This document shows, piece after piece, positions 1 to 64,000 of a stretch of DNA of 64,000 nucleotides. The stretch is from NCBI GenBank assembly GCA_964612105.1, contig CAZTEU010000002.1:83697-147696 (forward strand), written 5' to 3'. The translations under genes and the position numbers were made by a program. The notes beneath the pieces were generated by a model, which did not search any database, was not told where the DNA came from, and saw nothing but the letters and a program-made list of their open reading frames with translations. The stretch's first letter is position 1. Each line of letters begins with the position of its first letter. This DNA comes from an uncultured Gammaproteobacteria bacterium. Lineage in GTDB: Bacteria; Patescibacteriota; Patescibacteriia; Magasanikbacterales; UBA922.

Positions 1-1278
1 TCTATACTCCTCAGCACTTAAACGCTTCCAGTCTTTGTCTAGTAACTCATTTGCTTCTGTAATACTAAAAGATTCTGCTTCTATCTGATCTGTATAACCG
101 GGAGAGCCTGGAAGTAGTGGTCCATCAATAACCTGACCCTCACCTGACAAGCTTTGCTTAACAATACGATCCTTGTCCAAAGCTTTGGTAAGAGCTGTAC
201 GCACATCATCATCCTGCAACGCTTCCAATCTTTTCTGATTTAAAAACAGAGCTGTATATTGAGGTAAACGCAGTGTCCTTAGAAGAATATGCTTACGCTC
301 TACCTTATCTCTAAGATCAAATGGAACATAGCTAAGCGCTGTAACCTTCTCATCTCTCAAAGCATTGATAGCCCCATCCGTTCCTTCATATTCTACAAAA
401 AATCTAAATACAAAATCTTGTATATATGCTATCTCGTCATAAAAATTTTCAAACCTCTCCAGTTCGAAACTATAAATAAACCCTGTCTCGTCTTTTGCTA
501 ACTTCTTAAACAGAAAAGGTCCTGTACCAACTGGTTGCAAATTTCTTTGTGCAAGCCCAATCCTATCTGGGGCAATATCAAACCAAACATGTTCTGGCAA
601 AACACCAACTGTGAGAGTAGACAAGAACGGCTGAAACGGTTCTGATAATGTGAACTCCACAGTATAGTCATCCAAAGCCTCAGTATTAACACCCTCAAAA
701 GCTACTCTTAGAGGACTGTTCACTAAAGGATCCTGTATGGTTTGTATTGTAAAGATAATATCATTAGATGTAAAAGGCTCTCCATCATGCCAGGTTACAT
801 CTTCTCTCAATTTAAATGTGTATGTTTTCTTGTCTTCACTAATCTCATAACTTGCACCAAGATCTGGAACAAGCCTCTGTTCACTATCATACTTCATTAA
901 ACCTGAATATACTAAACGCACAATATCTCTGTCTACATCATTAACAGAAGAAAACACTGGATTAATACGTTGAGGTGTTCCAACAACAGCCTCTATGTGT
1001 TTTCCCCCAACAGCTGGTATATCTGCATGACTTCTTCCAATTAAGACAGCGCCACCCCAAACAATACTTATGGCAAAGATAATAACGCTTGTCTTAAAAA
1101 TAATATACTCGGATGGACTAAGAATTTGTTTAATGTGACGAATCTGTTGCCACTTTGGCCAAGTTCTTTTTCTTATACGCCTTAAAATCGCAATGTCATG
1201 ATTACGAGAAATAAGTGGCTTTTTACCACGGAGACGATTAAAGCGTCGTTGTATATAATGAAGAAATCGTTTATGCAC
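1..1278 (-). CDS. ABC transporter substrate-binding protein, solute-binding family 5 (OppA/DppA-like); C-terminus truncated by window edge
   Basis: Hand translation of the minus strand gives a long ORF containing ...KKTYTFKLREDVTWHDGEPFTSNDIIFT..., the SBP_bac_5 signature. N-terminal hydrophobic anchor present. Start is GTG/TTG near 1278-1296. Absent from the ORF track because it runs off the window. Confidence 0.8.
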   Translation of the reverse strand, partial: MHKRFLHYIQRRFNRLRGKKPLISRNHDIAILRRIRKRTWPKWQQIRHIKQILSPSEYIIFKTSVIIFAISIVWGGAVLIGRSHADIPAVGGKHIEAVVGTPQRINPVFSSVNDVDRDIVRLVYSGLMKYDSEQRLVPDLGASYEISEDKKTYTFKLREDVTWHDGEPFTSNDIIFTIQTIQDPLVNSPLRVAFEGVNTEALDDYTVEFTLSEPFQPFLSTLTVGVLPEHVWFDIAPDRIGLAQRNLQPVGTGPFLFKKLAKDETGFIYSFELERFENFYDEIAYIQDFVFRFFVEYEGTDGAINALRDEKVTALSYVPFDLRDKVERKHILLRTLRLPQYTALFLNQKRLEALQDDDVRTALTKALDKDRIVKQSLSGEGQVIDGPLLPGSPGYTDQIEAESFSITEANELLDKDWKRLSAEEYR

Positions 1279-1328
1279 ACGAATACGGAAAGTCAATTAG
1301 GTAAATAATTACAGAATTGACAAACGAA

Positions 1329-1547
1329 TTATACTAGATGTGACAGAAGTGCCACGCTGAAGAATACGATGGATATTACTATGGTTGCCTTGTGCAATAC
1401 CAAGTCAATACCCCTTTTTGTTGTAAACATAGTCCCAGAACCACCAAATGCTGCACCAAGTCCTGTTCCTTTTTGCTGTAACATAACTACTGTAATTAGT
1501 GCTATTGCAAGCACCACCTGAGTAATTGTTAGAATATTTTGAATCAT
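1329..1547 (-). CDS. secG: preprotein translocase subunit SecG
   Basis: 72 aa; two TM segments flank a Gly-rich loop (LLQQKGTGLGAAFGGSG) typical of SecG. Confidence 0.75.
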   Translation of the reverse strand: MIQNILTITQVVLAIALITVVMLQQKGTGLGAAFGGSGTMFTTKRGIDLVLHKATIVISIVFFSVALLSHLV

Positions 1548-1638
1548 ATTATATAGAGTATAGCATGAATTGAGTCCTCCTTCAATCGAGCGTCATTATA
1601 TATAATATAGGCAAAAATGTCAATAGTCCACCATATCA

Positions 1639-1667
1639 TTGACAATAAAATGCCCCCGTGCTATAAT
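1639..1667 (+). promoter_or_regulatory. sigma70-type promoter (TTGACA-N17-TATAAT) for rpmE; predicted TSS 2-3 nt before the ATG (leaderless)
   Basis: TTGACA at 1639-1644, 17-bp spacer, TATAAT at 1662-1667; ATG at 1677. Confidence 0.5.
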
Positions 1668-1676
1668 CTCGCCACT

Positions 1677-2030
1677 ATGAAAAAAGACCTACATCCAACT
1701 AGTCACCCAGTAGTATTCGTGGATACATCATGTAATGCTGAGTTTGTGACTACGTCTACACTAAAATCAGAAGAAACACGTAAGATAGATGGTGTGGATC
1801 ATTTTGTTATACCAGTAGAAATTTCATCTGCTTCACATCCTTTCTATACAGGAAAGCAAATTCTTGTGGACACTGCTCGTCGTGTTGAGAAATTCCAAGA
1901 GCGTGCCAAAAAACAAGCAGAGGCTTCTGCTACAAGAAAAGGTAAAAAGGCAAAGAAGGCAAAGTCTTCAGTAAAAAAAGATAATAAAGCAAAGGCAGAG
2001 AAGAAAGACAAGAAAGAAGATTCAAAATAG
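1677..2030 (+). CDS. rpmE: 50S ribosomal protein L31 with a long Lys-rich C-terminal extension
   Basis: MKKDLHPTSHPVVFVDTSCN...HPFYTGKQ matches the L31 N-terminus and HPF(F/Y)TGKQ motif. Start taken at the third Met of the ORF; K/A-rich tail. Confidence 0.85.
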   Translation: MKKDLHPTSHPVVFVDTSCNAEFVTTSTLKSEETRKIDGVDHFVIPVEISSASHPFYTGKQILVDTARRVEKFQERAKKQAEASATRKGKKAKKAKSSVKKDNKAKAEKKDKKEDSK

Positions 2031-2102
2031 CCAACCAAATATAAAGGCAGGCGTTATTCGTCTGTTTTTTATTACTCGTGTATAATATACCTCAATAAAA
2101 AT

Positions 2103-3173
2103 ATGGAAGACAAATATATAAAAATCAAAGATAAGTTTAATGAACTAGAGCAGGCACTCCAAGACCCTGCTGTTATTGGTGATCAAAACAAGCTAAGGAA
2201 AATTTCTCAGGAATACAGTGAACTAAAAGATGTTGTAGAAAAAATAAAAGAGTTGGACAACATATCAAAGGAGCTTGGTGAGGTAGAGGCAATAATAGCA
2301 AGCGAACAAGATGAGGAGCTCAGGACCCTTGCGTCTGGAGAAGTATTAGAACTTCGTGATAGGAAAAAAATTATGGAGGATGAGTTGGCTATCGCAACCA
2401 GACCAAAAGATCCTATGGATAAGAAAAATGTAATAATAGAAATACGAGCGGGTGCTGGTGGTGATGAGGCTGCTCTTTTTGCTGGAGATCTTATGCGCAT
2501 GTACTCAAAGTACGCAGAAAGCAAAAAGTGGAAAGTACAACTTCTAAGTGAAAATAGAATCGGAATTGGTGGATATAAAGAAGTTATATTTTCCATAGAA
2601 GGAACAAACGTATATGCAGACATGAAATACGAGATGGGGGTTCATAGAGTACAGAGAGTTCCAGATACAGAAAAACAGGGGCGTATCCATACATCAACAG
2701 CTAGTGTGGCTGTACTTCCAGAAATAGAGGAAGAGGAAATTGAAATTAAACCACAAGACCTAAGAATAGATACATATTGTGCGAGTGGTCATGGTGGACA
2801 GAGTGTTAACACAACCTACTCTGCGGTGCGCATTACTCACATACCAACCGGATTGGTGGCACAGTGCCAAGATGAAAAATCCCAGTTAAAAAATAAAGAT
2901 AAAGCAATGGGAGTTTTACGTGCCCGTATCTTTGAAGCTGAACAAGAAAAGAAAGATGCGGAGCTCTCTGAAAAGAGAAAAAAACAAATAGGAACTGGTG
3001 ATAGAAGTGAAAAAATTCGTACATACAACTATCCTCAGGATAGGATTACAGATCATCGAATAAAAGAGAGTTGGAATAACATAAACACTATTTTAGAGGG
3101 TGATATTTCTAGTGTTATAGAATTACTGCGTAAAGCTGATTATGAAAAATTGGACGAAGGAGAAGACAGTTAA
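2103..3173 (+). CDS. prfA: peptide chain release factor 1
   Basis: GGQ motif ([11 protein letters not shown]) and [17 protein letters not shown] (RF1-type PxT region); followed by prmC. Confidence 0.9.
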
Positions 3174-3972
3174 ACAACTATTGAGTAGCTCCCCTATTGA
3201 CTCTTTGGATGCGGAATTACTCATTGCAAATATACTCGCGAAAACACGCGAGTTTATAGTTTCACACCCAGAGTTAGTTGTTGGTTTTTTTGATAGATTA
3301 AAATATTATAGAGCTGTTTCAAAAAGAAAGAACAATACTCCTATTGCATACCTACTGGGATACAAGGAGTTTTATGGACTAGATTTTATTGTAAACAAAA
3401 ATACTCTCGTACCAAGACCAGAAACTGAATTGCTTGTTGAGGAAGCACTGAAGCATATTACAAACGCAGATGTTCTTATAGATATAGGTACTGGTAGCGG
3501 CTGTATCCCTATCTCTATACTCAAAAACACAAAAAACAATATTAACACTGTTGCGGTAGATATATCCCAATCTGCAATTAATGTTGCAAGGAAAAATGCA
3601 AAAAAGCATGGAGTAAATATAGAATTCTTGCGAGGTAGTCTACTGACCCCAATAAAGAAAGAGATCTTACTGGGTAAGAAAGTAGTAATTACAGCCAATC
3701 TCCCATATCTTACAGAATCACAATATAATAATGAGATGTCCATAAGAAAAGAGCCAAAGGATGCACTTGTTGCAGAGAAAAAAGGACTTGCCTTATATAT
3801 GGAATTAGTTGATCAGATAAAGGATATAGACAGTAAAATTATAGCTATTTTTGAGATAGATCCAAGCCAGGAAAGTCTATTGAAGAGCTATATTAAACAT
3901 AAGTTGGGTATAGAGGACATAAAAACAGTTGAAGATCTTGCTGGCCATACAAGATTGGTGATATTTGGCTAA
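3142..3972 (+). CDS. prmC: release-factor glutamine N5-methyltransferase PrmC/HemK
   Basis: SAM-MTase motifs ([10 protein letters not shown]) and NPPY-type motif (TANLPYL); operon position after prfA. Confidence 0.85.
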
Positions 3973-4015
3973 AAAAGCATTGAAACTTGACAAATAAGCC
4001 AATTTATGATATTGT
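3965..4015 (+). promoter_or_regulatory. promoter module: GGCTAAAAAAGC element + TTGACA-N17-TATTGT
   Basis: ttGGCTAAAAAAGC at 3965-3979; TTGACA 3987-3992; 17-bp spacer; TATTGT 4010-4015. Same architecture recurs at 10.7, 16.9, 39.1 and 44.3 kb. Confidence 0.45.
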
Positions 4016-4032
4016 CCTTAGTCTCTCATATG

Positions 4033-4074
4033 GTTAGTGGCGCATGTCTATAAGCGTAGACATGCCCCACTAAC
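4033..4074 (+). promoter_or_regulatory. 18-bp stem hairpin (1 mismatch, loop taagcg) in the 5' leader of the island-0 gene
   Basis: gttagtggcgcatgtcta / tagacatgccccactaac seen directly; lies between the predicted TSS (~4022) and the RBS GGAGGT at ~4114. Confidence 0.5.
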
Positions 4075-4125
4075 GATGATGAGAACCCGCCAAACGAGTC
4101 ATATCTCGTAGGCACGGAGGTCAAC

Positions 4126-4650
4126 ATGGCTACCAAGAATGGAGTCCCTGATAGCAAGACTGAGGTCCTGTGGTTCAGGACTGGAGACCCAGAAAAGAAA
4201 GGTCTTATACTGCTTGGAAACTTGAAGTTGCTTGTCAACTTCGAGCCAGATGAGCCGGTGGTACCAGCCTGGTTTGGAAGCGCCGAACGTATACACCAAC
4301 TTATAACTCAGCTCAGAGGGGCTGGTGTAAAGGTTGAGACGTGCGCTCTGAAGACGTTCCTGAAAAGAACGAACTCAACCAAAATCAATCTCCGCATCCC
4401 TGACAAGAACACCATCTACTGCTACACAGTGCTCAGAAGTATGGTGAATGACATCAAACGTCATGCGGATAGAATCCGCATTCTCAACGATAACTTGTCA
4501 GAAGAAACGCTTTTGGAGCGAGCTCTAACAAGTTGGCTTTCCGAATGTTCTGGAATTGAGTTCTCCCACCTCGAAAGAGTTTGGAATGCATCTCCAGCTG
4601 AAGTACGTCGTGCGCTCGGACCAACAGCCAAAAACATGTTCAAGAGTTGA
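4126..4650 (+). CDS. hypothetical protein on a GC-richer (~48%) insert; no recognisable domain
   Basis: 174-aa ORF with canonical SD (GGAGGTcaacATG), unlike neighbouring host genes; composition differs from flanks. Confidence 0.5.
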   Translation: MATKNGVPDSKTEVLWFRTGDPEKKGLILLGNLKLLVNFEPDEPVVPAWFGSAERIHQLITQLRGAGVKVETCALKTFLKRTNSTKINLRIPDKNTIYCYTVLRSMVNDIKRHADRIRILNDNLSEETLLERALTSWLSECSGIEFSHLERVWNASPAEVRRALGPTAKNMFKS

Positions 4651-4751
4651 TCAGATTGCTCACATGCTGAGCGAAAAGATCACGGACAACCTGCGGGAGC
4701 TTCGCGCCCCCGCTCGTCCACCTGATAATAAAACTTGTTTTCAGATGGATA

Positions 4752-4782
4752 TAAAAAACTCCCATTAGGGAGTTTTTTGTTT
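4752..4782. terminator. bidirectional Rho-independent terminator
   Basis: aaaaaaCTCCCattaGGGAGttttttg lies between convergent genes 4126..4650(+) and 4781..5842(-). Confidence 0.6.
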
Positions 4783-5842
4783 ACTTATATTCCACTTCCC
4801 CTCTTGCATTTATCACCTCTATCCATATCTTTCCTGGCTTGATTGGAATTTCTTCACCTTCGCTGTTCAGCCATTTTGTTTTTTGTTCTCGTCCAATCTT
4901 CATCCAAGTTCCGTCTGCTCTGTGTCCATCACGGAATACTTGCACAGGACCTGCTCCCTGTGTCTGAATATGCAATCTACCAATTGCATCTACAACAGTG
5001 GAGGTTACGTGTTGGACAATTATAGTATCTGCAACAATTGGTCTCAAATCTTTGTCTACATGACGCACTCCACCTTGGTAACGGTCATACTGCAAGGTGC
5101 TTGTGTTAAATTTCCAGTTAGCCTGATACGTTTCCCCTAAAAACGTGACTGTAATATCTTCTGTGCAACCATCCTCACACGCATCCATTTCATTGTACGC
5201 CCATGATTCGGTTGTTGTTGTACCTCTACCCTCACCATAATCTTCCCATGCTTTATTCCAATGATCTTCGGAAGTATATACATTATGAGGAGCATACCTG
5301 TCTTTGCTTCTCCAATAATACCAACCTCTATAGAATTCGTTTAAATCAAAAAGGTCTATTTGTTTAATCTTTTCGAGCGCTTCCGGTGAGCCACCTACAT
5401 GCATATACATTGGATCATTATATTCGCTGACCCAGTCTAAGTAGTAAGGACGAGCACTGCGTACAGGCCCTACTTTTTTTACCTCAGCATCTTTTGGAAA
5501 GAGTAATAGGAATCTGGAATAATTAGCTTCTACCGGTGCCTCATATACAACAGAAGCATCTACAAGCCCAGACTGAGGGCGTGCATCTGGATGGTTTTCT
5601 ACCATAATAGCTACTACATTAGAAACAGTCTCATCTTCATTGTCTACACATTCTCCATTAAGAGTTTTGCGGAAATCACACTTAATTTTACTCTTTCCAT
5701 CAAAAAAATCTGTGACGAAAGAACCGTCACGAACAGGTTGTGTTATAAACTGATACCCCAGCCAAGCAATCAGACCAAATGCTACAAAAAAAACCACAAC
5801 AGCAAGGGAGTATACATATTTTGATTGTTGTTTCTTGTTCAT
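4781..5842 (-). CDS. membrane-anchored DUF3048 (YerB-like) family protein
   Basis: N-terminal TM anchor; VVAIMVENHPDARPQSGLVDASVVYEAPVEANYSRFLLLF resembles the DUF3048 N-domain signature. Confidence 0.6.
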   Translation of the reverse strand: MNKKQQSKYVYSLAVVVFFVAFGLIAWLGYQFITQPVRDGSFVTDFFDGKSKIKCDFRKTLNGECVDNEDETVSNVVAIMVENHPDARPQSGLVDASVVYEAPVEANYSRFLLLFPKDAEVKKVGPVRSARPYYLDWVSEYNDPMYMHVGGSPEALEKIKQIDLFDLNEFYRGWYYWRSKDRYAPHNVYTSEDHWNKAWEDYGEGRGTTTTESWAYNEMDACEDGCTEDITVTFLGETYQANWKFNTSTLQYDRYQGGVRHVDKDLRPIVADTIIVQHVTSTVVDAIGRLHIQTQGAGPVQVFRDGHRADGTWMKIGREQKTKWLNSEGEEIPIKPGKIWIEVINARGEVEYK

Positions 5843-5901
5843 AGGCTATATTGTATCGTAAAAACACAAATTAAAAAACCCCACATACGTGGGGCTTTAT
5901 T

Positions 5902-6606
5902 TTATTTACTGTCTTCTTTCTTTTCCTCAGCAGGTTTTTCTTCTTCTTTAGCTCCATCCTTTGCTTCTTCACCCTCTTCACCTTCTTTCTTCTCTCCATC
6001 CACTTCCACATCCTCCACACTAGGTGCTTCTGCTTCTTCCATTGCCTTAAGTTGCTCCTCTGTAAGAGGTGCTACTACTTTAGCAATTAATGTTGTTGGG
6101 TCATCTGTTACAGTTAATCCTGCAGGAAGTTTAAGATCACCAATAGAAATTGTATTCTCAAAAGTCTCTAGAACTGAAAGATCCACTGTGATGTTAGAAA
6201 CCAAGTCTTTTGGAAGACAGCGAACATTAACCTCACGGAGAGTTGTTTGTAATGTTCCACCAAGAGTTTTAACTGCAGCAGGCTCACCTTCAAACTCAAG
6301 TGATATTGTCGCAGACATTTCCTCACCCATTTTAATTTGTCTCAAATCTACGTGAGTAATAGTATCTTTTACTACATCATACTGTATATCCTGTATCAAC
6401 ATTTTTATTGGTTCACCACCATCAACAGAAACGTCAATCATGTTTGATCGCCCTGCTTCATCGTTTAATCTTTCAAATGTATTGTAATCCATCTCAATTG
6501 AAACAGAGTCTAGTTCTGGTCCATAAAGTACTGCTGGAATTTTTCCTTCAGCACGTACAGCTTCTGGTTTATTTGTTCTTTTCTGAACAGCAAGTGAAAA
6601 TGTCAT
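5902..6606 (-). CDS. rplY: 50S ribosomal protein L25 / general stress protein Ctc, with acidic/Lys-rich C-terminal tail
   Basis: N-terminal L25 fold signature (KIPAVLYGPE...), length 234 aa with E/K-rich extension. Confidence 0.85.
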   Translation of the reverse strand: MTFSLAVQKRTNKPEAVRAEGKIPAVLYGPELDSVSIEMDYNTFERLNDEAGRSNMIDVSVDGGEPIKMLIQDIQYDVVKDTITHVDLRQIKMGEEMSATISLEFEGEPAAVKTLGGTLQTTLREVNVRCLPKDLVSNITVDLSVLETFENTISIGDLKLPAGLTVTDDPTTLIAKVVAPLTEEQLKAMEEAEAPSVEDVEVDGEKKEGEEGEEAKDGAKEEEKPAEEKKEDSK

Positions 6607-6607
6607 A

Positions 6608-7036
6608 TTATTTACTGAGTAAGTGACTTAATTTCTTAGAGTGAATATTGACGGCGTTATGAAAAGATAGCACGTCATCCTCACTTATTGGTTCTTTTTC
6701 ATAAAATGTAACAACATCATCTGCAGATAGGTCTGTAAATAGTCCTACAGAACTCACACCCATCTGTGATATTGTTACAATGTTTAGAATCTTACTATGA
6801 CAACTTACACACGTTATGTGAACAAGGTGCACTCCATGCTCCTCGAAAAGAACATCCACACTTTGTTCCGAGTATGATTTACCACACATCGGGCATTCAC
6901 GCACCTGAGCTACTCCACCTTGTAAGCGGTCAAAGAAAGAGCTATTTGTTTTTTTTGTTGACCTCATATTTCTTAATGGCCAAGTGGCCAAAATTCTATC
7001 ATAGATAATAATAATCGTCAAGTCTCCTACATACAT
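6608..7036 (-). CDS. hypothetical zinc-ribbon protein; likely true start at the internal Met (~6967)
   Basis: CPMCG...CVSCHS Cys pairs; no family recognised. Confidence 0.35.
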   Translation of the reverse strand: MYVGDLTIIIIYDRILATWPLRNMRSTKKTNSSFFDRLQGGVAQVRECPMCGKSYSEQSVDVLFEEHGVHLVHITCVSCHSKILNIVTISQMGVSSVGLFTDLSADDVVTFYEKEPISEDDVLSFHNAVNIHSKKLSHLLSK

Positions 7037-7086
7037 TATATATTATGAAGATAAACAAGCTAAATATACCTGTGTGTAACCCGTTT

Positions 7087-7115
7087 TTGACAACCAATTT
7101 CCAAAGGGATATAAT
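7087..7115 (+). promoter_or_regulatory. consensus sigma70 promoter (TTGACA-N17-TATAAT); TSS ~7122, leaderless start at 7125
   Basis: TTGACA 7087-7092; TATAAT 7110-7115. Confidence 0.5.
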
Positions 7116-7124
7116 TCACCTGTT

Positions 7125-7433
7125 ATGTTTAATTTTTTCAATATGAAAACAAAGGAGGGGAACCTAAACAAGAAGCTCGACGAGGTTCTTGAGATTGTTC
7201 ATTTTATTAAAGACAACGCTGCTACAAAAGTAGAATTGAATGAGCTAAGGGTAGAGCTCAAAGAAGAAATAGGTGTTGTACGAGATGATCTGCAGGGTGT
7301 TAAAAGTGATCTGCAAAAAGTGAAAAACGAGATGCTAGATCACGTAGATGGTTTTATTAAACTCTACAAGAATCAAGAGTCTGAGAATGCAGCGCTTGGA
7401 ATGCGAATGCTTCGTCTGGAAAGTTCTAGATAA
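7125..7433 (+). CDS. hypothetical coiled-coil protein
   Basis: 102-aa ORF, heptad-like ELNELRVELKEEIGVVRDDLQGVKSDLQKVKNEM; followed by a terminator. Confidence 0.45.
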   Translation: MFNFFNMKTKEGNLNKKLDEVLEIVHFIKDNAATKVELNELRVELKEEIGVVRDDLQGVKSDLQKVKNEMLDHVDGFIKLYKNQESENAALGMRMLRLESSR

Positions 7434-7450
7434 AAATAAAGATAAACAAA

Positions 7451-7483
7451 AACACCCAGTATTTACTGGGTAGTTTTTTATTT
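7451..7483 (+). terminator. Rho-independent terminator
   Basis: aCCCAGTAtttACTGGGTag followed by ttttttatttcc. Confidence 0.6.
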
Positions 7484-7638
7484 CCACCGCTGACAACAGC
7501 CAGTCAAGACGTATCGCGGGGAGAGAGTGTAAGTACAAGTACTCACAGACCGTGATATGTTTTGGGTCTGGCTGATGCCAAGGGTGGTGGTTATTATAAT
7601 CCTCACTCAACCCTTTTGTAAAGATTGAGAATGGGATG

Positions 7639-7712
7639 CCGGAATCGTTTTATCGATTCCGGCTTAGCCCTCCTAATTTTCAAAGAACATAGTGATAACG
7701 CGCAGTCATCAC
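7639..7712. repeat. island-I repeat element copy 1: perfect 9-bp-stem palindrome CCGGAATCG-ttttat-CGATTCCGG + conserved 3' flank (cctcctaattttcaaagaacat...gataacgcgcagtcatcac)
   Basis: Direct repeat of 9047-9121 (about 85% identity over ~75 bp); ends 29 bp from the stop of the minus-strand gene 7741..8835. Confidence 0.6.
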
Positions 7713-7740
7713 TTTCTGGAACCGCGAGAGGGTGCTGAGA

Positions 7741-8835
7741 CTAGCACGCCTCGGAGTACACGCCGTTGAGAGTGTCCAGCAACACCTGCATGGTGTTGTT
7801 GTCGATCACGCCCAGCGTACGAGCGCTCTTGATCGTGCACTCGACCAACTCGTGCACATCCTCCCACCGGTGCGGTCGGTGAAGCCCCATCTCCGTGGCC
7901 AGCGCGTTGTGCTCGTAGCGACGCAGATTGGCAATCTCATTGATCTGCGCACGGAGCGGGTTGGCCCACCGGTCGTACATCGCCTGGAACTGCAGGTTGA
8001 ACACCCGCGCCTCGTCCACCTCGAACGCGATGTTCGAGCGGAGATTCCAGTAGAACTCCTCGGTGGTCTCGAAGCTACGATAGTCGTTGCCAACGAAGCG
8101 TCGGGCGATCCCCCGCAGCTTGGAGAAGCTGGAGTTGGGGTGACACCGGCGGATGTCGGTGAACACGGCCCAGAGGTTGCGCGCCTTGCGCAGGTTCTCT
8201 TCCTCATGGAGACGCTGGGCCTTGGCCAACGCCTCGGCATCGGCCTTCTTCTTCTGGATGACCGCGACGTACAGTGCTGACTTGGAGACGTAGGTCTCCG
8301 GGCTGTCGATGCCGTTCGCCTTGGCGAACTGGTTCGCATCGTAGCGGAGCCAATTCTTGCGCTCCGTCACCGTCCAGCGACGCTGGGTATCTACGACCAC
8401 CTGAGCCATGTCGATCCACAGCCAGTTGGCGTGGCTACGCAGTGCGTAGCCGACGCCCTTGCCGTTGCGGGTCATCTTGGCGATGATCCCCGTGATGAGA
8501 CGCTTAGCCTCGGAAAGATCCGCATCCAGGATGGATGCGTTGTGCCGGAGAACCTCCGGCACACCCTTGCCCACGTTGAGGAGATCGCTGATCTCCCCCT
8601 CGACGAGATGGCGCGCCTCGGAGAGGTTGATCCCCATCCGACAGGCGCGCTTCATCTGCCCGCCCGTGAGCTCGGTGCCCTCGATCAGTGCCGTCTCGAT
8701 ACCGTCGAGTTCGGCCTTGACCAGCTCCTCACGGAGGTCGGCCACAGCATCGGCACCGCCGAGCTTCTTGGTGATCACGGCGTCCGGGGACTTCCCCGCA
8801 CGCAACATCTTCTTCACCTTCTTGCGAATGCTCAT
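7741..8835 (-). CDS. hypothetical protein, GC-rich island I gene A; no recognisable domain
   Basis: ~60% GC, GC3-rich codons; start set at MSIRKKVKK, preceded by GGAGGG 5 nt upstream. The longer ORF-track start lacks an RBS. Confidence 0.55.
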   Translation of the reverse strand: MSIRKKVKKMLRAGKSPDAVITKKLGGADAVADLREELVKAELDGIETALIEGTELTGGQMKRACRMGINLSEARHLVEGEISDLLNVGKGVPEVLRHNASILDADLSEAKRLITGIIAKMTRNGKGVGYALRSHANWLWIDMAQVVVDTQRRWTVTERKNWLRYDANQFAKANGIDSPETYVSKSALYVAVIQKKKADAEALAKAQRLHEEENLRKARNLWAVFTDIRRCHPNSSFSKLRGIARRFVGNDYRSFETTEEFYWNLRSNIAFEVDEARVFNLQFQAMYDRWANPLRAQINEIANLRRYEHNALATEMGLHRPHRWEDVHELVECTIKSARTLGVIDNNTMQVLLDTLNGVYSEAC

Positions 8836-9046
8836 AACTCCCTCCTGTGGGAATAGTACGTGGTGTTGCCAAACACCTGTCCTTTTCATCCGTCAATGGA
8901 TGACCACCAGCGCGAGCAGCGCCGATAGAGACTTCAATTGTATAGAACTGCATAGGTCGTTGGCACGACCGCAGAGGAGCAAACACTCGCCCTCACTGCC
9001 CCCCGCACCCACCTGTTATGATAGGTACGAGAAACATTGTAGGACC

Positions 9047-9121
9047 CCGGAATCGTTTTATCGATTCCGGGTTTCCCTCCTAGTTTTCAAAGAACATTTC
9101 CGAGTAACGCATGGTCACTAC
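9047..9121. repeat. island-I repeat element copy 2 (same palindrome CCGGAATCG-ttttat-CGATTCCGG + conserved flank)
   Basis: Ends 4 bp from the stop of the minus-strand gene 9125..10234. Confidence 0.6.
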
Positions 9122-9124
9122 AGA

Positions 9125-10234
9125 TCACTTCTTGAGACAGGCGCCAGCACCAGTGCAGACCTCATTAGACCCGCAGTCTTTGTTGGTCTGACATTCATAG
9201 CACCAGTACACGGCACGAGGCTTCGTGGCCAGGAGCTTTCCATCCTCGGACTCGACGGCGACGCCCGAACCACAGTAGGGCTTCTCCGAGGGACAACCGA
9301 CCTCTATCGACTTGTCCGATGTGACCGCCGTGCATTGCTGACAGAGTCCGTAGCTCCCGTTGTGCATAATGCAATACTCGCCCCATGACGAGCCCTTGCA
9401 GTCCAAATCAGTCTCGCAAAGACCACTGTTGATGCACGACTTGTCCTGCTCGTGCACACACCCCTTCTTGGGGAGACAGTAGTCGAACGTGCAGAACTTG
9501 CCATCGTCACAGTCGTAGTTGGACTTGCAGACTTCGACGTTCTTGCAATTGCCGGACTTCTTGTCGCACGAGTCAATGGTGTTGGGGTTGCTGTCGTCGC
9601 AGTCCTTGGTACCATCCGACTGGCATTTTTGCTTGAAGAAGTTGCAGAACTCCATCGTGCAGACATTGCCGTCGTCACACGGCAACTTGATGCCTTTCTC
9701 CTGCAGTTCACCAATGCACTTTCCACCAAAGCAGAAGGAGACGTTGGTGCAGAGGTTGCCGTCGTCACAGCTGTCTCCGTCAACCATGGACGCGAAGTTT
9801 TGACAGCCACTGGCTTCGTCACAGGAGTCGGCGGTGCACTCGTTGTTGTCGTGACAATCGACCTGCGAGTGAACACACTCATTGTTGTCGCAGGAGTCGA
9901 TGGTGCAGGAGTTGTAATCCTCGCACTCCTCGTTGGTCTTGCACTCGACCGACGGCTCAATCTCCACCTCGCCTTCTTTCGTCGGCGTGGCGGAAACCGG
10001 AGTCTCCACCGGAACCTCGACCATCTCTTTCTCGATGATGACCGTCTCGACCTCCACCTCCACGGTCTCCGTGTTGGTGATGGTTTTGGTCTCGCCCTCG
10101 ACGATCACGACCTGCGCCGAACTGTCATCGCCAACGCCAGTGTAGTCACTGGTGCAGGCAACGGAATTCAGGATGCCGAGGATGAACGCCAGCGCGAACA
10201 GTTTGCCCAAGTGGGCCTTGATCAGATTCAACAT
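9125..10234 (-). CDS. secreted lipoprotein with Cys-rich repeats (C-T-x-D-x-C / CDDGN motifs, Myxococcus-type cysteine-rich repeat-like)
   Basis: Signal peptide + lipobox (ILNSVAC); repeated ...NxCTxDSCD... and CDDGNxCT units, many Cys. Start at second Met (AAGGAG RBS 6 nt upstream). GC-rich. Confidence 0.6.
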   Translation of the reverse strand: MLNLIKAHLGKLFALAFILGILNSVACTSDYTGVGDDSSAQVVIVEGETKTITNTETVEVEVETVIIEKEMVEVPVETPVSATPTKEGEVEIEPSVECKTNEECEDYNSCTIDSCDNNECVHSQVDCHDNNECTADSCDEASGCQNFASMVDGDSCDDGNLCTNVSFCFGGKCIGELQEKGIKLPCDDGNVCTMEFCNFFKQKCQSDGTKDCDDSNPNTIDSCDKKSGNCKNVEVCKSNYDCDDGKFCTFDYCLPKKGCVHEQDKSCINSGLCETDLDCKGSSWGEYCIMHNGSYGLCQQCTAVTSDKSIEVGCPSEKPYCGSGVAVESEDGKLLATKPRAVYWCYECQTNKDCGSNEVCTGAGACLKK

Positions 10235-10332
10235 GACTAACTCCTTCACCCGACTTGCGGGTGTTCGGTTTGTGGCGCAACTGCCATTCGGAATCCGTTT
10301 GGACGCCTAGGGTTGTCAGTCGCACCACGCGC

Positions 10333-10380
10333 TTCCTTCCCATTGCATATCCAGATTGTGGACATACAGTGGGAAGGAAG
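10333..10380. repeat. 11-bp perfect inverted repeat CTTCCTTCCCA-N26-TGGGAAGGAAG at the GC/AT transition on the right edge of island I
   Basis: Seen directly; lies 100-150 bp upstream of the island gene 9125..10234 on its coding strand. Confidence 0.4.
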
Positions 10381-10493
10381 AAGTAGATTGTAAAGATTGT
10401 TATCTATTGAGTTAGACTCAACAGGCAAGAGCGTAGGAGTGTTGGGCAGGTAATATATTTTCTCCCTCAGCCTATCGCTCTTTTCTGTTGGGT

Positions 10494-10522
10494 CAAACAA
10501 AAACCCTCTCGGGCGAGAGGGG
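10494..10522 (-). terminator. Rho-independent terminator (minus strand)
   Basis: Minus strand CCCTCTCGCCCGAGAGGG followed by TTTTTGTTTG. Confidence 0.55.
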
Positions 10523-10633
10523 TTGCGGGTTTTGGGCAGATAAAATCTACCTATATAACTCGACATTCCTCTCTCCAGAAATGTTTGGTCAATTGTAATG
10601 GGCCTATTACCAAGGCATTCTCTTTATTTTTAA
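10494..10633 (-). ncRNA. candidate ~140-nt small RNA from promoter to terminator (unclassified); alternatively a leader of island I transcripts
   Basis: Bounded by the promoter at 10640-10669 and the terminator at 10494-10522. The ORF 10246..10566 crossing the terminator is not credible. Confidence 0.25.
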
Positions 10634-10639
10634 CAACAA

Positions 10640-10742
10640 AGTATATCATAAAAAGAGGGTTTTGTCAAGACCCTAGCTCAATTAAAGTAATAAAAAATGG
10701 CTCAACTAAGCCAAATTATGTAATGTGATGGCTAATATTAGC
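10640..10742 (-). promoter_or_regulatory. promoter module (minus strand): palindromes GGCTAATATTAGCC and GGCTCAACTAAGCC upstream of TTGACA-N17-TATACT
   Basis: Minus strand TTGACAaaaccctctttttatgaTATACT; palindromic sites at 10699-10712 and 10729-10742. Confidence 0.5.
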
Positions 10743-10748
10743 CAAAAA

Positions 10749-11852
10749 TCACCTCTTCCCATGTAATACAACACTCTGCACCAGACCAACAAGTATAAAA
10801 TTAATGAGGAGAGAGGAGCCTCCATAACTAACAAACGGTAAAGTAAGTCCTGTAACAGGTAAAATACCTATGGTTGCCCCTATATTAACCAACATTTGTA
10901 TAAAAAAGAGTAACATCACCCCTAAAACCGTGTATGCACTAAAATCATCTCTTGTTTGACGTGCAATCCACATTAATCTCCATAATATTAGGAAGTATAA
11001 TCCTAATACTAATGTAATCCCAATAAAACCAAGCTCCTCCCCTATTACAGCAAAAACAAAGTCTGTATGTGCCTCAGGTAAGAAATGTAACTGACTCTGA
11101 GAACCAAAACCAAGCCCCCGACCAAAGAATTGCCCAGAACCTATTGCTATCATTGACTGTTGCACATTGTATCCAGAACCAAGAGGATCTCTCTCTGGTT
11201 GCATAAACGTGATTAAACGATCTTTCTGGTAATCCTGGAAGACAAATAACCACCCTACAGCAAGCAGTAGAATGCCTGTACCAACAATGGCTCCAATGTA
11301 ATGTTTTTTTGTTCCTGTTAACACCAACGCACCAAACCAAATACCAGCAATAATACTTGCAGACCCCAGGTCTGGCTGTAATAAAATTAGTATCACTAAT
11401 ACAGACATAATTAATCCAGAACTCACAACAAACTGCCATGTCTGGAATCTCCTATCATAACGATATATCCAATCTGCAAGAAAAAGTATAAAACCAATCT
11501 TTGCAAACTCAGCCGGTTGGAAAGAGAAGGTTCCAATACGAAACCAACCTGTTGTACCACGGATTGTAACTCCAAGAAACAGAACAGCAATTAATGCAAT
11601 TACAGATAGTCCATAAGCCCACCTTGCTCCTGTCTGATACACCCTAATATGAATAAAAGCAACAACAAAGAGAGCTATTGTTCCAAGGACAAGTGCTGTA
11701 ATTTGCGTTGGAAAATAACTGAGCACATCTCCTTGAGAAAGATCTACACTATATATTGCAGCTATACCGATTGACGTCAAAACAAAAACAAGGATGGCAA
11801 GCATCCAGTCAAACTTATATAAGATTATAAATCTTTTTCTTTTTAGAGGCAT
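10749..11852 (-). CDS. SEDS-family peptidoglycan glycosyltransferase (FtsW/RodA/SpoVE)
   Basis: 10 TM helices, C-terminal ...SYGGSSLLINFILVGLVQSV typical of FtsW/RodA. Confidence 0.85.
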   Translation of the reverse strand: MPLKRKRFIILYKFDWMLAILVFVLTSIGIAAIYSVDLSQGDVLSYFPTQITALVLGTIALFVVAFIHIRVYQTGARWAYGLSVIALIAVLFLGVTIRGTTGWFRIGTFSFQPAEFAKIGFILFLADWIYRYDRRFQTWQFVVSSGLIMSVLVILILLQPDLGSASIIAGIWFGALVLTGTKKHYIGAIVGTGILLLAVGWLFVFQDYQKDRLITFMQPERDPLGSGYNVQQSMIAIGSGQFFGRGLGFGSQSQLHFLPEAHTDFVFAVIGEELGFIGITLVLGLYFLILWRLMWIARQTRDDFSAYTVLGVMLLFFIQMLVNIGATIGILPVTGLTLPFVSYGGSSLLINFILVGLVQSVVLHGKR

Positions 11853-11871
11853 AAGTATCCTGGTGAGGACA

Positions 11872-12873
11872 CTATAAGTCAGTAATAGGCGTAACTTCTA
11901 TACTGTCTGAAGAAGGAGTTTCTATAATACTTTCTGGCTTCTTGAAACCAGGAACAACCTCTAGTGCACGTGCTGGTAGGAATTGTGTCTTGTCAAAAAC
12001 ATCAACGACCGGGTATATATTTATACTTCCTACGCTCAAGCCTTGTGTTGTGTTGCGTATATCTACACTATGGGTTTCTCCTGGACCAAATTCTTCAAGT
12101 ACAGTTTTCATTATTCCAACTGTTTGTGTCCCATTTTTTAGTTCTATATAAAGATCAATGTATTTGTATCCGTATACTGAGTTATTACTTACATCAAAAG
12201 TAATCTTATTTGATGGGATATTATCAGCTACACTGGAAGCTGTAAAGGAAACCTTTTCAAGAGAAAAATTTAACCTCTCTGCGACATAAGAGACAGGATT
12301 AAATACATAGTGAGGACTTATTCGGTTCCATCTAATATATACAAGTTCAAATCGCACATTTGTTGGAAAACCTTCCTCTCTATCAAATCCAATTATAGAA
12401 AGAGGTCTATTCTCCCCGGGAAGCAACTTAACTAAAGCCTCATCTGTTTCTCCCCCATCAAAAGTATACTTATACGTTACCTCAGCTGTATACCTCTGGT
12501 TAGGGTTTGTAACATTAGCAACAAAATCAAAACGATTATTTGCTGGAACAAAAACATCAATTTCCTGTATTTCCAGAGCCTGTGCTTGGTAGAGTGGTTT
12601 TGTCCTATTATAGTTCTGGAATGTTCCGACAACCTGCTGTTCCATGGCCAGATCTTCTGTAATACCAAATACCAAATAATTACCCCAAGCAAAGAGTCCA
12701 TATAGATTGAACCCTACTGCAAATAAAATCAAAGCACCGGTTCCTATTTGTCCCAGAAGTTGACGATTACGCACATACCATTCGCTCAGACGGAGCTGTT
12801 TAGTGGTGTATTCGCCAGTTGGATCAACATACCGGTCCACATTAATTGTTGGTTTCTTTTGTGCTTCTTCCAT
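11872..12873 (-). CDS. hypothetical membrane-anchored protein
   Basis: Single N-terminal TM then a large soluble domain; no family recognised. Confidence 0.4.
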   Translation of the reverse strand: MEEAQKKPTINVDRYVDPTGEYTTKQLRLSEWYVRNRQLLGQIGTGALILFAVGFNLYGLFAWGNYLVFGITEDLAMEQQVVGTFQNYNRTKPLYQAQALEIQEIDVFVPANNRFDFVANVTNPNQRYTAEVTYKYTFDGGETDEALVKLLPGENRPLSIIGFDREEGFPTNVRFELVYIRWNRISPHYVFNPVSYVAERLNFSLEKVSFTASSVADNIPSNKITFDVSNNSVYGYKYIDLYIELKNGTQTVGIMKTVLEEFGPGETHSVDIRNTTQGLSVGSINIYPVVDVFDKTQFLPARALEVVPGFKKPESIIETPSSDSIEVTPITDL

Positions 12874-12954
12874 ATAACAGGCAATTGTGTACTAATATTA
12901 TACACTATAATGGCGAGGTTTTCTATGCTTGTAATCTGTACGCAATTATGATAG

Positions 12955-15057
<2,103 letters not shown>

Positions 15058-15081
15058 AACTTAATTTTAAAAAGGAGGGGT

Positions 15082-15492
15082 ATGGGGGGATTTTTTTATA
15101 GAACTAAAGCGAATAGGTGCTGTAAAACCTCATTTACAGAAGCTATGGATTTTGGTTTAGCTAAATTACCAAAAAGCGCAAAGAAAACTCGGAGGCGTGC
15201 TTTTGTGCGTTCGATGTATTTTTCAAAGCAGAAAATATTTTTAGATCTTTTTTGGAGGCATTTATATCAGAAAAATATCAGTAATAGGAGGAGGAGAATT
15301 CGTCTGTTGGAAGCTGGTTTGGAATTGATTAGAAAATCAAAATTAGAACCTTCAAAAATACAAAATCCAAATAATTCTAAAGAATATTTTTATAAGTTTT
15401 TAGGAAAAACAAAGGACGGATATCCATTCTGTGTGCAAATTAAAGAAGATAAAAATAAACAAAAATGGCTTATGTCAATATTTCCAAAATAA
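15082..15492 (+). CDS. small basic hypothetical protein, paralog of 45407..45823 (shared KIFLD(L/I)FWRHLxQKN ... FP core)
   Basis: ~40% identity to the 138-aa protein at 45.4 kb; strong SD (AAAGGAGGGGtATG) unlike host genes; starts 22 nt after the gyrB stop. Confidence 0.5.
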   Translation: MGGFFYRTKANRCCKTSFTEAMDFGLAKLPKSAKKTRRRAFVRSMYFSKQKIFLDLFWRHLYQKNISNRRRRIRLLEAGLELIRKSKLEPSKIQNPNNSKEYFYKFLGKTKDGYPFCVQIKEDKNKQKWLMSIFPK

Positions 15493-15550
15493 AAAAGACC
15501 AGGGCCACTGATGTGTGGTTTATAAACCACCGCCTCAGGTCTTTTCATAT
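15493..15550 (+). repeat. 3' structured element of the paralog mini-cassette: AAAAAGACC ... nested hairpin ... AGGTCTT
   Basis: Same architecture as 45325..45406 on the minus strand (outer AAGACC/GGTCTT pairing, inner stem-loop with different sequence). Confidence 0.35.
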
Positions 15551-15589
15551 CCTCATTGTAGCACAATGAAAAACTCTGTCAATACAAAC

Positions 15590-15617
15590 AAAAAACCCCG
15601 TTTGGGGATTTTTTATT
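15590..15617. terminator. bidirectional Rho-independent terminator
   Basis: aaaaaaCCCCGtttGGGGattttttatt. Confidence 0.6.
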
Positions 15618-15762
15618 CTCTCAAGACTCCTAGTGTTAAGAAACTTGAGGGATTGGACTTTTGATGAGAGTCCAAACTCCGAGCGAGGCGTAGTGTGGTT
15701 TGTCGTCTAGCAACATCACCACAAACTTCGTCTGTTCGGCCTCGCTTGGTTGGAGCGAGGTC

Positions 15763-16710
15763 TTAGAGCATTGGATCAGTCGCCTTCTTGGGACGATCGA
15801 TCCAGTCACTCATGCTGATCACACGACCAGCCTGAGCGGACTTGACACCCTTGGTCTTCGTCAGGTGCTTGGCGATGAATTTCAGAATCTCATCCTTGGT
15901 GAAGGTGCTGTCACCGAACGGGGCAAAGACCGAGGTCTTCTTCCCGATGGTGAACTTGGCGTCCTTCTCGTACTCGAGGTACAGGGCAAAGATGGGATCC
16001 TTTTTGGTCTCGTAGGTGTTGAAGACCCCGGGCGTGTTCTCCATGAAGCGGTCCGTCCAACCACCGTCATCCGACGGGATTGGTGGTCTGAAATGGACAA
16101 CGAGCCTATGATCACGGACGACAGCCAGCCAGTGGTGCGTGCCGGTCTTCTTGGAGACCATCTTGCCGACACCAGCCGGTCGGATGTAGTTGGACCAATA
16201 AGGGAAGTCCCGCACGAAACGCTCTTCCAGACTCGGCATGACCTCACAGAGGATTCTCTCCTCCTGCTCGCACCAGAACTGGGTCGCCCACAGCAGGTTC
16301 TTGTAGGTTCCCAACTCGCGCTTGCAGACGCCGAGCTTGTGATCAGCATCGCGGAGATCCTTCAGGTCTCTCTGCTGAGCCTCTTTGTCCTTCTTCTGTT
16401 TCTCTTCCGCCTGAGCAACAGGCCAACAGCTTGCCAGGAAGATACCAACTTCCCGCTTGAGCTCGGTGGCGTCCTTCTTGACCACCTTGTCACGGCGGAA
16501 GCTCGCGTACGAACCACGGTACTCGCTGATCAGCGAATACGCCCTGTTCTTCCGCTGAGTATCACCAGACTTGTCCGCACACTCGACCGCCTCTTTGAGG
16601 AGGTTGTCGACCACGCTGTACGTGACCTCTTCCTCTTCCCTCTCAGTCTGGCAACCCAGGACGGACATGCTGGTCGCAACGAGCACGAGACACACAAACA
16701 AATTCTTCAT
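15763..16710 (-). CDS. lipoprotein of unknown function (GC-rich island II)
   Basis: Start at MKNLFVCLVLVATSMSVLGCQ (signal peptide + lipobox) with GGGAG RBS; ~58% GC. The antisense ORF 15700..16737 is judged spurious. Confidence 0.55.
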   Translation of the reverse strand: MKNLFVCLVLVATSMSVLGCQTEREEEEVTYSVVDNLLKEAVECADKSGDTQRKNRAYSLISEYRGSYASFRRDKVVKKDATELKREVGIFLASCWPVAQAEEKQKKDKEAQQRDLKDLRDADHKLGVCKRELGTYKNLLWATQFWCEQEERILCEVMPSLEERFVRDFPYWSNYIRPAGVGKMVSKKTGTHHWLAVVRDHRLVVHFRPPIPSDDGGWTDRFMENTPGVFNTYETKKDPIFALYLEYEKDAKFTIGKKTSVFAPFGDSTFTKDEILKFIAKHLTKTKGVKSAQAGRVISMSDWIDRPKKATDPML

Positions 16711-16816
16711 CTCAATCTCCCGCTCCCGTTGCATTAGGGAGCTCAGTTTCGATACGCGTAGGACCTCCCCACGCACACCAGATAAAGCTCCATAAATACA
16801 CTATTATGGACGTACA

Positions 16817-16845
16817 ACTATAGCATATTTATAGTGTTTTGTCAA
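16817..16845 (-). promoter_or_regulatory. promoter (minus strand) TTGACA-N17-TATAGT driving the island II lipoprotein gene
   Basis: RC of 16817-16845 reads TTGACAaaacactataaatatgcTATAGT; ~100-nt leader. Confidence 0.45.
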
Positions 16846-16852
16846 GACCTTA

Positions 16853-16877
16853 TGGCTAATTTTTGGCTAAAATAAGC
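16853..16877. promoter_or_regulatory. two adjacent GGCTAA-type palindromic elements (GGCTAATTTTTGGCTAAAATAAGCT) between divergent promoters
   Basis: Seen directly; matches elements at 3965, 10699/10729, 39062 and 44305. Confidence 0.4.
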
Positions 16878-16906
16878 TTTTTTTATTACTTTTTCCATGC
16901 CCAAAC

Positions 16907-16935
16907 TTGACAAATGACACAAAAAATGATAAATT
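16907..16935 (+). promoter_or_regulatory. promoter TTGACA-N17-TAAATT
   Basis: TTGACA 16907-16912; TAAATT 16930-16935. Confidence 0.5.
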
Positions 16936-16941
16936 ATGCCC

Positions 16942-17152
16942 GCTGGTTGGCACGGACACACCGGCGTGCGTTTTTCGTACGTGTCCCACAGCAGGAAGTT
17001 GCCGAACCAAATTGTGACGACCAGAGCCTGAAAGGTGAGCCTGAACACCACATGCGGATTATCCTTCGGGAGAAGCCGCGTGAAGGACATGCCCAGTCCG
17101 TATGATCTTGACTTCTTGTCAATTTTGTACGGGCTGGGCTATTGATTTTTTA
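16942..17152 (+). ncRNA. candidate ~210-nt GC-rich structured RNA (unclassified) with own promoter and terminator-like hairpin
   Basis: GC-rich non-coding segment between the promoter at 16907 and the hairpin CCCAGTCCGTA...TACGGGCTGGG + T-run (17092-17152). Only overlapping 62-63-aa ORFs on both strands. No tRNA T-loop, RNase P or SRP consensus recognised. Confidence 0.3.
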
Positions 17153-17179
17153 GTGAAAATTACAAAATCTTATGCACAC

Positions 17180-17208
17180 TTGACAAAATATATATATTGA
17201 TATATAAT
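17180..17208 (+). promoter_or_regulatory. consensus promoter TTGACA-N17-TATAAT for the secE-nusG-rplK operon
   Basis: TTGACA 17180-17185; TATAAT 17203-17208. Confidence 0.55.
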
Positions 17209-17252
17209 ACTCCCAGAAATTCCGGCCACAGGCCGTTTTTAAATACTTATAT

Positions 17253-17444
17253 ATGACTGTGATTAAAAAGCTAAGAGATTACCTACGAGGAGCTGTATCT
17301 GAGCTCAGAAAGGTTACTTGGCCTACACAAAAGCAGACCACAAGTTACTCAATCGTGGTTATAGCACTAACACTAGGAGTTGCTGCTTACTTTGGAATCT
17401 TGGACTTTGTTTTTAGTAAAGCCCTAAACCTTCTTATTTCATAA
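17253..17444 (+). CDS. secE: preprotein translocase subunit SecE
   Basis: 63 aa, single C-terminal TM, precedes nusG. Confidence 0.8.
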   Translation: MTVIKKLRDYLRGAVSELRKVTWPTQKQTTSYSIVVIALTLGVAAYFGILDFVFSKALNLLIS

Positions 17445-17447
17445 AAT

Positions 17448-17993
17448 ATGGCAAAACAAACATTAGACCTCGGACGCAGATGGTATGTATTACATACATA
17501 CAGTGGTTACGAGGAAAACGTAAAAAGAAATTTGGAACAGCGTATAGATACTTTTGATATGACAGATAAGATATATTCTGTAATGGTTCCAAAAGAAAAA
17601 AAGATTAAAATTAAGAATGGAAAACGCCAGGTTGTAGAAGAGAAAATCTTCCCTGGATATGTTTTGGTAGAAATGATTGTTACAGATGACTCTTGGTATG
17701 TTGTACGTAACACACCAAACGTTACTGGTTTTGTTGGTTCTGGAACAACTCCTGTGCCTGTAGATGCAAAAGAAGTAGAATCATTAATGGGAAGAATGAA
17801 TGTAGAAGAACCAACACACAAAATCGATGTTAATGTTGATGATCCTGTGCGTATTAGTGATGGACCATTCAAGAACTTCGAAGGAAAAGTGTCAGATGTA
17901 GATGAATCACGTGGAAAGATCAAAGTATTGGTCAGCATGTTCGGACGTGAAACTCCTGTTGAGTTGGACGCATTGCAAGTTAAGAAATTATAA
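17448..17993 (+). CDS. nusG: transcription termination/antitermination factor NusG
   Basis: NGN domain (WYVLHTYSGYEENVKRNLE) + KOW motif (FEGKVSDVDESRGKIKVLV). Confidence 0.9.
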   Translation: MAKQTLDLGRRWYVLHTYSGYEENVKRNLEQRIDTFDMTDKIYSVMVPKEKKIKIKNGKRQVVEEKIFPGYVLVEMIVTDDSWYVVRNTPNVTGFVGSGTTPVPVDAKEVESLMGRMNVEEPTHKIDVNVDDPVRISDGPFKNFEGKVSDVDESRGKIKVLVSMFGRETPVELDALQVKKL

Positions 17994-18054
17994 AAGAAAC
18001 AATGCAGACTGCCTACTTGTAGGGCTTCTCTTTCTGCGAATTAAGAATTAAAAT

Positions 18055-18480
18055 ATGGCTAAAAAATTATTGACACAGATTAAATTACAGATTCCTGGAG
18101 GAGCAGCTAATCCAGCTCCACCAGTAGGACCTGCGCTTGGACAGCACGGATTAAACATACAAGATTTTTGTACTCAGTTTAATAATGCCACAGCAGATAA
18201 AAAGGGAGAAATTGTACCTGTAATTATTAACGTATACGAAGACCGTAGTTTTGACTTTATTACTAAGGTTGCTCCAGCAAGTGCTTTAATTAAGAAGGCT
18301 GCTGGACTAAAAAGTGGTTCCGGAAGTCCACTAAAAGAAAAGGTTGGAAAGATTACAAAGGCTCAACTAAAAGAAATTGCAGAAAAGAAAATGCCAGACC
18401 TAAATGCAAACGATATAGAAGCAGCAATGAAAATTATTGCTGGTACGGCTCAACAGATGGGTGTGCAGGTGGAAGGATAA
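18055..18480 (+). CDS. rplK: 50S ribosomal protein L11
   Basis: [31 protein letters not shown]... canonical L11. Confidence 0.9.
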
Positions 18481-18535
18481 TATAAAAGATATAAAACTCG
18501 CCAAACAAGGCGAGTTTTTGGTATACTGTCTGCAT

Positions 18536-19447
18536 ATGATTACACCAAAAATAGCTATTATAGGAGCAGGTGCTGTTGGTTCTACTGCAGCGTATGCTTC
18601 AGCAATAAAAAATATTTCTTCAGAAATTCTTTTAATAGATATTAATGAAAGGAAAGAGCAGGGAGAGGTAATGGATATTGGAGATGGACTTTGTTTTGTG
18701 CAGACAGGCTGTGTTAAAGGTGCAGATTTCAAGGATGCACGCAGTGCAGATATTATTGTTATTACTGCTGGCGCTCCACAGAAACCTGGAGAAACTCGTT
18801 TAGACTTAGTAGAGAAGAATAAAAAGATATTGAGATCTATTTTTAAGAGCATAGGTAAATTAAAAAAGAGTGCGGTAGTACTTATCGTAGCAAACCCTGT
18901 AGATGTTCTTACTTACGAAGCTCAGAAAATAACAAAATTACCAAAGTCACAAGTGTTTGGTTCTGGTACAGGACTAGATACTGCAAGGTTAACCTTCCAT
19001 GTTGCTAAACATTTTAAGGTCAGTCCACAAGATGTAGATGGATATGTGCTTGGAGAACATGGAGACAGTGGGTTCATAGCCTGGAGTTCTATAAGCGTTG
19101 GTGGAGTACCCGTATCCCAACTCAAAGGTTTTACAAAAAAAGATGAGAAACGAATAGAAAATAAGGTTCGTAGAGAAGCATATGAAATAATAAACAGAAA
19201 AGGTGCAACATATTATGGTATTGGTTTGGTTATTGCAGATATATTAGAAGCCATAGTGTATGATCAACACAAAGTAATGCCTGTGACATCCAGACTAAAA
19301 AACTGGAACGGTGTGTCTGGTATATGTCTAGGCTCCCCTGCTGTAATTGGAAATTCAGGAATAGAAAAACACTGGCCACTAAAACTTACAGCTCAGGAAA
19401 AGAAGAAGTTACATAAATCTGCGAAGGTAATAAAACAATATATTTAA
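18536..19447 (+). CDS. ldh: L-lactate dehydrogenase
   Basis: Rossmann IAIIGAGAVGS, ITAGAPQKPGETRLDL (Gln at the substrate-specificity position as in LDH), LGEHGDS active-site motif. Start at MITPK. Confidence 0.8.
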   Translation: MITPKIAIIGAGAVGSTAAYASAIKNISSEILLIDINERKEQGEVMDIGDGLCFVQTGCVKGADFKDARSADIIVITAGAPQKPGETRLDLVEKNKKILRSIFKSIGKLKKSAVVLIVANPVDVLTYEAQKITKLPKSQVFGSGTGLDTARLTFHVAKHFKVSPQDVDGYVLGEHGDSGFIAWSSISVGGVPVSQLKGFTKKDEKRIENKVRREAYEIINRKGATYYGIGLVIADILEAIVYDQHKVMPVTSRLKNWNGVSGICLGSPAVIGNSGIEKHWPLKLTAQEKKKLHKSAKVIKQYI

Positions 19448-19448
19448 T

Positions 19449-20303
19449 ATGCACCTAAGACAGTTCTTATTCCTCGCTTTCTGCTTACTACTTGTTGGTG
19501 CTGGTTGTGGCTCAGAAGAATTAACACCTATAGTAGTTGAACAACCACAGGCACCCGCTGCCCCAACAGCAGAAATGCGCCCAGATACTGAACCTCCTCG
19601 CGCACAAGCGTATGAGTTTTGTGAATCACAAGGATACAATATAGCAATGTATTATGATGAAGGCTCTCAAAAACCTGTCATTTCTTGTGTGTTTTCTAAT
19701 AATACCCAATGTGATTCAGTCTTATTCTATAAAGGAATGTGCGGACCAAGCGCTGGAGGAAAAATAGTAGCAGATACTTACGACCCAAATCTTACAGCTC
19801 TTCGTTATTGTGACAAAAATTCTCCACACGTTTGTGGTACAAACGGTCAGAACTACACAAATCGTTGTGTTGCAACTCAACAAGGAGCAATGGTTCTTCA
19901 TGAGGGTCTATGTAATGAATCAGAGCAAGTAGAACCGTTTCTTGTCGGTAATTCTTCCGCACCACTTCCATCTGACTCATTAACAAGCGGACAAAAGGAT
20001 GCTGGAGTTACTCCGCAGAAACAACAAGACACTGGAGAGACGGCAACCTGGTTAACCATATTGTTCGATGTAGTAAAAGCACAGAAAGCAAAAAGTCCAA
20101 GATCTATTGTAGACAGGTGTGTAAATGGTGGAGAAGTATACTACTATTACCAAGAAGACAGTTCCAGTGGGTTTGCAATATTATATGGAAGTGATGGAAA
20201 TATAACCTGCTTTCCAAATAATGACATAACTAGTTCCTGCGGATGGTTTGATAGCAAAAACAGAAGTAGTACATGTAAGCGGATTTGGAGAGATAACAGA
20301 TAA
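19449..20303 (+). CDS. secreted lipoprotein with Kazal-type protease-inhibitor domain
   Basis: Signal peptide + lipobox (LVGAGCG); C-x7-VCGTNGQNYTNRC-x14-C Kazal signature. Confidence 0.6.
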   Translation: MHLRQFLFLAFCLLLVGAGCGSEELTPIVVEQPQAPAAPTAEMRPDTEPPRAQAYEFCESQGYNIAMYYDEGSQKPVISCVFSNNTQCDSVLFYKGMCGPSAGGKIVADTYDPNLTALRYCDKNSPHVCGTNGQNYTNRCVATQQGAMVLHEGLCNESEQVEPFLVGNSSAPLPSDSLTSGQKDAGVTPQKQQDTGETATWLTILFDVVKAQKAKSPRSIVDRCVNGGEVYYYYQEDSSSGFAILYGSDGNITCFPNNDITSSCGWFDSKNRSSTCKRIWRDNR

Positions 20304-20314
20304 TCCATAGGCTA

Positions 20315-20343
20315 TTGACAAAATATACAAACGTGGGTATAAT
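20315..20343 (+). promoter_or_regulatory. consensus promoter TTGACA-N17-TATAAT for rplA; -10 lies in the loop of a 9-bp stem hairpin (AAACGTGGG...CCCACGTTT)
   Basis: TTGACA 20315-20320; TATAAT 20338-20343; palindrome seen directly. Confidence 0.5.
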
Positions 20344-20408
20344 GCGCCCACGTTTTATTAATGTGGGACCTTGACCATTCAGGGGTTTGAACCACGTAAA
20401 AAAATCAT

Positions 20409-21095
20409 ATGGAAAATAAATCAAAGCGTATGACTGACAGCTTGTCAAAAATAGACAAGACACGTAGTTATGCATTAGATGAGGCAATTGACCTTATCAA
20501 AGAAACAAGCAAAGTGAAGTTCGACGCATCTGTCGAAGTCCACATGCGTCTTGGAATTAGTACAACAAAGAGTGATCAGCAGATTCGCTCAACTGTAACA
20601 CTTCCACACGGAACAGGAAAGACAAAAAAGATTGCAGCTTTTGTTGGACCAAACGACGAGGCAGCAGCAAAAGGTGCTGGAGCAGACCTGGTTTACGGAG
20701 AAGAAGAAATTAAACAAATTAAAACATCAGGAAAGCTAGATTTCGATATTGCAGTAGCAACCCCAGAGATGATGCCAAAACTTGCTCAAATAGCAAAGAT
20801 ATTGGGACCTCGTGGCTTAATGCCAAACCCAAAAACAGACACAGTTGGTCCGGATATAGCAAAAATAGTGGAAGAGCTAAAGAAAGGAAAGGCTGGGTTT
20901 AAGAATGACGATACAGGAAACATTCACATGAATATTGGAAAAATAAGCTTCGATAATCAAAAGATTAAAGAAAACTTTCAAGCCTTCCTTGACACCATTA
21001 AAAAACTAAAGCCTGCGGGAGTTAAAGGGACATACATTAAAAATGTATACCTAACAAGCTCAATGGGTCCAAGTGTAAAAGTAGTAATAGACTAA
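20409..21095 (+). CDS. rplA: 50S ribosomal protein L1
   Basis: ...VEVHMRLGI...TVTLPHGTGKTKKIAAF...LGPRGLMPNPKT... canonical L1. Confidence 0.9.
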   Translation: MENKSKRMTDSLSKIDKTRSYALDEAIDLIKETSKVKFDASVEVHMRLGISTTKSDQQIRSTVTLPHGTGKTKKIAAFVGPNDEAAAKGAGADLVYGEEEIKQIKTSGKLDFDIAVATPEMMPKLAQIAKILGPRGLMPNPKTDTVGPDIAKIVEELKKGKAGFKNDDTGNIHMNIGKISFDNQKIKENFQAFLDTIKKLKPAGVKGTYIKNVYLTSSMGPSVKVVID

Positions 21096-21106
21096 AAAAC
21101 TCATAA

Positions 21107-21137
21107 AAATCACCCCTCGAAAGAGGGGTTTTTTGTT
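21107..21137 (+). terminator. Rho-independent terminator after rplA
   Basis: CCCCTCgaaaGAGGGG + ttttttgtt. Confidence 0.65.
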
Positions 21138-21191
21138 AGTTGCATACGAACCCCAGATTTGATAAACTCACTGTACATATAATATAAAAAT

Positions 21192-21680
21192 ATGAACGAA
21201 TATCATAAAAGACCAAGTTGGGATGAGTATTTTATGGAGATTACCCGATCTGTAGCAAAACGTGCAACTTGCGATCGAGGAAGGAGTGGTTGTGTAATTG
21301 CACGAGATAAACAAATATTAGTCAGTGGGTATGTAGGATCCGCAGCAGGGCTTCCTCACTGTGATGAGGTTGGACACCAGATGAAAAAAGTCACCCATGA
21401 AGATGGGAAGGAAACAAATCATTGTGTAAGGACAACCCATGCGGAACAAAATGCAATTGTACAAGCAGCAAAGACTGGTGTGTCCATAGACGGAGCAACT
21501 CTCTATTGTCGCATGACACCATGCACTGTTTGTGCACGCATGATAATAAACTCTGGAATCAAAAAAGTTGTTTGCGAAAGAAAATACCACGCAGGAGCAG
21601 AGAGTGAAGAAATGTTTAGGAAGGTTGGTATAGGATTAAATTATGTTATAGAGGAGTTAGAAAAATATGATAACCAATAA
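21192..21680 (+). CDS. dCMP deaminase (ComEB/cytidine-deoxycytidylate deaminase family)
   Basis: Zinc-binding HAEQNAI ... PCTVCARMI motifs. Confidence 0.8.
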   Translation: MNEYHKRPSWDEYFMEITRSVAKRATCDRGRSGCVIARDKQILVSGYVGSAAGLPHCDEVGHQMKKVTHEDGKETNHCVRTTHAEQNAIVQAAKTGVSIDGATLYCRMTPCTVCARMIINSGIKKVVCERKYHAGAESEEMFRKVGIGLNYVIEELEKYDNQ

Positions 21681-22227
21681 GATAATCTTTGGGTTTGTTG
21701 GGCAAATTGCCAGTGGAAAAGGTGCAGCCACTAATCACCTAAAAGAAAAATATGAAGCAAAATCCTACCGCTTCTCTACAATGTTAAGAGATGTTGTAGA
21801 TCGTATTTATATAGAACAGAATCGAGAGAACCTGCAAAAAATATCACGTGTACTGCGAGAAAACTTCGGGGAAGATGTTATGGCAAGAGTAATGTCAGAA
21901 GATGTAAAAAATGATAATAGTAAATTTATTGTAATAGACGGTATACGCAGACCGAGTGATGTTGCATACCTAAAAGATGTTCCTGGTTTTGTTCTTATAA
22001 GCATAGAAGCAGACATAGAAAAGCGCTATGAACGAATAGTCAAAAGAGGAGAAAATCCAGATGAAACAAACAAAACAATGGAAGAGTTTAAAGAAGACAG
22101 CAGGCGTGAGTCTGAACTCAAAATAGATGAAATTGCAGAGCAAGCACACGAAAGAATAGACAACAACGGCTTGTTGGACGACCTATACAAACAGTTGGAT
22201 GAGCTTGTAGAGAAGTATGGAAATTAA
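21667..22227 (+). CDS. P-loop nucleoside/nucleotide kinase (dNMP-kinase-like)
   Basis: Walker A GQIASGKG near the N-terminus; embedded in the dTTP-synthesis cluster. Exact specificity not determinable. Confidence 0.5.
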   Translation: MITNKIIFGFVGQIASGKGAATNHLKEKYEAKSYRFSTMLRDVVDRIYIEQNRENLQKISRVLRENFGEDVMARVMSEDVKNDNSKFIVIDGIRRPSDVAYLKDVPGFVLISIEADIEKRYERIVKRGENPDETNKTMEEFKEDSRRESELKIDEIAEQAHERIDNNGLLDDLYKQLDELVEKYGN

Positions 22228-22639
22228 GGTAAAGATATTAAAAGAAGGTGCCAAAATGCCCACTTACGCCCACCCTGGAGATGTTGGAATGGATTTATAT
22301 TCTCTAGAGGATTATGTACTATATCCGGATGAGAAGAAAATATTTTATGTTGGTTTTGCCTTAGAGTTTTCAAATGGATATTCAGCAATTGTAAAAGACA
22401 AAAGTAGTTTTGCTGTTGCGGGACTTCACACAAATGGAGGTGTTTTCGATGCTGGATACAGAGGAGAGTATAGTGTGCAACTAACTAACCTTAGTAAAGC
22501 GCCTTTTGAAATAAGCAAAGGTCAAAAAATAGCTCAGCTATTAATCATACCTGTGGAAATAGCTAAACTTGTAGAAGTAAGTGAGTTATCTGATTCTTCT
22601 AGAGGTGAAGGAAAGCACGGCAGTACAGGTAAATTCTAA
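22217..22639 (+). CDS. dut: dUTP diphosphatase
   Basis: Trimeric dUTPase motifs (AHPGDVGMDL, GLHTNGGVFDAGYRGE). Confidence 0.85.
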   Translation: MEIKVKILKEGAKMPTYAHPGDVGMDLYSLEDYVLYPDEKKIFYVGFALEFSNGYSAIVKDKSSFAVAGLHTNGGVFDAGYRGEYSVQLTNLSKAPFEISKGQKIAQLLIIPVEIAKLVEVSELSDSSRGEGKHGSTGKF

Positions 22640-22642
22640 TAT

Positions 22643-23515
22643 ATGCAATCATACTTAAATATTGTAAAAAGAGTCCTTGATGAGGGTGAAGAAAAAGGAA
22701 ACAGAACAGATACTAGGGCTATTGCTGTTGCTGGTGCTATGTTTGAACACGACATGAGCAAAGGTTTTCCTCTTCTTACTACAAAAAAAATGCCTTTTAA
22801 GGTTATAGGAACAGAGTTGGAGTTTTTTATTAAAGGAATTACAGATAAACAATGGTTGCAGGAAAGAAAGTGTCATATTTGGGATGAATGGTGTAATCCA
22901 AAAAAAGTTGCATATGGTCACGATGCAGAAACAAAACAGAAGATGATGGAAGAGCGAGATCTTGGAGCAGTGTATGGTTTCCAATGGAGACACTATAACG
23001 CTTCTTATGATAGTTATGACACAGATTATACAGACAAAGGAGTAGACCAGCTAAAAAGAGTTGTAAATACATTAAAAACAAACCCCACTGACAGACGAAT
23101 GATAGTGATGGCGTGGAATCCGGGAATGATGGATCAGATGGCACTCCCCCCTTGCCATTATGGTTTCCAAGTTACTGTTACAAACGGAAAGCTAAACTTA
23201 CTGTGGAATCAGCGTTCTGTAGATGTAATGCTTGGTCTTCCTTTTAATATAGCTAGCTATGCTATACTTCTTCATCTGCTGGCAAAAGAGACTGGTCTGA
23301 AGGAAGGAAAGCTTATTGGTTTCTTAGGGGATGTGCATATATATGTGAACCATGTAGAGGGAGCAAGAGAGCAACTATCTAGAGATCCAAGTCTTTACCC
23401 TCTTTGTAAGATTGAGACAGATCCCTTTACTTCTATTTTTGAATGGGAGGCTAGTCACACTAAAAAAACAGGATATGAAAGTTATCCAAAGATTCCATTC
23501 CAAATAGCCGTATGA
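22643..23515 (+). CDS. thyA: thymidylate synthase (ThyA)
   Basis: GFPLLTTKK, active-site LPPCH, full-length 290 aa. Confidence 0.9.
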   Translation: MQSYLNIVKRVLDEGEEKGNRTDTRAIAVAGAMFEHDMSKGFPLLTTKKMPFKVIGTELEFFIKGITDKQWLQERKCHIWDEWCNPKKVAYGHDAETKQKMMEERDLGAVYGFQWRHYNASYDSYDTDYTDKGVDQLKRVVNTLKTNPTDRRMIVMAWNPGMMDQMALPPCHYGFQVTVTNGKLNLLWNQRSVDVMLGLPFNIASYAILLHLLAKETGLKEGKLIGFLGDVHIYVNHVEGAREQLSRDPSLYPLCKIETDPFTSIFEWEASHTKKTGYESYPKIPFQIAV

Positions 23516-23985
23516 TATCACTAGTTGTAGCAACCTCAAAAAATAATTGTATTGGTAAAGATGGAGATCTTCCATGGCATATTCCAGAAGATTTAAAGCA
23601 TTTCAAAAAAATTACCACGGGTCATGTTGTATTAATGGGAAGAAAGACTTGGGAGTCCATTCCAGACAAGTTCCGCCCATTACCAAACAGAAAGAATATC
23701 GTTATTACCAGGCAAGAAAACTATTCTGTTCCAGAAAATGTAGAGGTATATAACTCCATTAATGATGCACTGTCTGCACATAAGGATGAAGACATAATGA
23801 TTATTGGTGGGGGTGGCATATATAAGCAAACAATGGAGCAGGCAGATGTTTTATTTATTACTCATGTGAACAAAGAGGTGGATGGAGACACTTTCTTTCC
23901 GGAAATAGACCCTTCTAAATGGAAAGAGGCAGAACGAGAAGATCACGATGAGTTTTCTTTTGTAAAATATGTTCGTAATAATTGA
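23512..23985 (+). CDS. folA: dihydrofolate reductase
   Basis: IGKDGDLPWHIPEDLKHFKKITTGHVVLMGRKTWESIP canonical DHFR. Confidence 0.85.
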   Translation: MISLVVATSKNNCIGKDGDLPWHIPEDLKHFKKITTGHVVLMGRKTWESIPDKFRPLPNRKNIVITRQENYSVPENVEVYNSINDALSAHKDEDIMIIGGGGIYKQTMEQADVLFITHVNKEVDGDTFFPEIDPSKWKEAEREDHDEFSFVKYVRNN

Positions 23986-24673
23986 TGGTATAGATGGCTC
24001 TGGAAAGAGTACAATCATACAGGCGTGGTCAGAACAATTACAGAACCAAGGCAAAGAAATAGTCTCTCTTAAAGATTATTGGAATACTAATAATGAACAT
24101 CCTACTCTTGCAGAAGTAGAGCATGCAGATGTAATTATTTCTGCAGAACCAACAACTGTGTGGGTTGGTGCAGGTATTCGTAAGGAAATAATCAGCAACA
24201 GCACTGACTACTCTGCCCTCTCTACTGCTAATGCGTATTCACTAGACAGACTGATGCTTTATAAAAGACTTTTAATACCCCTTTTGGAAAAAGGTAAAAC
24301 TATAATCCAAGATAGGGGCGTCACAACATCATTATGCTATCAGCCAATACAGGACTCATCATTATCAAGAAGTATTATAAAAGAATTAGAAGGAAACAGG
24401 TTAGCACTAGAACACAGTCCAGATCATCTGGTAATTGCTGACCTTTCTCCTGAGGTTGCTATGCAAAGACTTGGATCTCGTCATGACAAAAATGACAATG
24501 CTCAATTTGAACAGAAGTCTTTCTTAGAAGAAGCCAGAAAAACCTTTTTGGAAGAAGAATATCAAAATATTTTTACTGAGCGTGGAACCAAAATACACAC
24601 ATTGAACACAGGTGCCTCAATTGATATAATGAAGCAAGAAGCTATAAAATTATTTAATACAATAACAAAGTAA
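23969..24673 (+). CDS. tmk: thymidylate kinase-like
   Basis: P-loop IIDGIDGSGKST; position after thyA-folA. Confidence 0.7.
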   Translation: MFVIIDGIDGSGKSTIIQAWSEQLQNQGKEIVSLKDYWNTNNEHPTLAEVEHADVIISAEPTTVWVGAGIRKEIISNSTDYSALSTANAYSLDRLMLYKRLLIPLLEKGKTIIQDRGVTTSLCYQPIQDSSLSRSIIKELEGNRLALEHSPDHLVIADLSPEVAMQRLGSRHDKNDNAQFEQKSFLEEARKTFLEEEYQNIFTERGTKIHTLNTGASIDIMKQEAIKLFNTITK

Positions 24674-24676
24674 AAT

Positions 24677-25408
24677 ATGTTAATACCTGCCGGAAAACTG
24701 ATGACTAGTAGTGCAAAAATATACAAAGATAAGTTTAAACAACTAGGGCACTATGTATGGATTATGCTAATTCCAACTTTATTGATTGCTGTCGTAGATA
24801 AAAAAACTGGATTAGTTGCAATTCCTGGAATATTCCTTAATGTTTTTATTAGTCTTGCTCTGTCTGTTCTTCTAATTTGGATTTCCATTGCATTAATTCG
24901 CGCAACAGCAAGCGCAATTAATAATAAGCCAATAAAAAAATACTCCAAAGAGCTTCGAGATACATCTTCTCTTATAATACCAATGATATTTGCATCGATA
25001 TTAAGTGGAGCGGCAGTATTAGGTGGTTTGATACTACTAATAATTCCTGGAATAGTGTTTATAATTTGGTTCACTTTTGTAAGTCAAGAAATTGCACTAA
25101 ATGGAAGATCTGCTACACGCTCACTAAGCACCAGTAAAGACCTTGTAGAAGGGCGCTGGTGGGCAGTGTGTTGGCGTGTTGTTGCCCCAGGATTTATTTT
25201 CTTAGTAATTGTTGCAATTATTCAAATGATTGTAGGTCTTATCTTGTTACCTCTAAACCTACTTGGAAATATCGGAACTGGCACGTACTATGTGATTACA
25301 TTGTTAAGCACACTTATACACACAACAATATCTGTTTTCTTCATTCCTTGGATTACTCTTGTGTCCACAATGCTGTTCCTAGATTTACAGGCACATCCCA
25401 AAAAATAA
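24677..25408 (+). CDS. hypothetical polytopic membrane protein
   Basis: Multiple hydrophobic helices; no family recognised. Confidence 0.4.
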   Translation: MLIPAGKLMTSSAKIYKDKFKQLGHYVWIMLIPTLLIAVVDKKTGLVAIPGIFLNVFISLALSVLLIWISIALIRATASAINNKPIKKYSKELRDTSSLIIPMIFASILSGAAVLGGLILLIIPGIVFIIWFTFVSQEIALNGRSATRSLSTSKDLVEGRWWAVCWRVVAPGFIFLVIVAIIQMIVGLILLPLNLLGNIGTGTYYVITLLSTLIHTTISVFFIPWITLVSTMLFLDLQAHPKK

Positions 25409-26965
25409 ATGAGCAAATACCAAACAATAATTGGAATGGAGGTTCATGTAGAACTAAAAACTCGTTCTAAGATGTTTTGTTCGTGCAAAAATGAGCCAGA
25501 ACTAAAAGACCCAAACACAAATATCTGCGAAATCTGTGTAGGACATCCAGGAACATTACCTGTTCCAAACAAACAAGCAATAGAATGGACAGCTCTAATT
25601 GGTAAAGCTCTTGGTTGTAATATAAGAGAGCTATCAAAATTTGACCGTAAGCATTACTTCTACCCAGACCTCCCAAAAGGATATCAGATATCTCAGTATG
25701 ATGAACCAATTGCAGAAAATGGAAAGATGACGCTCAGCCTTGCACTAGAAGACAACATTCGTGATATTGCAGAAATTGGAATAGAGCGCGCTCATTTAGA
25801 AGAAGATACAGCAAAACTAATTCATAATTCAGACAAAAGTACACTTGTGGATTTTAACCGTGCAGGTACTCCCCTTGTGGAAATTGTTACAAAGCCAGAT
25901 TTTAAGACTGCACTAGAAGCAAAAACGTACTGTCAAGAACTACGAACATTAATGCGTGCCCTTGGTGTAAGCGACGCAGACATGGAAAAGGGGCAGATGC
26001 GCTGTGAAGCAAATATCTCTGTGCAAGAGGCTGGTCAGTTTGAAATCGCAGATAATCTTGTTAAACCACTTGGTGATTACAAACTAAATGCCAAGGTTGA
26101 ACTAAAAAATATTAGTTCATTCAAGGCAATAGAGAAAGCAATACTATTTGAAACAGAAAGACAAATAAGTATGTTAGAAAAAGGAGAGGTGTGGACTCAG
26201 CAAACACGTGGATGGAACGACGCAAAAGGAGAAACAGTTATGCAAAGGAAAAAAGAGACTTCTGCTGACTATAGGTACTTCCCAGATCCAGACATACCAC
26301 CCTTTCACCCAAATAAAATAGCTGGAGACTTAAAACTTCCAGAATTACCACAAGCTAAAAGAGAAAGATTCCATGAGGAGTATGGTTTTTCATACGCAGA
26401 CGCTAAACTACTTTCAGATAATAAGGACTGGGCAAACTTTACTGAGTCAGTAATGAGTGAGTTAGTTGATTGGCTGTATAACTTACCAGAGATAAGTGGA
26501 GACAGTGATGACATTAAAGAACAGAAAAAAAATAAGATTGCGCGTCTTGCGGGAGGTTGGATGACAAATAAACTTCTTGGATACATAAAGGAAAAGAATA
26601 TTAGAATATCTGATATTAAGGTAACTCCTGAAAACTTTGCAGAATTAATGGCACTTGTATATGCTGAGCGTGTTAACTCAACAAATGCTCTTAAAATACT
26701 GGTAGAAATGATCGAAAGTAAAACAGACAGGGACCCAACTCACATTATGGAAGAGAAAGGGTACGGTCAGATAAAGGATGAGGGAGCTTTGTTATCTGTT
26801 ATAGATGAGGTTATAATAAACAATCCTGCACAAGTAGAACAATATAAATCTGGTAAGGAAACAGTAATTAAGTTTCTAGTGGGAATGGTTATGAAAGCAA
26901 CAGAAGGAAGTGCAAATCCACAGATAGCAGAAAAGCTACTTGTAGAAAAGTTAAAAATTAAGTAG
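25409..26965 (+). CDS. gatB: Asp/Glu-tRNA amidotransferase subunit B
   Basis: IIGMEVHVELKTRSKMFCSC... canonical GatB N-terminus; C-terminal YqeY-like domain. Confidence 0.9.
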   Translation: MSKYQTIIGMEVHVELKTRSKMFCSCKNEPELKDPNTNICEICVGHPGTLPVPNKQAIEWTALIGKALGCNIRELSKFDRKHYFYPDLPKGYQISQYDEPIAENGKMTLSLALEDNIRDIAEIGIERAHLEEDTAKLIHNSDKSTLVDFNRAGTPLVEIVTKPDFKTALEAKTYCQELRTLMRALGVSDADMEKGQMRCEANISVQEAGQFEIADNLVKPLGDYKLNAKVELKNISSFKAIEKAILFETERQISMLEKGEVWTQQTRGWNDAKGETVMQRKKETSADYRYFPDPDIPPFHPNKIAGDLKLPELPQAKRERFHEEYGFSYADAKLLSDNKDWANFTESVMSELVDWLYNLPEISGDSDDIKEQKKNKIARLAGGWMTNKLLGYIKEKNIRISDIKVTPENFAELMALVYAERVNSTNALKILVEMIESKTDRDPTHIMEEKGYGQIKDEGALLSVIDEVIINNPAQVEQYKSGKETVIKFLVGMVMKATEGSANPQIAEKLLVEKLKIK

Positions 26966-26975
26966 GTTAAGAAAT

Positions 26976-27008
26976 ATAAAACAGGCTATTAGACCTGTTT
27001 TATTATTG
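26976..27008. terminator. bidirectional terminator between gatB and the convergent gene
   Basis: aaAACAGGctattagaCCTGTTttatt. Confidence 0.5.
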
Positions 27009-27013
27009 ATTAA

Positions 27014-27712
27014 TTATTCCAAACCACCAATGATTTTCTTGAAGTTCTTGTAATCACTGTAGCTAATACTACCAGATTTGTAATGCTTGCGCGCCTCTCT
27101 TCCTAGTTTTCTCCTATCACGAAAAGAGAATTTAGATCCTGTACTCTTATTTTTCGCTCTATCTTCTATCATTTTGTTCAATATCTTTCTGTCTGAGGCT
27201 GACATACCCTTTTTCTGATATCTGTCTTTTTTTACAACACCTCGCATGGTCTTTTTTAGCCCACCAAAACCAGATAATTTGAATGACCTTCCTTTCCTTA
27301 GGGCTACTTTTCCGGGTTTCGACATTGCAAGTTCCTCAGCTTCTTTAGCTTGTCTTTCTTTTATCTTTCCTCTTATGTGTGCATATCTTCTTCTGTCTGC
27401 CGCCTCTTGATCATAACCATCATCTCCATCATTTACCATCTGAGCAGGTGAATTTATGGATGTGCGAGCCTGTGCCCTTTCTTTTCCTTGATGATGAATA
27501 GAAGTGGTAGCTGTCTTATCTGCAGGATCATCCCCGGCGTGACCAATAGATGTTGTAGCCTTTGCTCTTTCCTTGTGTTGTTTTAGCTGGGATGTACTAA
27601 AATTTTGCGCATGTCCTGTGCTGGGGTTAGGTTTTGCACCAGACGAACCAACTGGCATTACTGGTGGGAGATTTGAAGTCATATTCATTATTTTAAAAAC
27701 TCTTTCACACAA
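27014..27712 (-). CDS. hypothetical highly basic protein
   Basis: K/R-rich, no family recognised; overlaps the miaA end. Confidence 0.35.
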   Translation of the reverse strand: MCERVFKIMNMTSNLPPVMPVGSSGAKPNPSTGHAQNFSTSQLKQHKERAKATTSIGHAGDDPADKTATTSIHHQGKERAQARTSINSPAQMVNDGDDGYDQEAADRRRYAHIRGKIKERQAKEAEELAMSKPGKVALRKGRSFKLSGFGGLKKTMRGVVKKDRYQKKGMSASDRKILNKMIEDRAKNKSTGSKFSFRDRRKLGREARKHYKSGSISYSDYKNFKKIIGGLE

Positions 27713-28623
27713 TTACTAGCTTCGTTAATGTCCTTTATCCAAACTATCCTTTTGTCTCTACGAAACCAAGAAAGTTGTCGTCTAGCTAGTCTCCTTGTGT
27801 CTCTCTTTAATGTTTCTACTGTTTTTTCTAAATCTTGATCTCCTTTGAGATATGGACGAAACTGACTATATCCAATTCCTTGCATACTTGGTAAATCCCA
27901 GCTGTATTTCTGCCTTACAAGTGCACGCACCTCAGATTCTAGCCCTTCGTCAATCATCTTATCTACCCTTTTGTTTATTCTATCATACAGAATATCCCTA
28001 GGAACCTCAACTCCCATTATTAGAAGGTTAAACATCGGTGCGCTTTTTGTGCGCTGTTCAGAAAAAGGCTCACCTGTAAAAATACAAACCTCTAGTGCAC
28101 GAATTAGTCGTCGTTTATTCTTTTTATCTATTGTTTTCATTATGTCTGGATCCATTTGTTCTAGTAAATCGGAAAGTTCATCTAGACTTTTCTCATCCAA
28201 ATTTGCCCGGAGTTGCTTGTTTGGTGCAACACGTGGAATCATGTAATTATCTATTACAGCAGAGACATAGAGTCCTGTTCCACCGACTAGCATAGGTAGT
28301 CTTTTGTTTTTATTTGCTAATTTTATGTACTTAATTGCCTTATCGCGAAACTCTGCAACAGTAAACTTTTTTCCTGGATCCATGAAATCAATTAGGTGGT
28401 GCGGAATATCATTTACCATGTACGTACGCCTAAATCCATTTCTTTCCCACTTACCCTTCACCTTTGCTGTACCAATATCCATCTTCTTATAGAACTGACG
28501 AGAGTCTGCAGAGATAATTTCTCCATTAAACTCTTTTGCCAAATCTAAACTAATCGACGTCTTACCAGACGCAGTCGGTCCAATTAAAACTAGGAGTTTT
28601 GGCAAATTACTAGATTTCTTCAT
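27688..28623 (-). CDS. miaA: tRNA dimethylallyltransferase
   Basis: P-loop LIGPTASGKTSISL, ...ISADSRQFYKKMDIGTAKV. Confidence 0.85.
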   Translation of the reverse strand: MKKSSNLPKLLVLIGPTASGKTSISLDLAKEFNGEIISADSRQFYKKMDIGTAKVKGKWERNGFRRTYMVNDIPHHLIDFMDPGKKFTVAEFRDKAIKYIKLANKNKRLPMLVGGTGLYVSAVIDNYMIPRVAPNKQLRANLDEKSLDELSDLLEQMDPDIMKTIDKKNKRRLIRALEVCIFTGEPFSEQRTKSAPMFNLLIMGVEVPRDILYDRINKRVDKMIDEGLESEVRALVRQKYSWDLPSMQGIGYSQFRPYLKGDQDLEKTVETLKRDTRRLARRQLSWFRRDKRIVWIKDINEASNCVKEFLK

Positions 28624-28638
28624 ACCACTAATCTTTTC

Positions 28639-30432
28639 TTATGCTGTACGCTCCTCTGACTCCTTTAATACCCTTGCAAGAAACTTCTTTGTCTCGACAG
28701 TTTCTTGTTCTTCCTGCCCTCTTATTCTTACGGTCACCTCTTTTCCATCTGCCTCCTTGTCACCTACAACAATCGCATATGGTATTTTTTGTTTTGCAGA
28801 CGCTCGTACTTTCTTTCCAACACTTTCATCTGTACTATCTACAGCAACCCTTAGACCAGCTTCTGCAAAATTAGCTGCAATTTTATTTGCTGAGTCTACG
28901 TGTTTTTCTGACACAGCTATAAACTGTATTTGCACAGGTGATAACCACACAGGAAAGGCGCCTTCTGTGTGTTCTATTAGAATTGATAGAAACCTTTCTA
29001 TAGATCCCATAATTGCAGCATGTACCATAACAACCCTTTCTTGTTCTCCTTTTTCATTAATACAATTAAGATCAAAACGTTCTGGCAGGTTAATGTCTAA
29101 CTGGATTGTAGCCACCTGCCACTCTCTTCCTATTGAGTCCTTAGCAACAAAATCTATTTTTGGTCCATAGAAGGCCGCTTCTCCAATCTCTTCTACAAAC
29201 TTTACACCTCTCTCATCTGCTAACTCTCTCATCTGCGACTCAGCTTTTTTCCAAAGCTCTGGTGTTCCTAAATAGTTATCGAAGCTGTCTGGATCATGCA
29301 AAGATAGTCTCACAGACAAGTCACCGAAGCCTACTGCCTTATAGAAGGTATCAATTATATCCCATATTTTTAGGAACTCATCTTTTACCTGAGTTTGCCT
29401 ACAGAACACGTGAGCATCATCTTGACTAAATGCACGTGTACGAGAAATTCCATGTAGTTCACCTGTCTGCTCATCTCTATAACAAGTAGTGGTTTCTGCA
29501 TATCTTTGTGGCATATCACGATAGCTTCGTGGAATGTGGTTGAAAATCTGTGTATGATGAGGACAGTTCATTGGCTTCATTGCAAACTCATGCCCTTCCC
29601 TTGTTGCTATCTTAAACAGTCCATCAGAAAACTTATCCCAGTGACCACTTGTCTCGTATAATTCTTTTTTTGTAATATGAGGAATTGTGACCTTTTCATA
29701 ACCACGCTCTTTTCGCAACTCCCAAACAAAATCATCTAACACATTCCTTAACAAAGTACCTTTTGGTGTCCAAAGAGGAAGACCTGGACCAACCAAGTCC
29801 GAGAAAGTGAATAAATCCAGTTCACTTGCTATTTTCCTGTGATCTCTTTTTTTTGCCTCCTCCAACATTTGAAGGTGTTTGTTTAATTCATCCTTTGTCT
29901 TAAAACAGATTCCATATACACGCTGTAGTTGTGAATTATTCTGATCACCTCTCCAATATGCACCTGCAAGCTTTGTTAATTTTAAAGCCCCAATCTCTTT
30001 TGTGTTTTCTACATGAGGACCACGACACAAGTCTACAAAGTCTCCCGTCTTGTACACTGAGATTGAGTCTACAGACTCTCCCAAATCCTGCAACTCTTCT
30101 TCACTCATTTTAGTTGTGCCTCGTTCTTTTAAATCTTTGAGCAAATCTACCTTGTAGTCCTGCTTTTTCTTTTTAAACAATTTTATTCCTTCATCAATTG
30201 ACATCTCTTCACGCACAAACTCCTTATTTTGTTTAATGAGGTATTTTGCTTTCTTTTCTATGCTTTTTAAGTCTTCTTCAGTAAGAGGCTCTGGAGTTTC
30301 TACATCATAATAAAAGCCGTGCTCTATTACTGGACCGACTCCAAACTTGGTTCCTGGAAATAACTGCTCAATTGCTCCAGCAACCACATGCGCACAAGAG
30401 TGGCGCATAATTTCTAATTTATCATTACTCAT
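28639..30432 (-). CDS. thrS: threonyl-tRNA synthetase (lacking the N-terminal TGS domain)
   Basis: Second-additional-domain HxxxH (HSCAHV), class II motifs, C-terminal anticodon-binding domain. Confidence 0.9.
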   Translation of the reverse strand: MSNDKLEIMRHSCAHVVAGAIEQLFPGTKFGVGPVIEHGFYYDVETPEPLTEEDLKSIEKKAKYLIKQNKEFVREEMSIDEGIKLFKKKKQDYKVDLLKDLKERGTTKMSEEELQDLGESVDSISVYKTGDFVDLCRGPHVENTKEIGALKLTKLAGAYWRGDQNNSQLQRVYGICFKTKDELNKHLQMLEEAKKRDHRKIASELDLFTFSDLVGPGLPLWTPKGTLLRNVLDDFVWELRKERGYEKVTIPHITKKELYETSGHWDKFSDGLFKIATREGHEFAMKPMNCPHHTQIFNHIPRSYRDMPQRYAETTTCYRDEQTGELHGISRTRAFSQDDAHVFCRQTQVKDEFLKIWDIIDTFYKAVGFGDLSVRLSLHDPDSFDNYLGTPELWKKAESQMRELADERGVKFVEEIGEAAFYGPKIDFVAKDSIGREWQVATIQLDINLPERFDLNCINEKGEQERVVMVHAAIMGSIERFLSILIEHTEGAFPVWLSPVQIQFIAVSEKHVDSANKIAANFAEAGLRVAVDSTDESVGKKVRASAKQKIPYAIVVGDKEADGKEVTVRIRGQEEQETVETKKFLARVLKESEERTA

Positions 30433-30439
30433 AGATTTA

Positions 30440-30695
30440 TTTTAATAATATTAATATTTTATAAAAAAACCCGGCATACAATCCTTACGAAAAAGAATTA
30501 CATACCGGGGTCTTGCTTTATGGCTAGACGGTTCCACCCGTGGTTTTACTTTTATAGATTTTCTGTTCTCCAAGAGTGGTATCGGTTCCATTTTCTCCAG
30601 AAGAAGAATCTCAGTCTAGTTCTTCTATCTCTGTCTGGGAATCTATGGTCGAGCTGGCTCTTTATCCAATAGAGATATGTTACGCTCAAAAGGTT
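30440..30695 (-). promoter_or_regulatory. T-box riboswitch leader of thrS (promoter TTGACA-N17-TAACAT, T-box sequence, intrinsic terminator)
   Basis: Minus strand CACGGGUGGAACCGUC (T-box consensus AGGGUGGNACCGCG) at 30528-30544. Downstream 9-bp-stem terminator CCCGGUAUG...UGUAUGCCGGG + UUUUUUU (30464-30510). Promoter at 30667-30695. Confidence 0.55.
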
Positions 30696-30717
30696 GTGGT
30701 GTCAAGTCTTGTGATGA

Positions 30718-31737
30718 CTACTTCTTTTTTGTTTTTGCCTTTGTCTTCTTAGTCGACTTTTTCTTTATCTTCTTCCTCATGTCTGGAAACTTATCTGTCT
30801 CATCCACTATTTCCATCTTTAATATTTCTTCTATAACATCTTCCAAAGTTACTATCCCATAAAATCCACCAAACTTGTTCTGTACAAATGCTAAATGGTT
30901 TTTAGACTTAATTAATTTGTCCAAAAGAACGTCCAGTTTTGTTTCGCTACTAACAATTGGAGTTCTACCTTTGTGGCAAACGTATTTTATTTTCTTACCT
31001 ACTTTTATATTAATAAGATCTTTTGCATACAACAGACCAACCACATTGTCCATGTTTTCCCTATACACCGGTATTCTTGTAAATCCTTCTTTTCTTATTT
31101 CATCTAGTTTCTTTTTATCCAGAGCCACATTTTCTTCAAGAGCAAAAACAGCTTGTCTTGGTGTCATAACATCTTCTACTTTTTTATCAGAATAAGAAAG
31201 TGCTCCTTTAATTATTCTTTCTTCATCACCATCAACATCACTATGCTTAGATCCTTCGTGCTCCTCTACTATTTTCATTAGCTCCTTCTTAGAATAAATA
31301 GTGGCCATTTCTTCACCAAGTGTTTTATCTAATATCCATGCAATCGGGAAACAGATAGGAAACATTACGAAAATAAATATCTTTACCAGCCACGCAGTTC
31401 TTGCACCAACCTCCAAAGCATATCTAGAAAATGTAGCTTGTGGAATAATTTCACCAAAAACTACAATTAGCCCTGTGGCCACAATACCAGCCACAAAACC
31501 GCTGGCTATATTCCCTAAAAATATAGCGAGTGTGGAATTAACAGCTACATTTCCAAGTAAAAGTGTACACAATAAAAGGTTTCCTCTTTTTCTTACAGAA
31601 TACACCTTTTTTGCTTTTTTGTTTCCAAGAGTTATTTTTCTTTTTAGCTCACTCTTATCCAAACTAAGTAAACCTAAAGTGAGTCCGGAGAATAGTCCGG
31701 AAAGAAGAACTAGAAATATTACAATTGCGTAATCCAT
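30718..31737 (-). CDS. CNNM/DUF21 + CBS-pair transporter-associated protein (HlyC/CorC family)
   Basis: N-terminal DUF21 TM domain, tandem CBS domains, C-terminal CorC_HlyC-like region. Confidence 0.8.
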   Translation of the reverse strand: MDYAIVIFLVLLSGLFSGLTLGLLSLDKSELKRKITLGNKKAKKVYSVRKRGNLLLCTLLLGNVAVNSTLAIFLGNIASGFVAGIVATGLIVVFGEIIPQATFSRYALEVGARTAWLVKIFIFVMFPICFPIAWILDKTLGEEMATIYSKKELMKIVEEHEGSKHSDVDGDEERIIKGALSYSDKKVEDVMTPRQAVFALEENVALDKKKLDEIRKEGFTRIPVYRENMDNVVGLLYAKDLINIKVGKKIKYVCHKGRTPIVSSETKLDVLLDKLIKSKNHLAFVQNKFGGFYGIVTLEDVIEEILKMEIVDETDKFPDMRKKIKKKSTKKTKAKTKKK

Positions 31738-31757
31738 TATGACAGGTCTTATTTATT

Positions 31758-32906
31758 TTATTGTACTGTTTTGACAATAACTTGAACGTGCTCTGGTACA
31801 AAAGGAATGGAACGAACCCACATTGGTCTAAACTTCACATCCACACTGTATACGTGATCTAGGGTAAGAACATGTCTTCTTACTTCTTCTTTTGACTTTC
31901 CAAAGAAAAGCATCTTCTCTAGTTGTTTACTATCTGCATTAAGCCTTTCTACAGCACTGTGATATATGGTTAGCATTGCAACCCCGTCTCTTAGGTCATA
32001 TTCTTTAAGCTGTACAGTCGCATTTCCATCTGCCCCACGCAGTACGGTTACGTCATCCACAACTCTCTTAAGGAGTTGAGCTCGTGCATATTCCTGCACC
32101 TTTGTAGGATTGTAGAAAACAGCAAGAATCGTTGCTTTTCCAGAGAGTGTAAATTCTCCAACTTCCTCCCCAATAGGCGCTTCATTATTTATCGTATGCT
32201 GAACGACTTTGTATACAGCTTTTTTATCTGAAAACTTTTTTTGTAGAGTTTCTTTTCCTAATTTCTCAAGTTCTGCCAAAAGCTGAGCCTCTGCTTTTTT
32301 TACATCACTAGCACTTAGCACACCTATCGTGTGTACACCTCCTGTCATACCAGAACTACTGCTACCATATACTATTTTTTGTTTTTCTGCCCTTAATCCT
32401 GGAATAGTAAACTTATCTATTGCACCCACATCACCACTCGCCCCTTCTTTATCTGCGTATACTTCTGCTTGTATTGTACCATTGGCTGGAACAACTACTC
32501 TGTCCTTTAGCCTAAACAAAACACTGTCTGGCGTGAGGAGTCTTGTTGTGGCAACTAATGGTTGTGCTACGTTCCCATCATTATGTAACGTAACAGTACC
32601 CCTTGCTATACCAGGCTCTGTTTTACTTCCTGTTGGAGAAAACCCTCTTGCTAGACTAACAGTTGTTGTTGCCAGCACAGACCCTATCATATCGCCATCT
32701 TTTTCTACAGACACCAATGACTCTACATCTACAGGACTCTCCTTCGTTGTAATTACAATTGTTGCACGCTTACTGGACATGAAAATTATCATTCCCAAAA
32801 GCGCTATTGTCGGGAAGAGAAATGACAGGGCTACTAACTTATAAAATCTGACAGGCTGACTCATGGCAGGACTTGCTTGTTTTCTTCTAAGACCCATATT
32901 ATTCAC
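31758..32906 (-). CDS. hypothetical membrane-anchored protein adjacent to pilB
   Basis: N-terminal TM, no family recognised. Confidence 0.4.
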   Translation of the reverse strand: MNNMGLRRKQASPAMSQPVRFYKLVALSFLFPTIALLGMIIFMSSKRATIVITTKESPVDVESLVSVEKDGDMIGSVLATTTVSLARGFSPTGSKTEPGIARGTVTLHNDGNVAQPLVATTRLLTPDSVLFRLKDRVVVPANGTIQAEVYADKEGASGDVGAIDKFTIPGLRAEKQKIVYGSSSSGMTGGVHTIGVLSASDVKKAEAQLLAELEKLGKETLQKKFSDKKAVYKVVQHTINNEAPIGEEVGEFTLSGKATILAVFYNPTKVQEYARAQLLKRVVDDVTVLRGADGNATVQLKEYDLRDGVAMLTIYHSAVERLNADSKQLEKMLFFGKSKEEVRRHVLTLDHVYSVDVKFRPMWVRSIPFVPEHVQVIVKTVQ

Positions 32907-34653
32907 TTACACGGAACACCTCTTCTAGAGAAGTTATTCCTTTAACTGCTTTAAGAATACCATCTTGAACCATTGTCGTCATCCCCTTGGATATTGCTAC
33001 CTGTTGAATATCTGATTCTGAGACCTTCCCCTCCTGAATCATACCTTCTATCTCCTTATCTATTTGTAGCACTTCATACACACCAACTCTACCCTTATAT
33101 CCAAGTCCATTACACTCTTCTTTACATCCTTTTGACTTATAGAACTTTATTTCTGCTCCTTTTACTTCCTCTTTTTCCTTTTCTGGCATTCCTTCTATTA
33201 TTTGATTAACCTTCTCCTGCTCTTCTGGACTAAGCGTGTGAGACTCCTTGCACTTTTCACATAATTTTCTAACTAGCCTTTGCCCAAGCACAACATTTAA
33301 CGCGGGAGCAAGAAGAAACGGCTTAACTCCCATAGAGACAAATCTAGCAATTGCACCAGCAGCACTATTTGTATGAAGTGTAGAAAGCATTAGGTGGCCT
33401 GTTAAAGAAGCTTGTATAGCAATCTCTGCTGTCTCTAAATCTCTAATCTCACCAACCATACAAATATCTGGATCCTGACGCAAAATTGATTTTAACCCTT
33501 TAGCAAATGTGTAGTCCTTGCTTTTATCTATCTGACTCTGATTTATTCCTTCCATTCTATATTCAACAGGATCTTCCAGTGTAATTATTTTTACATCTGG
33601 ATTGTTAAGCATAAACATCACAGCATATAGCGTTGTAGTCTTACCAGAACCTGTTGGACCAGTTGTAATAACCATTCCATTTGGTCTCTTTATTTGGTTT
33701 ACTAAAATATTATATGCACTTTCTCTAAAACCAAGAGAGTCTAGGGAGATTCCTTTGCGGTTCTGTCTCAATAAACGCATAACTATACTCTCCCCATACA
33801 CAGTTGGCATTGTAGAAACACGAATATCCACATCTCCTTCTTTTATTTTTATTGTAAAACGACCATCTTGTGGCTTATCCGTAATATTTAACTTTAGGCT
33901 AGCTAAAAGTTTTACACGTGAAACTAATTTTTTAAAAGATTCTTTTGGAATATTTGCTACATCGTGAAGAATGCCATCTACACGAAACCTTACAACAATC
34001 TGCCCCTCTTCTGCTTCTACATGAACATCAGAAACCCCCATCTTTACTGATGCTCCCATAATATATGTAACTAAATCTGTAGTAGATTTACCATCTATTA
34101 GTTTTTGTAATGATTCAAAATCAGTAATATCTCCCCCAACCTGCTCTAAATCCTCTGCGCTTATTTTTACATCCTTACTTACCACTTGCACTGTTGGCAA
34201 AGTAGCATATAGTTTAATTACTTTATCAAAACTGTGCTTGGATATTACATAAATAGCACCATTCTTATTATTTTCTTGAGCAATACGATCAAACAGTTGC
34301 TTTACCTCTGGTTTCTGTGGATCTAATACCCCAAGACGAAACTGTTCTCCTTCTACATAAAAACAAACAGCTCCTGTGCTTCTTGCCTCCTCTTCTTGAA
34401 CCATACGAAGTGCGTTTTGACTTACAGGAAACTTTTCTAAATCAATATGAGGCACCCCAATCTTACTTGCAAATCGTTTTGCTTGCACCTCTCTTTCTTT
34501 CTCTCCAATCTTTTCCATCTTCTTAGCAAATTTACCTGTAACTGACTGATCCACAAGTGGCTCGTCTTTGTCTTTTTTTACAGCACCAACACCAGCCGCC
34601 GAAGCAGCTGGTTTCTTTTTCATTAAATCAGATATGGAAGGAAGGTCAGACAT
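32899..34653 (-). CDS. pilB: type IV pilus assembly ATPase PilB (GspE family)
   Basis: Walker A GPTGSGKTTTLYA, GspE signature region, tetracysteine CxxC...CxxC. Confidence 0.85.
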   Translation of the reverse strand: MSDLPSISDLMKKKPAASAAGVGAVKKDKDEPLVDQSVTGKFAKKMEKIGEKEREVQAKRFASKIGVPHIDLEKFPVSQNALRMVQEEEARSTGAVCFYVEGEQFRLGVLDPQKPEVKQLFDRIAQENNKNGAIYVISKHSFDKVIKLYATLPTVQVVSKDVKISAEDLEQVGGDITDFESLQKLIDGKSTTDLVTYIMGASVKMGVSDVHVEAEEGQIVVRFRVDGILHDVANIPKESFKKLVSRVKLLASLKLNITDKPQDGRFTIKIKEGDVDIRVSTMPTVYGESIVMRLLRQNRKGISLDSLGFRESAYNILVNQIKRPNGMVITTGPTGSGKTTTLYAVMFMLNNPDVKIITLEDPVEYRMEGINQSQIDKSKDYTFAKGLKSILRQDPDICMVGEIRDLETAEIAIQASLTGHLMLSTLHTNSAAGAIARFVSMGVKPFLLAPALNVVLGQRLVRKLCEKCKESHTLSPEEQEKVNQIIEGMPEKEKEEVKGAEIKFYKSKGCKEECNGLGYKGRVGVYEVLQIDKEIEGMIQEGKVSESDIQQVAISKGMTTMVQDGILKAVKGITSLEEVFRVSE

Positions 34654-34656
34654 ATA

Positions 34657-35667
34657 CTAACCGCCGAGCCAATGAAGGGTACGGCTTTTAACTTTTTTCT
34701 TATGCATTTTCATGAATAAATATGTCCAGGCACTTGTACTAAATACTGTGTATACAGATCCTACAAACATTATAAACATACTTAACAGTAGGAACGCGAC
34801 CGTGGTCGCTGTTGCAAACAAAGTAGAGCTTCCAAGAACAGCTGCTATAATCCACATTATTAGACTTGGTATAAAGAATACAAATGCAACCAGAGCAACG
34901 AATAGCCCTAATAGCATGTTTATAGCTAGTAATATCACTCCAATTTCAATTGAGACAAACCAATGGTGAGTAAATAGGTGCCATGCGTCCTCCATCGCCT
35001 CCCAAATAGATTTCTCGTCTACAACCACATAGCAAGCAGAGTAGATGACAAAGAAGGAAACAACAAGTCCAACAATTATTGCTGAGGTGAACACAGCTAG
35101 GAATGAAAATACTTCAAACGTGCCTGAATGCAAGGCTAGTTGTACGGTAAAATAACCAACTACAACTGCCATTGCCAACAATACTAATTTTTTAAAGACC
35201 TGAATGAAAAACAGTCTCCAGAAGTGGCTTACACCAGCGTGCCAAGACTTACCTACGTCTGGAAGCTTACTCTTACTCTTTACAGAACGAGAAGCTACAT
35301 GTATCAAAGCTCCTTGCGACACCGTTGCCACGAAAGCAAGAAATACTGCTATTCCCACAAAAATGACTAGTACCCAGGTAATTCCAACTATATCTATCAT
35401 TGGAAGAGCAGAAAGGAACCCATAAGAGAATCCTTGCAAGTCTGCAATAATCTCAAACATGTACTGTGACGGTGTGGCTCCGTTGTCCACGATTCCAACA
35501 GTAGTTAATAGTTCTAGGATTCCCATTTGTCCTAGGAACGTTGCAAAGAGTCCAAGAGGCCAAAGCCACTTGTGCTTCCAGGCTAACCCCCAGCTATGCT
35601 TGAGGGCCTGGCGATACAATGGTGTTTTCATAATGACAGGCTTTTTAAATAGTACTAACCGGCACAA
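34657..35667 (-). CDS. hypothetical polytopic membrane protein
   Basis: Several TM helices; no family recognised. Confidence 0.4.
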   Translation of the reverse strand: MCRLVLFKKPVIMKTPLYRQALKHSWGLAWKHKWLWPLGLFATFLGQMGILELLTTVGIVDNGATPSQYMFEIIADLQGFSYGFLSALPMIDIVGITWVLVIFVGIAVFLAFVATVSQGALIHVASRSVKSKSKLPDVGKSWHAGVSHFWRLFFIQVFKKLVLLAMAVVVGYFTVQLALHSGTFEVFSFLAVFTSAIIVGLVVSFFVIYSACYVVVDEKSIWEAMEDAWHLFTHHWFVSIEIGVILLAINMLLGLFVALVAFVFFIPSLIMWIIAAVLGSSTLFATATTVAFLLLSMFIMFVGSVYTVFSTSAWTYLFMKMHKKKVKSRTLHWLGG

Positions 35668-35805
35668 ATTGTGTTTGTACCAGTGTTTACATTATAACAC
35701 AGTAGTGTTATATGACAAACATTTTCTCTGTTTATATCCAGATTATTAATTTATTAAAAAACCACCCTTTGATAGGGTGGTTTTTAACGTTTAGTTTACT
35801 TTTCT

Positions 35806-37707
35806 TTACACCTCAGCAGAAAAAGAATTGTCTGCACCTTTGTCTTGTATCATCTCATCCTTTTCTACCCCTTCTCCCATTATTTTCTTAAACTCATCTT
35901 GCTCTACTGTCTCTTTTTCTAAGAGCACTTTTACCAACTCGTCCACCTTCGTGCGATTAGTGTCAAAAACCTCTTTTGCTCTCTGTTTAGCGGTCTCTAA
36001 CAAACTATTAATCTCTTCATCAATAAGCTCTGCTGTCTTTTCTGAGTAGTTTTTCTTCTCATGGATTTCCTGTGCCAAGAAAATAAGCTCATCATTTTCT
36101 CCATACATTCTTGGTCCAAGCTTTTTACTCATTCCATAACGAAGTACCATTGATTTTGCTGAGTTTGTTGCTTGCTTAAGATCATTGGAAGGTCCAGTTG
36201 TAAGATGATCTTCACCATACACTGTAGTTTCTGCAACATAGCCTCCAAGAGCCATTGCTAAATCATCCTTAAACTGTGCAATTGTCTTGTATGTTGCATC
36301 CTTCTCTGGCATTGATAATGTATAACCACCAGCCATACCACGGCCAATAATAGATACCTTACGCACAGGATCACAATTCTCTAGGAAGTGAGCTACAACA
36401 GCATGACCAGCTTCGTGGTAGGCTGTCATCTCTCTTTCTTTGTCTGTCATTATTCTAGATTTCTTCTGGGGTCCCAACAGAACTTTTTCTATACTTTCTA
36501 GTACATGCTCCTGAGTAACTTCTTTCTTTGATTCACGAACAGCTAAAATTGCGGCCTCGTTAAGAAGGTTTTCTAAATCTGCACCTGTAAAGCCAGGTGT
36601 ACGCTCTGCAAGACGACGAAGATCTACATCTTTTGCAAGAGGCTTATTATTTGCGTGTACTTTTAATATCTCTTCCCTGTCTTTAATGTGTGGTTTGTCT
36701 ATAACAACTCTACGATCGAAACGACCAGGACGAAGAAGAGCGCTGTCTAACACATCTGGCCTGTTTGTTGCTGCAACAACTATAACTCCAGAGTTTGGTT
36801 CAAAACCATCCATCTCTACAAGTATCTGGTTTAGTGTCTGCTCTCTTTCATCGTGACTTCCACCAAGTCCAGCTCCACGCTTTCTTCCAACAGCATCGAT
36901 TTCATCTATAAAGATAATAGAAGGTGAATTTTTCTTTGCCTTTGCAAACAAGTCACGAACACGACTAGCTCCTACACCAACAAACATCTCAACGAACTCG
37001 GAACCAGAAATGTGATGAAAAGGAACGTTTGCCTCTCCTGCAACAGCTTTAGCTAATAAGGTTTTACCTGTACCAGGAGCGCCCATTAATAGTACACCTT
37101 TTGGAATCTTAGCTCCCATGTCTGCAAACTTTTTTGGGTTCTTCAAAAAATCAACAATTTCTTCCAACTCGTCTTTTGCTTCTTTTGCTCCTGCAACATC
37201 TTTAAATGTCTTCTTATCTTTTTGTTCTTCTGGCTTAACTGACTTTGCATTAGTCTTTCCAAATCCCATTGCTCGATTGTTTACTCCAGAAACCTGCCTG
37301 CTCATAAAATAGATAAGCCCACCAATAAGCAAGAATGGGAACATGTAAGGAGCCAGCGATTTTAGCCAGAATGCCCAACCACTTTCCTTCTTCACAGAAA
37401 GCTCTATTTCTTTGATCTGCTCTGCTGTTACTCCATAGTTGCTCAACATTTCTGAGACGGACTCTCCAAACTCTTTCTTAACATCTTGTTTTGTTCCATT
37501 CTCATCATTAAGAGTAATGTGTAGTACATCACCTTGTATCTCTATTGTTTTTACTTTCCCATCACCAATTTCCTGTACCAAAGTACTTATAGCAACCTCC
37601 TCCGGAGCCTCCTCACCAATCTGACCAAAGGTCGCAATTGAAGCAATCAAAAACAAGATTAGGAAAATAATCCCAAAGTTTTTGATTAACTGTATAATGT
37701 TTTTCAT
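35806..37707 (-). CDS. ftsH: ATP-dependent zinc metalloprotease FtsH
   Basis: AAA Walker [20 protein letters not shown] zinc motif. Confidence 0.9.
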
Positions 37708-37719
37708 AACACCTTATGA

Positions 37720-38925
37720 TTATGCTGTAACTTCTTCCGGTGTTTTTTCTTCTGAAGTCTCAACAGGGGCTGCTTCTTCTTTTGGTTCCTCAGCTACTGT
37801 CTCTGCAGTTTTATCTTCTACTTTTGGCTCTTCTTCTTTTTTCTGAGGTCTACCTTTTACACCAAAAACCTTAAGTCCTAATCTGTGCTCTGAGGGTTCT
37901 ATATTTATAATTTCGAATTTGTGTTTTGAGCCAATTGAATATTTTTCTCTTAGCTCACTTTCTGAGATTGGATCATCTGAGACCTCAGAAATATGTGCAA
38001 GTCCATGAATCGCGCTGTCTAGTTTTACCATCAAACCAAAACCTTCTATCTTGTGAACTTCTCCTTCTACAGCCTGACCAACTTTATATGTGTCTTTCAC
38101 ACTTTTCCAAGGGTCATCTTTAAGTCTCTTAACAGAAAGATATATCTTTGACTTGTTGAGGTCTATAATCTGCGCTTCAACCTTGTCACCAACTTTTAGC
38201 ATGTCTTTAGGGTGAGAAATTCTTTGCCATGCAATTTCTGAGATGTGAATAAGACCTTCCAGTCCTTCACCAAATCTCATAAATGCACCAAAAGATGTAA
38301 GAGCGCTAATCTCTCCTTTTACAATATCACCAATCTTGTATGATTCTAGTACAGATTTCTGATCATCTTCCCAAACTGCTTTTTCAGAAACAATCAGTTT
38401 TTCTTCTCTGCGGTTTGCATCCAATACTTTTGTCTGCACAGTCATTCCAATCAACTTTCTAAGATGTTCTAAGATTTTATTTTTGTCTCCGCCTGGAACA
38501 CGTGGGTAATTCTCTGGAGAAAGCTGAGATACTGGCATAAAACCAACTAGTGCATCCACCTTCATCATAAGACCACCTTTATTTGCAGAAATAATCTTTG
38601 CTTCAACTGTAATACCATCTTTCATGTATTGTTCCATTGTGTCCCACACTAATTGATGACCAGCAACACGGAAAGACAGCTCCATCTCTCCATTTTCGTT
38701 TTCTTGTTCTACAACTGTAGCTTCTACAGTGTCCCCAACGTTAATATTTGCATATTTGCTTGACTCAGAAAAGAGTTCTGGACCACGAACAACACCTGTA
38801 GTCATTCCTTCTATGTCTACACGTACAGCACCTTTATCTACTGAGATAACTGTGCCCTTAATTAAATCATCCACCTTGGGTATGGTGGTAAAATGGTCCT
38901 TTAGCAATGTTCCAAAATCTGTCAT
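37720..38925 (-). CDS. rpsA: 30S ribosomal protein S1 (four S1 domains)
   Basis: Repeated S1 OB-fold units (G.V..G.V..i..fGaFv). Confidence 0.85.
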   Translation of the reverse strand: MTDFGTLLKDHFTTIPKVDDLIKGTVISVDKGAVRVDIEGMTTGVVRGPELFSESSKYANINVGDTVEATVVEQENENGEMELSFRVAGHQLVWDTMEQYMKDGITVEAKIISANKGGLMMKVDALVGFMPVSQLSPENYPRVPGGDKNKILEHLRKLIGMTVQTKVLDANRREEKLIVSEKAVWEDDQKSVLESYKIGDIVKGEISALTSFGAFMRFGEGLEGLIHISEIAWQRISHPKDMLKVGDKVEAQIIDLNKSKIYLSVKRLKDDPWKSVKDTYKVGQAVEGEVHKIEGFGLMVKLDSAIHGLAHISEVSDDPISESELREKYSIGSKHKFEIINIEPSEHRLGLKVFGVKGRPQKKEEEPKVEDKTAETVAEEPKEEAAPVETSEEKTPEEVTA

Positions 38926-39061
38926 ATTTTTTTGCTTAACCCAGTAATGTTTACTGAGCCTCTCACCAAGAGTAAATAGGTGAGAAATGAATAATTTATT
39001 AGCCGAAATACTATAACATAAGTATAATTATATTGCAAGAGTGCGTAGTGCGATATTTTTT

Positions 39062-39122
39062 GGCTTATTTTAGCTGTTTTTTAGCTCTCAGGGTTGACAA
39101 TAGGCATAAAATGTGTTATTGT
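39062..39122 (+). promoter_or_regulatory. promoter module: GGCTTATTTTAGCT element + TTGACA-N17-TATTGT
   Basis: Element 39062-39075; TTGACA 39094-39099; TATTGT 39117-39122; ~230-nt leader to the island III gene. Confidence 0.45.
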
Positions 39123-39231
39123 CCAGTGTCGTTCTTTACACAATTTGTTGCTAAATATAGCAGGCAAATCCACCAAGAATGTGATTTTCTCATATTTTTT
39201 ATGGATTTGCTTGTAAAAAGGCGGTCAAGTG

Positions 39232-39243
39232 TGCCATGTGGCA
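39232..39243. promoter_or_regulatory. perfect 12-bp palindrome TGCCATGTGGCA in the island III leader
   Basis: Seen directly; candidate operator. A 6-bp hairpin GGCCTGtaatctaatCAGGCC (39320-39340) lies just upstream of the RBS. Confidence 0.3.
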
Positions 39244-39348
39244 TGCGTATCTGTGAAAAAAGTCGACCTCCTCGCCCTACGGTGGGCCATGGGGGTATTC
39301 GTGCCAACATACGGCCTGTAATCTAATCAGGCCACGGGAGAAGAAGAT

Positions 39349-40269
39349 ATGGGTAGCAACGGAAGAAACTCGGGACAGATCCTGTTCATGGACTGGAATT
39401 TCACTGAAGACAAGTCCGAGAGTCAGCGCTGGGAGCGACTCCTCCAGAGCTGCGACTACATCGGTCGCTGGAAGGAAGGTGTCACACCCGACCACTTCGG
39501 CGGGAAGACCCTCGCGAAGATCAGCAACCTGTTCGTTGAGGCGATGAAGATTGTCGCACCCAAACTGGAGTACAAAACCTCACGGCCGGCGCTCTACAAG
39601 ATCCTGTACCGTCACCCGAGACGGGTCGTCATCCGCGTGGACAAGAGCCTCTCAATTCCGCGACGTGTGGAGAATGGTCAGGATGTGTTCGGGTCGGACT
39701 GCGGTCTGAACATGGCCACGCGCCTGAAGCTCGTGAACGGCAATTTCAACAAGTCGCAGGGTATCCTGCGGACTGTGCTGAACAACGTCGCCAACGAGAC
39801 CACGACCAACGTCTCCGAAGCCTGCATCGACATGCTGTGGACCATCTCGCGCCTGGTCAATGGGCTGGGCATCCGCACCGACAAGGGCATGCAGTACGAG
39901 GGAGAGCTCATCTCGCCATGGCACATCGTTGTCGAGCGAGGGACCATGTCTCCCAAGAAGATGCTCGAACTCGAGCAGCAGAATGCCATCGAAGAGGCCG
40001 CTGCGAAGAAGGGGGCGGACCTGACTCAGTCTGAGAAGCATTCGGCGCTCTGCCGATACAAGGCCAAAGAGCGCGATGCTGGTCATGTGCGCCACGCCAA
40101 GATCCTCAAAGACTGGGATCTCGACGACTGGAAGGCGGAAGCGCGAGACTGCGGTGTGCGGTACGAAAATGATGTCGAGCTCGACACCCTCTCCACTGCG
40201 GTTCGCGCCAACGTGGAAGCCCGTGTCGGCAAGGCCTGGAAGCGCCTGAAGAAGTCCACGTCCAAGTAG
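39349..40269 (+). CDS. hypothetical protein (GC-rich island III); no recognisable domain
   Basis: 306 aa, ~58% GC, RBS GGGAGAAG upstream. Confidence 0.5.
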   Translation: MGSNGRNSGQILFMDWNFTEDKSESQRWERLLQSCDYIGRWKEGVTPDHFGGKTLAKISNLFVEAMKIVAPKLEYKTSRPALYKILYRHPRRVVIRVDKSLSIPRRVENGQDVFGSDCGLNMATRLKLVNGNFNKSQGILRTVLNNVANETTTNVSEACIDMLWTISRLVNGLGIRTDKGMQYEGELISPWHIVVERGTMSPKKMLELEQQNAIEEAAAKKGADLTQSEKHSALCRYKAKERDAGHVRHAKILKDWDLDDWKAEARDCGVRYENDVELDTLSTAVRANVEARVGKAWKRLKKSTSK

Positions 40270-40432
40270 TACCAACGTCTGCAACCACGCAACGTCGAGG
40301 TACATAGCAACAATCTCGTAGAGTCTACAACTCAAAAGTAGAAGCTACACAATCCCCGCCCGTTCATAAAATAAGGAGAGAACGGCGGGCACACATTGTG
40401 CATGAACACTCGTGCAAAGTGTGTACACAACA

Positions 40433-40458
40433 ATCCCGTAAAAGCGGGATTTTTGTAT
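40433..40458 (+). terminator. Rho-independent terminator after island III
   Basis: ATCCCGtaaaagCGGGAT + ttttgtat. Confidence 0.55.
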
Positions 40459-40528
40459 ACATTACCCCTTGCTTTATATAGCAAAATCAGCTATAATAAA
40501 CATGCTTTTAAGCGCCATTTTTATTATC

Positions 40529-41150
40529 TCAATATATGCATCTTTCTTGGCTAGGTAACACCGGAATGAAAATCCAGGTTAAACCATTTGATAAAGACAT
40601 TACAATTGTAATAGATCCATACAAGCACAAAACAGGAACATCTCCGCGCAGTCTTGCCCCAGATATTGCTCTATTTACAAGAACACAAAAAGATAGTGTT
40701 ACTCTTTCTGGAAGCCCTTTTATACTAGATGCTCCCGGTGAGATAGAAACTGGTGGAGTACTTGTTACTTCAGCACAAGGACACACGCAAGAATCTACAG
40801 TAGTGCGTGTAGATGCAGAACATATGAGTGTTGGACATCTAGGTCTTATTCATAAACAACCTACAGACAAACAGCTAGAAGTGTTGTCCGGGGTAGATAT
40901 ACTGTGCATACCCGTAGGTGGAAAAGACGTATACGAACCAGAACAAGCATCTCGTGCAATTAGTGCTATAGAACCGAGAGTTGTAATACCTATTGCATAC
41001 AAATCAGACAATGATCCAAAGGCAGGAACAGTTGAATCTTTCCTAAAGGAAATAGGACTGAAGGCTGACAAACCAGAAAAAAAGGTTATCATTAAAAAGA
41101 AAGATCTTCCTCAGGAAGACATGATGGTAATTGTTTTGTCTAAAGAGTAA
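40529..41150 (+). CDS. MBL-fold metal-dependent hydrolase (Lactamase_B_3 / UPF0173-like)
   Basis: MxxSWLGNTG...IDPY start and overall pattern typical of the small beta-lactamase-fold hydrolases. Confidence 0.6.
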
Positions 41151-41159
41151 ACAATCAAT

Positions 41160-41735
41160 ATGCCTGCAAAAAAACACACAAAAAAAACCAAAGACGACAG
41201 CAAAAAGAAGAAGAGGAAGAAGAAAGCCCCAACAAAGAAAAGAAAAACTAGCAAGAAATCAGCTGTAAAGAAAGATATAGCAAAAGCTGTTGAGCAGATT
41301 CCTGCAATTATTACAGAAGAAATCCGCGAAGAAGAGGTTGAGGTGAAAAAGCCAACCCTAAAGTCCAGCCGGAAGACCCATGCACATCATTTCATGTATG
41401 AACATCATCATGTAATGCCTAAGAAAAAATTATTATGGTTTGGGGTAATCTGTTTGACTGTTGTAATGATTGCAATGTGGGCGTTAAACACAAGAGTGTT
41501 TCTTTATCAAATAACTCAACAAGGGGAAGCGCTCAAATCACCAACTGTCTTACTTAATGTAAAAGATGATTTTCAGAAAGTACTAGATGCTACTAAAAGA
41601 GAAGAGGCAAAAAGAGAGGCAACTAAAGCACAAGTAGAAAAACAAATTAAGACTGCAGAATCAGAAATTAAATTAGAACAAGGACTCAAGTCCGTAATAA
41701 AAGAAAAGACGCAACCAAAAGAACTAGATGAATAA
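41160..41735 (+). CDS. hypothetical Lys-rich protein with one TM helix
   Basis: K-rich N-terminus, single TM (LLWFGVICLTVVMIAMWAL). Confidence 0.4.
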   Translation: MPAKKHTKKTKDDSKKKKRKKKAPTKKRKTSKKSAVKKDIAKAVEQIPAIITEEIREEEVEVKKPTLKSSRKTHAHHFMYEHHHVMPKKKLLWFGVICLTVVMIAMWALNTRVFLYQITQQGEALKSPTVLLNVKDDFQKVLDATKREEAKREATKAQVEKQIKTAESEIKLEQGLKSVIKEKTQPKELDE

Positions 41736-41737
41736 TT

Positions 41738-44260
41738 ATGCCAAAAAAGAAACCCGCTTCAAGCAAAAAAACCACTCCTAAAAAAGGGGGGAAGACAATG
41801 GAGGCTGTTCCTGAGGAAAAATCAATAGGAAAACTAGAGCCAATATCACTGGTCGACGAAATGCAGACCTCGTATTTAGATTACGCAATGAGTGTTATTG
41901 TTTCACGTGCCTTACCAGATGTTCGTGATGGGCTAAAGCCTGTTCACAGAAGAATCCTTTACGCAATGTGGAAGATAGGATTAAAACACAACAGTAAATT
42001 TAGAAAATCTGCCCACGTTGTTGGTGAGGTGATGGCAAAATACCATCCTCATGGTGATGCAGCAATATACGACTCCATGGTTCGTATGGCACAGGACTTT
42101 AGCATGAGGGAAATGCTTGTGCACGGACAAGGTAACTTCGGGTCCATGGATGGAGATAGAGCAGCTGCAATGCGTTATACCGAGGCAAAACTAAAATCTA
42201 TTGCTGAGGAATTACTATTTGATATAGAAAAAGAAACCGTTAACTTCTCACCAACATACGACTCAGCAACAAAAGAACCAAGCGTACTTCCAAGTAAACT
42301 ACCCAACCTGCTACTAAACGGAAGCATGGGTATTGCTGTTGGAATGGCTACAAATATTCCCCCTCATAATCTTGGAGAACTTTGTGATGGGGTTGTACAT
42401 TTAATAGAACACCCAAAAGCCACAGTTGAAGACTTAAACAAATTTATAAAAGGACCAGATTTTCCAACAGGTGGAATTATATATAATAAAGCAGACATAC
42501 AGACTGCGTATGCAACAGGTCGTGGTGGAATGGTTGTGCGTGCAAAGACAGACATACAGGAAAGTAAGGCGGGGCGTTTTCAGATAGTAGTAACTGAGGT
42601 GCCTTATCAGGTTAACAAAGCAAACCTATTGGAAAAGATAGCTAAGCTAGTACAAGAGAAAAAACTTGAAGGAATAAAAGACCTAAGAGATGAATCAAAT
42701 AAAGATGGTGTTCGTGTTGTTGTAGAGCTTAAAAAAGATGCCTACCCAAGAAAAGTGCTTAATAGGCTGTTTAAAATGACCCAACTACAGACTACCTTCC
42801 ACATGAACATGATTGCTCTTGTAGATGGCATACAACCACGTGTTCTCAATCTCAAGTCAGTCCTCAAGGAATACATTAAACATCGCCAAGAAGTTGTAAG
42901 ACGTAGAACTCAATTTGATTTGGATAAAGCAAAAGAAAGAGCTCATATTTTAGAGGGTCTTAAAAAGGCCTTAGATAAAATAGATCAAGTTATCAATACA
43001 ATTAGAAAATCAAAAGATAAAGAAATGGCAAAAGCTAATTTGATGAAAAAATTCAAGTTTACAGATAGGCAGACAGTTGCAATCCTAGACATGCGCCTAC
43101 AGCAACTTGCCAACTTGGAAAGACAGAAGATTATTGATGAATTAAAAGAAAAGAAAGCTCTTATAAAAGAGCTTATGGCACTTCTCGCAAGTGAGGCAAG
43201 AATAAAGACTGTAATTAAAAAGGAAGTAAAAGCAATAAACGATAAGTACTCTTCAGACCGCCGTACTCATATCGTTCCTCATGGAGTAAAAGACTTCAGC
43301 ATGGAAGACTTGGTACCAAACGAACCTACAATTATCATGGCAACTCAAGATGGATATATAAAAAGAATGCCTGTAGATACATTTAAGACACAGGGTCGTG
43401 GTGGTAAAGGTGTGATTGGTCTTACCACAAAAGAGGAGGATGTTGTAGAACACCTAATCTCTACAAACACTCACGACAACATACTTTTCTTCACAACAAG
43501 AGGACGAGTATTCCAAATGCATGCATACGATATTCCTCAAGCTTCTAGAACAGCAAAAGGGCAGGCATTAGTAAACTTCCTACAACTTGCTCCAAATGAA
43601 AAGGTTTCATCTATCCTGTCTTTCGATGATGTAAGTAAATACAAATTTCTAGTAATGGTTACAAACAAAGGAACAATAAAACGTACGAAGCTTGAAGATT
43701 TCAAGAACGTGCGTAAGTCTGGTCTTATTGCACTAAAACTAAAAACAGATGATATGTTAGAGTGGGTACGTCCATCCACTGGAAAAGACGAAATTGTACT
43801 AACAACTTCTCTTGGACAAGCAATTCGTTTCAAAGAATCTGGAGTGCGTGCAATGGGAAGAACCGCTGCTGGAGTTAGAGGAATAAAACTAAAATCACAA
43901 GACTCCATCGTTGGTATGGGAATTGCAGAACCAGAACTAGCAAAGAAAAAAGTACTAGAGCTGTTGGTTGTATCAGAAAACGGTCTTGGAAAGAGAACAA
44001 ATCTTAATGAGTATAAAGTACAAGGACGCGGTGGAAGTGGAATAAAAACAATGGCTGTAACAGCAAAGACTGGTAAATTAATTAGTGCTAGAGTTATTAA
44101 TAAGACAGATGAACAAGATCTAATGCTTATCTCCACAGGTGGGCAGGTGGTAAGAACTCCACTAAAGACAGTTTCCACTCTTGGAAGAGCTACACAAGGT
44201 GTGCGAATAATGAGATTTAAGAAAGACGGAGATACAGTTGTGAGTATGGCGTTGTTATAA
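41738..44260 (+). CDS. gyrA: DNA gyrase subunit A
   Basis: N-terminal ...[29 protein letters not shown]... with the active-site Tyr region; C-terminal beta-pinwheel repeats. Confidence 0.9.
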
Positions 44261-44279
44261 AAAACACTAAATAGCAATA

Positions 44280-44306
44280 AAAACACCATGATTATGGTGT
44301 TTTTTG
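44280..44306 (+). terminator. Rho-independent terminator after gyrA
   Basis: ACACCATgattATGGTGT + tttttt. Confidence 0.65.
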
Positions 44307-44376
44307 CTAAAATAAGCTATTTTCTTGCGTATTTCTACCCCTAAGGCTTGACAAAACCACAAAAGCGTACTATACT
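44306..44376 (+). promoter_or_regulatory. promoter module: GCTAAAATAAGCT element + TTGACA-N17-TATACT
   Basis: Element 44306-44318; TTGACA 44348-44353; TATACT 44371-44376. Confidence 0.5.
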
Positions 44377-44383
44377 CCATCGT

Positions 44384-44712
44384 TGTAATAGTGAGTCAGA
44401 ATTACACGGATGTATATAGATAGTAATAAATAGTGTCTAGATATATCCGTAGCGTAATGGAGATGGTAATTGAAATACCCGACGTTGTGAGCGGGAACCA
44501 CACTTCCAATGCGGATGTTTTTCCTCGGCGTGTGTCGGGGTTAGGAGGTTGGTGCTTGTCGGAACCCTTCGCGAGAGGGAAGACGAGATTGCGCACGGCC
44601 ATGCGTAATTGTGGGAGAAAAGGAGACTCTTCTCCCACCCACCACCACCATGTAGACATCACTCGCTGGTGTATAGATAAAAACAAAAAATCCCTGCTGG
44701 GGATTTTTTGTT
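44384..44712 (+). ncRNA. candidate ~330-nt structured RNA (unclassified) with own promoter and terminator
   Basis: GC-rich core 44470-44690 with hairpins (e.g. GGGAGAAAAGGAGACTCTTCTCCC) in an AT-rich genome. The only ORFs read through the terminator AAUCCCUGCUGGGGAUUUUUU. No tmRNA T-loop or RNase P P4 consensus found by eye. Confidence 0.35.
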
Positions 44713-44733
44713 TACTAAATTTTATTCTATATA

Positions 44734-45324
44734 TTACATCTTACCCAATATCTTTAAGGCTTCTCTCAACAAGTCTTCCGTATCCTTATCTTTACTGTCT
44801 AAATCTTGCACAACAGACTTTACAGCTTCTTTGCTATAACCCATTGTTACAAGCCCTTCTATAACCTCCGCAAGAACAGCTCCATTTCCTTGATTGTCTG
44901 CTATCTCAGACAAAGATGTAACTTTGTTTTTTAGCTCCACAACAATTCTTTCTGCTGTCTTCTTACCCATCCCCTGCACAGCTGTGAGATATTCTACATC
45001 TCCTCTTGCTATTGCAGATTTTATTTCCTCAATAGAACCAAGTGATAGTATGTGCATTGCACTTTTTGGCCCTACGCTTTTTACAGATAACAGAAGTGAG
45101 AAGAAGTCTCTGTGCGCGTTGGATTCGAAACCAAAAAGCTCTAAAGAATTGTCTGAAACCTTAAGATATGTTGGTATTTGTACTTCCTGGTTAATTTCAT
45201 AACCAGAGAGCTGTAGGCGTGAAAGCCTTACACTATAACCAACACCACCAGATGTTAGTATTGTGACTTGATCTGTATTTTTATCTACCACATGTCCGGA
45301 TAGTATAGTTATCATACTTGACAA
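44734..45324 (-). CDS. ruvA: Holliday junction DNA helicase RuvA
   Basis: OB-fold N-domain, tandem HhH (SVKSVGPKSA...GMGKKTAERIV), C-terminal domain III. Confidence 0.85.
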   Translation of the reverse strand: MSSMITILSGHVVDKNTDQVTILTSGGVGYSVRLSRLQLSGYEINQEVQIPTYLKVSDNSLELFGFESNAHRDFFSLLLSVKSVGPKSAMHILSLGSIEEIKSAIARGDVEYLTAVQGMGKKTAERIVVELKNKVTSLSEIADNQGNGAVLAEVIEGLVTMGYSKEAVKSVVQDLDSKDKDTEDLLREALKILGKM

Positions 45325-45406
45325 TATTTTCTTAAAGTGTTAGAGTAATTTTGATGAAGACCTCTCGGCCGTAGTTCATATACTACACCTGGCAGAAGGT
45401 CTTTTT
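45325..45406 (-). repeat. 3' structured element of the second paralog mini-cassette (AAAAAGACC ... nested hairpin ... AGGTCTTC)
   Basis: Minus strand reads aaaaagaccttctgccaggtgtagtatatgaactacggccgagaggtcttc; same architecture as 15493-15550. Confidence 0.35.
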
Positions 45407-45823
45407 CTATTCCCAAGGAAATACAGATATTAAATATTTCACTCCTGTTTTCTTTTCCTCTACAACCTGGACAGCAAATAACATATTGTTTGGTGTTTCT
45501 CCAATAAAACGGTGTAGTATTCTAGATTTGTTCTTTTTATTAATCTTTGAGACTGGTTCTATTGCGGTGTTTTGTATAAGATCAATTGAACAAGGAAACA
45601 GGCTTAGTCTTCTCTTCCTATCACGCCAATTCTTTTGGTGTAAGTGTCTCCAAAAGATATCTAAAAATATCTTTTCTTTCTTAAAAAACTTGGAACGAAC
45701 ATAGGGTCTCCTTTTTGATTTACTTTTTATCCCATCAAAAAAGCCAATGGCCTTCCTTTCAATATCTCGATATCTACCCCCAGAAATAGGATATCTATTT
45801 GTTTTGTAAACCCCCCTCTTCAT
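45407..45823 (-). CDS. small basic hypothetical protein, paralog of 15082..15492
   Basis: Shared core KIFLDIFWRHLHQKN...ISVFP; SD AAGGAGGgtgtATG; starts 18 nt after the pepA stop. Confidence 0.5.
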   Translation of the reverse strand: MKRGVYKTNRYPISGGRYRDIERKAIGFFDGIKSKSKRRPYVRSKFFKKEKIFLDIFWRHLHQKNWRDRKRRLSLFPCSIDLIQNTAIEPVSKINKKNKSRILHRFIGETPNNMLFAVQVVEEKKTGVKYLISVFPWE

Positions 45824-45841
45824 ACACCCTCCTTTATTAAG

Positions 45842-47329
45842 TTATCGCAGGTATTCTACCATGGTCTGCACACCAAATCCATTCGCACCAGAACGGATAT
45901 ATGGTTTTCCTTTGCCACCATAGTATGAACAAGATAGATCAATATGTGCCCAAGGATAGTCTGTAAAATATTGTAAAAATGCCGCAGCAGTAGAAGCACC
46001 TCCATGTCCGCGACCACCAACTTGCCCAGAATTCTTAATATCTGCAATCTCACATTTCATTGCCTCGCTATACTCTTCTCCCAGTGGTAATCTCCATAAT
46101 TGCTCTCCAGATTCCTCAGAACTGGCTATAAGTTTATTTACAATCTTTTCTTCTTTAGAAAATACAGCAGAGCGCTCATTACCAAGAGCCACCATGCAGG
46201 CACCAGTGAGTGTGGCGAAGTCTATAACCTCTTTTGGTTTGTATTTTTTTGCATAACATAATGCATCCGCAAGAATTAGTCTACCTTCTGCGTCTGTATT
46301 ATCTATTAGGACGCTTTTTCCACCCATGCTTACTAATATGTCATCCGGTCGATACGAATTTCCTCCCGGCATATTCTCACATGTTGGTATAAGTCCAATA
46401 ATATTTTTCTTTAAACCAAGAGAGGCTGCTGCCTTTATGGTTCCAAGAACAGTTGCAGCACCAAGCATATCAAACTTCATGTCTGTCATGTAGTTTGCAG
46501 GCTTTAATGAAAGCCCTCCTGAGTCAAAAGTAATTCCTTTTCCAACCAGAACAGTGGGGCTTTGGTTTTTTAGAGCATTTTTATACTCTAGTATAATAAA
46601 CTTTGGCTCTTCTACGGAACCCCTAGCCACACCAAGCAAGCACCCCATTCCTAATCTTTCTATTTCTGGAAGAGATAGTACTCTTGTGCGTAAATTTCTG
46701 TATTGTCTCGCTAAATCTTCTGATTTTTCTGCCAGAAGAGTTGGTGTCATAACAGATGGTGGAACATTACCGAGCTCTCTGGCATAATTTACTGATTCTG
46801 CAATCAATTGTCCGTCATCCATGCCACGTGTCATTGCTGTCTTTATTTTCTGATCAAAAGACCCAACAAGCGCCACTTTCTTGATAGGGCTTACTCGCCC
46901 ATCTTTTTCTTTATGAACATCGTAGCTGTAGTTAGACAGCTCCAGAGCAACTATTGTTTCGCTTCCTATCTTTTTTGCTCCAATCTTCTTAGTAAGAGCA
47001 GACGGAATCATTAATGAAAGAGAGGTTATTTTTTTACTTTGGCAAAATAGTACAGATGAACCAACAGCTTCTTTCCATTTACGGATTGTTATATTTTTAT
47101 ATTCTCCTATTCCAACTAAAAGAATGCGGGGAATTTGTTTATCTTTTGTATATAAAAGAGTTGTTTGAGATTTCTTCCCCTCAAAGTCTTTGGTGTCTAT
47201 AATATTGCTAATTTGCCCATCTAATTTCTTGTCTAAATTCTTCACAAAAGGCTCTAAGCCCTTCCCTTCCCATATAGGCAAAATAAGACACTGTGTTTTT
47301 CCATTTTCTTGTGTAACTTCTGTTAACAT
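45842..47329 (-). CDS. pepA: leucyl aminopeptidase (M17 family)
   Basis: NTDAEGRL motif and metal-binding residues of M17 peptidases. Confidence 0.85.
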   Translation of the reverse strand: MLTEVTQENGKTQCLILPIWEGKGLEPFVKNLDKKLDGQISNIIDTKDFEGKKSQTTLLYTKDKQIPRILLVGIGEYKNITIRKWKEAVGSSVLFCQSKKITSLSLMIPSALTKKIGAKKIGSETIVALELSNYSYDVHKEKDGRVSPIKKVALVGSFDQKIKTAMTRGMDDGQLIAESVNYARELGNVPPSVMTPTLLAEKSEDLARQYRNLRTRVLSLPEIERLGMGCLLGVARGSVEEPKFIILEYKNALKNQSPTVLVGKGITFDSGGLSLKPANYMTDMKFDMLGAATVLGTIKAAASLGLKKNIIGLIPTCENMPGGNSYRPDDILVSMGGKSVLIDNTDAEGRLILADALCYAKKYKPKEVIDFATLTGACMVALGNERSAVFSKEEKIVNKLIASSEESGEQLWRLPLGEEYSEAMKCEIADIKNSGQVGGRGHGGASTAAAFLQYFTDYPWAHIDLSCSYYGGKGKPYIRSGANGFGVQTMVEYLR

Positions 47330-47344
47330 ATATGCACATCAAAA

Positions 47345-47382
47345 GAGTGAGTTACCTTACTCCTTTTTTATAATATTGTCAA
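47345..47382. terminator. bidirectional terminator between pepA start region and ileS stop
   Basis: GAGTGAGttacCTTACTC + ttttttat; minus strand gives hairpin + UUUU after ileS. Confidence 0.45.
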
Positions 47383-47386
47383 GATA

Positions 47387-50300
47387 TTAATTTTTTTGGA
47401 CTTTTAGAGCCACTTTTGCCCCTGGGAGCTCTACTTCTACGCCACCCTTACCTTTCTTTATATCCTCACTACGTGTAGACTTGGCTATTTCTTCTCTGTG
47501 TTTATCAAAAACACTCTCCACTATCTTATCTTTAGAATCCCAAACAACAGTACCAGAATCATTTATGGTAAGTTTCTGCTCTTTCCTCATCTGATTAATT
47601 GCACGTATAAGTTCACGAGCAAGACCTTCTTCTTTAAGGTCTTCAGTAATATTCACATCCATAGACACTTTTATTTCTCCATCTTCTCTAGAATCCCACT
47701 TTTTGTTTCCAGAACTTACAACCTCTTTTACATTTAACTCTTCAGAGATAAGTTGCTCATAGTCTTTTATGTTTTTTACTCCAGAAACAGCGCAAGTAGC
47801 TAGCGGTTGTCGTACGCGAATACCTACTTCCTTTCTTAGTGACATTCCAAGCTCAACTGCCTTTCTTGTTTTTTCCATTTCATCTAATATTTTTTCATCT
47901 ACCTTTTTTTGCTTTTGTGGCCACATTTCCAAATGAACTGACTCTTTATAATCACCGGAGCCGTATTGTTTTACTGATTGATAAATCTTCTCAGACACAA
48001 ACGGAGTGAATGGTGCCATCACTTTTGAAAGAGTGAGTAATACGTCATGCAAGGTGGCTAGGGCAAATTGTTTATCCGCCTCATTATCCCCCTTAAACCT
48101 ATCACGAGAGCGTCGCACGTACCATTGTGATAAATCAGAGATAAAATCCTGTATTGGTCTACTTGCATATGCAAGCTCATAATTATTCATTCTGTCTGTT
48201 GTCTCTTTTACTAGCTGATTAAGTCTAGCCATAATCCATTTATCTAGGACATTGTCTGATTTTTTCTTTGGCTGTTTAGACTCTTTTGCAAACATTTCAT
48301 AGAATGACAAAACATTCCACAGTGTGTTTACAACTTTGTTATATACTTCTCTCACTCCAGATTCGGAAAAATTGAGGCCTTCCGCATGCATTACAGGTGA
48401 TGTAACCAAATAGAAACGCATTGCGTCTGCGCCATATGTTTCTAAAACTTTCATTGGGTCAGGGTAGTTCTGTAAACGCTTGCTCATTTTCTTTCCATCT
48501 TCTGCCAGCACAATCCCATTTACAATCACATTACTAAATGCAGGAACCATTTTGCCTGTTGGAATTGATCTTTCCTCGCCCATTGTAAGAGCTGTTGCTA
48601 AGACATGAAGTGTATAAAACCATCCACGTGTCTGATCCTGCCCTTCTGCAATAAACTCGGCAGGAAATCCTTTTTCAAATTTTTCTTTATTCTCAAAAGG
48701 ATAATGCATTTGTCCGTATGGCATTGAACCAGACTCAAACCAGCAATCTAATACTTCTGCTACTCTGTGATATTTCTTTCCATCTTTGTTTATAACAAGT
48801 TTGTCTACAACATGTTTATGTAAATCTTTTACAGGTTTACCAATCAACTCCTCCAGTTCTTTTACAGAACCTACGCAAATAACATCGCCGTCTTCACTCT
48901 TCCAAGCTGGAAGAGGTGCGCCCCAGAATCTATTTCGCGAAACTGCCCAATCTCTTGCGTTTTCCAACCATGTTCCAAATCTTTTTTCTTTTATGTGCGA
49001 TGGAACCCACCTTGTATTCTTTTCATTGTTTTTTACCAGCTTATCACGTATCTCACTCACACGAACAAACCAACTATTTGTTGCATAATTAAGAAGAGGT
49101 GTATCACAACGCCAACAGTGAGGGTAGCTGTGTAAATATTTCTTTTTTGAAAATATTTTATTATTCCCAGCAAGCCATTTAATAATTTCTATATCTGCTT
49201 CCTGAGGATTTTCTTTGGGTTTTACTTTTTTTCCTGCAAAATCCGTAACCTCTTCCGCAAACGTTCCGTCCATTTTCACATGCTGAATAAGTTCTGTGCC
49301 CTCTTCCAAACCAACCTGATAATCATCTTCACCAAAGGCCGGAGCAATATGCACAACCCCAGTACCTTCTTCTGTAGTTACAAAATCACCAGAGACAATA
49401 TGAAAAGCGTTCTTTGTCTTAGCAAAATAAGGAAACAGTGGTTCGTATTTAGTTCCAACCAAATCTTTTCCTTTCATTTCTGCTAATTTATACGGAGTTG
49501 TCATCAGCTCCTTTTCCTGCTCATTTGTAAGCCCTTCTAAGTTAAAAGGAGGCCAATAGTTTGTAACTTCTGGATAATCCTTACGGCTTGAATTCCAGTT
49601 TGCAAAAATTTCTTTTGCTAACAAATAATTTTCATACACAGGTTCTCCTTTTTCATCCTGACGTACAAAAAATTTGGCGATTACGTATGTTATATCTGGA
49701 TTAACAGCGAGCAAAGCGTTTCCAGGCAGTGTCCAAGGTGTTGTTGTCCATGCAAGAGCATGAACAGAACCGTCTATGCCATCAAAATCTTTATTTAACT
49801 TAAACTTCGCAGTAACAGAAATGTCTTTTATATCTTTGTAGCCCTGAGTAACTTCAAAATTAGAAAGAGGAGTAACACAACGAGGGCAAATGTGCATTGC
49901 TTTTTTTCCTTCGTACACTAAATCTTTGTCCCAAAGTTGTTTAAAGACCCACCAAACACTTTCCATGTATTCTATATCCATTGTCTTGTAGTCATTTTCC
50001 ATATCTACCCAGCGACCCATGCGATTGATTGTCTTTTTCCATTCTTCCGCATACTTTAGGACAGTCTTATGACACGCGCTATTGAACTTATCTACCCCAT
50101 AATCAACGATTTCTTGACGGCCGTGTAAATCCAGCTCTTTCTCCACTATATTTTCTATTGGAAGACCGTGACAATCCCACCCCCATTTTCTCTCAACCCT
50201 GTGACCTTGCATCGTCCAGTATCTAGGCACAACATCTTTCATTAAAGATGCAACGATATGACCATAATGAGGAAGTCCTGTAGCAAACGGAGGTCCGTCA

Positions 50301-50413
50301 TAAAAAACATACGGATTGTCTTCCGGACGTTCATTTACGGATTTTTCAAAAGTTTTATTCTTTTCCCAAAACTCTAAAATTTCTTTCTCATTTTTATCCG
50401 CTTGATAAGGCAT
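47387..50413 (-). CDS. ileS: isoleucyl-tRNA synthetase
   Basis: HIGH-region PPFATGLPHYGH, WDCHGLPIE, KMSKR, 1008 aa with editing domain. Confidence 0.9.
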   Translation of the reverse strand: MPYQADKNEKEILEFWEKNKTFEKSVNERPEDNPYVFYDGPPFATGLPHYGHIVASLMKDVVPRYWTMQGHRVERKWGWDCHGLPIENIVEKELDLHGRQEIVDYGVDKFNSACHKTVLKYAEEWKKTINRMGRWVDMENDYKTMDIEYMESVWWVFKQLWDKDLVYEGKKAMHICPRCVTPLSNFEVTQGYKDIKDISVTAKFKLNKDFDGIDGSVHALAWTTTPWTLPGNALLAVNPDITYVIAKFFVRQDEKGEPVYENYLLAKEIFANWNSSRKDYPEVTNYWPPFNLEGLTNEQEKELMTTPYKLAEMKGKDLVGTKYEPLFPYFAKTKNAFHIVSGDFVTTEEGTGVVHIAPAFGEDDYQVGLEEGTELIQHVKMDGTFAEEVTDFAGKKVKPKENPQEADIEIIKWLAGNNKIFSKKKYLHSYPHCWRCDTPLLNYATNSWFVRVSEIRDKLVKNNEKNTRWVPSHIKEKRFGTWLENARDWAVSRNRFWGAPLPAWKSEDGDVICVGSVKELEELIGKPVKDLHKHVVDKLVINKDGKKYHRVAEVLDCWFESGSMPYGQMHYPFENKEKFEKGFPAEFIAEGQDQTRGWFYTLHVLATALTMGEERSIPTGKMVPAFSNVIVNGIVLAEDGKKMSKRLQNYPDPMKVLETYGADAMRFYLVTSPVMHAEGLNFSESGVREVYNKVVNTLWNVLSFYEMFAKESKQPKKKSDNVLDKWIMARLNQLVKETTDRMNNYELAYASRPIQDFISDLSQWYVRRSRDRFKGDNEADKQFALATLHDVLLTLSKVMAPFTPFVSEKIYQSVKQYGSGDYKESVHLEMWPQKQKKVDEKILDEMEKTRKAVELGMSLRKEVGIRVRQPLATCAVSGVKNIKDYEQLISEELNVKEVVSSGNKKWDSREDGEIKVSMDVNITEDLKEEGLARELIRAINQMRKEQKLTINDSGTVVWDSKDKIVESVFDKHREEIAKSTRSEDIKKGKGGVEVELPGAKVALKVQKN

Positions 50414-50465
50414 AATGTTATAAATCTCATTATTATTTAGTGTTAACTACTATAAGGAAAAGAGG

Positions 50466-50504
50466 GGGCTGTGTCAACAAAATTACAAGACGCCCACCTT
50501 TCGA
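50466..50504 (-). terminator. terminator-like GC-rich hairpin at the end of island IV (minus strand)
   Basis: GACGCCCACctttcgaGTGGGCGTC; on the minus strand followed by UUGUAAUUUUGUU. Confidence 0.4.
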
Positions 50505-50543
50505 GTGGGCGTCGTCGTACTCCTACATTCCCCAAGCTTTCAC

Positions 50544-50966
50544 TCAAGGATATCGTTCTTTCATGTACTGCTCGAGAAGTGCCCGGCGCGCATGTTCTGG
50601 AACCCAACGCAGAGCTCCATCCAAACCCATGAAAAAACTGGTCATGCGTGAATCGAGAGTGTCTGCACCGTCGTCTCTGTGGCCAGAGAACCCACCTTCT
50701 GCCTCCTTGCAGAGAAGCTCGTCCATACGACTTGCCAAAAAATCCTTGCTGAATTGGAAAGTCTCGACAGTCCCATCCGTCTCTCTGCGCTCGATAATCT
50801 TGCGCTTCAACAGCTCCTCAAAATCGCCATCCTTTACACTAACTCCGCCAAATTCGCGGAAGTCGATATCCAGGAAAGCCCTCTTGGTGAACGGGTGCCA
50901 TTTCAAGAACACCATCATCGTCTGAACGACACCATATAGAGGACCCCCTTCTTTCACTCTGCACAT
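50544..50966 (-). CDS. hypothetical protein (island IV)
   Basis: 140 aa, GC-rich, no family recognised. Confidence 0.45.
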   Translation of the reverse strand: MCRVKEGGPLYGVVQTMMVFLKWHPFTKRAFLDIDFREFGGVSVKDGDFEELLKRKIIERRETDGTVETFQFSKDFLASRMDELLCKEAEGGFSGHRDDGADTLDSRMTSFFMGLDGALRWVPEHARRALLEQYMKERYP

Positions 50967-51000
50967 GTCACCCTCCTTTTTGGGTTACCTCTCGTTATGA

Positions 51001-51849
51001 TTATGACAAGGCGTTGTTGAGAAGCTCACCAACACCACCTGCACCAGGAACGATGTAGTGGTTGTCGGTCAGACCTCGTTCTTCGTCTGGGTGTGCACCC
51101 GGAATGCTGTTGAGTGCCTTTTCGGATGACAGTCCACGATCCAGGCGCAGAGCCCAAATCTCCATCTTGGGAAACCGCTTGGTCACGTGCCGGATGAACT
51201 CCGGAGTGACCATGAGGTTCATGGAAATCATCTTCGCGGGCATGCCCGGAACGGCGTCTCCAGCGTACAGCTCTGCAGCCTTGCACAGCGAGTGGCCTGT
51301 GGCTCCCATTGGATCTGGGAAGATGACGATGTGCTCGTCCACATTACCACAAGGCTTGAAGCCCGACAGTCCTGCACCAGTGACACGCTCAGACTTCCCC
51401 TCAACAGTCCTCTGCATCATGAGGTGATCCTGGTGAAGACCAGCAGGCAGGAGGATTTCCCCAAGCGCCTCGAAACAAACACCCGCTGGCGACGTGCCCG
51501 CACGAGCGACGTTCACAACCGTGACTTTTGTATCGTAGTCAACCACAGGCGCATGAAACTGCGCTTGCGCTGGATACTGCCTCACCATGCGAGTTGTCGC
51601 ACGTCTGTGGAAGCGTGGAAATGACCTGGAAACCACCGTGTGAATCATCCGGCGGTAAAGCTGTTTGACCAGCTTGTTCATCCGAGGGTGTAGACACTCC
51701 TCCGACCCGAACTCCGCCAGCCAGGTGAAGATCATGGGGTCCCAGGCCAAGTGCACCTTGGAACCGTAGAAGTGATGCACCTCGTCGGCACGAACCGCCG
51801 TCCCTTCTTGGTGTTTTTCCGTGTAAATGATATCGAAATGAGCAGGCAT
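51001..51849 (-). CDS. uracil phosphoribosyltransferase-like (PRTase) protein with N-terminal extension
   Basis: PRPP-binding-loop analogue IVIFPDPMGATGHSL (cf. ALIVDPMLATGGS) and C-terminal YIVPGAGGVGELL (cf. YIIPGLGDAGD). Start at MPAHF with AAGGAG RBS. Confidence 0.6.
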   Translation of the reverse strand: MPAHFDIIYTEKHQEGTAVRADEVHHFYGSKVHLAWDPMIFTWLAEFGSEECLHPRMNKLVKQLYRRMIHTVVSRSFPRFHRRATTRMVRQYPAQAQFHAPVVDYDTKVTVVNVARAGTSPAGVCFEALGEILLPAGLHQDHLMMQRTVEGKSERVTGAGLSGFKPCGNVDEHIVIFPDPMGATGHSLCKAAELYAGDAVPGMPAKMISMNLMVTPEFIRHVTKRFPKMEIWALRLDRGLSSEKALNSIPGAHPDEERGLTDNHYIVPGAGGVGELLNNALS

Positions 51850-51991
51850 GTTCTTTCTCCTTTTTGCACTCTTGTATTGGCGCAAATTATGAACAGCTTA
51901 CACTAATATCAGCATAAAAGCAAGAAGCACCTGCGCTTATCGACGAATCGACTTGCGCTAGGTGCTCTTTACTCCTTTTTTTTGTTCTTCG

Positions 51992-53020
51992 CTAGCCAGG
52001 TATGCCGAGTGGTAGCACAGCCTGTCCGTTGCTGTTGTCAGCAGTAGGACTTCCCCTCTCTGCTCGCATGCGCTCCAGCTCCGGTCCGATCAACCACTCC
52101 AGCTCTTCCCTGATTGTTGGGTAGAATCTGCTGTCAGGATTGGTCAGAATTGCTCCACGAAGGTGCATCCGTGAGCTCCTGTCTGGAACCTCGTCTGGCA
52201 GATGCCCCCGAACCAACTCAGCAATGATCTTCGTGGCATTGCTGGCGTTCTGGGTCATGTTTCTCACGACTCTTGCATTGTCGACGTGCTCACCATCCTT
52301 CCAAGCATCCAGGTCTGTGACCAGTGCCATGTGCCCATGAATGAAACCAAGCTCCGCAGCGAGACAGGCTTCCTGTGCCCAGTTCATACCGACAACATCC
52401 ACCTTTATGTCACTCACTTCAAGAATGCCTCCATTCATGTTCTTGTACAGAAGTGACTCCGCCTTTGTGGAGAACTGTGGACCATCGATGCAGATATGTG
52501 CGGATGGTGTTGTGTGTCGCCAGAAGAGCGTCTTGTCTTCCATGCCGAGAGCACGTTGACCGGCTCTGATCAGCGCGATGCGGAATTCCGGGTCCACCGG
52601 CGTTGCTGTGCTCACATGTCCCGCAAGACCTCTCCTCCAGAAGAAGGTCTTCTGACGATTGCTGGTCCTGTTGATGAAGTGCGTTGGAAGCACGATCCTG
52701 CACTCTTCGATTGCTTCTTGGAGCGAACCCACCGCGTTCACCGAGAGTGTGTGTGTCGCGTGCAACATATCGAGTACATGGAAATGCGCCCTGGACTGGA
52801 TCAGCGAAGGCGGGTCTGTATGATCCTCCCCGTGACGATTCACGAAGATAATATTCTTCCCTGCCATCTCGCCAACCACCACGTGTACTCCAGGCGGACC
52901 CTCGTCCAGCACTTCGTAGTACGGACTCTTGTAGTAACGACTCTCGAGAATCGTCATACCTTCGATCATGGCGAGTCCTGTGCCGCCTATCACTCCCAAC
53001 ACCGTTGGTTGTGTTTTCAT
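51992..53020 (-). CDS. 5'-methylthioadenosine / purine nucleoside phosphorylase (PNP/MTAP family)
   Basis: VLGVIGGTGL N-terminus, NIIFVNRHG, VVGMNWAQEACLAAELGFIHGHMALVTDLDAW typical of MTAP. Start at MKTQPT with GGAGGG RBS. Confidence 0.7.
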   Translation of the reverse strand: MKTQPTVLGVIGGTGLAMIEGMTILESRYYKSPYYEVLDEGPPGVHVVVGEMAGKNIIFVNRHGEDHTDPPSLIQSRAHFHVLDMLHATHTLSVNAVGSLQEAIEECRIVLPTHFINRTSNRQKTFFWRRGLAGHVSTATPVDPEFRIALIRAGQRALGMEDKTLFWRHTTPSAHICIDGPQFSTKAESLLYKNMNGGILEVSDIKVDVVGMNWAQEACLAAELGFIHGHMALVTDLDAWKDGEHVDNARVVRNMTQNASNATKIIAELVRGHLPDEVPDRSSRMHLRGAILTNPDSRFYPTIREELEWLIGPELERMRAERGSPTADNSNGQAVLPLGIPG

Positions 53021-53088
53021 CTCGTCCCTCCATGGCGCCTTGGCGCCTGTTGTGTCCTTTCGGATTTTATCACCGCAGGACATGAGCG

Positions 53089-54207
53089 TCAAACCTTTTC
53101 CTTAAGGTCTGGTTCGATCAGTCTGTAATAAATCTCCATCGCTTTTGCAAGAACATCTGGAGGGACAGCTTTTGACAACACACCGATTTGATCCAGTGCA
53201 TAGTCGAGAAGCACCTCTTCCTTACTAAGCTTATCATACCAAGACCTTGGAACCTTTGCTGTCCAGACGTTCAGATACGCTCTTACCGTTGAGTCGTCTC
53301 GCACCCCACGAAGCCATCCGCTTTCTCTCATTCTGTCCACGAACACACGGTAGGCCTTCTTGTTCTTGAAGGTTCTTCCAGGACCCACCATTTTTCTTGT
53401 GAACTTAGAAGTGTGGAATGGAATTCCTCCTGACAATTGGAACAGCTCTTGTCTAGTTGCATTTGCAGCTTCCATCGTACCAGACATCTTTGTTGTGGCC
53501 CCTTCTATGGCCTCCGAAGGTTCTATGCATAATTCTGATGTAAAGATGGCGAGAGTAACTTGGAGCTCCCACAAGAGCATCCCTTCGTCTGCAGGACATG
53601 CAGCCCGAAGTTCGTCAGGAAGGTTCTTATCTACCCAGGAGTACAGGTAACCAACCTCTCCTGTGTGCGTATGGCGAATTCCTTTGAGCCATCCCCTTCT
53701 ACAGGCCCGTGATAGAAACGAACGAAAGGACTGGTCTGTTGAGAAGTGGGCGTCCAGCCCATTACCAACCATTTCATAGGACATGTCCTTGGCGTAAAAC
53801 GGACGAGCTTGAGATTTTACACGCAAACGGATCATGCGCGTAAGATGTTCTCGAGCCTTCCCACTCATAATTCTAGTCCTTGGTGTTGGCACGGACCCAA
53901 TATCTTCTACGACCTGTTTTGCCCAGGCACTTCTACCCCTCTTGAACCTGTACTGATAGTCCGACCAACCACCGTTTGCCCTTAATGACGCGTGCCTGCG
54001 CTCCAAAAGACGTCCTGGATGATCTTCTACGATTGAGTTCTTGTTGATCTCGCGGACGATATCTCCAACTGATGTTATGGAAGGTACCTTATGGTCTCTT
54101 GCTGCGAGACTAACGTCTGGAATATAGAACCAGCCCAAGCCAAAGCGGTAGTATATCCACCGCATGAGCGTCAAACCTTCTGACATGTTACTATCTTGGC
54201 ATGTCAT
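53089..54207 (-). CDS. hypothetical protein (island IV), no recognisable domain
   Basis: 372 aa, GGAGGTG RBS 4 nt upstream of the ATG. Confidence 0.5.
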   Translation of the reverse strand: MTCQDSNMSEGLTLMRWIYYRFGLGWFYIPDVSLAARDHKVPSITSVGDIVREINKNSIVEDHPGRLLERRHASLRANGGWSDYQYRFKRGRSAWAKQVVEDIGSVPTPRTRIMSGKAREHLTRMIRLRVKSQARPFYAKDMSYEMVGNGLDAHFSTDQSFRSFLSRACRRGWLKGIRHTHTGEVGYLYSWVDKNLPDELRAACPADEGMLLWELQVTLAIFTSELCIEPSEAIEGATTKMSGTMEAANATRQELFQLSGGIPFHTSKFTRKMVGPGRTFKNKKAYRVFVDRMRESGWLRGVRDDSTVRAYLNVWTAKVPRSWYDKLSKEEVLLDYALDQIGVLSKAVPPDVLAKAMEIYYRLIEPDLKEKV

Positions 54208-54334
54208 TACTCACCTCCGTGCGATGAATTGATGTAAACTCTTACGAGCCACACTTGGACGCTATCACTTTTCCTTATAAAATTCAAGACCTCTGCCGTG
54301 TACTCACGCATATGCGCTTTCCTGCGACAGAGGT

Positions 54335-54799
54335 CTAGTCCTTGTTTGTCCAGCGATATCTACCGCGACTCACTCTCTCCAGAAGTTCGTGTTGGATAAG
54401 GGTTTCCAACATACGGTATCGTGCTGTCCTATTGCGAGAAGGTCTCCAATCCTCACGCTTGGAAAACTCAGCCAAGTCGTCCGTTGTAAACTCCGGACCG
54501 GTAAGCTCCCAAAGTTGCTCTGCTCCGTAGACAGACTTCATCCTCCCCCATTTCTCAGTCCCGTAGACCCATTCGTAGCTGAAGGTATGCCTTGGTCTTG
54601 GGTGCTTTGTGCTCTTGTGCACAGTCTGTCGTATCCACCCTTTTTCCACAAACCTGTTGAGTATGGTTACTGCGAAAGTTGCGGTAGGTAGTGGCGAATT
54701 ATGACCTGTAAGGTCGTTCACGTGTGCGAACTTGAACTCGTCGTTCGGGATTTGGCCACGCAACCAATCCCGGAGCTCTGTGTCTCTTTCTGGTTGCAT
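54335..54799 (-). CDS. hypothetical protein (island IV)
   Basis: 154 aa, GGAGGT RBS; C-terminal part has winged-helix-like character (weak). Confidence 0.45.
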   Translation of the reverse strand: MQPERDTELRDWLRGQIPNDEFKFAHVNDLTGHNSPLPTATFAVTILNRFVEKGWIRQTVHKSTKHPRPRHTFSYEWVYGTEKWGRMKSVYGAEQLWELTGPEFTTDDLAEFSKREDWRPSRNRTARYRMLETLIQHELLERVSRGRYRWTNKD

Positions 54800-54800
54800 A

Positions 54801-55034
54801 TTAACCTCCGCCTCTCTTCTGTGTCCTTAGGTCCTCGTGCAACATGTAGTGAGGCAGTCCTCTTTTCCTGCGTCCCGCCTTCTTGAGCACACCCAAGGCA
54901 ATGAGTCGGTCTACGGGTATACGAATCCCAGTGTTGCGAATCTCACTGACTGTGTATTTCCCATTCTGACCAAGATGCGCTTTGATTCTCATCACAGCCC
55001 GCTTCACAGGCTCTGGAAGTTCTGAAAGCTTCAT
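54801..55034 (-). CDS. small basic putative DNA-binding protein (HTH-like)
   Basis: 77 aa; TVSEIRNTGIRIPVDRLIALGVL resembles a helix-turn-helix; AGGAG RBS. Confidence 0.4.
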   Translation of the reverse strand: MKLSELPEPVKRAVMRIKAHLGQNGKYTVSEIRNTGIRIPVDRLIALGVLKKAGRRKRGLPHYMLHEDLRTQKRGGG

Positions 55035-55179
55035 AGTCTTCTCCTGTATTGCGACCTACCGGTCTTGGCTGGTGGAAACACTCCTTGTACAGAGACACTA
55101 GCAGAACAAAGACACAAAGTCAACCTGTTGCTCACCCTAAAACCTCGTGCTATAATCCCGCTATGTATAATGTATAACT

Positions 55180-55632
55180 ATGTATAAAGGAAAACTGTAT
55201 ATTGCTAGTGACCATGGGGGATATAAGCTAAAAAAGCGTCTTATTCGCTATGTGGAAAAAGAGCTAAAACTAAAAATTGAGGATATGGGACCACATGAGT
55301 ATAATGAAGAAGACGATTATCCAGATTATATTATTCCTCTTGCTAATGAGGTGGTAAAAAATAAAGGACGTGGTATAGCAATATGCAGAAATGGAATCGG
55401 GGTGTCTGTTGCATCTAATAAGGTGAAAGGGATACGTGCAGGAGTTGGATATAGTATAAAAGTGGCAGAAAGTATGATGAAAGATGATAATACAAACATA
55501 CTTGCTCTTGCTGGAGACACACTTTCACAGGATCATGCAATGGCGATTGTAAAAAGATGGCTCAAAACTGAGTTTAGTAAAGAGAAACGCCACAAGCGAA
55601 GAATTAATAAAGTTATGGCGATAGAGAAATAA
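55180..55632 (+). CDS. rpiB: ribose-5-phosphate isomerase B
   Basis: LYIASDHGGYKLK...ICRNGIGVSVASNK canonical RpiB/LacAB. Confidence 0.85.
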   Translation: MYKGKLYIASDHGGYKLKKRLIRYVEKELKLKIEDMGPHEYNEEDDYPDYIIPLANEVVKNKGRGIAICRNGIGVSVASNKVKGIRAGVGYSIKVAESMMKDDNTNILALAGDTLSQDHAMAIVKRWLKTEFSKEKRHKRRINKVMAIEK

Positions 55633-55633
55633 T

Positions 55634-56290
55634 ATGTCCGTTAAGATAATCCCATCTACACTTGTACAATCCAAAAATGAGTTTCTTTCGCAGATAAAAG
55701 GACTAGGAGAGTCCTTAGATATGATTCAGCTGGATATTGCAGATGGAGGGTTTGTAGACAATAAGACCTGGGCTGACCCAAAAGTAGTAAGAAATATATC
55801 TTTGGATGTCGAACTACATTTAATGGTAGATGATCCATACGAAGAACTAAAAAAATGGGAGGCTGTTTCTCAGATAAAAAGAGTGCTTATCCATTACGAA
55901 TCAGAGGGGGAAAGCACAAAAGAGTTGATACATAAACTAAAAGATAATAATATTTGGCAAATAGGCGTTGTCCTTAATCCTGAGACAGACATTTCTGTTC
56001 TAGAGTCATTTCTTGGAAGTATAGATGTTGTGATGTTCATGGGGGTACACCCTGGATTACAAGGTCAGTCATTTTTACCAGAAACTCTAGAAAAAATAAG
56101 GCAATTTAAAAATATGAACACAAGCCACATGATTTCCATAGACGGTGGTGTAAACAAAGAAACAATAAATGATATTGTAATGGCTGGAGCAGACATCGTC
56201 TGTCCCGGAAGTGCAATATTTCATACGGATAAAACTCCCTCAGAAAATGTTGAGGAGATGAAATACATAATAGATAATATTAATAAATAG
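55634..56290 (+). CDS. rpe: ribulose-phosphate 3-epimerase
   Basis: IIPSTL...LDIADGGFV...MGVHPGLQGQSF TIM-barrel epimerase motifs. Confidence 0.85.
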   Translation: MSVKIIPSTLVQSKNEFLSQIKGLGESLDMIQLDIADGGFVDNKTWADPKVVRNISLDVELHLMVDDPYEELKKWEAVSQIKRVLIHYESEGESTKELIHKLKDNNIWQIGVVLNPETDISVLESFLGSIDVVMFMGVHPGLQGQSFLPETLEKIRQFKNMNTSHMISIDGGVNKETINDIVMAGADIVCPGSAIFHTDKTPSENVEEMKYIIDNINK

Positions 56291-56292
56291 AT

Positions 56293-57261
56293 ATGGCACA
56301 AGAAGAACTATTGGACTTGGTAATAATAGGAGCTGCTGCTGCAGGAAGCGCAGCTGCAATATATGCAGCAAGAAGACACCTCAACTTTGTTATGGTTGCA
56401 AAAGACACAGGTGGTGAAGTTGCTCTTTCTGGAGAAGTAGAGAACTGGCCAGGAACAATTAACACAACAGGTTTTGAGCTTGCAAAGAACTTTAATGATC
56501 ATGTTAAGTCCTATAATGTAAAAATAGATGAGGGTTTTGGTGTTACAAAAATAGAACAAGAAAAAAACTATCATGTTGTACACGCAGAAACTTCTACTGG
56601 AAAAACTCAGTCTTATAAAACAAAGAGTGTAATCATAGCAAGCGGAATCCATCCAAGGTTATTAGAAATCCCAGGAGAAAAAGAATTAAAAGGAAAAGGG
56701 GTTACGTACTGTACTGTGTGTGACGGACCTCTTTTTGGAGGTAAGACTACTGCAACAATCGGTGCTGGTAATTCTGCTGTGGAGTCCGCACTAATGATGG
56801 CAGAAATTGCAGAGAAGGTTTTTCTTGTTACAAAATATGCAGACACACCAGAAAACAAAGGTGGTTTTCCAAAAGCAGAGGATATTCTTGTAAAGAAACT
56901 AAAAGAAAAGAAGAATGTGGAAATTATATATAGTGCATCTACAAAGGAAATCACAGGAGATGGAATGGTGTCTGGTATAAAATATGAGGATACAGCCACC
57001 AAAGAAAATAAAGAAATAAAAGTAGATGGAGTAATGGTTCATATTGGAATGATTCCAAACTCTGACTTTGTAACCTGTGGCAAAAAGAACAAAGCAGGAG
57101 AGATTGTGGTAAACACTCGTTGTGAAACAGATTGCCCTGGTATTTTTGCAGCTGGAGATGTTACAGACATTCCCTTCAAACAAATTAGTATTGCAGTAGG
57201 GCATGGGGCAACATCTGCGTTGTCTGCAATAGATTATCTCAACAAATGGGAGCCTAAGTAG
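56293..57261 (+). CDS. trxB: thioredoxin-disulfide reductase
   Basis: FAD GxGxxG (IIGAAAAGSAAAIYAA), redox-active CTVCDG, NADPH motif. Confidence 0.85.
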   Translation: MAQEELLDLVIIGAAAAGSAAAIYAARRHLNFVMVAKDTGGEVALSGEVENWPGTINTTGFELAKNFNDHVKSYNVKIDEGFGVTKIEQEKNYHVVHAETSTGKTQSYKTKSVIIASGIHPRLLEIPGEKELKGKGVTYCTVCDGPLFGGKTTATIGAGNSAVESALMMAEIAEKVFLVTKYADTPENKGGFPKAEDILVKKLKEKKNVEIIYSASTKEITGDGMVSGIKYEDTATKENKEIKVDGVMVHIGMIPNSDFVTCGKKNKAGEIVVNTRCETDCPGIFAAGDVTDIPFKQISIAVGHGATSALSAIDYLNKWEPK

Positions 57262-57304
57262 TAGCTAGTTTGCGGGAAAATAGGAATAGTGCTAGGATAA
57301 AAAT

Positions 57305-57505
57305 ATGAACATAGCAAAGATTAAAACAAAGAAGCCTATAATCACGTTGTTGGACTTTTTTAGCATGAGAAGTGGGGCAAAAAGTAGTGCAGAAAAAGGG
57401 CAAAAAGTGGACAAGATTATAGAAAATGCCAGGAAGGACTACAACGCGGGTAATTACACTACTCATAAAAATGCTAAAAGCATCATTGCAGAATTAGAAT
57501 CATAA
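57305..57505 (+). CDS. putative antitoxin of a type II TA pair
   Basis: 66-aa ORF immediately upstream of the RelE/ParE-like toxin gene. Confidence 0.4.
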   Translation: MNIAKIKTKKPIITLLDFFSMRSGAKSSAEKGQKVDKIIENARKDYNAGNYTTHKNAKSIIAELES

Positions 57506-57521
57506 TTTATCTGAGATTAGT

Positions 57522-57785
57522 ATGGAGGTTAATCTCTCACCGGGCTTTAAACGAGCCTACAAAAAAATGACGCAACAAATTAGGGAGGATTTTCAAGAAA
57601 AAATTACTATTTTTTGCAAGAATCCAAGACATCCATCACTTAAAACGCACAAACTGAAAGGTTATTTACAAGAATGTTTTGCGTTTCGACTCAAAAATGG
57701 ATATAGGGTTCTTTTTGAATTTAAAAAACCAAACACGGTTAATATGCCAGACATAGGACCTCATGATTTATACAAAAAGAGATAA
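57522..57785 (+). CDS. RelE/ParE-family toxin (YoeB/Txe-like)
   Basis: 87 aa; ...HPSLKTHKLKGYLQECFAFRLKNGYRVLFEF... matches the RelE/ParE core pattern. Confidence 0.6.
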   Translation: MEVNLSPGFKRAYKKMTQQIREDFQEKITIFCKNPRHPSLKTHKLKGYLQECFAFRLKNGYRVLFEFKKPNTVNMPDIGPHDLYKKR

Positions 57786-57786
57786 T

Positions 57787-59349
57787 ATGAGGAACAAATA
57801 CATAGTAATACTAATTGGACTCTTCCTCCTTCAATTCTTTTTTGTCTCCCCAATCGGTGAGTTTGCTCTTAATGATGACTGGGTGCAGGCAGACACTGTT
57901 AGACATTTAACAGAAGCTGGGGAATGGAGAGTTATGCCTTATGCAGGGGCAACATTTCATGCCTTAGTTGGTTATGGCTCATTCTTTACCTCTATGTTTG
58001 GCTTCTCATTTACAGTTCTGCGTATCTCTACTCTTATACTAATGCTTACAACTATTGTTGTGAGTTTTTTACTGTTTGAAAAAATAACAAAAAATAAAAA
58101 GTTGAGTTTTGTTGGAACATTACTACTCTGGTTAAACCCGATTGTCTATAATCTTTCTTTTACTTTCATGACAGATGTTCCTGCTTTATTTCTCCTTATC
58201 GCAGGAATGTATTTATACCTAATAGGCTTTGAGAGAAAGAAGTCTGTTTTGGTCTTCCTAGCATCTTCTCTTTGTGTTATTGGCTTCTATACAAGACAGA
58301 CAAATATACTATTACTTGTAGCAGGACTTGTATTTTCTTGTTATAAGAAAAGGCTGTCGTACAAAGAAATATTACTTACGTTTGGAATACCACTAATCAT
58401 TGGGGCTGGAATATATTTTGGGTTGTCTGCCAAAGATTTATTACCACAAACAACAGACTCTCATATTATAAAAGGTTTTTGGCGACAAATAGGCCATATG
58501 AAGTGGTGGAGTTTTTATATTCCAATGTATCTTGGTATGTTTCTATCCCCTCTTACTTTTGGATGGTTAGTAAAACAAAAAGATGTACTAAAAAACTCTC
58601 GTCTTTTAGTTATCGTATTTGTTTCCACTCTATTTGCACTTATTATTCGTCAAGCATTTCACTTACAAATGCCTTATGTGTCTAATATGATAGACATATA
58701 TGGTCTAGCCCCAATGAGCGGTGTATTGCGAGGTTTGTTTATTCCAATATTCTCCAGTAAGCTGTGGGGCGTGATTACATTACTAAGTGCAGGCAGTGTG
58801 GGTATAGGTGTTGAGATGTTGTTACAAAAGAAAGATAGGTTTAATTATTGGTTTATATACTTATTTGGCGTCTTATACACTCTTGCCTTACTTGCTTTTG
58901 ACAGTTTCGATCGTTACATAATAATGCTAATACCTGTACTTATAATTGCGCTTATTAAAAGTATAGGAAAAGACTTTTCCTACTCTGTGTCTGCAATTAT
59001 CCTTTGTGTCTTCGCTATATACGGAATTAGCCAAACCCAATTCTATATGAACTGGAATAACACAAGATGGAAACTAGCTGATGAAGTATTAATAGAAATG
59101 AAGCTAGAGCCAAAAAATATAGATGCTGGGTACGAGTGGAATGGTTGGCATGATTATTGGAGAGCGTCTAAAGAAGGTCCAGAACCAATCCCAAATAATA
59201 ACCCTTGGTGGATTCTTGGATTATTTACAGATAACACAGAAGACATAGTGGTGTCTCAATCTGCAATGGAAGGATATAGTGTTATAAAAGAAGAAAAGGT
59301 GAGAGGTTGGAACCCAAACAATATTCTGTTTGTTTTGCAAAAATCATAG
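57787..59349 (+). CDS. GT-C fold glycosyltransferase (ArnT/PMT-like, GT39/GT83-type membrane protein)
   Basis: ~11 TM helices, N-terminal periplasmic-loop acidic motif (NDDWVQAD), overall architecture of the ArnT/PMT family. Start at the second Met to avoid overlap with the toxin gene. Confidence 0.5.
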   Translation: MRNKYIVILIGLFLLQFFFVSPIGEFALNDDWVQADTVRHLTEAGEWRVMPYAGATFHALVGYGSFFTSMFGFSFTVLRISTLILMLTTIVVSFLLFEKITKNKKLSFVGTLLLWLNPIVYNLSFTFMTDVPALFLLIAGMYLYLIGFERKKSVLVFLASSLCVIGFYTRQTNILLLVAGLVFSCYKKRLSYKEILLTFGIPLIIGAGIYFGLSAKDLLPQTTDSHIIKGFWRQIGHMKWWSFYIPMYLGMFLSPLTFGWLVKQKDVLKNSRLLVIVFVSTLFALIIRQAFHLQMPYVSNMIDIYGLAPMSGVLRGLFIPIFSSKLWGVITLLSAGSVGIGVEMLLQKKDRFNYWFIYLFGVLYTLALLAFDSFDRYIIMLIPVLIIALIKSIGKDFSYSVSAIILCVFAIYGISQTQFYMNWNNTRWKLADEVLIEMKLEPKNIDAGYEWNGWHDYWRASKEGPEPIPNNNPWWILGLFTDNTEDIVVSQSAMEGYSVIKEEKVRGWNPNNILFVLQKS

Positions 59350-59364
59350 TGATATAATGTATAT

Positions 59365-59673
59365 ATGAATTTAGAACATTGTGTACCACTAGTACCAACG
59401 TGTACAAATGAAGTAACTATCCTAGTCGTTGCTATTCTTGGCACGATTCTTTTGATATACTCTCAATTTGTGGAAGCAGAGCATCGCAGAGATGTTATTC
59501 GCATGCTTGGAGCTGCAGGTCTTTTTGTTTATTCATACTTTGTTGCAGATAAAATATTTATGGTAGCTTCTGCTGGTATTTTTCTTGCAGCACTAGTTGA
59601 GTTCATAGAAATATTGCTTGGATTACACAGACACAAGAGAGAAGATATAACTAGATATAAAAAAATGAAATAA
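59365..59673 (+). CDS. hypothetical small membrane protein
   Basis: 102 aa, three hydrophobic helices. Confidence 0.35.
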   Translation: MNLEHCVPLVPTCTNEVTILVVAILGTILLIYSQFVEAEHRRDVIRMLGAAGLFVYSYFVADKIFMVASAGIFLAALVEFIEILLGLHRHKREDITRYKKMK

Positions 59674-59674
59674 T

Positions 59675-60646
59675 ATGTTGGATATTGTAACAATAGGTGA
59701 TGCATTAATGGATATATTTCTTGTGCTGGACGAGTCAGATGCTAATTGTGTAATTAATAAGAAATCAAAGAAGTTGTGTTTTGAGTATGCAGATAAGATA
59801 TGTATACAGCATTCTACACACGCTGTTGGAGGAAACGCAGCAAACGTTGCGATTGGCACAAAGAAATTAGGGTTGGATTCTGCAATTATGACAGAGCTTG
59901 GAGATGATATTAATGGGCAAGTTGTCTTTAATAAGTTCAAAGAGCGTGGAGTAGATACCCGCATGATAAAAATACACAAAGGAAAGGAAACGAGGTACTC
60001 AGTGGTATTAAATTACGACGCGGAACGCACAATACTTAGTTATCATGTACCAAGGAAATATAAGCTTGCAAAAATACCTGCAACAAAGTTAATTTACTAC
60101 ACATCACTAGGAAAATCTTTTGAGGGTTTGCAAAACAAGTTGGTTGACTACCTTAAAAAACACAAGTCTACAAAACTTGCTATCAACCCAGGTTCGTATC
60201 AATTTCGTAATGGGCTTAAAAAGATAAAAGAAATAATACCAATGGCAGATATTCTTATTGTAAATAAAGAAGAGGCGGGAAAGCTTCTCGGAAAGAAGGC
60301 TCAATCAAAACAATGTGCAAAAGCATTAAATAAAATGGGTGCAAAGATTGCTGTAGTCACAGACGGAATGGATGGATCATATGCATCAGATGGAATAAAC
60401 CTTTGGCACCTAAAACCATACCCAATTAAACCTGTAGCAAAGACAGGTGCTGGAGACGCATATACAAGTGGCTTTTTGTCTGCAATAATTGCAGGAAAAG
60501 ACATACAAGAGGCTATGCAGTGGGGCACAGCCAACGCTGGAAGTACTGTTTTACAGTTTGGGGCGCAGAAGGGGTTGGCTTCTCGTGCAGGGGTACGGAA
60601 AATCATACAAAAGTACAAGAATAACAAGCCAAAAAAACTCACTTGA
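59675..60646 (+). CDS. PfkB-family carbohydrate/nucleoside kinase
   Basis: GGNAANVAIG (PfkB motif 1) and GAGDAYTSGFL (motif 2). Confidence 0.8.
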   Translation: MLDIVTIGDALMDIFLVLDESDANCVINKKSKKLCFEYADKICIQHSTHAVGGNAANVAIGTKKLGLDSAIMTELGDDINGQVVFNKFKERGVDTRMIKIHKGKETRYSVVLNYDAERTILSYHVPRKYKLAKIPATKLIYYTSLGKSFEGLQNKLVDYLKKHKSTKLAINPGSYQFRNGLKKIKEIIPMADILIVNKEEAGKLLGKKAQSKQCAKALNKMGAKIAVVTDGMDGSYASDGINLWHLKPYPIKPVAKTGAGDAYTSGFLSAIIAGKDIQEAMQWGTANAGSTVLQFGAQKGLASRAGVRKIIQKYKNNKPKKLT

Positions 60647-60725
60647 CAAATCCTAGAACACCCTCTAGGGTTTTTTAATACTCGTTTGACAGTTACCCCA
60701 AAAGACAAATATACTACTCACATAT

Positions 60726-62123
60726 ATGTCAAAAACAACAAAAAAAGCAAAGCAGGTGGTAAAAAGGACTGTGCAGACAGTCGTCCCAATCACCTTAGTT
60801 GGTAAGCTATACGATCAGGTGGTTCGTACGGTAACTACATCCAGTGGGAAGGATAATCGCAACATCATATTATACGTCGGTGTGGTATATAACCACATGA
60901 TAGACGCTGTAAAGCAATACCAGAGACTTAAGAAAAAGAAGTATAGGATTGCGCTGTTGCACGACAGCAGACAAAAGCTAGATAAATACACGCAGGCTGC
61001 ACTAGAACGGGTAGACATTGTGCTCTCTTGTGATACAAAAGACCACATTGCTGTGCAAAAAACCCTTCTTCCCTACACAAACGAATTGCTGGCTGTTACC
61101 TGTCGCTCAGAGAAAAACATACCTGTCCTTTCTCGTGTAATACCTAATGTTCCCTTTCTCAGAACACCCACAACAGACTCTCTTCGTTGGTCATCCGATA
61201 AAATTAGCATGAGACAAAGGCTTAGGAATTATGATGAAAATATTGCGCCTCATTTTGCTGTCATATCAGACTTATCTAAAGAAGCAATAAAAAAGGTGGA
61301 AGAAAATGTAGGATACCCGCTTATCGTTAAGCCGGCCGGTCTTGCAGAAAGTATTTTGGTTTCTATCTGTTACCATCGTGAAGAGTTGCAGGAAGTTCTG
61401 GGAAAGGTGTTTAAAAGAATGGAAAACTTATACAAGAAAAATCATTTCCATCATGAACCAGAAGTTTTAGTGGAACAGTTTATGGAAGGGGAAATGTATT
61501 CTGTAGATGCATATGTAAGTGGAACAGGTAAGATATTTTTCTGCCCAATTGTTTATATAAAAACAGGGAAACAAATTGGATTTGATGACTTTTTCGGATA
61601 TTTCCAAGTCACCCCAACACTTCTTAACAATGAAAGCATAAAAGAGGCTAAGTTGTCCGCAACACAGGCTATATATGCACTGGGAATGAGAAATACTACT
61701 GCTCATATAGAGATGCTAAAGACGGAGCAGGGTTGGAAGATTATTGAGGCAGGAGCAAGAGTTGGTGGTTTCCGACACATGCTATACGAGTTTTCCTATG
61801 GAATAAATCACACAGCAAATGATGTGGCAATTCGTTTGCAAGAAAAGCCTATTATTCCAAAATCATTAAAGGGGTACACCTCTGCAATGAAGTTCTATGC
61901 AAAGAAAGAAGGAAAACTAACATCTGTCGTTGGAATAAAAAAGGCGCAAGAGTTGAAGTCATTTAAAAAACTTTACATAAATAAAAAGATTGGAGATCCT
62001 TGTAAGTTTGCAAAGCACGGAGGCGTAAGTGTGTTTAACGTAATAATGCACAACAAGGACAGGTCTGAGTTGCTTGCAGATGTAAGAAGGCTCGAGCAGA
62101 TGATAAGGATAGATACAGAATAA
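60726..62123 (+). CDS. ATP-grasp domain protein
   Basis: GYPLIVKPAGLAESILVSICYHREELQEVL and downstream E..Y..D motif typical of ATP-grasp ligases. Confidence 0.55.
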   Translation: MSKTTKKAKQVVKRTVQTVVPITLVGKLYDQVVRTVTTSSGKDNRNIILYVGVVYNHMIDAVKQYQRLKKKKYRIALLHDSRQKLDKYTQAALERVDIVLSCDTKDHIAVQKTLLPYTNELLAVTCRSEKNIPVLSRVIPNVPFLRTPTTDSLRWSSDKISMRQRLRNYDENIAPHFAVISDLSKEAIKKVEENVGYPLIVKPAGLAESILVSICYHREELQEVLGKVFKRMENLYKKNHFHHEPEVLVEQFMEGEMYSVDAYVSGTGKIFFCPIVYIKTGKQIGFDDFFGYFQVTPTLLNNESIKEAKLSATQAIYALGMRNTTAHIEMLKTEQGWKIIEAGARVGGFRHMLYEFSYGINHTANDVAIRLQEKPIIPKSLKGYTSAMKFYAKKEGKLTSVVGIKKAQELKSFKKLYINKKIGDPCKFAKHGGVSVFNVIMHNKDRSELLADVRRLEQMIRIDTE

Positions 62124-62126
62124 ACA

Positions 62127-62160
62127 ATAAAAAAACACGGTACGCTTGTACTGTGTTTTT
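62127..62160. terminator. bidirectional terminator
   Basis: aaaaaaACACGGTACgcttGTACTGTGTtttta between convergent genes. Confidence 0.5.
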
Positions 62161-62164
62161 ATTT

Positions 62165-62680
62165 CTAGGCTAGTTTCTCTGCTATTTTCCTACCAAACTC
62201 TTCTGCCGAACTTGGTCCGTTTGCTGTTATTAGGTTTCCATCAACCACAACCGGTTCTGGAATATATATCGCTTCATTCTCGTCTGCAATATCTTTTAAC
62301 TGCTCATCTCCATCCCAACCTGTAATCTTCTTTCCTTTCGTTATTCCAGAATGAGCAAGTATACGAGGGGAAATACATATAGCACCAAATACCTTCCCGC
62401 TATTACTCCATTCTTTTAATACATCATAAGTTGCACTGTTGTCTAAGTGGTCTACAGCACCAGGTCCTCCGATTAGGAAAAAGGCGTCTGATTTATCTGG
62501 TGTGGACTCAAAAACAAGTAAATCCACTTCTGTAGTGGAGTTATCTGAACCCGTTGCAAATCCCTCACCATCACTTGCCGTAATAACTTCATGCCCTTCA
62601 TTTTCTAATATCTGTTTTGGTATTCCGTACTCGATTGGCTGATATCCAGTATATGCAACAGCTAAAATTACTTTCGCCAT
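62165..62680 (-). CDS. DJ-1/PfpI family protein
   Basis: GAICISPRILAHSG nucleophile-elbow Cys and class I glutamine-amidotransferase-like fold pattern. Confidence 0.8.
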   Translation of the reverse strand: MAKVILAVAYTGYQPIEYGIPKQILENEGHEVITASDGEGFATGSDNSTTEVDLLVFESTPDKSDAFFLIGGPGAVDHLDNSATYDVLKEWSNSGKVFGAICISPRILAHSGITKGKKITGWDGDEQLKDIADENEAIYIPEPVVVDGNLITANGPSSAEEFGRKIAEKLA

Positions 62681-62684
62681 ATCT

Positions 62685-63410
62685 TTATTTCTTGCTTGTA
62701 TGATTTACTCTCTTTTTGAGGTGTTCTTTTCTTCCTGTAAAATGCTCGGAGGCACTACAAAGAGCCTCGTAGCTTAGTTCTGGTCCTAGGGCACACATGC
62801 CGAGTTCGAAAGCGCGCACGTGATCACGTATTTCTGACGCTAATTGAGGGTGTTCTTGTTCTGCATCTGCCATTATACGCAAGCTTTCTAGACGGTGCTC
62901 TAAATCTTCTAATATGTCTGAGAAGTCTAGTACTTTTTCTACAAACTTTTTTTGTTTTGTGCTGTTAATTGCTTGGGCTGTATTGCTACGAAGCTCGTTT
63001 GCTAGATCTACTAGCACTTCGCAAAGCTCTGCCCTCTCTTTGCTATCAAAAAAATCTATCTTTCTTCCTGTATGCAAATCTCGCATGGTTCCACCACTCT
63101 TCTTAAAATCATGAAACTTCTTTTTCATCTTTCCAGATAACTTTCCTTCTAGAAATTTCTCACCAACCTTGCCCTCCTGAAGTGTAAGAAGTTCTATATA
63201 TGCTTTCCTGTAAGGCCAGACCTTCTTTCCAAAAACAATCATTGTTTCTTCTAATTCTTCCAAAGGAAGTGACAGATCATTTTCTATCTGCTCTAATGCC
63301 TGTGACATTTCCTTACGAATATCTTCTGGCACAATAGGACTAACAAAATCAGAAAGTTGTTTAAAAATAGAAAGCGTGTGTTGTATTGTCTCTTTATGCA
63401 TATAATGCAT
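62685..63410 (-). CDS. hypothetical protein
   Basis: 241-aa ORF, helical, no family recognised. Confidence 0.4.
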   Translation of the reverse strand: MHYMHKETIQHTLSIFKQLSDFVSPIVPEDIRKEMSQALEQIENDLSLPLEELEETMIVFGKKVWPYRKAYIELLTLQEGKVGEKFLEGKLSGKMKKKFHDFKKSGGTMRDLHTGRKIDFFDSKERAELCEVLVDLANELRSNTAQAINSTKQKKFVEKVLDFSDILEDLEHRLESLRIMADAEQEHPQLASEIRDHVRAFELGMCALGPELSYEALCSASEHFTGRKEHLKKRVNHTSKK

Positions 63411-63871
63411 TATACCAAAACCTGGCGAGCAATGGTATCCATAGCTATTCCTCCTGCTACAGAAACATTGAGACTTTCCTTTTTACCTCTCATTGGTATA
63501 TGAACCACCTTGTCTACCTTTTTTAGTGTTTCTAGGTCTAACCCATCCACCTCATTACCCACAATTAGCGCAATAGGGGCCTTAAAATCAACTGTATTTA
63601 TATCTTCACTAGAATCCGTCTTCTCCAGCGCAATTACGCTTATACCTCCATTTTTTAGCTCTTCAATGAGTTGTGGCAGGTCTTCTTTCGCTTCCCACGG
63701 TACCCAAGTTTCTGCACCTAGAGAAACCTTATCTATCTGCACCTTTGGTGGATGTGCGGTGTACCCAACCAAGTATAGTTTTTCAAAGCCCGTAGCATCT
63801 GCAGTCCTAAACATAGCACCAACATTGTGGCAAGAACGTATATTTGGGAGTATTAATGATAATTTTTCCAT
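63410..63871 (-). CDS. SpoU/TrmH-family RNA 2'-O-methyltransferase
   Basis: SPOUT motifs (NVGAMFRTADATG, LIVGNEVDGL, NVSVAGGIAM). Confidence 0.8.
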   Translation of the reverse strand: MEKLSLILPNIRSCHNVGAMFRTADATGFEKLYLVGYTAHPPKVQIDKVSLGAETWVPWEAKEDLPQLIEELKNGGISVIALEKTDSSEDINTVDFKAPIALIVGNEVDGLDLETLKKVDKVVHIPMRGKKESLNVSVAGGIAMDTIARQVLV

Positions 63872-64000
63872 ATGTAATACTCTAACCTACGAACAAATAA
63901 AAAACAACCCTGTTACGGGTTGTTTTTGTTTATCTTGTTGAGGGCTTGTTTCTGTCTGCCTCCTTGTATATAGGGTCTATTATATCTGTAGATCCTCTAA

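Follow-up and report, generated by a model that had tools for sequence, protein, structure and literature searches.

GC-rich, Shine-Dalgarno-led gene islets between core genes of a Candidatus Magasanikbacteria genome: probable horizontal acquisitions of different ages

The DNA analyzed here, hereafter the window, is a 64,000-nt stretch from a member of Candidatus Magasanikbacteria (CPR/Patescibacteria), whose synteny is tightly conserved. A 150-bp sliding scan delineated five GC-rich runs, at 4001-4770 (47% GC), 7441-10580 (56%), 15611-17160 (52%), 39161-40430 (56%) and 50441-55160 (51.5%), against ~38% GC in the rest of the window, which bore out the coordinates of the original prediction within 100-400 bp. 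Island DNA makes up about 18% of the window. The islands lie in gaps separating host genes, as had been proposed, and their edges bear promoter-like and terminator-like sites. The right ~200-300 bp of the island 2 run (about 10400-10670) is a promoter and leader shared with the sister species.

Island 1 (3973..4780, plus strand) is a self-contained unit, comprising a promoter-like TTGACA-17-TATTGT (3987-4015), a leader of ~100 nt that contains a hairpin, a Shine-Dalgarno (SD) motif GGAGG (energy −10.2), ORF I1 (4126-4650; 174 aa without a recognised domain) and, at 4751-4780, a terminator hairpin. Its GC content is 0.47, compared with 0.35-0.40 in the flanks, and the PrmC|DUF3048 gap that it occupies is 17 bp in the nearest species (L009). 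Island 3 (15611..17160, minus strand) consists of the lipoprotein gene I3 (15763-16710, 315 aa, GC3 0.75, SD −7.4), with its own promoter TTGACA-17-TATAGT at 16817-16845, and a GC-rich stretch of ~300 bp (16850-17150) in which we found no convincing ORF and no Rfam family match. The corresponding GyrB|SecE gap is ~160 bp in L009 and L024. Island 4 (39161..40430, plus strand), found in all assemblies of this population, holds one ORFan gene, I4 (39349-40269, 306 aa, GC 0.59, GC3 0.79, SD −7.4), with no homologs beyond its own cluster among 5.8e9 proteins.

The variable cargo of island 2 (7441..10400, minus strand; GC 0.56-0.62, GC3 0.78-0.86) comprises I2b (9125-10234), a Cys-rich Dicty_CTDC-repeat lipoprotein (Pfam Dicty_CTDC, 7e-25), and I2a (7741-8835, 364 aa), an ORFan whose matches among 5.8e9 proteins are confined to its own cluster. 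The SD energies of the two genes are −8.3 and −10.8, and a terminator-like hairpin lies at 7691-7713. Heading the slot on the minus strand (10400..10668) are a promoter, TTGACA-17-TATACT (10640-10668), and a leader of ~250 nt with no Rfam match. This segment aligns with L009, including a nearly identical block of ~90 nt, and homology stops near 10400, beyond which the slot in L009 is filled by an SD-led gene of GC3 0.90 that is unrelated to the cargo here; judged by this alignment, 10400-10668 is native and outside the variable cargo. Directly downstream of the I2a and I2b stop codons are two minus-strand copies of a 57-nt element (7634..7690 and 9042..9097, respectively), 91-96% identical, each with a mini-ORF, GGAGGG and a perfect 9-bp-stem hairpin. 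No further copies were found in the rest of the window, the relatives' loci or viral contigs.

Island 5 (50441..55160) is a cluster of six genes, all on the minus strand: I5f (54801-55034, 77 aa), I5e (54335-54799, 154 aa), I5d (53089-54207, 372 aa), the MTAP-like phosphorylase I5c (51992-53020; PNP_UDP_1, 2e-21), the UPRT-like PRTase I5b (51001-51849; UPRTase-like, 1e-12; both Pfam/NCBIfam) and I5a (50544-50966, 140 aa). I5d is tandem winged-helix-like, with two wHTH-like modules in its AF2 model, and is one of three winged-helix-like proteins in the island. All six genes are SD-led (−7.4 to −12.1), with GC 0.48-0.56 and GC3 0.48-0.64. The product assignments made from the sequence alone held, namely the Cys-rich lipoprotein (matched to Dicty_CTDC), the second lipoprotein, the MTAP-like PNP and the UPRT-like protein, with the other products domainless.

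Island genes differ from host genes in codon usage and in their initiation signal, as originally described. GC3 is 0.48-0.86 in the islands and about 0.21-0.39 (~0.28) in host genes; island genes favour G/C-ending codons, with fractions of 0.62-0.86 for AAG, 0.38-0.91 for ATC and up to 1.0 for CTC+CTG, and their codon choice is similar to that of high-GC bacteria in general (r of about 0.72). GC enrichment extends to the island spacers, beyond codons. With refined starts, an SD precedes the ATG in 11/11 island genes versus 3/48 host genes (Fisher p = 1e-9), an SD being called when its duplex with the anti-SD reached −7.4 kcal/mol or below, an energy that 7% of random 20-mers from island DNA attain; under the stricter longest-ORF rule, 6/11 island genes qualify. 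Host starts instead have T at −1 (42/48) and an A-rich −6..−2 context, and a TATAAT-like box lies 6-16 nt upstream of several of them, as would suit transcripts with a short leader or none.

The SD is present in every island gene but is not confined to the islands, as two AT-rich accessory genes are also SD-led. One, in the GyrB|SecE slot (15082..15492, plus strand, 30% GC), encodes a basic protein of 136 aa with no Pfam match; its SD is AAAGGAGGGG (−12.1), and the gene is absent from the empty slot of L009. Its paralog, 43% identical, lies in the PepA|RuvA gap (45407..45823, minus strand, 138 aa; SD AAAGGAGGG, −12.1), a gap of 88 bp in L109.

SD motifs were also counted more widely. Across 80 related species core genes lack an SD, which precedes 30/75 GC-rich ORFs versus 74/1197 background ORFs (odds ratio 10, p = 2e-15). 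Of 69 relatives, 43 have an occupied gyrB|secE slot, with a GC-rich insert in 21 of these 43, and even where host GC is ~48%, outliers are more often GC-rich than AT-rich. GC-rich, SD-led islets are therefore lineage-wide and bound to particular slots, beyond this one genome. The nearest species has nothing in the slots of islands 1 and 3 and other GC-rich cargo in that of island 2, the pattern expected of acquired DNA; together with the foreign composition, codons and initiation signal, these empty or swapped slots support the predicted horizontal acquisition.

Island 5 is common to this genome and a sister species (OZ246405.1), whose RpiB|IleRS slot carries GC-rich, SD-led genes in a matching I5d-like/PNP/UPRT order, with the SD kept in 5/5 genes. 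Relatives of I5d occupy this slot in two more genomes; the family was found solely in the RpiB|IleRS slot of Magasanikbacteria and is GC-richer and SD-led wherever seen, so that this state recurs at one slot in at least three species of differing background GC. The closest relatives of the UPRT-like I5b (41-49% identity) are overwhelmingly in high-GC genomes (median GC 0.68), in which gene and flanks do not differ in GC, in line with the postulated high-GC donor. Core-gene four-fold sites retain about 16-32% memory between the two species; if GC3 began near 0.9 and the two lineages changed at the same rate, an operon acquired at a four-fold GC of about 0.93 is predicted to stand now at about 0.49-0.59, and 0.49-0.59 is observed. 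The intermediate GC3 of island 5 thus roughly fits one ancestral high-GC acquisition, probably made before the split from the sister species and by now about half ameliorated. Because the PNPs of the two versions are not sisters (sisterhood in 17/200 bootstraps) and UPRT sisterhood is weak (114/200), the slot may conceivably have been refilled independently in each species.

We consider it likely that the five islets are horizontally acquired accessory genes of different ages, subject to amelioration and turnover, best read as a familiar type of event and not as a new mechanism. In a host whose core genes initiate without an SD (A-rich context, T at −1, some apparently leaderless), genes from SD-using high-GC bacteria or their mobile DNA would land in a few permissive gaps separating conserved core genes, usually as complete units that bring along a sigma-70-type promoter, a leader, an SD and a terminator. 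The DNA would probably enter by uptake and integrate through illegitimate or flank-homology recombination. After arrival, the genes would drift to the AT-rich host composition, diverge quickly and often be lost or replaced. The original prediction of recent acquisition would then apply to islands 2, 3 and 4, which have near donor-like GC3 (0.75-0.86), are species-specific and would have been gained once this lineage had separated from the nearest species sampled. It does not extend to island 5 (GC3 0.48-0.64), probably gained before that split, and the age of island 1 is uncertain. Since the SD is kept in the older island 5 and in the two AT-rich accessory genes, the data suggest that the ribosome can use it and that selection acts on the motif in these genes. 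The surface lipoproteins, one with Cys-rich repeats, would likely benefit cell-cell contact, and the nucleoside phosphorylase and phosphoribosyltransferase nucleoside salvage.

The GC-rich, SD-led state could alternatively be an equilibrium rather than a fading foreign trace, maintained by selection (for example, if SD-dependent translation requires such mRNAs or the genes are regulated as a class) or by gene conversion that is biased where slots are prone to recombination. Its persistence in one slot across at least three species of different background GC would fit, as would the I5d family, which is confined to one Magasanikbacteria slot yet always GC-richer and SD-led, the excess of GC-rich over AT-rich outliers even in ~48% GC hosts, and an enrichment of SNPs within the islands. 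The island ORFans, moreover, have GC3 above the value predicted from their own GC1 and GC2, which is at odds with simple amelioration. However, the neutral estimate already reproduces the GC3 of island 5, whose shared genes are lower in GC than islands 2-4, which are specific to this species, as expected of a decay series; in half of the occupied gyrB|secE slots the insert is not GC-rich, the enrichment of spacers makes the effect wider than codons, and the UPRT-like gene has high-GC bacterial relatives. We regard such maintenance as unlikely.

An origin of the islands from a site-targeting mobile element (integron-like, ICE, plasmid or prophage), as its remnants or its cassettes, is quite unlikely, too. 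The reuse of slots across species, the swapped cargo behind a conserved promoter and leader at island 2, the 57-nt hairpin element after each of its two genes and the three winged-helix-like proteins of island 5 all recall such elements. Domain searches of the islands, however, recovered no integrase, transposase, relaxase, replication or capsid gene, and no tRNA target and no flanking direct, inverted or att repeats were found; the 57-nt element is limited to island 2, and, in contrast to integron cassettes, islands 1 and 3 each bring a promoter.

The original prediction named the bacterial host of an epibiotic CPR cell, or phage, as a conceivable source of recent transfer, and CPR bacteria are generally regarded as dependent on host cells. 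The very high, barely ameliorated GC3 of islands 2-4 and the lack of islands 1 and 3 in the nearest species agree with this, but island 5, half ameliorated and common to the sister species, does not. A co-occurring host should also appear in the same metagenomes, yet a homolog search among 5.8e9 proteins found no donor; I2a and I4, the two most GC-rich genes, lack homologs and the best identity of the MTAP-like I5c among 5.8 billion proteins is at most 39%, which argues against transfer from a present, co-sampled host. As for phage, PHROG searches of the islands gave no match, a viral-contig search gave no credible relative, and no integrase or att site was found. A recent origin of all five islands from either source is very unlikely. 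The missing homologs of the least-ameliorated genes are odd unless their source is unsampled.

Chimeric joining of high-GC contigs to a CPR scaffold, to which the sharp GC steps at gene boundaries might point, is of negligible probability, as the FtsW/island 2 junction and the regions of islands 4 and 5 recur at 99.9-100% identity in many independent assemblies (JGI, ENA and Logan, with differing pipelines), the checked junctions around islands 1-5 agree, related species have islands in matching slots, and the island edges carry host-style promoters and terminators.

Acquisition at different ages accords with the Lawrence-Ochman model, in which foreign genes begin with donor composition and then decay to that of the host: island 5 is intermediate, islands 2-4 are near donor-like and the core four-fold clock fits roughly, whereas the GC3 of the ORFans departs from it. 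Phage morons are self-contained promoter-gene-terminator units of atypical composition between conserved genes. Islands 1 and 3 resemble them, each being one gene of deviating base composition that has a promoter and terminator to itself and lies exactly between two conserved genes, but they sit among housekeeping genes of a cellular chromosome, without phage context. Like integron cassettes, island 2 places unrelated ORFan cargo after a conserved promoter, with a hairpin element after each ORF; unlike them, it has no IntI integrase or attI site, its 57-nt element occurs in one island only, other islands have their own promoters, and the slots are scattered over the chromosome.

Genomic islands of Patescibacteria have been reported to occupy up to 13% of a genome (PMC12455944, mSystems 2025) and are likewise compositionally atypical accessory segments in streamlined CPR genomes. 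The present islets differ in being very small (0.8-4.7 kb), free of mobility genes and set in conserved intergenic slots reused across species, with an initiation signal unlike that of the core; in a non-exhaustive literature search, we did not find this last difference in that report. Accessory or atypical genes are usually AT-richer than their genome (PMC6028130), whereas the conspicuous ones here are GC-richer. The same study's 'group B' genomes offer a comparison for SD-independent translation, as do Bacteroidia, which are reported to translate independently of the SD apart from a few SD-led genes such as rpsU (PMC9976891 and PMC13000453). There too, core genes are almost all SD-less with an A-rich start context and strongly SD-led genes are rare, but in the present, different phylum it is accessory or foreign genes that are SD-led, with no ribosomal-protein autoregulator among them.

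Variation within the population also touches the islands. Third codon positions hold 4/5 of the SNPs between assemblies in island 1, and one strain variant of island 4 carries four non-synonymous SNPs inside 14 codons.

A 500-bp GC profile of the window resolved five plateaus at 45–62% GC against a background of 34–42%, recovering the GC-rich segments of the original prediction. A finer GC scan placed them at 4001–4770, 7441–10580, 15611–17160, 39161–40430, and 50441–55160 (islands 1–5), which together account for about 18% of the window and have a GC content of 0.47–0.56 versus 0.38 elsewhere. Because long spurious ORFs arise in multiple frames of GC-rich DNA, island frames were selected by GC3 periodicity in combination with domain hits and signal peptides, yielding 11 genes (I1; I2a and I2b; I3; I4; I5a–I5f). 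GC3 was 0.48–0.86 for ORFs within the plateaus, as compared with about 0.21–0.39 (typically ~0.28) for host genes. The proposed preference for G/C-ending codons was borne out, with AAG, GAG, CTC/CTG, and ATC favored in the island genes, and the relative synonymous codon usage of islands 2–4 correlated with that of the host at −0.48 to −0.71. Island spacers were also enriched (0.41–0.59 GC vs 0.33 in host intergenic DNA), so the effect is not restricted to codons and the segments are foreign in their entirety.

The island genes also differ from host genes in their translation-initiation signal. As claimed from the sequence, a Shine-Dalgarno (SD) motif lies upstream of the ATG in 11/11 island genes, with predicted anti-SD pairing energies of −7.4 to −12.1 kcal/mol. 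An SD at the −7.4 level was present in 3 of 48 host genes (Fisher p = 1e-9) and in 7% of random 20-mers drawn from island DNA; even if each longest ORF is restricted to its first start, six of the 11 island genes are still SD-led. Host starts instead carry T at position −1 (42 of 48 genes) and are A-rich from −6 to −2, giving a consensus of about AAAAT-ATG. In several host genes, a −10 box (TATAAT) is located 6–16 nt ahead of the ATG, suggesting leaderless or very short-leader mRNAs. With most host genes lacking an SD and having an A-rich start context, host translation presents as SD-independent; Bacteroidia, whose ribosomes ignore SDs, are a known SD-poor lineage. No 16S rRNA 3′ end was present in the window or in the related loci examined. 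Some Parcubacteria lack the anti-SD, mostly groups without uL1 (PMC9297842), and uL1 is encoded in this genome. SD-poor lineages with A-rich start contexts have been described as 'group B' genomes (PMC6028130).

Two AT-rich paralogs, at 15082–15492 (+) and 45407–45823 (−), have stronger SDs (AAAGGAGGG) than any other gene of the window and encode basic proteins of 136–138 aa that are 43% identical to each other. Neither matches a Pfam family, and both are missing from the corresponding gaps of the sister species; a homolog was found in one relative (L012).

GyrB relatives place the organism in Candidatus Magasanikbacteria, the nearest in the genome collection being OZ246405.1 (83% GyrB identity), hereafter the sister species. 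Gene order in the gyrB neighborhood is strongly conserved across relatives, and many of 80 related loci also hold GC-rich segments. When SDs were counted across these 80 loci, 30 of 75 GC-rich ORFs were SD-led versus 74 of 1197 background ORFs (odds ratio 10, p = 2e-15). The background frequency corresponds to 6% of genes, and T at −1 is common throughout the relatives' core genes. An SD-less core with SD-led, GC-rich extras is thus a lineage-wide property. The cargo of the relatives' islands is mostly unrelated between species and includes a class A penicillin-binding protein (PBP), an SLT transglycosylase, TPR, dUTPase-like, and FGE-sulfatase-like proteins, and another protein with Dicty_CTDC repeats, the last from a GC-rich island in L032, one of these relatives.

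The islands reside in gaps between conserved core genes, and comparison with the sister species showed several of these gaps to be vacant or differently occupied. At the place of island 1, the PrmC|DUF3048 gap of OZ246405.1 measures 17 bp. Its GyrB|SecE gap, which in the window accommodates an AT-rich SD-led gene and island 3, is about 160 bp. The island 2 slot of the sister species holds a different SD-led gene (GC3 0.90) without similarity to I2a. Islands 1 and 3 are accordingly absent from an empty syntenic site and island 2 from one with other cargo; island 5 is shared. Of 69 colinear relatives, 26 have an empty GyrB|SecE slot and 43 carry an insert there, which in 21 cases is strongly GC-rich. 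Islands 1 and 3 each form a complete transcription unit, with a predicted sigma-70-type promoter and a hairpin terminator.

On the 3′ side of FtsW, sequence conservation delineates a promoter and ~250-nt leader common to both species (window 10400–10668 (−); about 7160–7470 (−) in L009, the locus of the nearest species), with homology ending where the cargo starts. This leader includes a ~90-nt block that is nearly identical in both, in which AACAGAAAAGAGCGA...CGCTCTT can pair, and the cargo that follows is non-homologous. The leader (10400–10668) has no Rfam match and may represent a cis-regulatory RNA or an sRNA at the head of a variable-cargo slot. A further structured segment lies in the RuvA|GyrA gap at 44348–44712 (+), where a promoter-like TTGACA-17-TATACT (44348–44376) stands ahead of a GC-rich stretch of ~300 nt and a clean intrinsic terminator (about 44686–44710). 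This RNA is predicted to fold far better than its shuffles (z = −5.9) and has no Rfam family and no convincing ORF. The corresponding gap of relative L106 holds a GC-rich gene of 417 aa. The window segment is either a novel noncoding RNA or the remnant of a decayed island.

Island 5 allowed the age of an acquisition to be assessed. The RpiB|IleRS slot of OZ246405.1 holds five genes, including I5d-like, purine nucleoside phosphorylase (PNP), and UPRT-like genes, arranged in the order found in the window. All five have a GC content of 46–55% against a background of 34–37%, and all five have a strong SD between SD-less flanks. Aligned over their full length, the UPRT-like proteins of the window and the sister species share 38% identity and score 156 bits, against only ~26 bits for canonical UPRTs from the PDB; the flanking core proteins are 57–86% identical. 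If synonymous sites were saturated, the persistence of a high GC content in so old an island would be paradoxical. We therefore compared four-fold sites at conserved residues of nine core genes between the window species and OZ246405.1. Third-base identity was 44–59% versus 32–46% expected at saturation, and the residual memory of 16–32%, which dissolves the paradox, corresponds to a per-lineage decay factor of about 0.41–0.55. From an entry value of ~0.93 and a host equilibrium near 0.18, the four-fold GC predicted for today is 0.49–0.59; the observed values for island 5 are 0.49–0.53 in the window and 0.58–0.59 in the sister species. By this rough estimate, island 5 is consistent with a single ancestral acquisition followed by neutral decay. 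Islands 2–4 and the sister's island 2 cargo (GC3 0.75–0.90) are probably younger than the species split. Trees do not confirm a single ancestry for island 5: the UPRT copies of the two species were sisters in 114 of 200 bootstraps, which is weak, and the island PNPs, both of them long branches, paired in only 17 of 200, too few to establish their orthology. Although island 5 is half ameliorated, none of its genes has lost the SD in either species. Together with the AT-rich paralogs, this suggests that SDs are functional and under selection in accessory genes.

We next consider where the genes came from. A profile of the two UPRT-like proteins retrieved >500 metagenomic relatives, the best 80 of which are 41–49% identical. 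The loci of these 80 have a median GC of 0.68, come mostly from genomes of 0.61–0.76 GC, and show gene GC equal to flank GC, which is direct, if distant, evidence that I5b, the UPRT-like gene, originated in high-GC bacteria. In a set of 5.8 billion proteins, none exceeded 39% identity to I5c, the MTAP-like gene; the closest are ordinary MTAP genes of non-CPR genomes, all equally distant (35–39%). In the same set, the two genes highest in GC, I2a and I4, matched only their own clusters. Donor-like homologs in unrelated taxa were thus seen for I5b, whereas I5c has only equidistant relatives and I2a and I4 have none. Four remote relatives of I5d were detected among 1.84 billion representative proteins, and all three with a known location (P0124, P0125, and P0126) reside in the RpiB|IleRS slot of Magasanikbacteria-like contigs. 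A common source for islands 2–4 had appeared plausible from their mutual codon-usage correlation (r = 0.76–0.84). In a control, arbitrary native genes of high-GC bacteria correlated with the islands at 0.72, as well as the islands did with each other (0.74), so island usage is generically high-GC and uninformative about a single source.

Taken together, the islands are horizontally acquired genes of different ages, a known process with instructive features rather than a new system. The original prediction of acquisition from a high-GC donor holds for the horizontal origin, with at least one gene (I5b) traced to high-GC bacteria, but not for the recency of all islands, since island 5 is shared with the sister species. 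Its suggestion that the donor was the present bacterial host or a phage found no support from any result, including the searches of viral collections, which returned no credible match. HGT-attributed genomic islands in Patescibacteria cover up to 13% of genome length (PMC12455944), and atypical genes are usually AT-richer than their own genome (PMC6028130). In contrast, the conspicuous genes here are GC-richer, as expected for an AT-rich recipient sampling a GC-richer community. In the publications consulted on Patescibacteria islands and SD-poor genomes, we found no report of clean, lineage-wide initiation-signal discordance in CPR, of fixed-slot reuse, or of a conserved promoter and leader preceding swapped cargo.

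The GC-rich, SD-led state may be no more than a historical trace or may in part be maintained. A more ambitious reading, which we regard as improbable, is that two initiation regimes coexist in Magasanikbacteria, an SD-independent core and long-kept SD-dependent accessory cassettes, with the GC-rich, SD-led state being partly maintained. Under such a scheme, core genes would be translated through the A-rich context with T at −1 or as leaderless mRNAs, while the SD would be under selection in acquired cassettes. 'Expression slots', each a conserved promoter and leader with swappable cargo, would serve as landing pads. If this were true, the cell could tune its accessory set as one class, for example via anti-SD availability, which in Flavobacteriia is modulated by bS21. 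Independently of this proposal, the initiation signal in an SD-less CPR lineage marks acquired genes irrespective of base composition. The marker persists: it holds over 80 species and survives in genes whose GC content has decayed in part or completely. CPR chromosomes, though streamlined and rigid in their synteny, evidently still gain genes, at a few reusable slots and without recognizable integration machinery.

Regarding such machinery, no integrase or transposase was found among the island proteins by Pfam, PHROG, PADLOC, or NCBIfam, no tRNA target is present in the window, and no flanking repeats surround the islands. The islands therefore show the composition and codon deviation of genomic islands but none of the mobility hallmarks. 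An integron cassette array is disfavored, with no integrase in or beside the islands and islands 1 and 3 having their own promoters. The one notable repeat is a hairpin element of 57 nt (ATGTTCTTTGAAAAYTAGGAGGG...CCGGAATCGATAAAACGATTCCGG), present just after the stop codon of each island 2 gene in copies that are 91–96% identical (7634–7690 and 9042–9097). It comprises a mini-ORF, a GGAGGG, and a hairpin with a perfect 9-bp stem. The shared element suggests that I2a and I2b arrived together, and it resembles a REP-like repeat that came in with them. The element could act as a probe for the donor; no further copies were found in the window, related loci, or viral contigs.

A phage origin fares poorly. 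Ten island proteins gave no PHROG match, I2a, I3, I4, and I5d have no relatives on viral contigs, and the islands showed no structural, replication, or lysis genes characteristic of a prophage. One viral likeness was encountered: the N-terminus of I1 (window 4126–4320) resembles that of a levivirus (ssRNA-phage) replicase, with 34% identity over ~60 residues and a shared WFRTGDPE, on two short IMG/VR contigs (L190 1445–1645). As the scan was seeded on the WFRTGDPE 8-mer and the annotated phage genomes of INPHARED gave no support, I1 as a replicase fragment is probably a chance match. A defense system composed of the PNP, the phosphoribosyltransferase, and an AbiEi-like wHTH protein is without PADLOC support, the sole match being a marginal AbiEi-like wHTH in I5e (E = 0.005). 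A single expanding family can be dismissed, as there is no paralogy among the island proteins.

Artifactual explanations were also discarded. Misassembly, a concern raised in the original prediction, is ruled out because the island junctions are the same at 99.9–100% identity in dozens of contigs from independent JGI, ENA, and Logan assemblies, retrieved by exact-protein look-up of the flanking host genes. Structured RNA genes do not explain the GC peaks: no Rfam family matched at gathering thresholds across the window, permissive scans of three regions gave nothing credible, and the window contains no tRNA or tmRNA genes.

These assemblies also revealed strain variation. The assemblies are otherwise near-clonal, and the few SNPs between them are enriched in the islands, with 10 of 22 positions in 22.5% of the DNA (p = 0.014), although these SNPs are clustered. 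In I4 of one strain (L103), four non-synonymous changes occur within 14 codons (window 39539–39580). In I1 (window 4140–4598), five SNPs distinguish the window from two other assemblies (L001 and L002); four of the five are at third codon positions, the pattern that purifying selection on a gene would produce.

The public gene calls for these loci (L001–L007) choose antisense ORFs in island 2 (9452–10240 (+), 262 aa) and island 3 (15700–16737 (+), 345 aa). An in-register antisense frame of GC3-rich DNA imitates a coding signature with high GC1. As a consequence of the antisense calling, the Cys-rich lipoprotein I2b is absent from public protein records. Since standard gene callers are trained on AT-rich core genes, such genes may be systematically missed when CPR accessory functions are surveyed.

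The products agree with those first described, comprising a Dicty_CTDC lipoprotein (I2b), a second lipoprotein (I3), the MTAP-like and UPRT-like enzymes, and seven others without Pfam domains. I2b contains five matches to the Pfam PF00526 (Dicty_CTDC) repeat (E = 7e-25), and its N-terminal signal peptide ends in Cys, consistent with a lipoprotein. I5c matches Pfam PNP_UDP_1 at 76.7 bits (cut-off 25.1) but scores 182 bits against the NCBIfam MTAP equivalog (cut-off 275). By these scores, it is a divergent superfamily member whose substrate is not fixed by the family match. Similarly, I5b exceeds the Pfam UPRTase cut-off (48 vs 27 bits) and falls short of the NCBIfam upp models (41–48 bits; cut-offs 114–208), and UPRTs in the PDB align with only ~80 of its C-terminal residues. 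Its alignments place it in a separate, widespread UPRT-like subfamily of ~260–280 aa. I5d (53089–54207) is composed of a repeated winged-helix-like module of ~75 aa (motif R.R..GW[IL]...Y.Y.WT) that Pfam does not recognize; its predicted structure shows two winged-helix-like modules at moderate confidence. The prediction for I2a was of low confidence and uninformative. Surface lipoproteins and nucleoside-salvage enzymes would fit the needs of an auxotrophic, cell-attached organism.

Among the relatives, the GyrB|SecE slot of two loci (L034 12579–15524 (−) and L020 7360–10386 (−)) holds a GC-rich, SD-led gene for a class A PBP. These proteins of ~1000 aa contain transglycosylase and transpeptidase domains and are 52% identical to each other, placing an apparently important cell-wall enzyme within a foreign-looking compartment.

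Follow-up and report, generated by a model that had tools for sequence, protein, structure and literature searches.

The question raised by this locus is what role is played by a short palindromic DNA word, GGCT followed by six A/T positions and AGCC, which is found upstream of several strong promoters. An initial annotation of the window (the whole stretch of 64,000 nucleotides analysed here) had described a near-palindrome recurring at such promoters, and all sequences quoted there are present at the sites given for them. The source organism is Candidatus Magasanikbacteria (Patescibacteria, ABY1). Within its A/T-rich frame the element has the consensus T4-5 K GCT W A W W T W AGC M A4-5, i.e. 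GGCT-N6-AGCC. We consider it probable, at roughly 60%, that the element serves Magasanikbacteria and related ABY1 Patescibacteria as a cis-regulatory operator, bound by a putative dimeric DNA-binding protein.

The element is a real, non-random, promoter-proximal inverted repeat, and all copies in the window lie in promoter regions. It has dyad symmetry with conserved half-sites, GGCTAATATTAGCC being a perfect palindrome, and three genomes have identical GGCT/AGCC ends but differ in the A/T core. The earlier description of a dimeric-operator-like palindrome is borne out by the inverted repeat, the closeness to promoters, the retention at orthologous positions and the fixed ends. GCTWAWWTWAGC was found 4 times in the window against 0.08 expected, the exact 12-mer GCTAAAATAAGC 3 times against 0.01, and GCT-W6-AGC 6 times against 0.34. 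A chance by-product of A/T-rich intergenic composition, named in the initial annotation as a possible refutation, would fit the modest enrichment of the relaxed 14-mer with 2 mismatches (10 matches versus 2.8 expected, 10 being reached in 1 of 100 shuffles), but the over-representation of the stricter patterns and the conservation of the element at orthologous sites of diverged genomes rule this out for practical purposes. An intrinsic terminator, which needs a G+C-rich stem and then a T run (with a preceding A run if bidirectional), was also considered and rejected, as the order of the element is T run, palindrome, A run, with a stem of 4-6 bp that is mostly A/T; the real terminators of the window have the opposite layout.

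For the association with promoters we used the TTGACA-N16-18-TAnnnT promoters of the window (n=18), and a good copy was defined as one that differs from the 14-mer at no more than 2 positions and is located in the 125 bp upstream of the promoter. Good copies are present at five of the 18 promoters (10668-, 16845-, 16907+, 39094+ and 44348+), all five of which drive GC-rich units. The remaining 13 have at least 4 mismatches to the 14-mer and are thus cleanly separated from the five. With 6 of the 18 promoters taken as driving GC-rich units, the element is found at 5/6 promoters of GC-rich units versus 0/12 others (Fisher ~7e-4).

The individual sites are as follows, element copies being unstranded. 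Past ftsW there are two copies. The distal one, GGCTAATATTAGCC (10730-10743), is located 6 bp past the ftsW stop codon and is centred at about -103 relative to the promoter of island I, and the proximal one, GGCTCAACTAAGCC (10699-10712), which reads GGCTTAGTTGAGCC on the minus strand, is located 31 bp from it with its centre at about -72. This pair is conserved in the window and in two relatives (L210 and L211), where the distal copy, the GGCT/AGCC ends of the proximal copy and the sigma-70-type promoter TTGACA-N17-TATACT (10640-10668, minus strand) are kept. The promoter drives the island I leader, a conserved RNA of ~140 nt (10495-10634, minus strand) with a closing helix UUGYYGUU/AC.CGCAA and then an intrinsic terminator, upstream of variable GC-rich cargo; no Rfam match was found for this leader RNA. 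At island II, GGCTAAAATAAGCT (16865-16878) lies between two divergent promoters and is centred at about -61.5 relative to 16845(-) and about -70.5 relative to 16907(+). It is overlapped by a partial copy, GGCTAATTTTTGGC (16854-16867), in which GGCTAA recurs 11 bp upstream of the main copy. The minus-strand promoter TTGACA-N17-TATAGT (16817-16845) drives the lipoprotein gene of island II (15763-16776, minus strand), and the plus-strand promoter TTGACA-N17-TAAATT (16907-16935) a GC-rich non-coding transcript of ~215 nt (16938-17152).

Island III was said to be entered from a promoter carrying its own copy, and this holds for GGCTTATTTTAGCT (39062-39075) with respect to the plus-strand promoter TTGACA-N17-TATTGT (39094-39122), which drives the island and is separated from the copy by 19 bp. 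The copy is also 24 bp from a divergent rpsA promoter, read from the sequence as TTGCAA-N17-TATAGT (39010-39038, minus strand). AGCT recurs 11 bp downstream of this copy, and its orthologous position is kept in L053 and ~9 metagenome relatives. Two further motif-like palindromes were absent from the initial annotation: GCTAAATATAGC (39150-39161) in the AT-rich leader of island III, at about +25 from the start site, and GCTTTATATAGC (40471-40482) over the -35 and spacer of the Lactamase_B_3 promoter (TTGCTT 40469-40474, TATAAT 40492-40497). Immediately past the gyrA terminator, TGCTAAAATAAGCT (44305-44318) has its centre at about -71.5 from the plus-strand promoter TTGACA-N17-TATACT (44348-44376), which drives a structured GC-rich RNA of ~335 nt (44378-44712); the position is also filled in three relatives (L142, L204 and L118). 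The copy claimed at 3.97 kb is doubtful as a member. This shortened sequence, GGCTAAAAAAGC (3967-3978), extends over the stop codon of prmC, 8 bp upstream of the promoter of island 0, is one base short between its GC pairs and has no in-register match.

In most cases 18-35 bp separate the element from the -35 hexamer downstream of it, the centre being at about -60 to -76, and a second copy can sit about three helical turns further upstream; centres cluster near -61, -71 and -102. There is no strict phasing relative to the -35, since the Lactamase_B_3 group lies at about -76 and other sites range from -47 to -118, and some copies overlap the core promoter or fall in the leader. A rival reading that needs no dedicated regulator is intrinsic promoter architecture, in which an UP-element-like or intrinsically curved upstream sequence (T-tract, GC clamp, A/T core, GC clamp, A-tract) would be recognised by the alpha subunit of RNA polymerase or would act as DNA shape. 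Such a reading would account for the flanking T and A runs, for GC pairs spaced 10-11 bp apart with up to three repeats, for the strong consensus promoters downstream and for a 13-nt T-rich stretch, TTTTTTATTACTTT, common to two modules between element and -35. We regard it as unlikely, as most strong promoters lack the element, copies also occur in leaders and over core promoters, and the conserved positions are the G/C-containing ends and not the A/T tracts. Classical UP elements consist of A/T alone, occupy -40 to -60 and adjoin the -35 directly. A UP element proper was rejected on the conserved G/C, the range of centres and the copies in leaders.

It could also be proposed that the element is itself a core promoter with an extended -10 (TGnTAAAAT), firing in one or both directions. 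In Levybacteria and Roizmanbacteria loci a gap of 0-2 nt separates the end of the 18-mer from a start codon (rpmG in L106; L125), in Saccharibacteria one locus has a gap of 7 nt between the 18-mer and a tRNA, and the element abuts greA and a PBP gene in L098 and L114. Against this, a separate consensus -35/-10 is found 18-35 bp downstream in the window and at most ABY1 loci, many copies read GGCTAA and not TGCTAA, the variants GCTTAATTAAGC and GCTAAGCTTAGC have no -10-like hexamer, and the palindromic ends are the conserved positions. We therefore hold a core promoter to be very improbable.

The element is widespread in the ABY1 lineage, being intergenic at 20 of 21 ABY1 loci examined. Among genome matches to the 18-mer, 29/119 came from ABY1-like CPR genomes, a count that includes CPR-like-looking MAGs labelled Gammaproteobacteria; three MAGs so labelled have synteny or a TrmB-like gene in common with window-type loci. 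In ABY1 relatives the element precedes rpsO, nusA, greA, rpsA, relA/spoT, PBP1A and the Lactamase_B_3-gyrA operon, and also genes for a DnaJ-domain protein, an MFS transporter, CNNM and TrmB-like regulators. Upstream of Lactamase_B_3 it keeps a fixed 34-35 bp from the -35 in L053 and ~9 metagenome relatives, and orthologous units of a 3D-like protein and a tRNA carry it in one Magasanikbacteria and one Uhrbacteria genome (L114, L090). The element is scarce in relatives, with 9 exact degenerate sites in 625 kb and no extra copies in 139 kb of ABY1 loci, and the regulon may therefore be small or variable. The copies at 39.06, 44.3 and 10.7 kb are kept in relatives which have other cargo or none there, and are therefore part of the host backbone and not of the islands; the post-ftsW, rpsA/Lactamase_B_3 interval and post-gyrA sites are ancestral to this backbone. 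The conserved chromosomal slots hold non-homologous cargo with a GC3 of 0.75-0.99, compared with ~0.27 in host genes.

The initial annotation had considered that the module could belong to the machinery that captured the islands. In this reading the element would be a recombination or target site, or part of a mobile promoter module, by which GC-rich foreign genes were taken up. Non-homologous GC-rich cargo does adjoin the element in conserved slots, L212 has neither an island nor the element past ftsW, and a tyrosine recombinase gene, the nearest integrase, is located ~6 kb past the right-hand window edge. Island III lies between 15-nt direct repeats that resemble the motif, TTGCTAAATATAGCA and TTGCTTTATATAGCA, but it is the only island so bracketed, the far ends of the others having no copy, and no recombinase gene lies within or beside any slot. 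Ordinary single-copy host genes are preceded by the element in many genomes, and most GC-rich cassettes of relatives lack it. The flanks of the copies are unrelated except for one 13-nt stretch, and the module is therefore not a repeated mobile sequence. Capture by the element is thus quite unlikely.

Specificity for foreign cargo was the other part of the earlier proposal. All good copies in this genome are next to a GC-rich transcription unit, and the regulon here putatively comprises mainly accessory GC-rich units, namely secreted lipoproteins, ORFans and structured RNAs (~79 kb seen). Lineage-wide the specificity is not supported: in relatives the motif also precedes ordinary genes such as rpsO, nusA, greA and rpsA, and for this reason the element is not a special foreign-DNA tag. 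Nor is it found at every island entrance of the window, a GC-rich island at 50.5-55.1 kb, beyond the range covered by the initial annotation, having no copy at its entrance. The consensus promoters of most GC-rich cassettes in relatives lack it as well. Control by a single regulator is plausible. The target of a xenogeneic silencer is the foreign DNA itself, with its deviant and normally AT-rich composition. A silencer target was rejected, the element being located outside the GC-rich cargo, in AT-rich DNA that resembles the host's, and also before core host genes.

On the operator reading, a TrmB-like winged-helix regulator (PF01978) is the most likely candidate binder, since the motif is found just upstream of four genes of this type in relatives (L094, L107, L161 and L212; two of these four were retrieved via the motif). 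The element lies ~100-125 bp upstream of the start codon of these genes or in the leader, and in L212 a 28-bp perfect palindrome is found upstream. It is absent at four more distant TrmB-like paralogues in relatives (L166, L169, L170, L171), and the window with 15 kb of flanks has no TrmB-like gene. The CPR proteins are ~250 aa in length and do not reach the curated NCBIfam thresholds for TrmB, TrmBL1 and halobacterial TrmB; they have no PDB sequence match. A protein bound upstream would aid RNA polymerase, either in the way of a class I activator or as an architectural factor, while at overlapping or downstream sites it would repress, and the element before TrmB-like genes may be a signature of autoregulation. 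Element and promoters belong to the host backbone, with the downstream cargo having been exchanged in conserved chromosomal slots.

Among known systems, the integron platform (Pc promoter and attI) is similar in having a fixed host promoter, downstream of which related genomes carry variable genes, unrelated to one another and often ORFans, at one and the same chromosomal place. It differs in that here no integrase is found beside the platform and no attC-like sites at cassette ends, and the cassettes usually have their own promoter and terminator, with one cassette unit per slot. An integron-like or site-specific capture site was rejected, as motif-like repeats flank only island III and the slots have no recombinase.

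SlyA/RovA of the MarR family, with the consensus TTAGCAAGCTAA, are counter-silencers of horizontally acquired genes. As in the present case, a 12-bp A/T-rich palindrome is built from GCTAA and TTAGC words and is tied to acquired genes, but the half-sites are arranged TTAGC..GCTAA there and GCTAA..TTAGC here, the cargo is AT-rich there and GC-rich here, and no MarR gene was seen here. Class I activator sites of E. coli, e.g. those of CRP, are centred at -61.5, -71.5 and further turns. The element resembles them as a palindrome with flanking A/T tracts and centres near -61 and -71, a second copy being near -102, but its sequence differs and its spacing is not strictly helical (Lactamase_B_3 group at about -76). 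No CRP/FNR-family protein was identified in this analysis.

TrmB-family operators include TACT-N3-AGTA, TATCAC-N5-GTGATA and TACT-N7-8-GAGTA, and the known regulators combine palindromic operators, upstream activation, downstream repression and autoregulation (PMC4158304). Known TrmB regulons are in sugar metabolism. The sequence here, GGCT-N6-AGCC, is different, the host is a CPR bacterium with sigma-70-type promoters, and the targets are rpsA, the gyrA operon, nusA, greA, relA and accessory GC-rich genes instead of sugar metabolism. Sugar uptake and central carbon genes were not encountered among the targets seen, which are rpsA, rpsO, nusA, greA, relA/spoT, the gyrA operon, PBP1A, lipoproteins, ORFans and RNAs. 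In both cases, nevertheless, the site is an inverted repeat of short half-sites with a spacer, and the same type of site is found upstream of promoters as well as over or downstream of them. As with TrmB, the candidate regulator's gene may have its own site and the regulon would be broad; and in four relatives PF01978 proteins adjoin the element.

The element sequences quoted in the initial annotation were all found in the window where it had placed them. When two mismatches were allowed, the relaxed 14-mer form of the element gave 10 matches against 2.8 expected, which is a modest enrichment. The abundance of the core is far beyond chance: GCTWAWWTWAGC is found in 4 copies (0.08 expected), the exact 12-mer GCTAAAATAAGC in 3 copies (0.01 expected) and GCT-W6-AGC in 6 copies (0.34 expected).

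All 18 promoters of the type TTGACA-N16-18-TAnnnT in the window were used for the promoter comparison, and the best 14-mer match was scored up to 125 bp upstream of each. Five promoters, at 10668 (minus), 16845 (minus), 16907 (plus), 39094 (plus) and 44348 (plus), had a match with two mismatches or fewer; the remaining 13 had at least four. GC-rich transcription units lie downstream of all five, and a good copy is found at 5 of 6 promoters of GC-rich units versus 0 of the 12 other promoters. The copy at 3.97 kb is one base short and fails the in-register match. A copy at every island entrance, as previously proposed, is not what we find, as the GC-rich island at 50.5-55.1 kb is without one. 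This fifth island (50450-55100, minus strand, 50-55% GC) holds UPRTase-like, PNP_UDP_1 phosphorylase, AbiEi-like and unknown genes, and has no PADLOC match.

Two additional copies are present in the window: the island III leader has one at 39150, and the other, at 40471, overlaps the -35 and spacer of the promoter of Lactamase_B_3. At 39.06 kb the copy separates the promoter of island III from that of rpsA, which points the other way. Outside the window, another 15 kb of this genome adds only one copy, GCTAAGCTTAGC at position 965 of the flanking locus L001, which adjoins a GC-rich ORFan of 174 aa and a divergently oriented tRNA promoter.

The window belongs to a metagenomic scaffold of 390,833 bp, which JGI and Logan assemblies contain as well, and NusG homologues at 83-92% identity carry the name Candidatus Magasanikbacteria. 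The 18-mer form TTTTKGCTAAAATAAGCT was scanned in one genome per species, giving at least 119 loci. Of these, 20 are from ABY1-class Patescibacteria (Magasanik-, Uhr-, Falkow- and Kerfeldbacteria together with 'Patescibacteria group' records), and nine more are from MAGs labelled Gammaproteobacteria in which the motif has CPR-like contexts. These nine records (L017, L022, L032, L044, L047, L048, L081, L093 and L107) are probably mislabelled; L022 and L093 share ftsH-rpsA synteny with the window at 50-77% identity, and L107 has a TrmB-like gene adjoining the motif. Given their small share of the database, ABY1 and CPR-like genomes are in very large excess among the 18-mer loci. A phage origin of the element was rejected, with only 4 18-mer matches in IMG/VR. 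In three loci from Levybacteria, Roizmanbacteria and Saccharibacteria (L106 2791-2808, L125, L038), 0-7 nt separate the end of the 18-mer from a start codon or tRNA, and TGCTAAAAT is there probably the extended -10 of leaderless or short-leader transcripts.

The element is intergenic in 20 of 21 ABY1 loci. The genes served are rpsO, nusA, greA and genes for a DnaJ-domain protein, Lactamase_B_3, an MFS transporter, CNNM/CorC, PBP1A and a TrmB-family regulator; a 3D-like protein gene followed by a tRNA is served in two orders, and rpsA and a relA/spoT homologue joined the list with loci examined later. The proposed specificity for foreign cargo therefore fails lineage-wide, where ordinary genes are served; within this genome, however, the promoter counts show a real association.

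Comparison with relatives indicates that three of the window copies are ancestral host elements. The locus L053 is syntenic with the rpsA/Lactamase_B_3-gyrA region and carries the element 34 bp upstream of the Lactamase_B_3 -35, with an ordinary methyltransferase-like gene where the window has island III. Among 80 metagenome loci with Lactamase_B_3 orthologues, about nine closer relatives have variants followed by an A run, for example GCTTAAATTAGCC, GCTAATTTAAGCC, GCTAAAACAAGCC, GGCTAAGCTAAGCC and GGCTTATTCTAGCC, and in most of these the distance from the element end to the -35 is fixed at 34-35 bp. Between the A run and the -35, several relatives (L131, L135, L145, L150, L166 and L170) have a second conserved box, TATACMCAC; at the equivalent place on the rpsA side the window has TATCGCAC. 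Downstream of gyrA, the element is found after 46-96 bp in the window, in L142 (before rpsA) and in L204 (before relA/spoT). GC-rich palindromic repeat units, such as cccctctc..gagagggg followed by ggggtgagta, occur in several copies within these intergenic slots in L145, L169 and L161, after gyrA or near the element, and resemble REP or MITE elements.

The initial annotation had alternatively taken the module for part of the machinery that captured the islands. The sole point for this is a flanking repeat at island III, which is bracketed by the 15-nt direct repeats TTGCTAAATATAGCA (39148-39162) and TTGCTTTATATAGCA (40469-40483), 13/15 identical; both have the form of motif-like palindromes and may be operator copies or an insertion relic. 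We do not favour capture machinery. The only recombinase seen near the region is a tyrosine recombinase gene adjoining a HigB/HigA-like pair in the flank (L128 5321-6923), about 3-5 kb past position 64000. Copies spread as duplicated DNA were rejected as well, since cargo and leaders are without nucleotide similarity to each other or to the fetched loci, and the flanks of the copies are unrelated.

Orthologous copies agree throughout in their GGCT and AGCC ends and differ at the six A/T positions of the centre. The element has T runs before it and A runs after it, opposite to the order in a terminator, and half-site repeats at 10-11 bp are found in two window modules. The element is mostly centred between about -60 and -76, with second copies near -102. 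Elsewhere it is found on top of the core promoter (window 40471, L001 965) or within a leader (window 39150, L161, L194). A dimeric regulator would activate from upstream and repress from over or behind the promoter, and we read the element in this way because the upstream, overlapping and leader positions all fit. The symmetry, the conserved ends and the positions make one regulator acting through a dimeric operator the best explanation, with a probability of roughly 0.6 for a protein operator; this part of the earlier proposal is plausible, without its foreign-only target set. Strict helical phasing was suggestive at 12 of 16 sites and is broken by the Lactamase_B_3 group at about -76. A strain comparison for footprints was uninformative, as the available strains differ at only 1-5 positions in 20 kb.

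A candidate for the binding protein is suggested by TrmB-like winged-helix genes (PF01978), which have the element upstream in four loci: L094 (Falkowbacteria), L107, L161, with two copies in the leader of the gene, and L212, where a 28-bp perfect palindrome lies between divergent promoters. The motif played no part in obtaining L161 and L212. Four TrmB-like paralogues that are more distant are without the element. Characterised members of the TrmB family recognise palindromes, act as activators from upstream sites and as repressors from downstream ones, and regulate their own genes (PMC4158304). The TrmB-like proteins from CPR score below the curated family cut-offs, and the window has no TrmB-like gene; Pfam on about 55 window proteins gave no transcription factor except the weak AbiEi-like match in the motif-less island. 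We consider the TrmB-like protein a tentative candidate binder, with the odds somewhat against it. In L212 (16244-20094), from a close relative, the gene and its palindrome adjoin a block of GC3 0.99, and a copy of a dCMP deaminase gene stands on either side of the whole insert; at that place the window has only one deaminase gene and lacks the insert.

The island ORFs are genuine coding genes. Non-coding islands are ruled out by the strong codon periodicity of these ORFs, with a GC3 of 0.75-0.84 versus 0.24-0.29 in host genes of the window. A 382-aa island protein is an ORFan among 5.8 billion proteins, and a 306-aa one among 1.8 billion. The 374-aa Cys-repeat lipoprotein has named relatives mainly in Myxococcota, and the product of island II is a lipoprotein as well. 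Because of the GC3 deviation, the ORFans and the Myxococcota relatives, the cargo looks foreign, as had been assumed. PADLOC gave no defence-system match for nine cargo proteins.

The cargo regions are 4020-4750, 7480-10630, 15600-16800 and 39217-40440 in the window, 3000-4000 in L210, 1500-4000 in L211 and 16244-18095 in L212. GC3 reaches 0.92-0.99 in the relatives (about 0.27 in host genes), and lipoproteins and ORFans are common. The same four slots are occupied in related genomes by mutually non-homologous cargo genes.

After ftsW, the window, L210 and L211 have kept a module of two element copies about 30 bp apart, a promoter with CTTGACAAAA and an extended -10, and a leader (about 140-150 nt) in which a conserved closing helix is followed by a terminator. 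The host genes are 60-90% identical in these genomes. Behind the module, L210 has a 267-aa gene of GC3 0.92, and L211 a 62-68% GC block with faint similarity to island I. At the same place L212 has neither island nor element. In the window leader (10495-10634, minus strand) the closing helix is UUGYYGUU / AC.CGCAA; the box GGCCCATTACAAT and an intrinsic terminator are present too, with variable secreted-protein genes behind. Its layout is riboswitch-like or attenuator-like, covariation being weak with only three sequences available, and it had no Rfam match. The gyrB-secE and gyrA-ruvA slots hold different non-homologous GC-rich cassettes in different relatives, most with consensus promoters and no element. 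Since the control sites are conserved with differing cargo across relatives, the control regions are part of the backbone, and the cargo can be exchanged.

Two families of small genes accompany the slots. Paralogous basic proteins of 136 and 138 aa, 43% identical and without family match (15082-15492, plus; 45407-45823, minus), adjoin the gyrB-secE and gyrA-ruvA slots, respectively. A small coiled-coil gene (window 7125-7433, plus; L210 2279-2641; L211 8887-9114) is convergent to GC-rich cargo with a shared bidirectional terminator, and is found at ftsW in the window and L210 and at gyrB-secE in L211, as if it were a slot traveller or marker.

GC-rich non-coding transcripts on the plus strand at 44378-44712 and 16938-17152 each have their own promoter and terminator. 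Against shuffles, folding gave z = -7.5 and -4.1, respectively, and no Rfam family matched. In L118 the place after gyrA is taken by another structured RNA that differs from these, about 400 nt long, whose promoter is flanked by the element. No known RNA genes were detected in the window by Rfam (in gathering and in E-value mode) or ARAGORN, and near the element in 32 relatives' loci the only known RNAs were three tRNAs.

The reading that assumes least is that foreign genes are retained where they happen to have landed behind regulated promoters that the host already had, in a small number of permissive slots. A fuller scheme, which we hold to be unlikely, would have expression slots after ftsW and at gyrB-secE, rpsA-Lactamase_B_3 and gyrA-ruvA. 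The host would encode the operator pair and consensus promoter, and at ftsW also the riboswitch-like leader and terminator. High-GC foreign genes (GC3 0.75-0.99), many of them lipoproteins or ORFans without relatives in billions of proteins, would repeatedly be swapped in, and one TrmB-like regulator would then switch the whole accessory set together. If true, this would be a gene-capture-and-control arrangement without a recognisable integrase.

To our knowledge, almost nothing is known of transcriptional control in CPR bacteria, none of which is genetically tractable and few of which are cultured. We found no paper on this element, on a TrmB regulon in CPR or on GC-rich slot cargo or islands in Magasanikbacteria. 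The outcome is a well-defined lineage-wide element, probably an operator, together with a named candidate for its regulator and a first set of targets. Among these are genes for translation and transcription factors, the gyrase operon, a gene of the stringent response and accessory secreted proteins. The regulon can be put to a direct test with a purified protein and synthetic DNA. Furthermore, GC-rich islands in conserved slots behind host control regions pose a concrete question, namely by which route reduced symbionts gain new genes for their surface and place them under the regulation already there.

We know of no GGCT-N6-AGCC arrangement among CIRCE, LexA and similar boxes. Unlike those of TrmB, the targets of the element are not sugar genes. 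An operator with a regulon is a class already known; the more unusual feature is the architecture of the slots.

Follow-up and report, generated by a model that had tools for sequence, protein, structure and literature searches.

Two genes of a GC-rich island in a Magasanikbacteria-like CPR (ultra-small) bacterium are each followed by a copy of the same multi-hairpin element, and this element belongs to a non-coding frame that is kept in four related genomes. The locus lies in a 64-kb stretch of DNA, which was analyzed as a whole and is called the window below. The element is repeated, structured, conserved across genomes with covariation, placed after ORFs and restricted to this locus. We hypothesize, with moderate confidence, that it is a cis-acting structured intercistronic/3′-UTR RNA module for the control of mRNA stability, processing or translation; its RNA-level action, and with it the stabilizer or processing role, is what we infer here. 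It is likewise quite plausible that the module belongs to the non-coding scaffold around an accessory operon, GC-rich and lineage-specific, which a small Magasanikbacteria-like CPR clade carries as an insertion between rodA and the L25 gene cluster. The island genes and the two copies of the element are arranged as follows.

7600..7714, minus strand: element copy A (covariance-model match at 7628-7714, 99.9 bits)
7691-7713, minus strand: hairpin 1 of copy A, arms AGUGAUGAC/GUUAUCACU, loop UGCGC
7668-7690, minus strand: motif of copy A, AUGUUCUUUGAAAAUUAGGAGGG
7638-7663, minus strand: hairpin 2 of copy A, arms GCCGGAAUCG/CGAUUCCGGC
7630-7637, minus strand: AUCCCAUU of copy A, 3′ of hairpin 2
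7606-7629, minus strand: hairpin 3 of copy A
7741..8835, minus strand: island gene 1, 364 aa, predicted to be all-helical
9002..9123, minus strand: element copy B (covariance-model match at 9036-9123, 97.1 bits)
9103-9119, minus strand: hairpin 1 of copy B, AGUGAC/GUUACU
9075-9097, minus strand: motif of copy B
9046-9071, minus strand: hairpin 2 of copy B
~9002-9031, minus strand: third hairpin of copy B, weaker and G-U-rich
9125..10234, minus strand: island gene 2, Cys-rich lipoprotein with Dicty_CTDC repeats (Pfam PF00526, E 6e-25)

The first-pass annotation had described two direct copies of a palindrome-containing repeat of ~75 bp, each lying close behind a minus-strand gene. Both copies were confirmed on the minus strand, at 7600-7714 (A) and ~9002-9123 (B), but the true repeat is longer: read in the coding (minus-strand) direction, hairpin 1 and a 22-nt motif precede the palindrome, which forms hairpin 2, and another hairpin comes after it. 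The copies are indeed similar, although at ~80% rather than the ~85% first given: over exactly the same spans (7639-7712 and 9047-9121), 60 of 73 ungapped columns are identical, with 3 additional gap columns. From hairpin 1 to just beyond hairpin 2, the copies agree at 65 of 86 positions. There are exactly two occurrences of the perfect 24-nt palindrome CCGGAATCGTTTTATCGATTCCGG (7639-7662 and 9047-9070), and shuffled sequences give an expectation of 0 matches even at 3 mismatches; the conserved flank, the 22-nt motif CCTCCTAnTTTTCAAAGAACAT, is likewise present twice (7669-7690 and 9076-9097; expected 0.01). The distance to the preceding stop codon is 28 nt for copy A (ORF 7741-8835) and 3 nt for copy B (ORF 9125-10234), so that both copies adjoin the minus-strand ORFs as first reported. 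A covariance model built from the copies found no third one in the 64-kb window, again in line with the earlier reading. The locus is not an assembly artefact, since gene 1 is carried by 16 public contigs and the 11 loci compared are 99.8–100% identical to the window.

The module is built in the order hairpin 1, UUCUUUGA..AGGAGGG, hairpin 2, AUCCCAU, hairpin 3. The stretch between hairpins 1 and 2 is single-stranded or weakly paired and contains an anti-SD-like UUCUUU and the SD-like AGGAGGG. The latter corresponds to the real SDs of the island ORFs, and no AUG, GUG or UUG lies in the 15 nt that follow it in either window copy; its counterparts in the relatives read GGGAGGG, GGAGGA or GGGGGG. 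A mini-ORF, MFFEN*, was considered in the window copies and rejected, as it is not kept in the relatives. A TR/VR pair of a diversity-generating retroelement (DGR) was rejected as well: the window ORFs scanned include no RT, neither copy encodes protein, and the substitutions are of all types rather than adenine-specific. Rfam gave no match at the gathering threshold in the window or in the three relatives, and the E-value mode returned chance-level matches only.

RNA folding, which the first-pass annotation had proposed as a check, placed every instance far below shuffled sequences in energy: in the window the two z-scores are −5.9 and −4.1, and among five instances from the relatives they range from −2.4 to −6.1. 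Across 13 stems in 7 instances, all 105 stem positions pair (100 Watson–Crick, 5 G-U), as counted by script on arms delimited by hand, a procedure that biases towards pairing. Compared with copy A, 6–7 of the 9–10 pairs of hairpin 2 are changed on both sides in L140_1, L140_3, L138 and L141 (L138, L140 and L141 being the loci of the relatives). Between the window copies, two base pairs of hairpin 1 are changed on both sides in a compensatory manner, and the stem is longer by 3 base pairs in A, with both arms extended. The sample of 4 genomes and 7 instances is small; L138 fits the covariance model poorly (E 1.3), and L140_4 is a degenerate instance. Folding energy is better for the sense strand in both window copies, L140_3 and L138, and for the antisense strand in L140_1, L140_2 and L141; because the energies do not consistently favor the sense strand, a hairpin function at the DNA level is conceivable.

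A GC-rich island occupies the same RodA–L25 site in the three relatives, whose RodA proteins are 76–77% identical, and the site is empty in more distant relatives (RodA 64% identity). The orthologous island of L140 has the window gene order plus two extra small ORFs, each with an element of its own (four ORFs in total), and the cargo within the L138 and L141 frames consists of unrelated ORFs. The periodicity of gene and structured element that the first-pass annotation had suspected is therefore real and extends to relatives: the module follows both island ORFs of the window and clearly follows 3 of the 4 ORFs in L140, where its stem sequences differ from those of the window, with only a degenerate version after the first ORF. 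Instances start 2–107 nt past stop codons and lie 70–200 nt ahead of the next start. The positional counterparts of copy A, at 13640-13770 in L140, 12748-12860 in L138 and 10520-10660 in L141, also differ in their stem sequences.

Beyond this locus, the covariance model detected no instance in the 64-kb window and 96 kb of other loci. Searches with the palindrome alone in 185k species genomes returned more than 119 chance matches in unrelated phyla, none of them with the flanking motif, and scans of viral contigs with the palindrome, the motif and two patterns of the 3′ frame gave chance matches only, e.g., L146 within a GC-rich phage ORF. A metagenome scan with the 22-nt motif found no further element copies; three AT-rich phage-like contigs carry the same 22-mer as a ribosome-binding region. 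A literature search on GC-rich islands in Magasanikbacteria found nothing relevant.

The conserved non-coding frame of the locus comprises the following features.

10400..10668, minus strand: conserved 5′ frame
10640-10668, minus strand: sigma70 promoter TTGACA-17-TATACT, 11/12 match to consensus
10504-10521, minus strand: terminator-like hairpin with U-tract in the leader, covarying in 4 genomes (5 of 7 pairs with double-sided changes)
~10400-10480, minus strand: second conserved stem block of the 5′ frame, shared with L138 only
7445..7622, minus strand: conserved 3′ frame, kept in 4 genomes
7593-7622, minus strand: promoter-like site TTTACA-18-TATAAT, 11/12 match, overlapping hairpin 3
7453-7472: canonical bidirectional terminator after the whole island

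The order of these parts is the same in all four genomes: consensus promoter, leader with the covarying terminator hairpin, GC-rich ORFs, element, structured 3′ domain of ~110 nt, and terminator. The 5′ leader of ~130 nt contains the invariant sequences GGCCCaUUACAA and CUGGAGAGAGG. The 3′ domain is a nested structure with an unpaired CACUCUCUCCCCGC (plus-strand coordinates 7516-7529), and RNAalifold on the four genomes gave 30 pairs, 7 of them with compensatory changes. Copy A forms the first part of the conserved 3′ frame, and copy B an internal duplicate. The 210-nt spacer separating copy B from gene 1 was checked as a possible remnant of the 5′ or 3′ frame and resembles neither. RNAduplex predictions between the whole 5′ frame and the 3′ frame did not exceed shuffles, a comparison that is uninformative for the 8-nt complementarity between GGAGAGAG and CUCUCUCC.

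The genes within this frame stand out by composition. GC3-rich ORFs (GC3 0.75–0.94 in hosts with GC3 0.15–0.54) are placed at fixed intergenic sites downstream of consensus promoters, and the Cys-rich lipoprotein is the only one with a known family; a PHROGs scan of 10 island proteins identified none. Gene 1 has a GC3 of 0.86, compared with 0.21–0.29 for host genes. Two very large protein searches matched it only to itself, and no Pfam or PHROG family was assigned to it; its single-sequence AF2 model (pLDDT 42) is too poor for a fold search. A homologue was found in an uncalled plus-strand ORF, L140:12533-13537 (24% identity, E 6e-9). For gene 2, the signal peptide and lipobox were read from the translation; its best homologues are 30–44% identical, several of them named Myxococcota and one Magasanikbacteria, and a short homologue occupies the same position at L140:11445-11777. 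In such GC-rich segments gene callers choose antisense ORFs, with the result that homologues go unnoticed and ORFans seem more numerous than they are. Comparison of the islands by tblastx was too noisy owing to composition.

In the proposed mechanism, the operon would be transcribed on the minus strand from the consensus promoter just downstream of rodA. In the resulting polycistronic RNA, the hairpins may block 3′-to-5′ exonucleases and mark processing points, while the SD-like sequence, lacking a start codon, could recruit 30S subunits, an RNA or a protein and thereby shield the downstream segment from the 5′-to-3′ exonuclease RNase J. The module would thus set the stability and translation of single cistrons and of the structured 3′ domain. 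The ancestral conserved instance, which opens the 3′ scaffold, would be copy A, and copy B would be an internal duplicate or gene-conversion product, which would account for the near identity of the motif and hairpin 2 between the copies.

Parts of this scheme have known parallels. REP/BIME and other intercistronic stabilizer hairpins are found, e.g., in E. coli malE–malF. The element shares with them palindromes directly after stop codons in operons and a plausible protection of upstream RNA from 3′ exonucleases; it differs in being locus-specific (2 copies in 64 kb) and composite, with several hairpins and a conserved single-stranded motif. The closest features of the SD-like sequence are those of STAB-SD stabilizers and of protection from RNase J1 that depends on ribosomes (B. 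thuringiensis cry3A; B. subtilis hbs), in which an SD-like sequence also stands without a start codon. AGGAGGG is a non-initiating sequence with putative complementarity to the 16S 3′ end, and the host has the 5′-to-3′ exonuclease, for a gene with RNase J domains (Lactamase_B, RNase_J_b_CASP, RNase_J_C) is encoded on the same contig. Start-codon-less SD stabilizers and RNase J1 control by 5′/3′-UTRs are documented in Firmicutes (PMC4113751; PMC5737220, PMC3868564). CU-rich, anti-SD-like stretches in the 3′ UTR and GA-rich ones in the 5′ leader are shared with the 5′/3′-UTR pairing of S. aureus icaR and with hbs (PMC4113751, PMC5737220, PMC3868564). The known STAB-SD cases, however, are 5′ UTRs of single Firmicutes genes, whereas the motif described here is intercistronic or 3′-terminal, lies between covarying hairpins and is repeated in one CPR operon.

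A different account, which we regard as unlikely but worth weighing, sees the elements mainly as DNA signals for transcription. Copies B and A would then serve as internal promoters of gene 1 and of the structured 3′ domain, respectively, and/or the elements would act as leaky terminators for the gene upstream. Promoter-like sites do overlap both copies on the coding strand, namely TCGATA-17-TACAAT at 9036-9064 and the TTTACA-18-TATAAT site of copy A (11/12). A site in the equivalent place is found in L140 (TTGAAA-17-CATACT, 14164-14192), and L141 has TTGTAT-16-TATACT as judged by eye. Since these hexamers coincide with parts of hairpins 2 and 3, some of the observed conservation may be that of promoter DNA. 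They fall in hairpin 3 and in the loop of hairpin 2, however, and leave the covarying stems 1 and 2 and the SD-like motif unexplained; moreover, L138 has no usable −10 and the copy B site is weak (9/12). As for termination, hairpin 1 of copy A followed by AUGUUCUUUG was flagged as terminator-like and was alone in passing a lenient terminator scan. GC-containing hairpins after genes and one partly U-rich tail are shared with Rho-independent terminators. Yet no U-tract follows hairpin 2 or 3: hairpin 2 is followed by AUCCCAUU or GUCCUACA, the instances in the relatives are without adjacent U-runs, and in L140_1 a U-rich run lies ~12 nt from hairpin 1, while genuine host terminators are canonical. 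A reading of the elements as canonical terminators is accordingly not supported.

Somewhat more doubtful is the view that the copies have no specific function and reflect a recent local duplication of the 3′ flank, or gene conversion, with incidental hairpins. There are only two copies in the same 3-kb island, and the near identity of their motif and hairpin 2, set against the divergence of the L140 instances, suggests recent duplication or conversion in this lineage. Against this, four genomes keep both the motif and the arrangement of three hairpins in the same place, the stems change in a compensatory manner and the folding is significant; hairpin 1 of the window copies, moreover, differs solely by pair-preserving changes.

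The first-pass annotation had compared the locus with integron-like gene-cassette arrays. Under such a scheme, to which we assign a low probability, the elements would be recombination joints in DNA, and ORF-plus-element units would be exchanged, inserted or deleted within a fixed expression platform of promoter and 5′ frame. The agent would be a recombinase encoded elsewhere, or homologous recombination between repeats, working on single-stranded DNA hairpins, integron-like but of another type. The modular units are compatible with this, as L140 combines the window gene order with two small ORF-plus-element units, and L138 and L141 hold unrelated cargo inside the same frame. Like attC sites, the element varies in stem sequence but keeps its structure, and it folds just as well as antisense strand or DNA. 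Within the 64 kb, the 12-bp direct repeat TTGTAAAGATTG is present at two places only, 7616-7627 and 10388-10399, which are the two borders of the GC-rich cargo (expected 0.01); a TCTTT-containing motif, read from the alignment, is present at the 5′ junction of L138 and L141 too. With integron arrays the locus further shares one structured element per ORF, a single ORF orientation, one strong promoter, and a unit number that differs between relatives, here at species-level divergence.

Several observations speak against it. The attC cores are absent from 7 of 7 instances: as the first-pass annotation had noted for the window, no R″/R′ pair (RYYYAAC...GTTRRRY, 40–150 nt apart) occurs on either strand of the instances with their flanks, an absence that is not significant alone, since shuffles give 0.01–0.05. 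In place of the single long imperfect palindrome with extrahelical bases of an attC site, the element is a row of 3–4 short perfect hairpins with a conserved purine motif, and its terminal instance is fused to the conserved structured 3′ domain; the proposed resemblance to attC sites is thus not supported. A strong promoter is present, but searches of the 64-kb window and of the ±10-kb flanks in the three relatives detected neither IntI with attI beside the array nor any other recombinase, and the same search space yielded no integrase, transposase or HUH protein. That no integrase is visible in the window agrees with the earlier reading and holds, together with transposases and reverse transcriptases, for a Pfam scan that covered window ORFs of ~150 aa or more and selected shorter ones, with a precomputed Pfam list for 1–18.8 kb. 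The compared population contigs, at 99.8–100% identity, are free of structural variants, L138, L140 and L141 have no counterpart of the 12-bp border repeat, and the islands of the window and L140 look vertically inherited, with the same order and diverged proteins.

Very improbable, finally, are dispersed REP/BIME- or MITE-like repeats of the genome or of a GC-rich donor, mobilized by a RAYT or transposase: short palindromes just 3′ of genes and a homogeneous sequence within the genome fit them, but no more copies exist in the 64 kb, including four other GC-rich islets, or in the 59 kb that lie outside the orthologous locus in the three relatives, the window has neither a RAYT nor a transposase among the ORFs scanned, blastn against plasmid and phage collections and the viral searches gave no element match, the two copies are direct rather than inverted and lack flanking duplications, and the element belongs to a locus-specific conserved frame. 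The related suggestion of REP or terminator elements of a high-GC donor is not supported, because the frame containing copy A is conserved in four related CPR genomes, beside unrelated cargo in two of them, so that the element belongs to the recipient locus and not to a donor.

Taken by itself, the repeat is a cis element of modest importance, specific to one locus. The architecture around it, in which GC3-rich ORFs of Magasanikbacteria-like CPR genomes are set at the rodA site within conserved, covarying RNA structures, is reproducible and has so far not been described. If the favored reading as a control of RNA stability and processing is correct, the module would rank among the earliest cis-regulatory RNA motifs to be defined for CPR bacteria and would offer a handle on the expression of compositionally foreign genes in these organisms. 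If the elements were recombination joints, they would represent a new cassette mechanism. More speculatively still, the rodA-adjacent locus, and perhaps other GC-rich islets, might be an integrase-independent capture-and-expression platform of CPR bacteria, with a fixed promoter, structured 5′ and 3′ RNA domains and exchangeable units of extremely GC3-rich foreign or fast-evolving ORFs, in which the hairpin module would delimit every unit and act both as recombination joint and as RNA processing signal. Such a platform would be a new kind of cassette system and would provide episymbionts with a route to acquire and express surface or effector genes.

Housekeeping genes (rodA, gyrB, gyrA, L25, L1, RF-1, tRNA synthetases and ftsH) lie in a window background of 38% GC, and because named RodA homologues belong mostly to Candidatus Magasanikbacteria (58-62% identity), the host is, by this measure, a Magasanikbacteria-like member of the Patescibacteria (CPR). 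The following features make up the GC-rich island and its borders:

about 7445-10668: island, 52-63% GC
10490-10668 (-): 5' frame just after rodA, a candidate regulator with promoter, leader and terminator-like hairpin
9125-10234 (-): gene 2, Cys-rich lipoprotein with Dicty_CTDC repeats (Pfam E 6e-25)
about 9002-9123 (-): copy B of the element
7741-8835 (-): gene 1
7600-7714 (-): copy A of the element
7445-7622 (-): 3' domain, 3' of copy A
3900-4800, 15600-16850, 39300-40400 and 50400-55100: further GC-rich islets

GC3 is 0.78-0.86 in the island ORFs versus 0.21-0.29 in rodA, gyrB and L25, and this strong third-position signal confirms their reading frames. The best homologues of gene 2 are merely 30-44% identical, several named Myxococcota and one Magasanikbacteria. 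Gene 1 matched nothing homologous among 5.8 billion clustered proteins or 1.84 billion representatives, nor any Pfam or PHROG family, and its AF2 model was unusable. It looked like an absolute ORFan because gene callers of public contigs chose antisense ORFs, so that the real proteins are absent from protein databases; such calls are 9452-10240 (+) (262 aa, opposite the lipoprotein gene, in several population contigs) and, in the relative L140, 12467-14233 (-) (588 aa, opposite the gene-1 homologue). An assembly artefact is excluded, because the gene-1 protein is encoded on 16 public contigs (longest 391 kb) and each of the 11 fetched loci matches the window at 99.8-100% identity.

The perfect 24-nt palindrome CCGGAATCGTTTTATCGATTCCGG occurs at exactly two sites in the window, 7639-7662 and 9047-9070, and shuffles yielded no match even at ≤3 mismatches; the flank CCTCCTAnTTTTCAAAGAACAT also occurs twice (7669-7690 and 9076-9097). 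The repeat described in the first-pass annotation is thus real, as is its placement just 3' of minus-strand stop codons (28 nt for copy A, after ORF 7741-8835, and 3 nt for copy B, after ORF 9125-10234), and neither a repeat scan nor a covariance model found a third copy in the 64 kb. The similarity of the copies holds as well, but the identity, put there at ~85%, is ~80% over the same spans (60 of 73 ungapped columns); from hairpin 1 to slightly beyond hairpin 2, 65 of 86 positions are identical.

RodA neighbourhoods were fetched from relatives, giving a four-genome comparison of the window with L138, L140 and L141 (RodA 76-77% identical), all three of which have a GC-rich segment in this very position, between rodA and the Zn-ribbon/L25 genes. 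A fourth relative (RodA 71%) has a 430-aa ORF at the rodA-L25 site, and in relatives at RodA 64% the site is empty, an AT-rich spacer of 72-160 bp. Conserved non-coding DNA borders the segment in all four compared genomes. The L140 cargo keeps the gene order of the window, with two additional small CxxC ORFs, and L138 and L141 each carry one unrelated K/R-rich ORF; every cargo ORF of the relatives has a GC3 of 0.89-0.94, regardless of host GC. The relevant features are:

L138 (complete genome OZ246405.1, 1.23 Mb), 12748-12860: element instance, with hairpins 2 and 3 and AGGAGGG clear and hairpin 1 unclear
L138, 12862-13050: 3' domain
L140, 11445-11777: short Cys-lipoprotein in the gene-2 position
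L140, 12383-12500: element instance L140_3
L140, 12533-13537: gene-1 homologue (24% identity, E 6e-9)
L140, 13640-13770: element instance L140_1; hairpin 1 GUCGAC-UGCGC-GUCGAC, with the loop of copy A; motif CUCUUUGAUAAAAGGGAGGG; hairpin 2 CCGAGACGC/GCGUCUCGG, then AUCCCAUA; hairpin 3 CUGCGCCGCU/AGCGGCGCAG
L140, 14036-14160: element instance L140_2
L140, 14164-14310: 3' domain
L141, 10520-10660: element instance, motif split by an additional small hairpin
L141, 10688-10880: 3' domain

On the coding (minus) strand, both window copies run from hairpin 1 through a motif, hairpin 2 and a linker to hairpin 3. Hairpin 1 is AGUGAUGAC-UGCGC-GUUAUCACU in copy A and AGUGAC-CAUGC-GUUACU in copy B; the motif is AUGUUCUUUGAAAAyUAGGAGGG, hairpin 2 is g/cCCGGAAUCG-AUAAAA-CGAUUCCGGc/g and the linker is AUCCCAUU or GUCCUACA. 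An equivalent layout stands right after the last ORF, at the orthologous site, in all three relatives, and also after internal ORFs of L140. A covariance model with 16 pairs, seeded with both window copies and L140_1 and searched over 160 kb, recovered L140_3 (E 0.02), L141 (E 0.03) and, weakly, L138 (E 1.3); elsewhere in the window its only match was the palindrome's antisense counterpart. Compared with dinucleotide shuffles, folding is significantly better in each of the seven instances (z -2.4 to -6.1), with no consistent advantage in folding energy of the sense over the antisense strand. Standard pairs occupy 105 of 105 positions in 13 stems, as delimited by hand. Double-sided changes relative to copy A number 6-7 in hairpin 2 of each of L140_1, L140_3, L138 and L141; between copies A and B, hairpin 1 has two such changes, with three additional pairs on both arms of copy A. 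Because layout and structure are kept in relatives, copy A is, by this comparison, ancestral, the first module in the conserved 3' frame, and copy B is a further copy placed after the first gene. Near-identity of motif and hairpin 2 between A and B, set against L140 instances that differ among themselves, suggests that a duplication or gene conversion took place recently in the window's lineage.

The 5' frame opens with a promoter close to consensus, cTTGACAAAA-N-TGnTATACT (extended -10; 11 of 12 positions match), immediately 3' of the rodA terminators. The leader of ~130 nt has invariant blocks, GGCCCaTTACAA in all four genomes and CTGGAGAGAGG, missing in L141; the terminator-like hairpin behind it has a U-tract in three of four genomes and covaries, with double-sided changes at 5 of 7 stem pairs. 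The region had no Rfam match, and leader and hairpin are a candidate attenuator, riboswitch or sRNA governing read-through into the GC-rich ORFs. At the other end, the 3' domain is a nested structure of ~110 nt directly 5' of a terminator, kept in four genomes, with helices CACC.../GGUG, CAGCCAG/CUGGCUG and UAUC.CGG/CCG.GAUA, an inner hairpin and an unpaired CU-rich CACUCUCUCCCCGC; 7 of its 30 predicted pairs are compensatory across these genomes. A sigma70-like promoter overlapping hairpin 3 is directed into it in the window and L140, and the domain is a candidate small RNA, independent or 3'-UTR-derived, with a C-rich anti-SD-like seed. The leader block GGAGAGAGG (10568-10576; three of four genomes) has 8-nt complementarity to CUCUCUCC, an unpaired part of the 3' domain (7516-7529), and L141 has GGAAAGA and UCUUUCC at these places, which may be a compensatory pair. 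The complementarity hints at an interaction of the transcript's 5' and 3' ends. At whole-region scale, duplexes between the 5' and 3' frames scored no better than shuffles.

The cassette-like periodicity of gene plus repeat proposed in the first-pass annotation stands, but the attC or REP identity does not. No instance has a RYYYAAC/GTTRRRY pair, in line with the integron cores already reported missing, and each instance folds into a series of short hairpins with perfect stems, so attC was rejected. The suggested terminator of a high-GC donor also fell: the conserved frame of the recipient clade, rather than the variable cargo, contains the element, and hairpin 2 lacks a U-tract, while host terminators are canonical, one closing the island. 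A DGR was rejected on the lack of an RT, the non-coding repeat and substitutions of every kind. Rfam searches matched no family.

The elements are located within a transcription unit with a consensus promoter, close 3' of stop codons, and compensatory changes preserve their structure. Their SD-like AGGAGGG has no start codon within ≤15 nt; anti-SD-like UUCUUU/CUCUUU stretches lie upstream, predicted to pair with it in several instances. RNase J is encoded by the host genome, and in Firmicutes the STAB-SD, an SD without start codon, binds 30S subunits and blocks RNase J1 (PMC4113751). Two further reports describe control of hbs and icaR mRNAs via 5'/3'-UTR pairing of SD-like and C-rich motifs (PMC5737220, PMC3868564). 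On transcription-unit position, conserved structure, start-less SD-like site, RNase J and the Firmicutes precedent, we give about even chances to the module being an intercistronic/3'-UTR RNA element for mRNA stability, processing or translation control. It would mark RNA processing points and shield flanking segments, with the hairpins as barriers to 3' exonucleases and the SD-like site as one to RNase J; it may fine-tune translation as well.

An unlikely alternative is that the elements act as internal promoters or leaky terminators: in both the window and L140, promoter-like hexamers do lie over hairpins 2 and 3, but they leave hairpins 1 and 2 and the motif unexplained. Functionless local duplication, contradicted by the structure conserved across genomes, is slightly less probable. 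Slightly below it we place a cassette system other than an integron, with the elements as its DNA recombination joints; modular unit differences between window and L140 and the unrelated cargo of L138 and L141 would speak for it, as would the 12-bp TTGTAAAGATTG, a direct repeat bracketing the cargo, found solely at its two borders (7616-7627, inside hairpin 3 of copy A, and 10388-10399, at the junction of 5' frame and GC-rich cargo; two occurrences in 64 kb, 0.01 expected). However, the border repeat has no counterpart in the three relatives, no variant occurs among the fetched population contigs (99.8-100% identical), and neither the window, where no integrase had been seen before, nor the surroundings of the relatives' loci yielded a recombinase, transposase or RT. 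REP or MITE, very improbable, was rejected on distribution: the element is confined to the rodA-L25 locus, missing from the window's other GC-rich islets and absent from plasmid, phage and viral collections.

The element's sense-strand 22-mer ATGTTCTTTGAAAACTAGGAGG has exact matches in three independent AT-rich contigs of other metagenomes: the phage-like L134 (5863-5884, equal to L135), L136 (18-39) and L137 (595-616). It lies 6 nt 5' of a listed ORF's start in L134 and L137, and in L136 an ATG stands at equal spacing, its ORF extending past the contig end. In these contigs it reads as a ribosome-binding leader, with no hairpins, and the matches could partly be chance.

ORFs of the further islets mostly have no known family (GC3 0.75 and 0.79 in the two measured) and sit behind consensus promoters, e.g. 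GGTCTTGACAAAAC...TATAGT at 16816-16852 (-), resembling that of the rodA island. At these sites (for example secE-gyrB and the one after DUF3048) the three relatives have different GC-rich ORFs or none. In the 3' region of the neighbouring islet with lipoprotein gene 15763-16710, about 15624-15647 (-), GUUUCUUAACACUAGGAG resembles the element's GUUCUUUGAAAACUAGGAG, directly 5' of a terminator, with hairpins absent and the covariance model negative. Orthologous islands of diverged species retain high GC3, a persistence that neither recent nor ancient transfer would simply explain.

Among structured intercistronic/UTR RNA elements, this one fits best as a new variant specific to its locus. What surrounds the repeat is of greater interest than the repeat itself: GC3-rich ORF units without a known family, set in a conserved, covarying RNA scaffold at a fixed site of CPR genomes.
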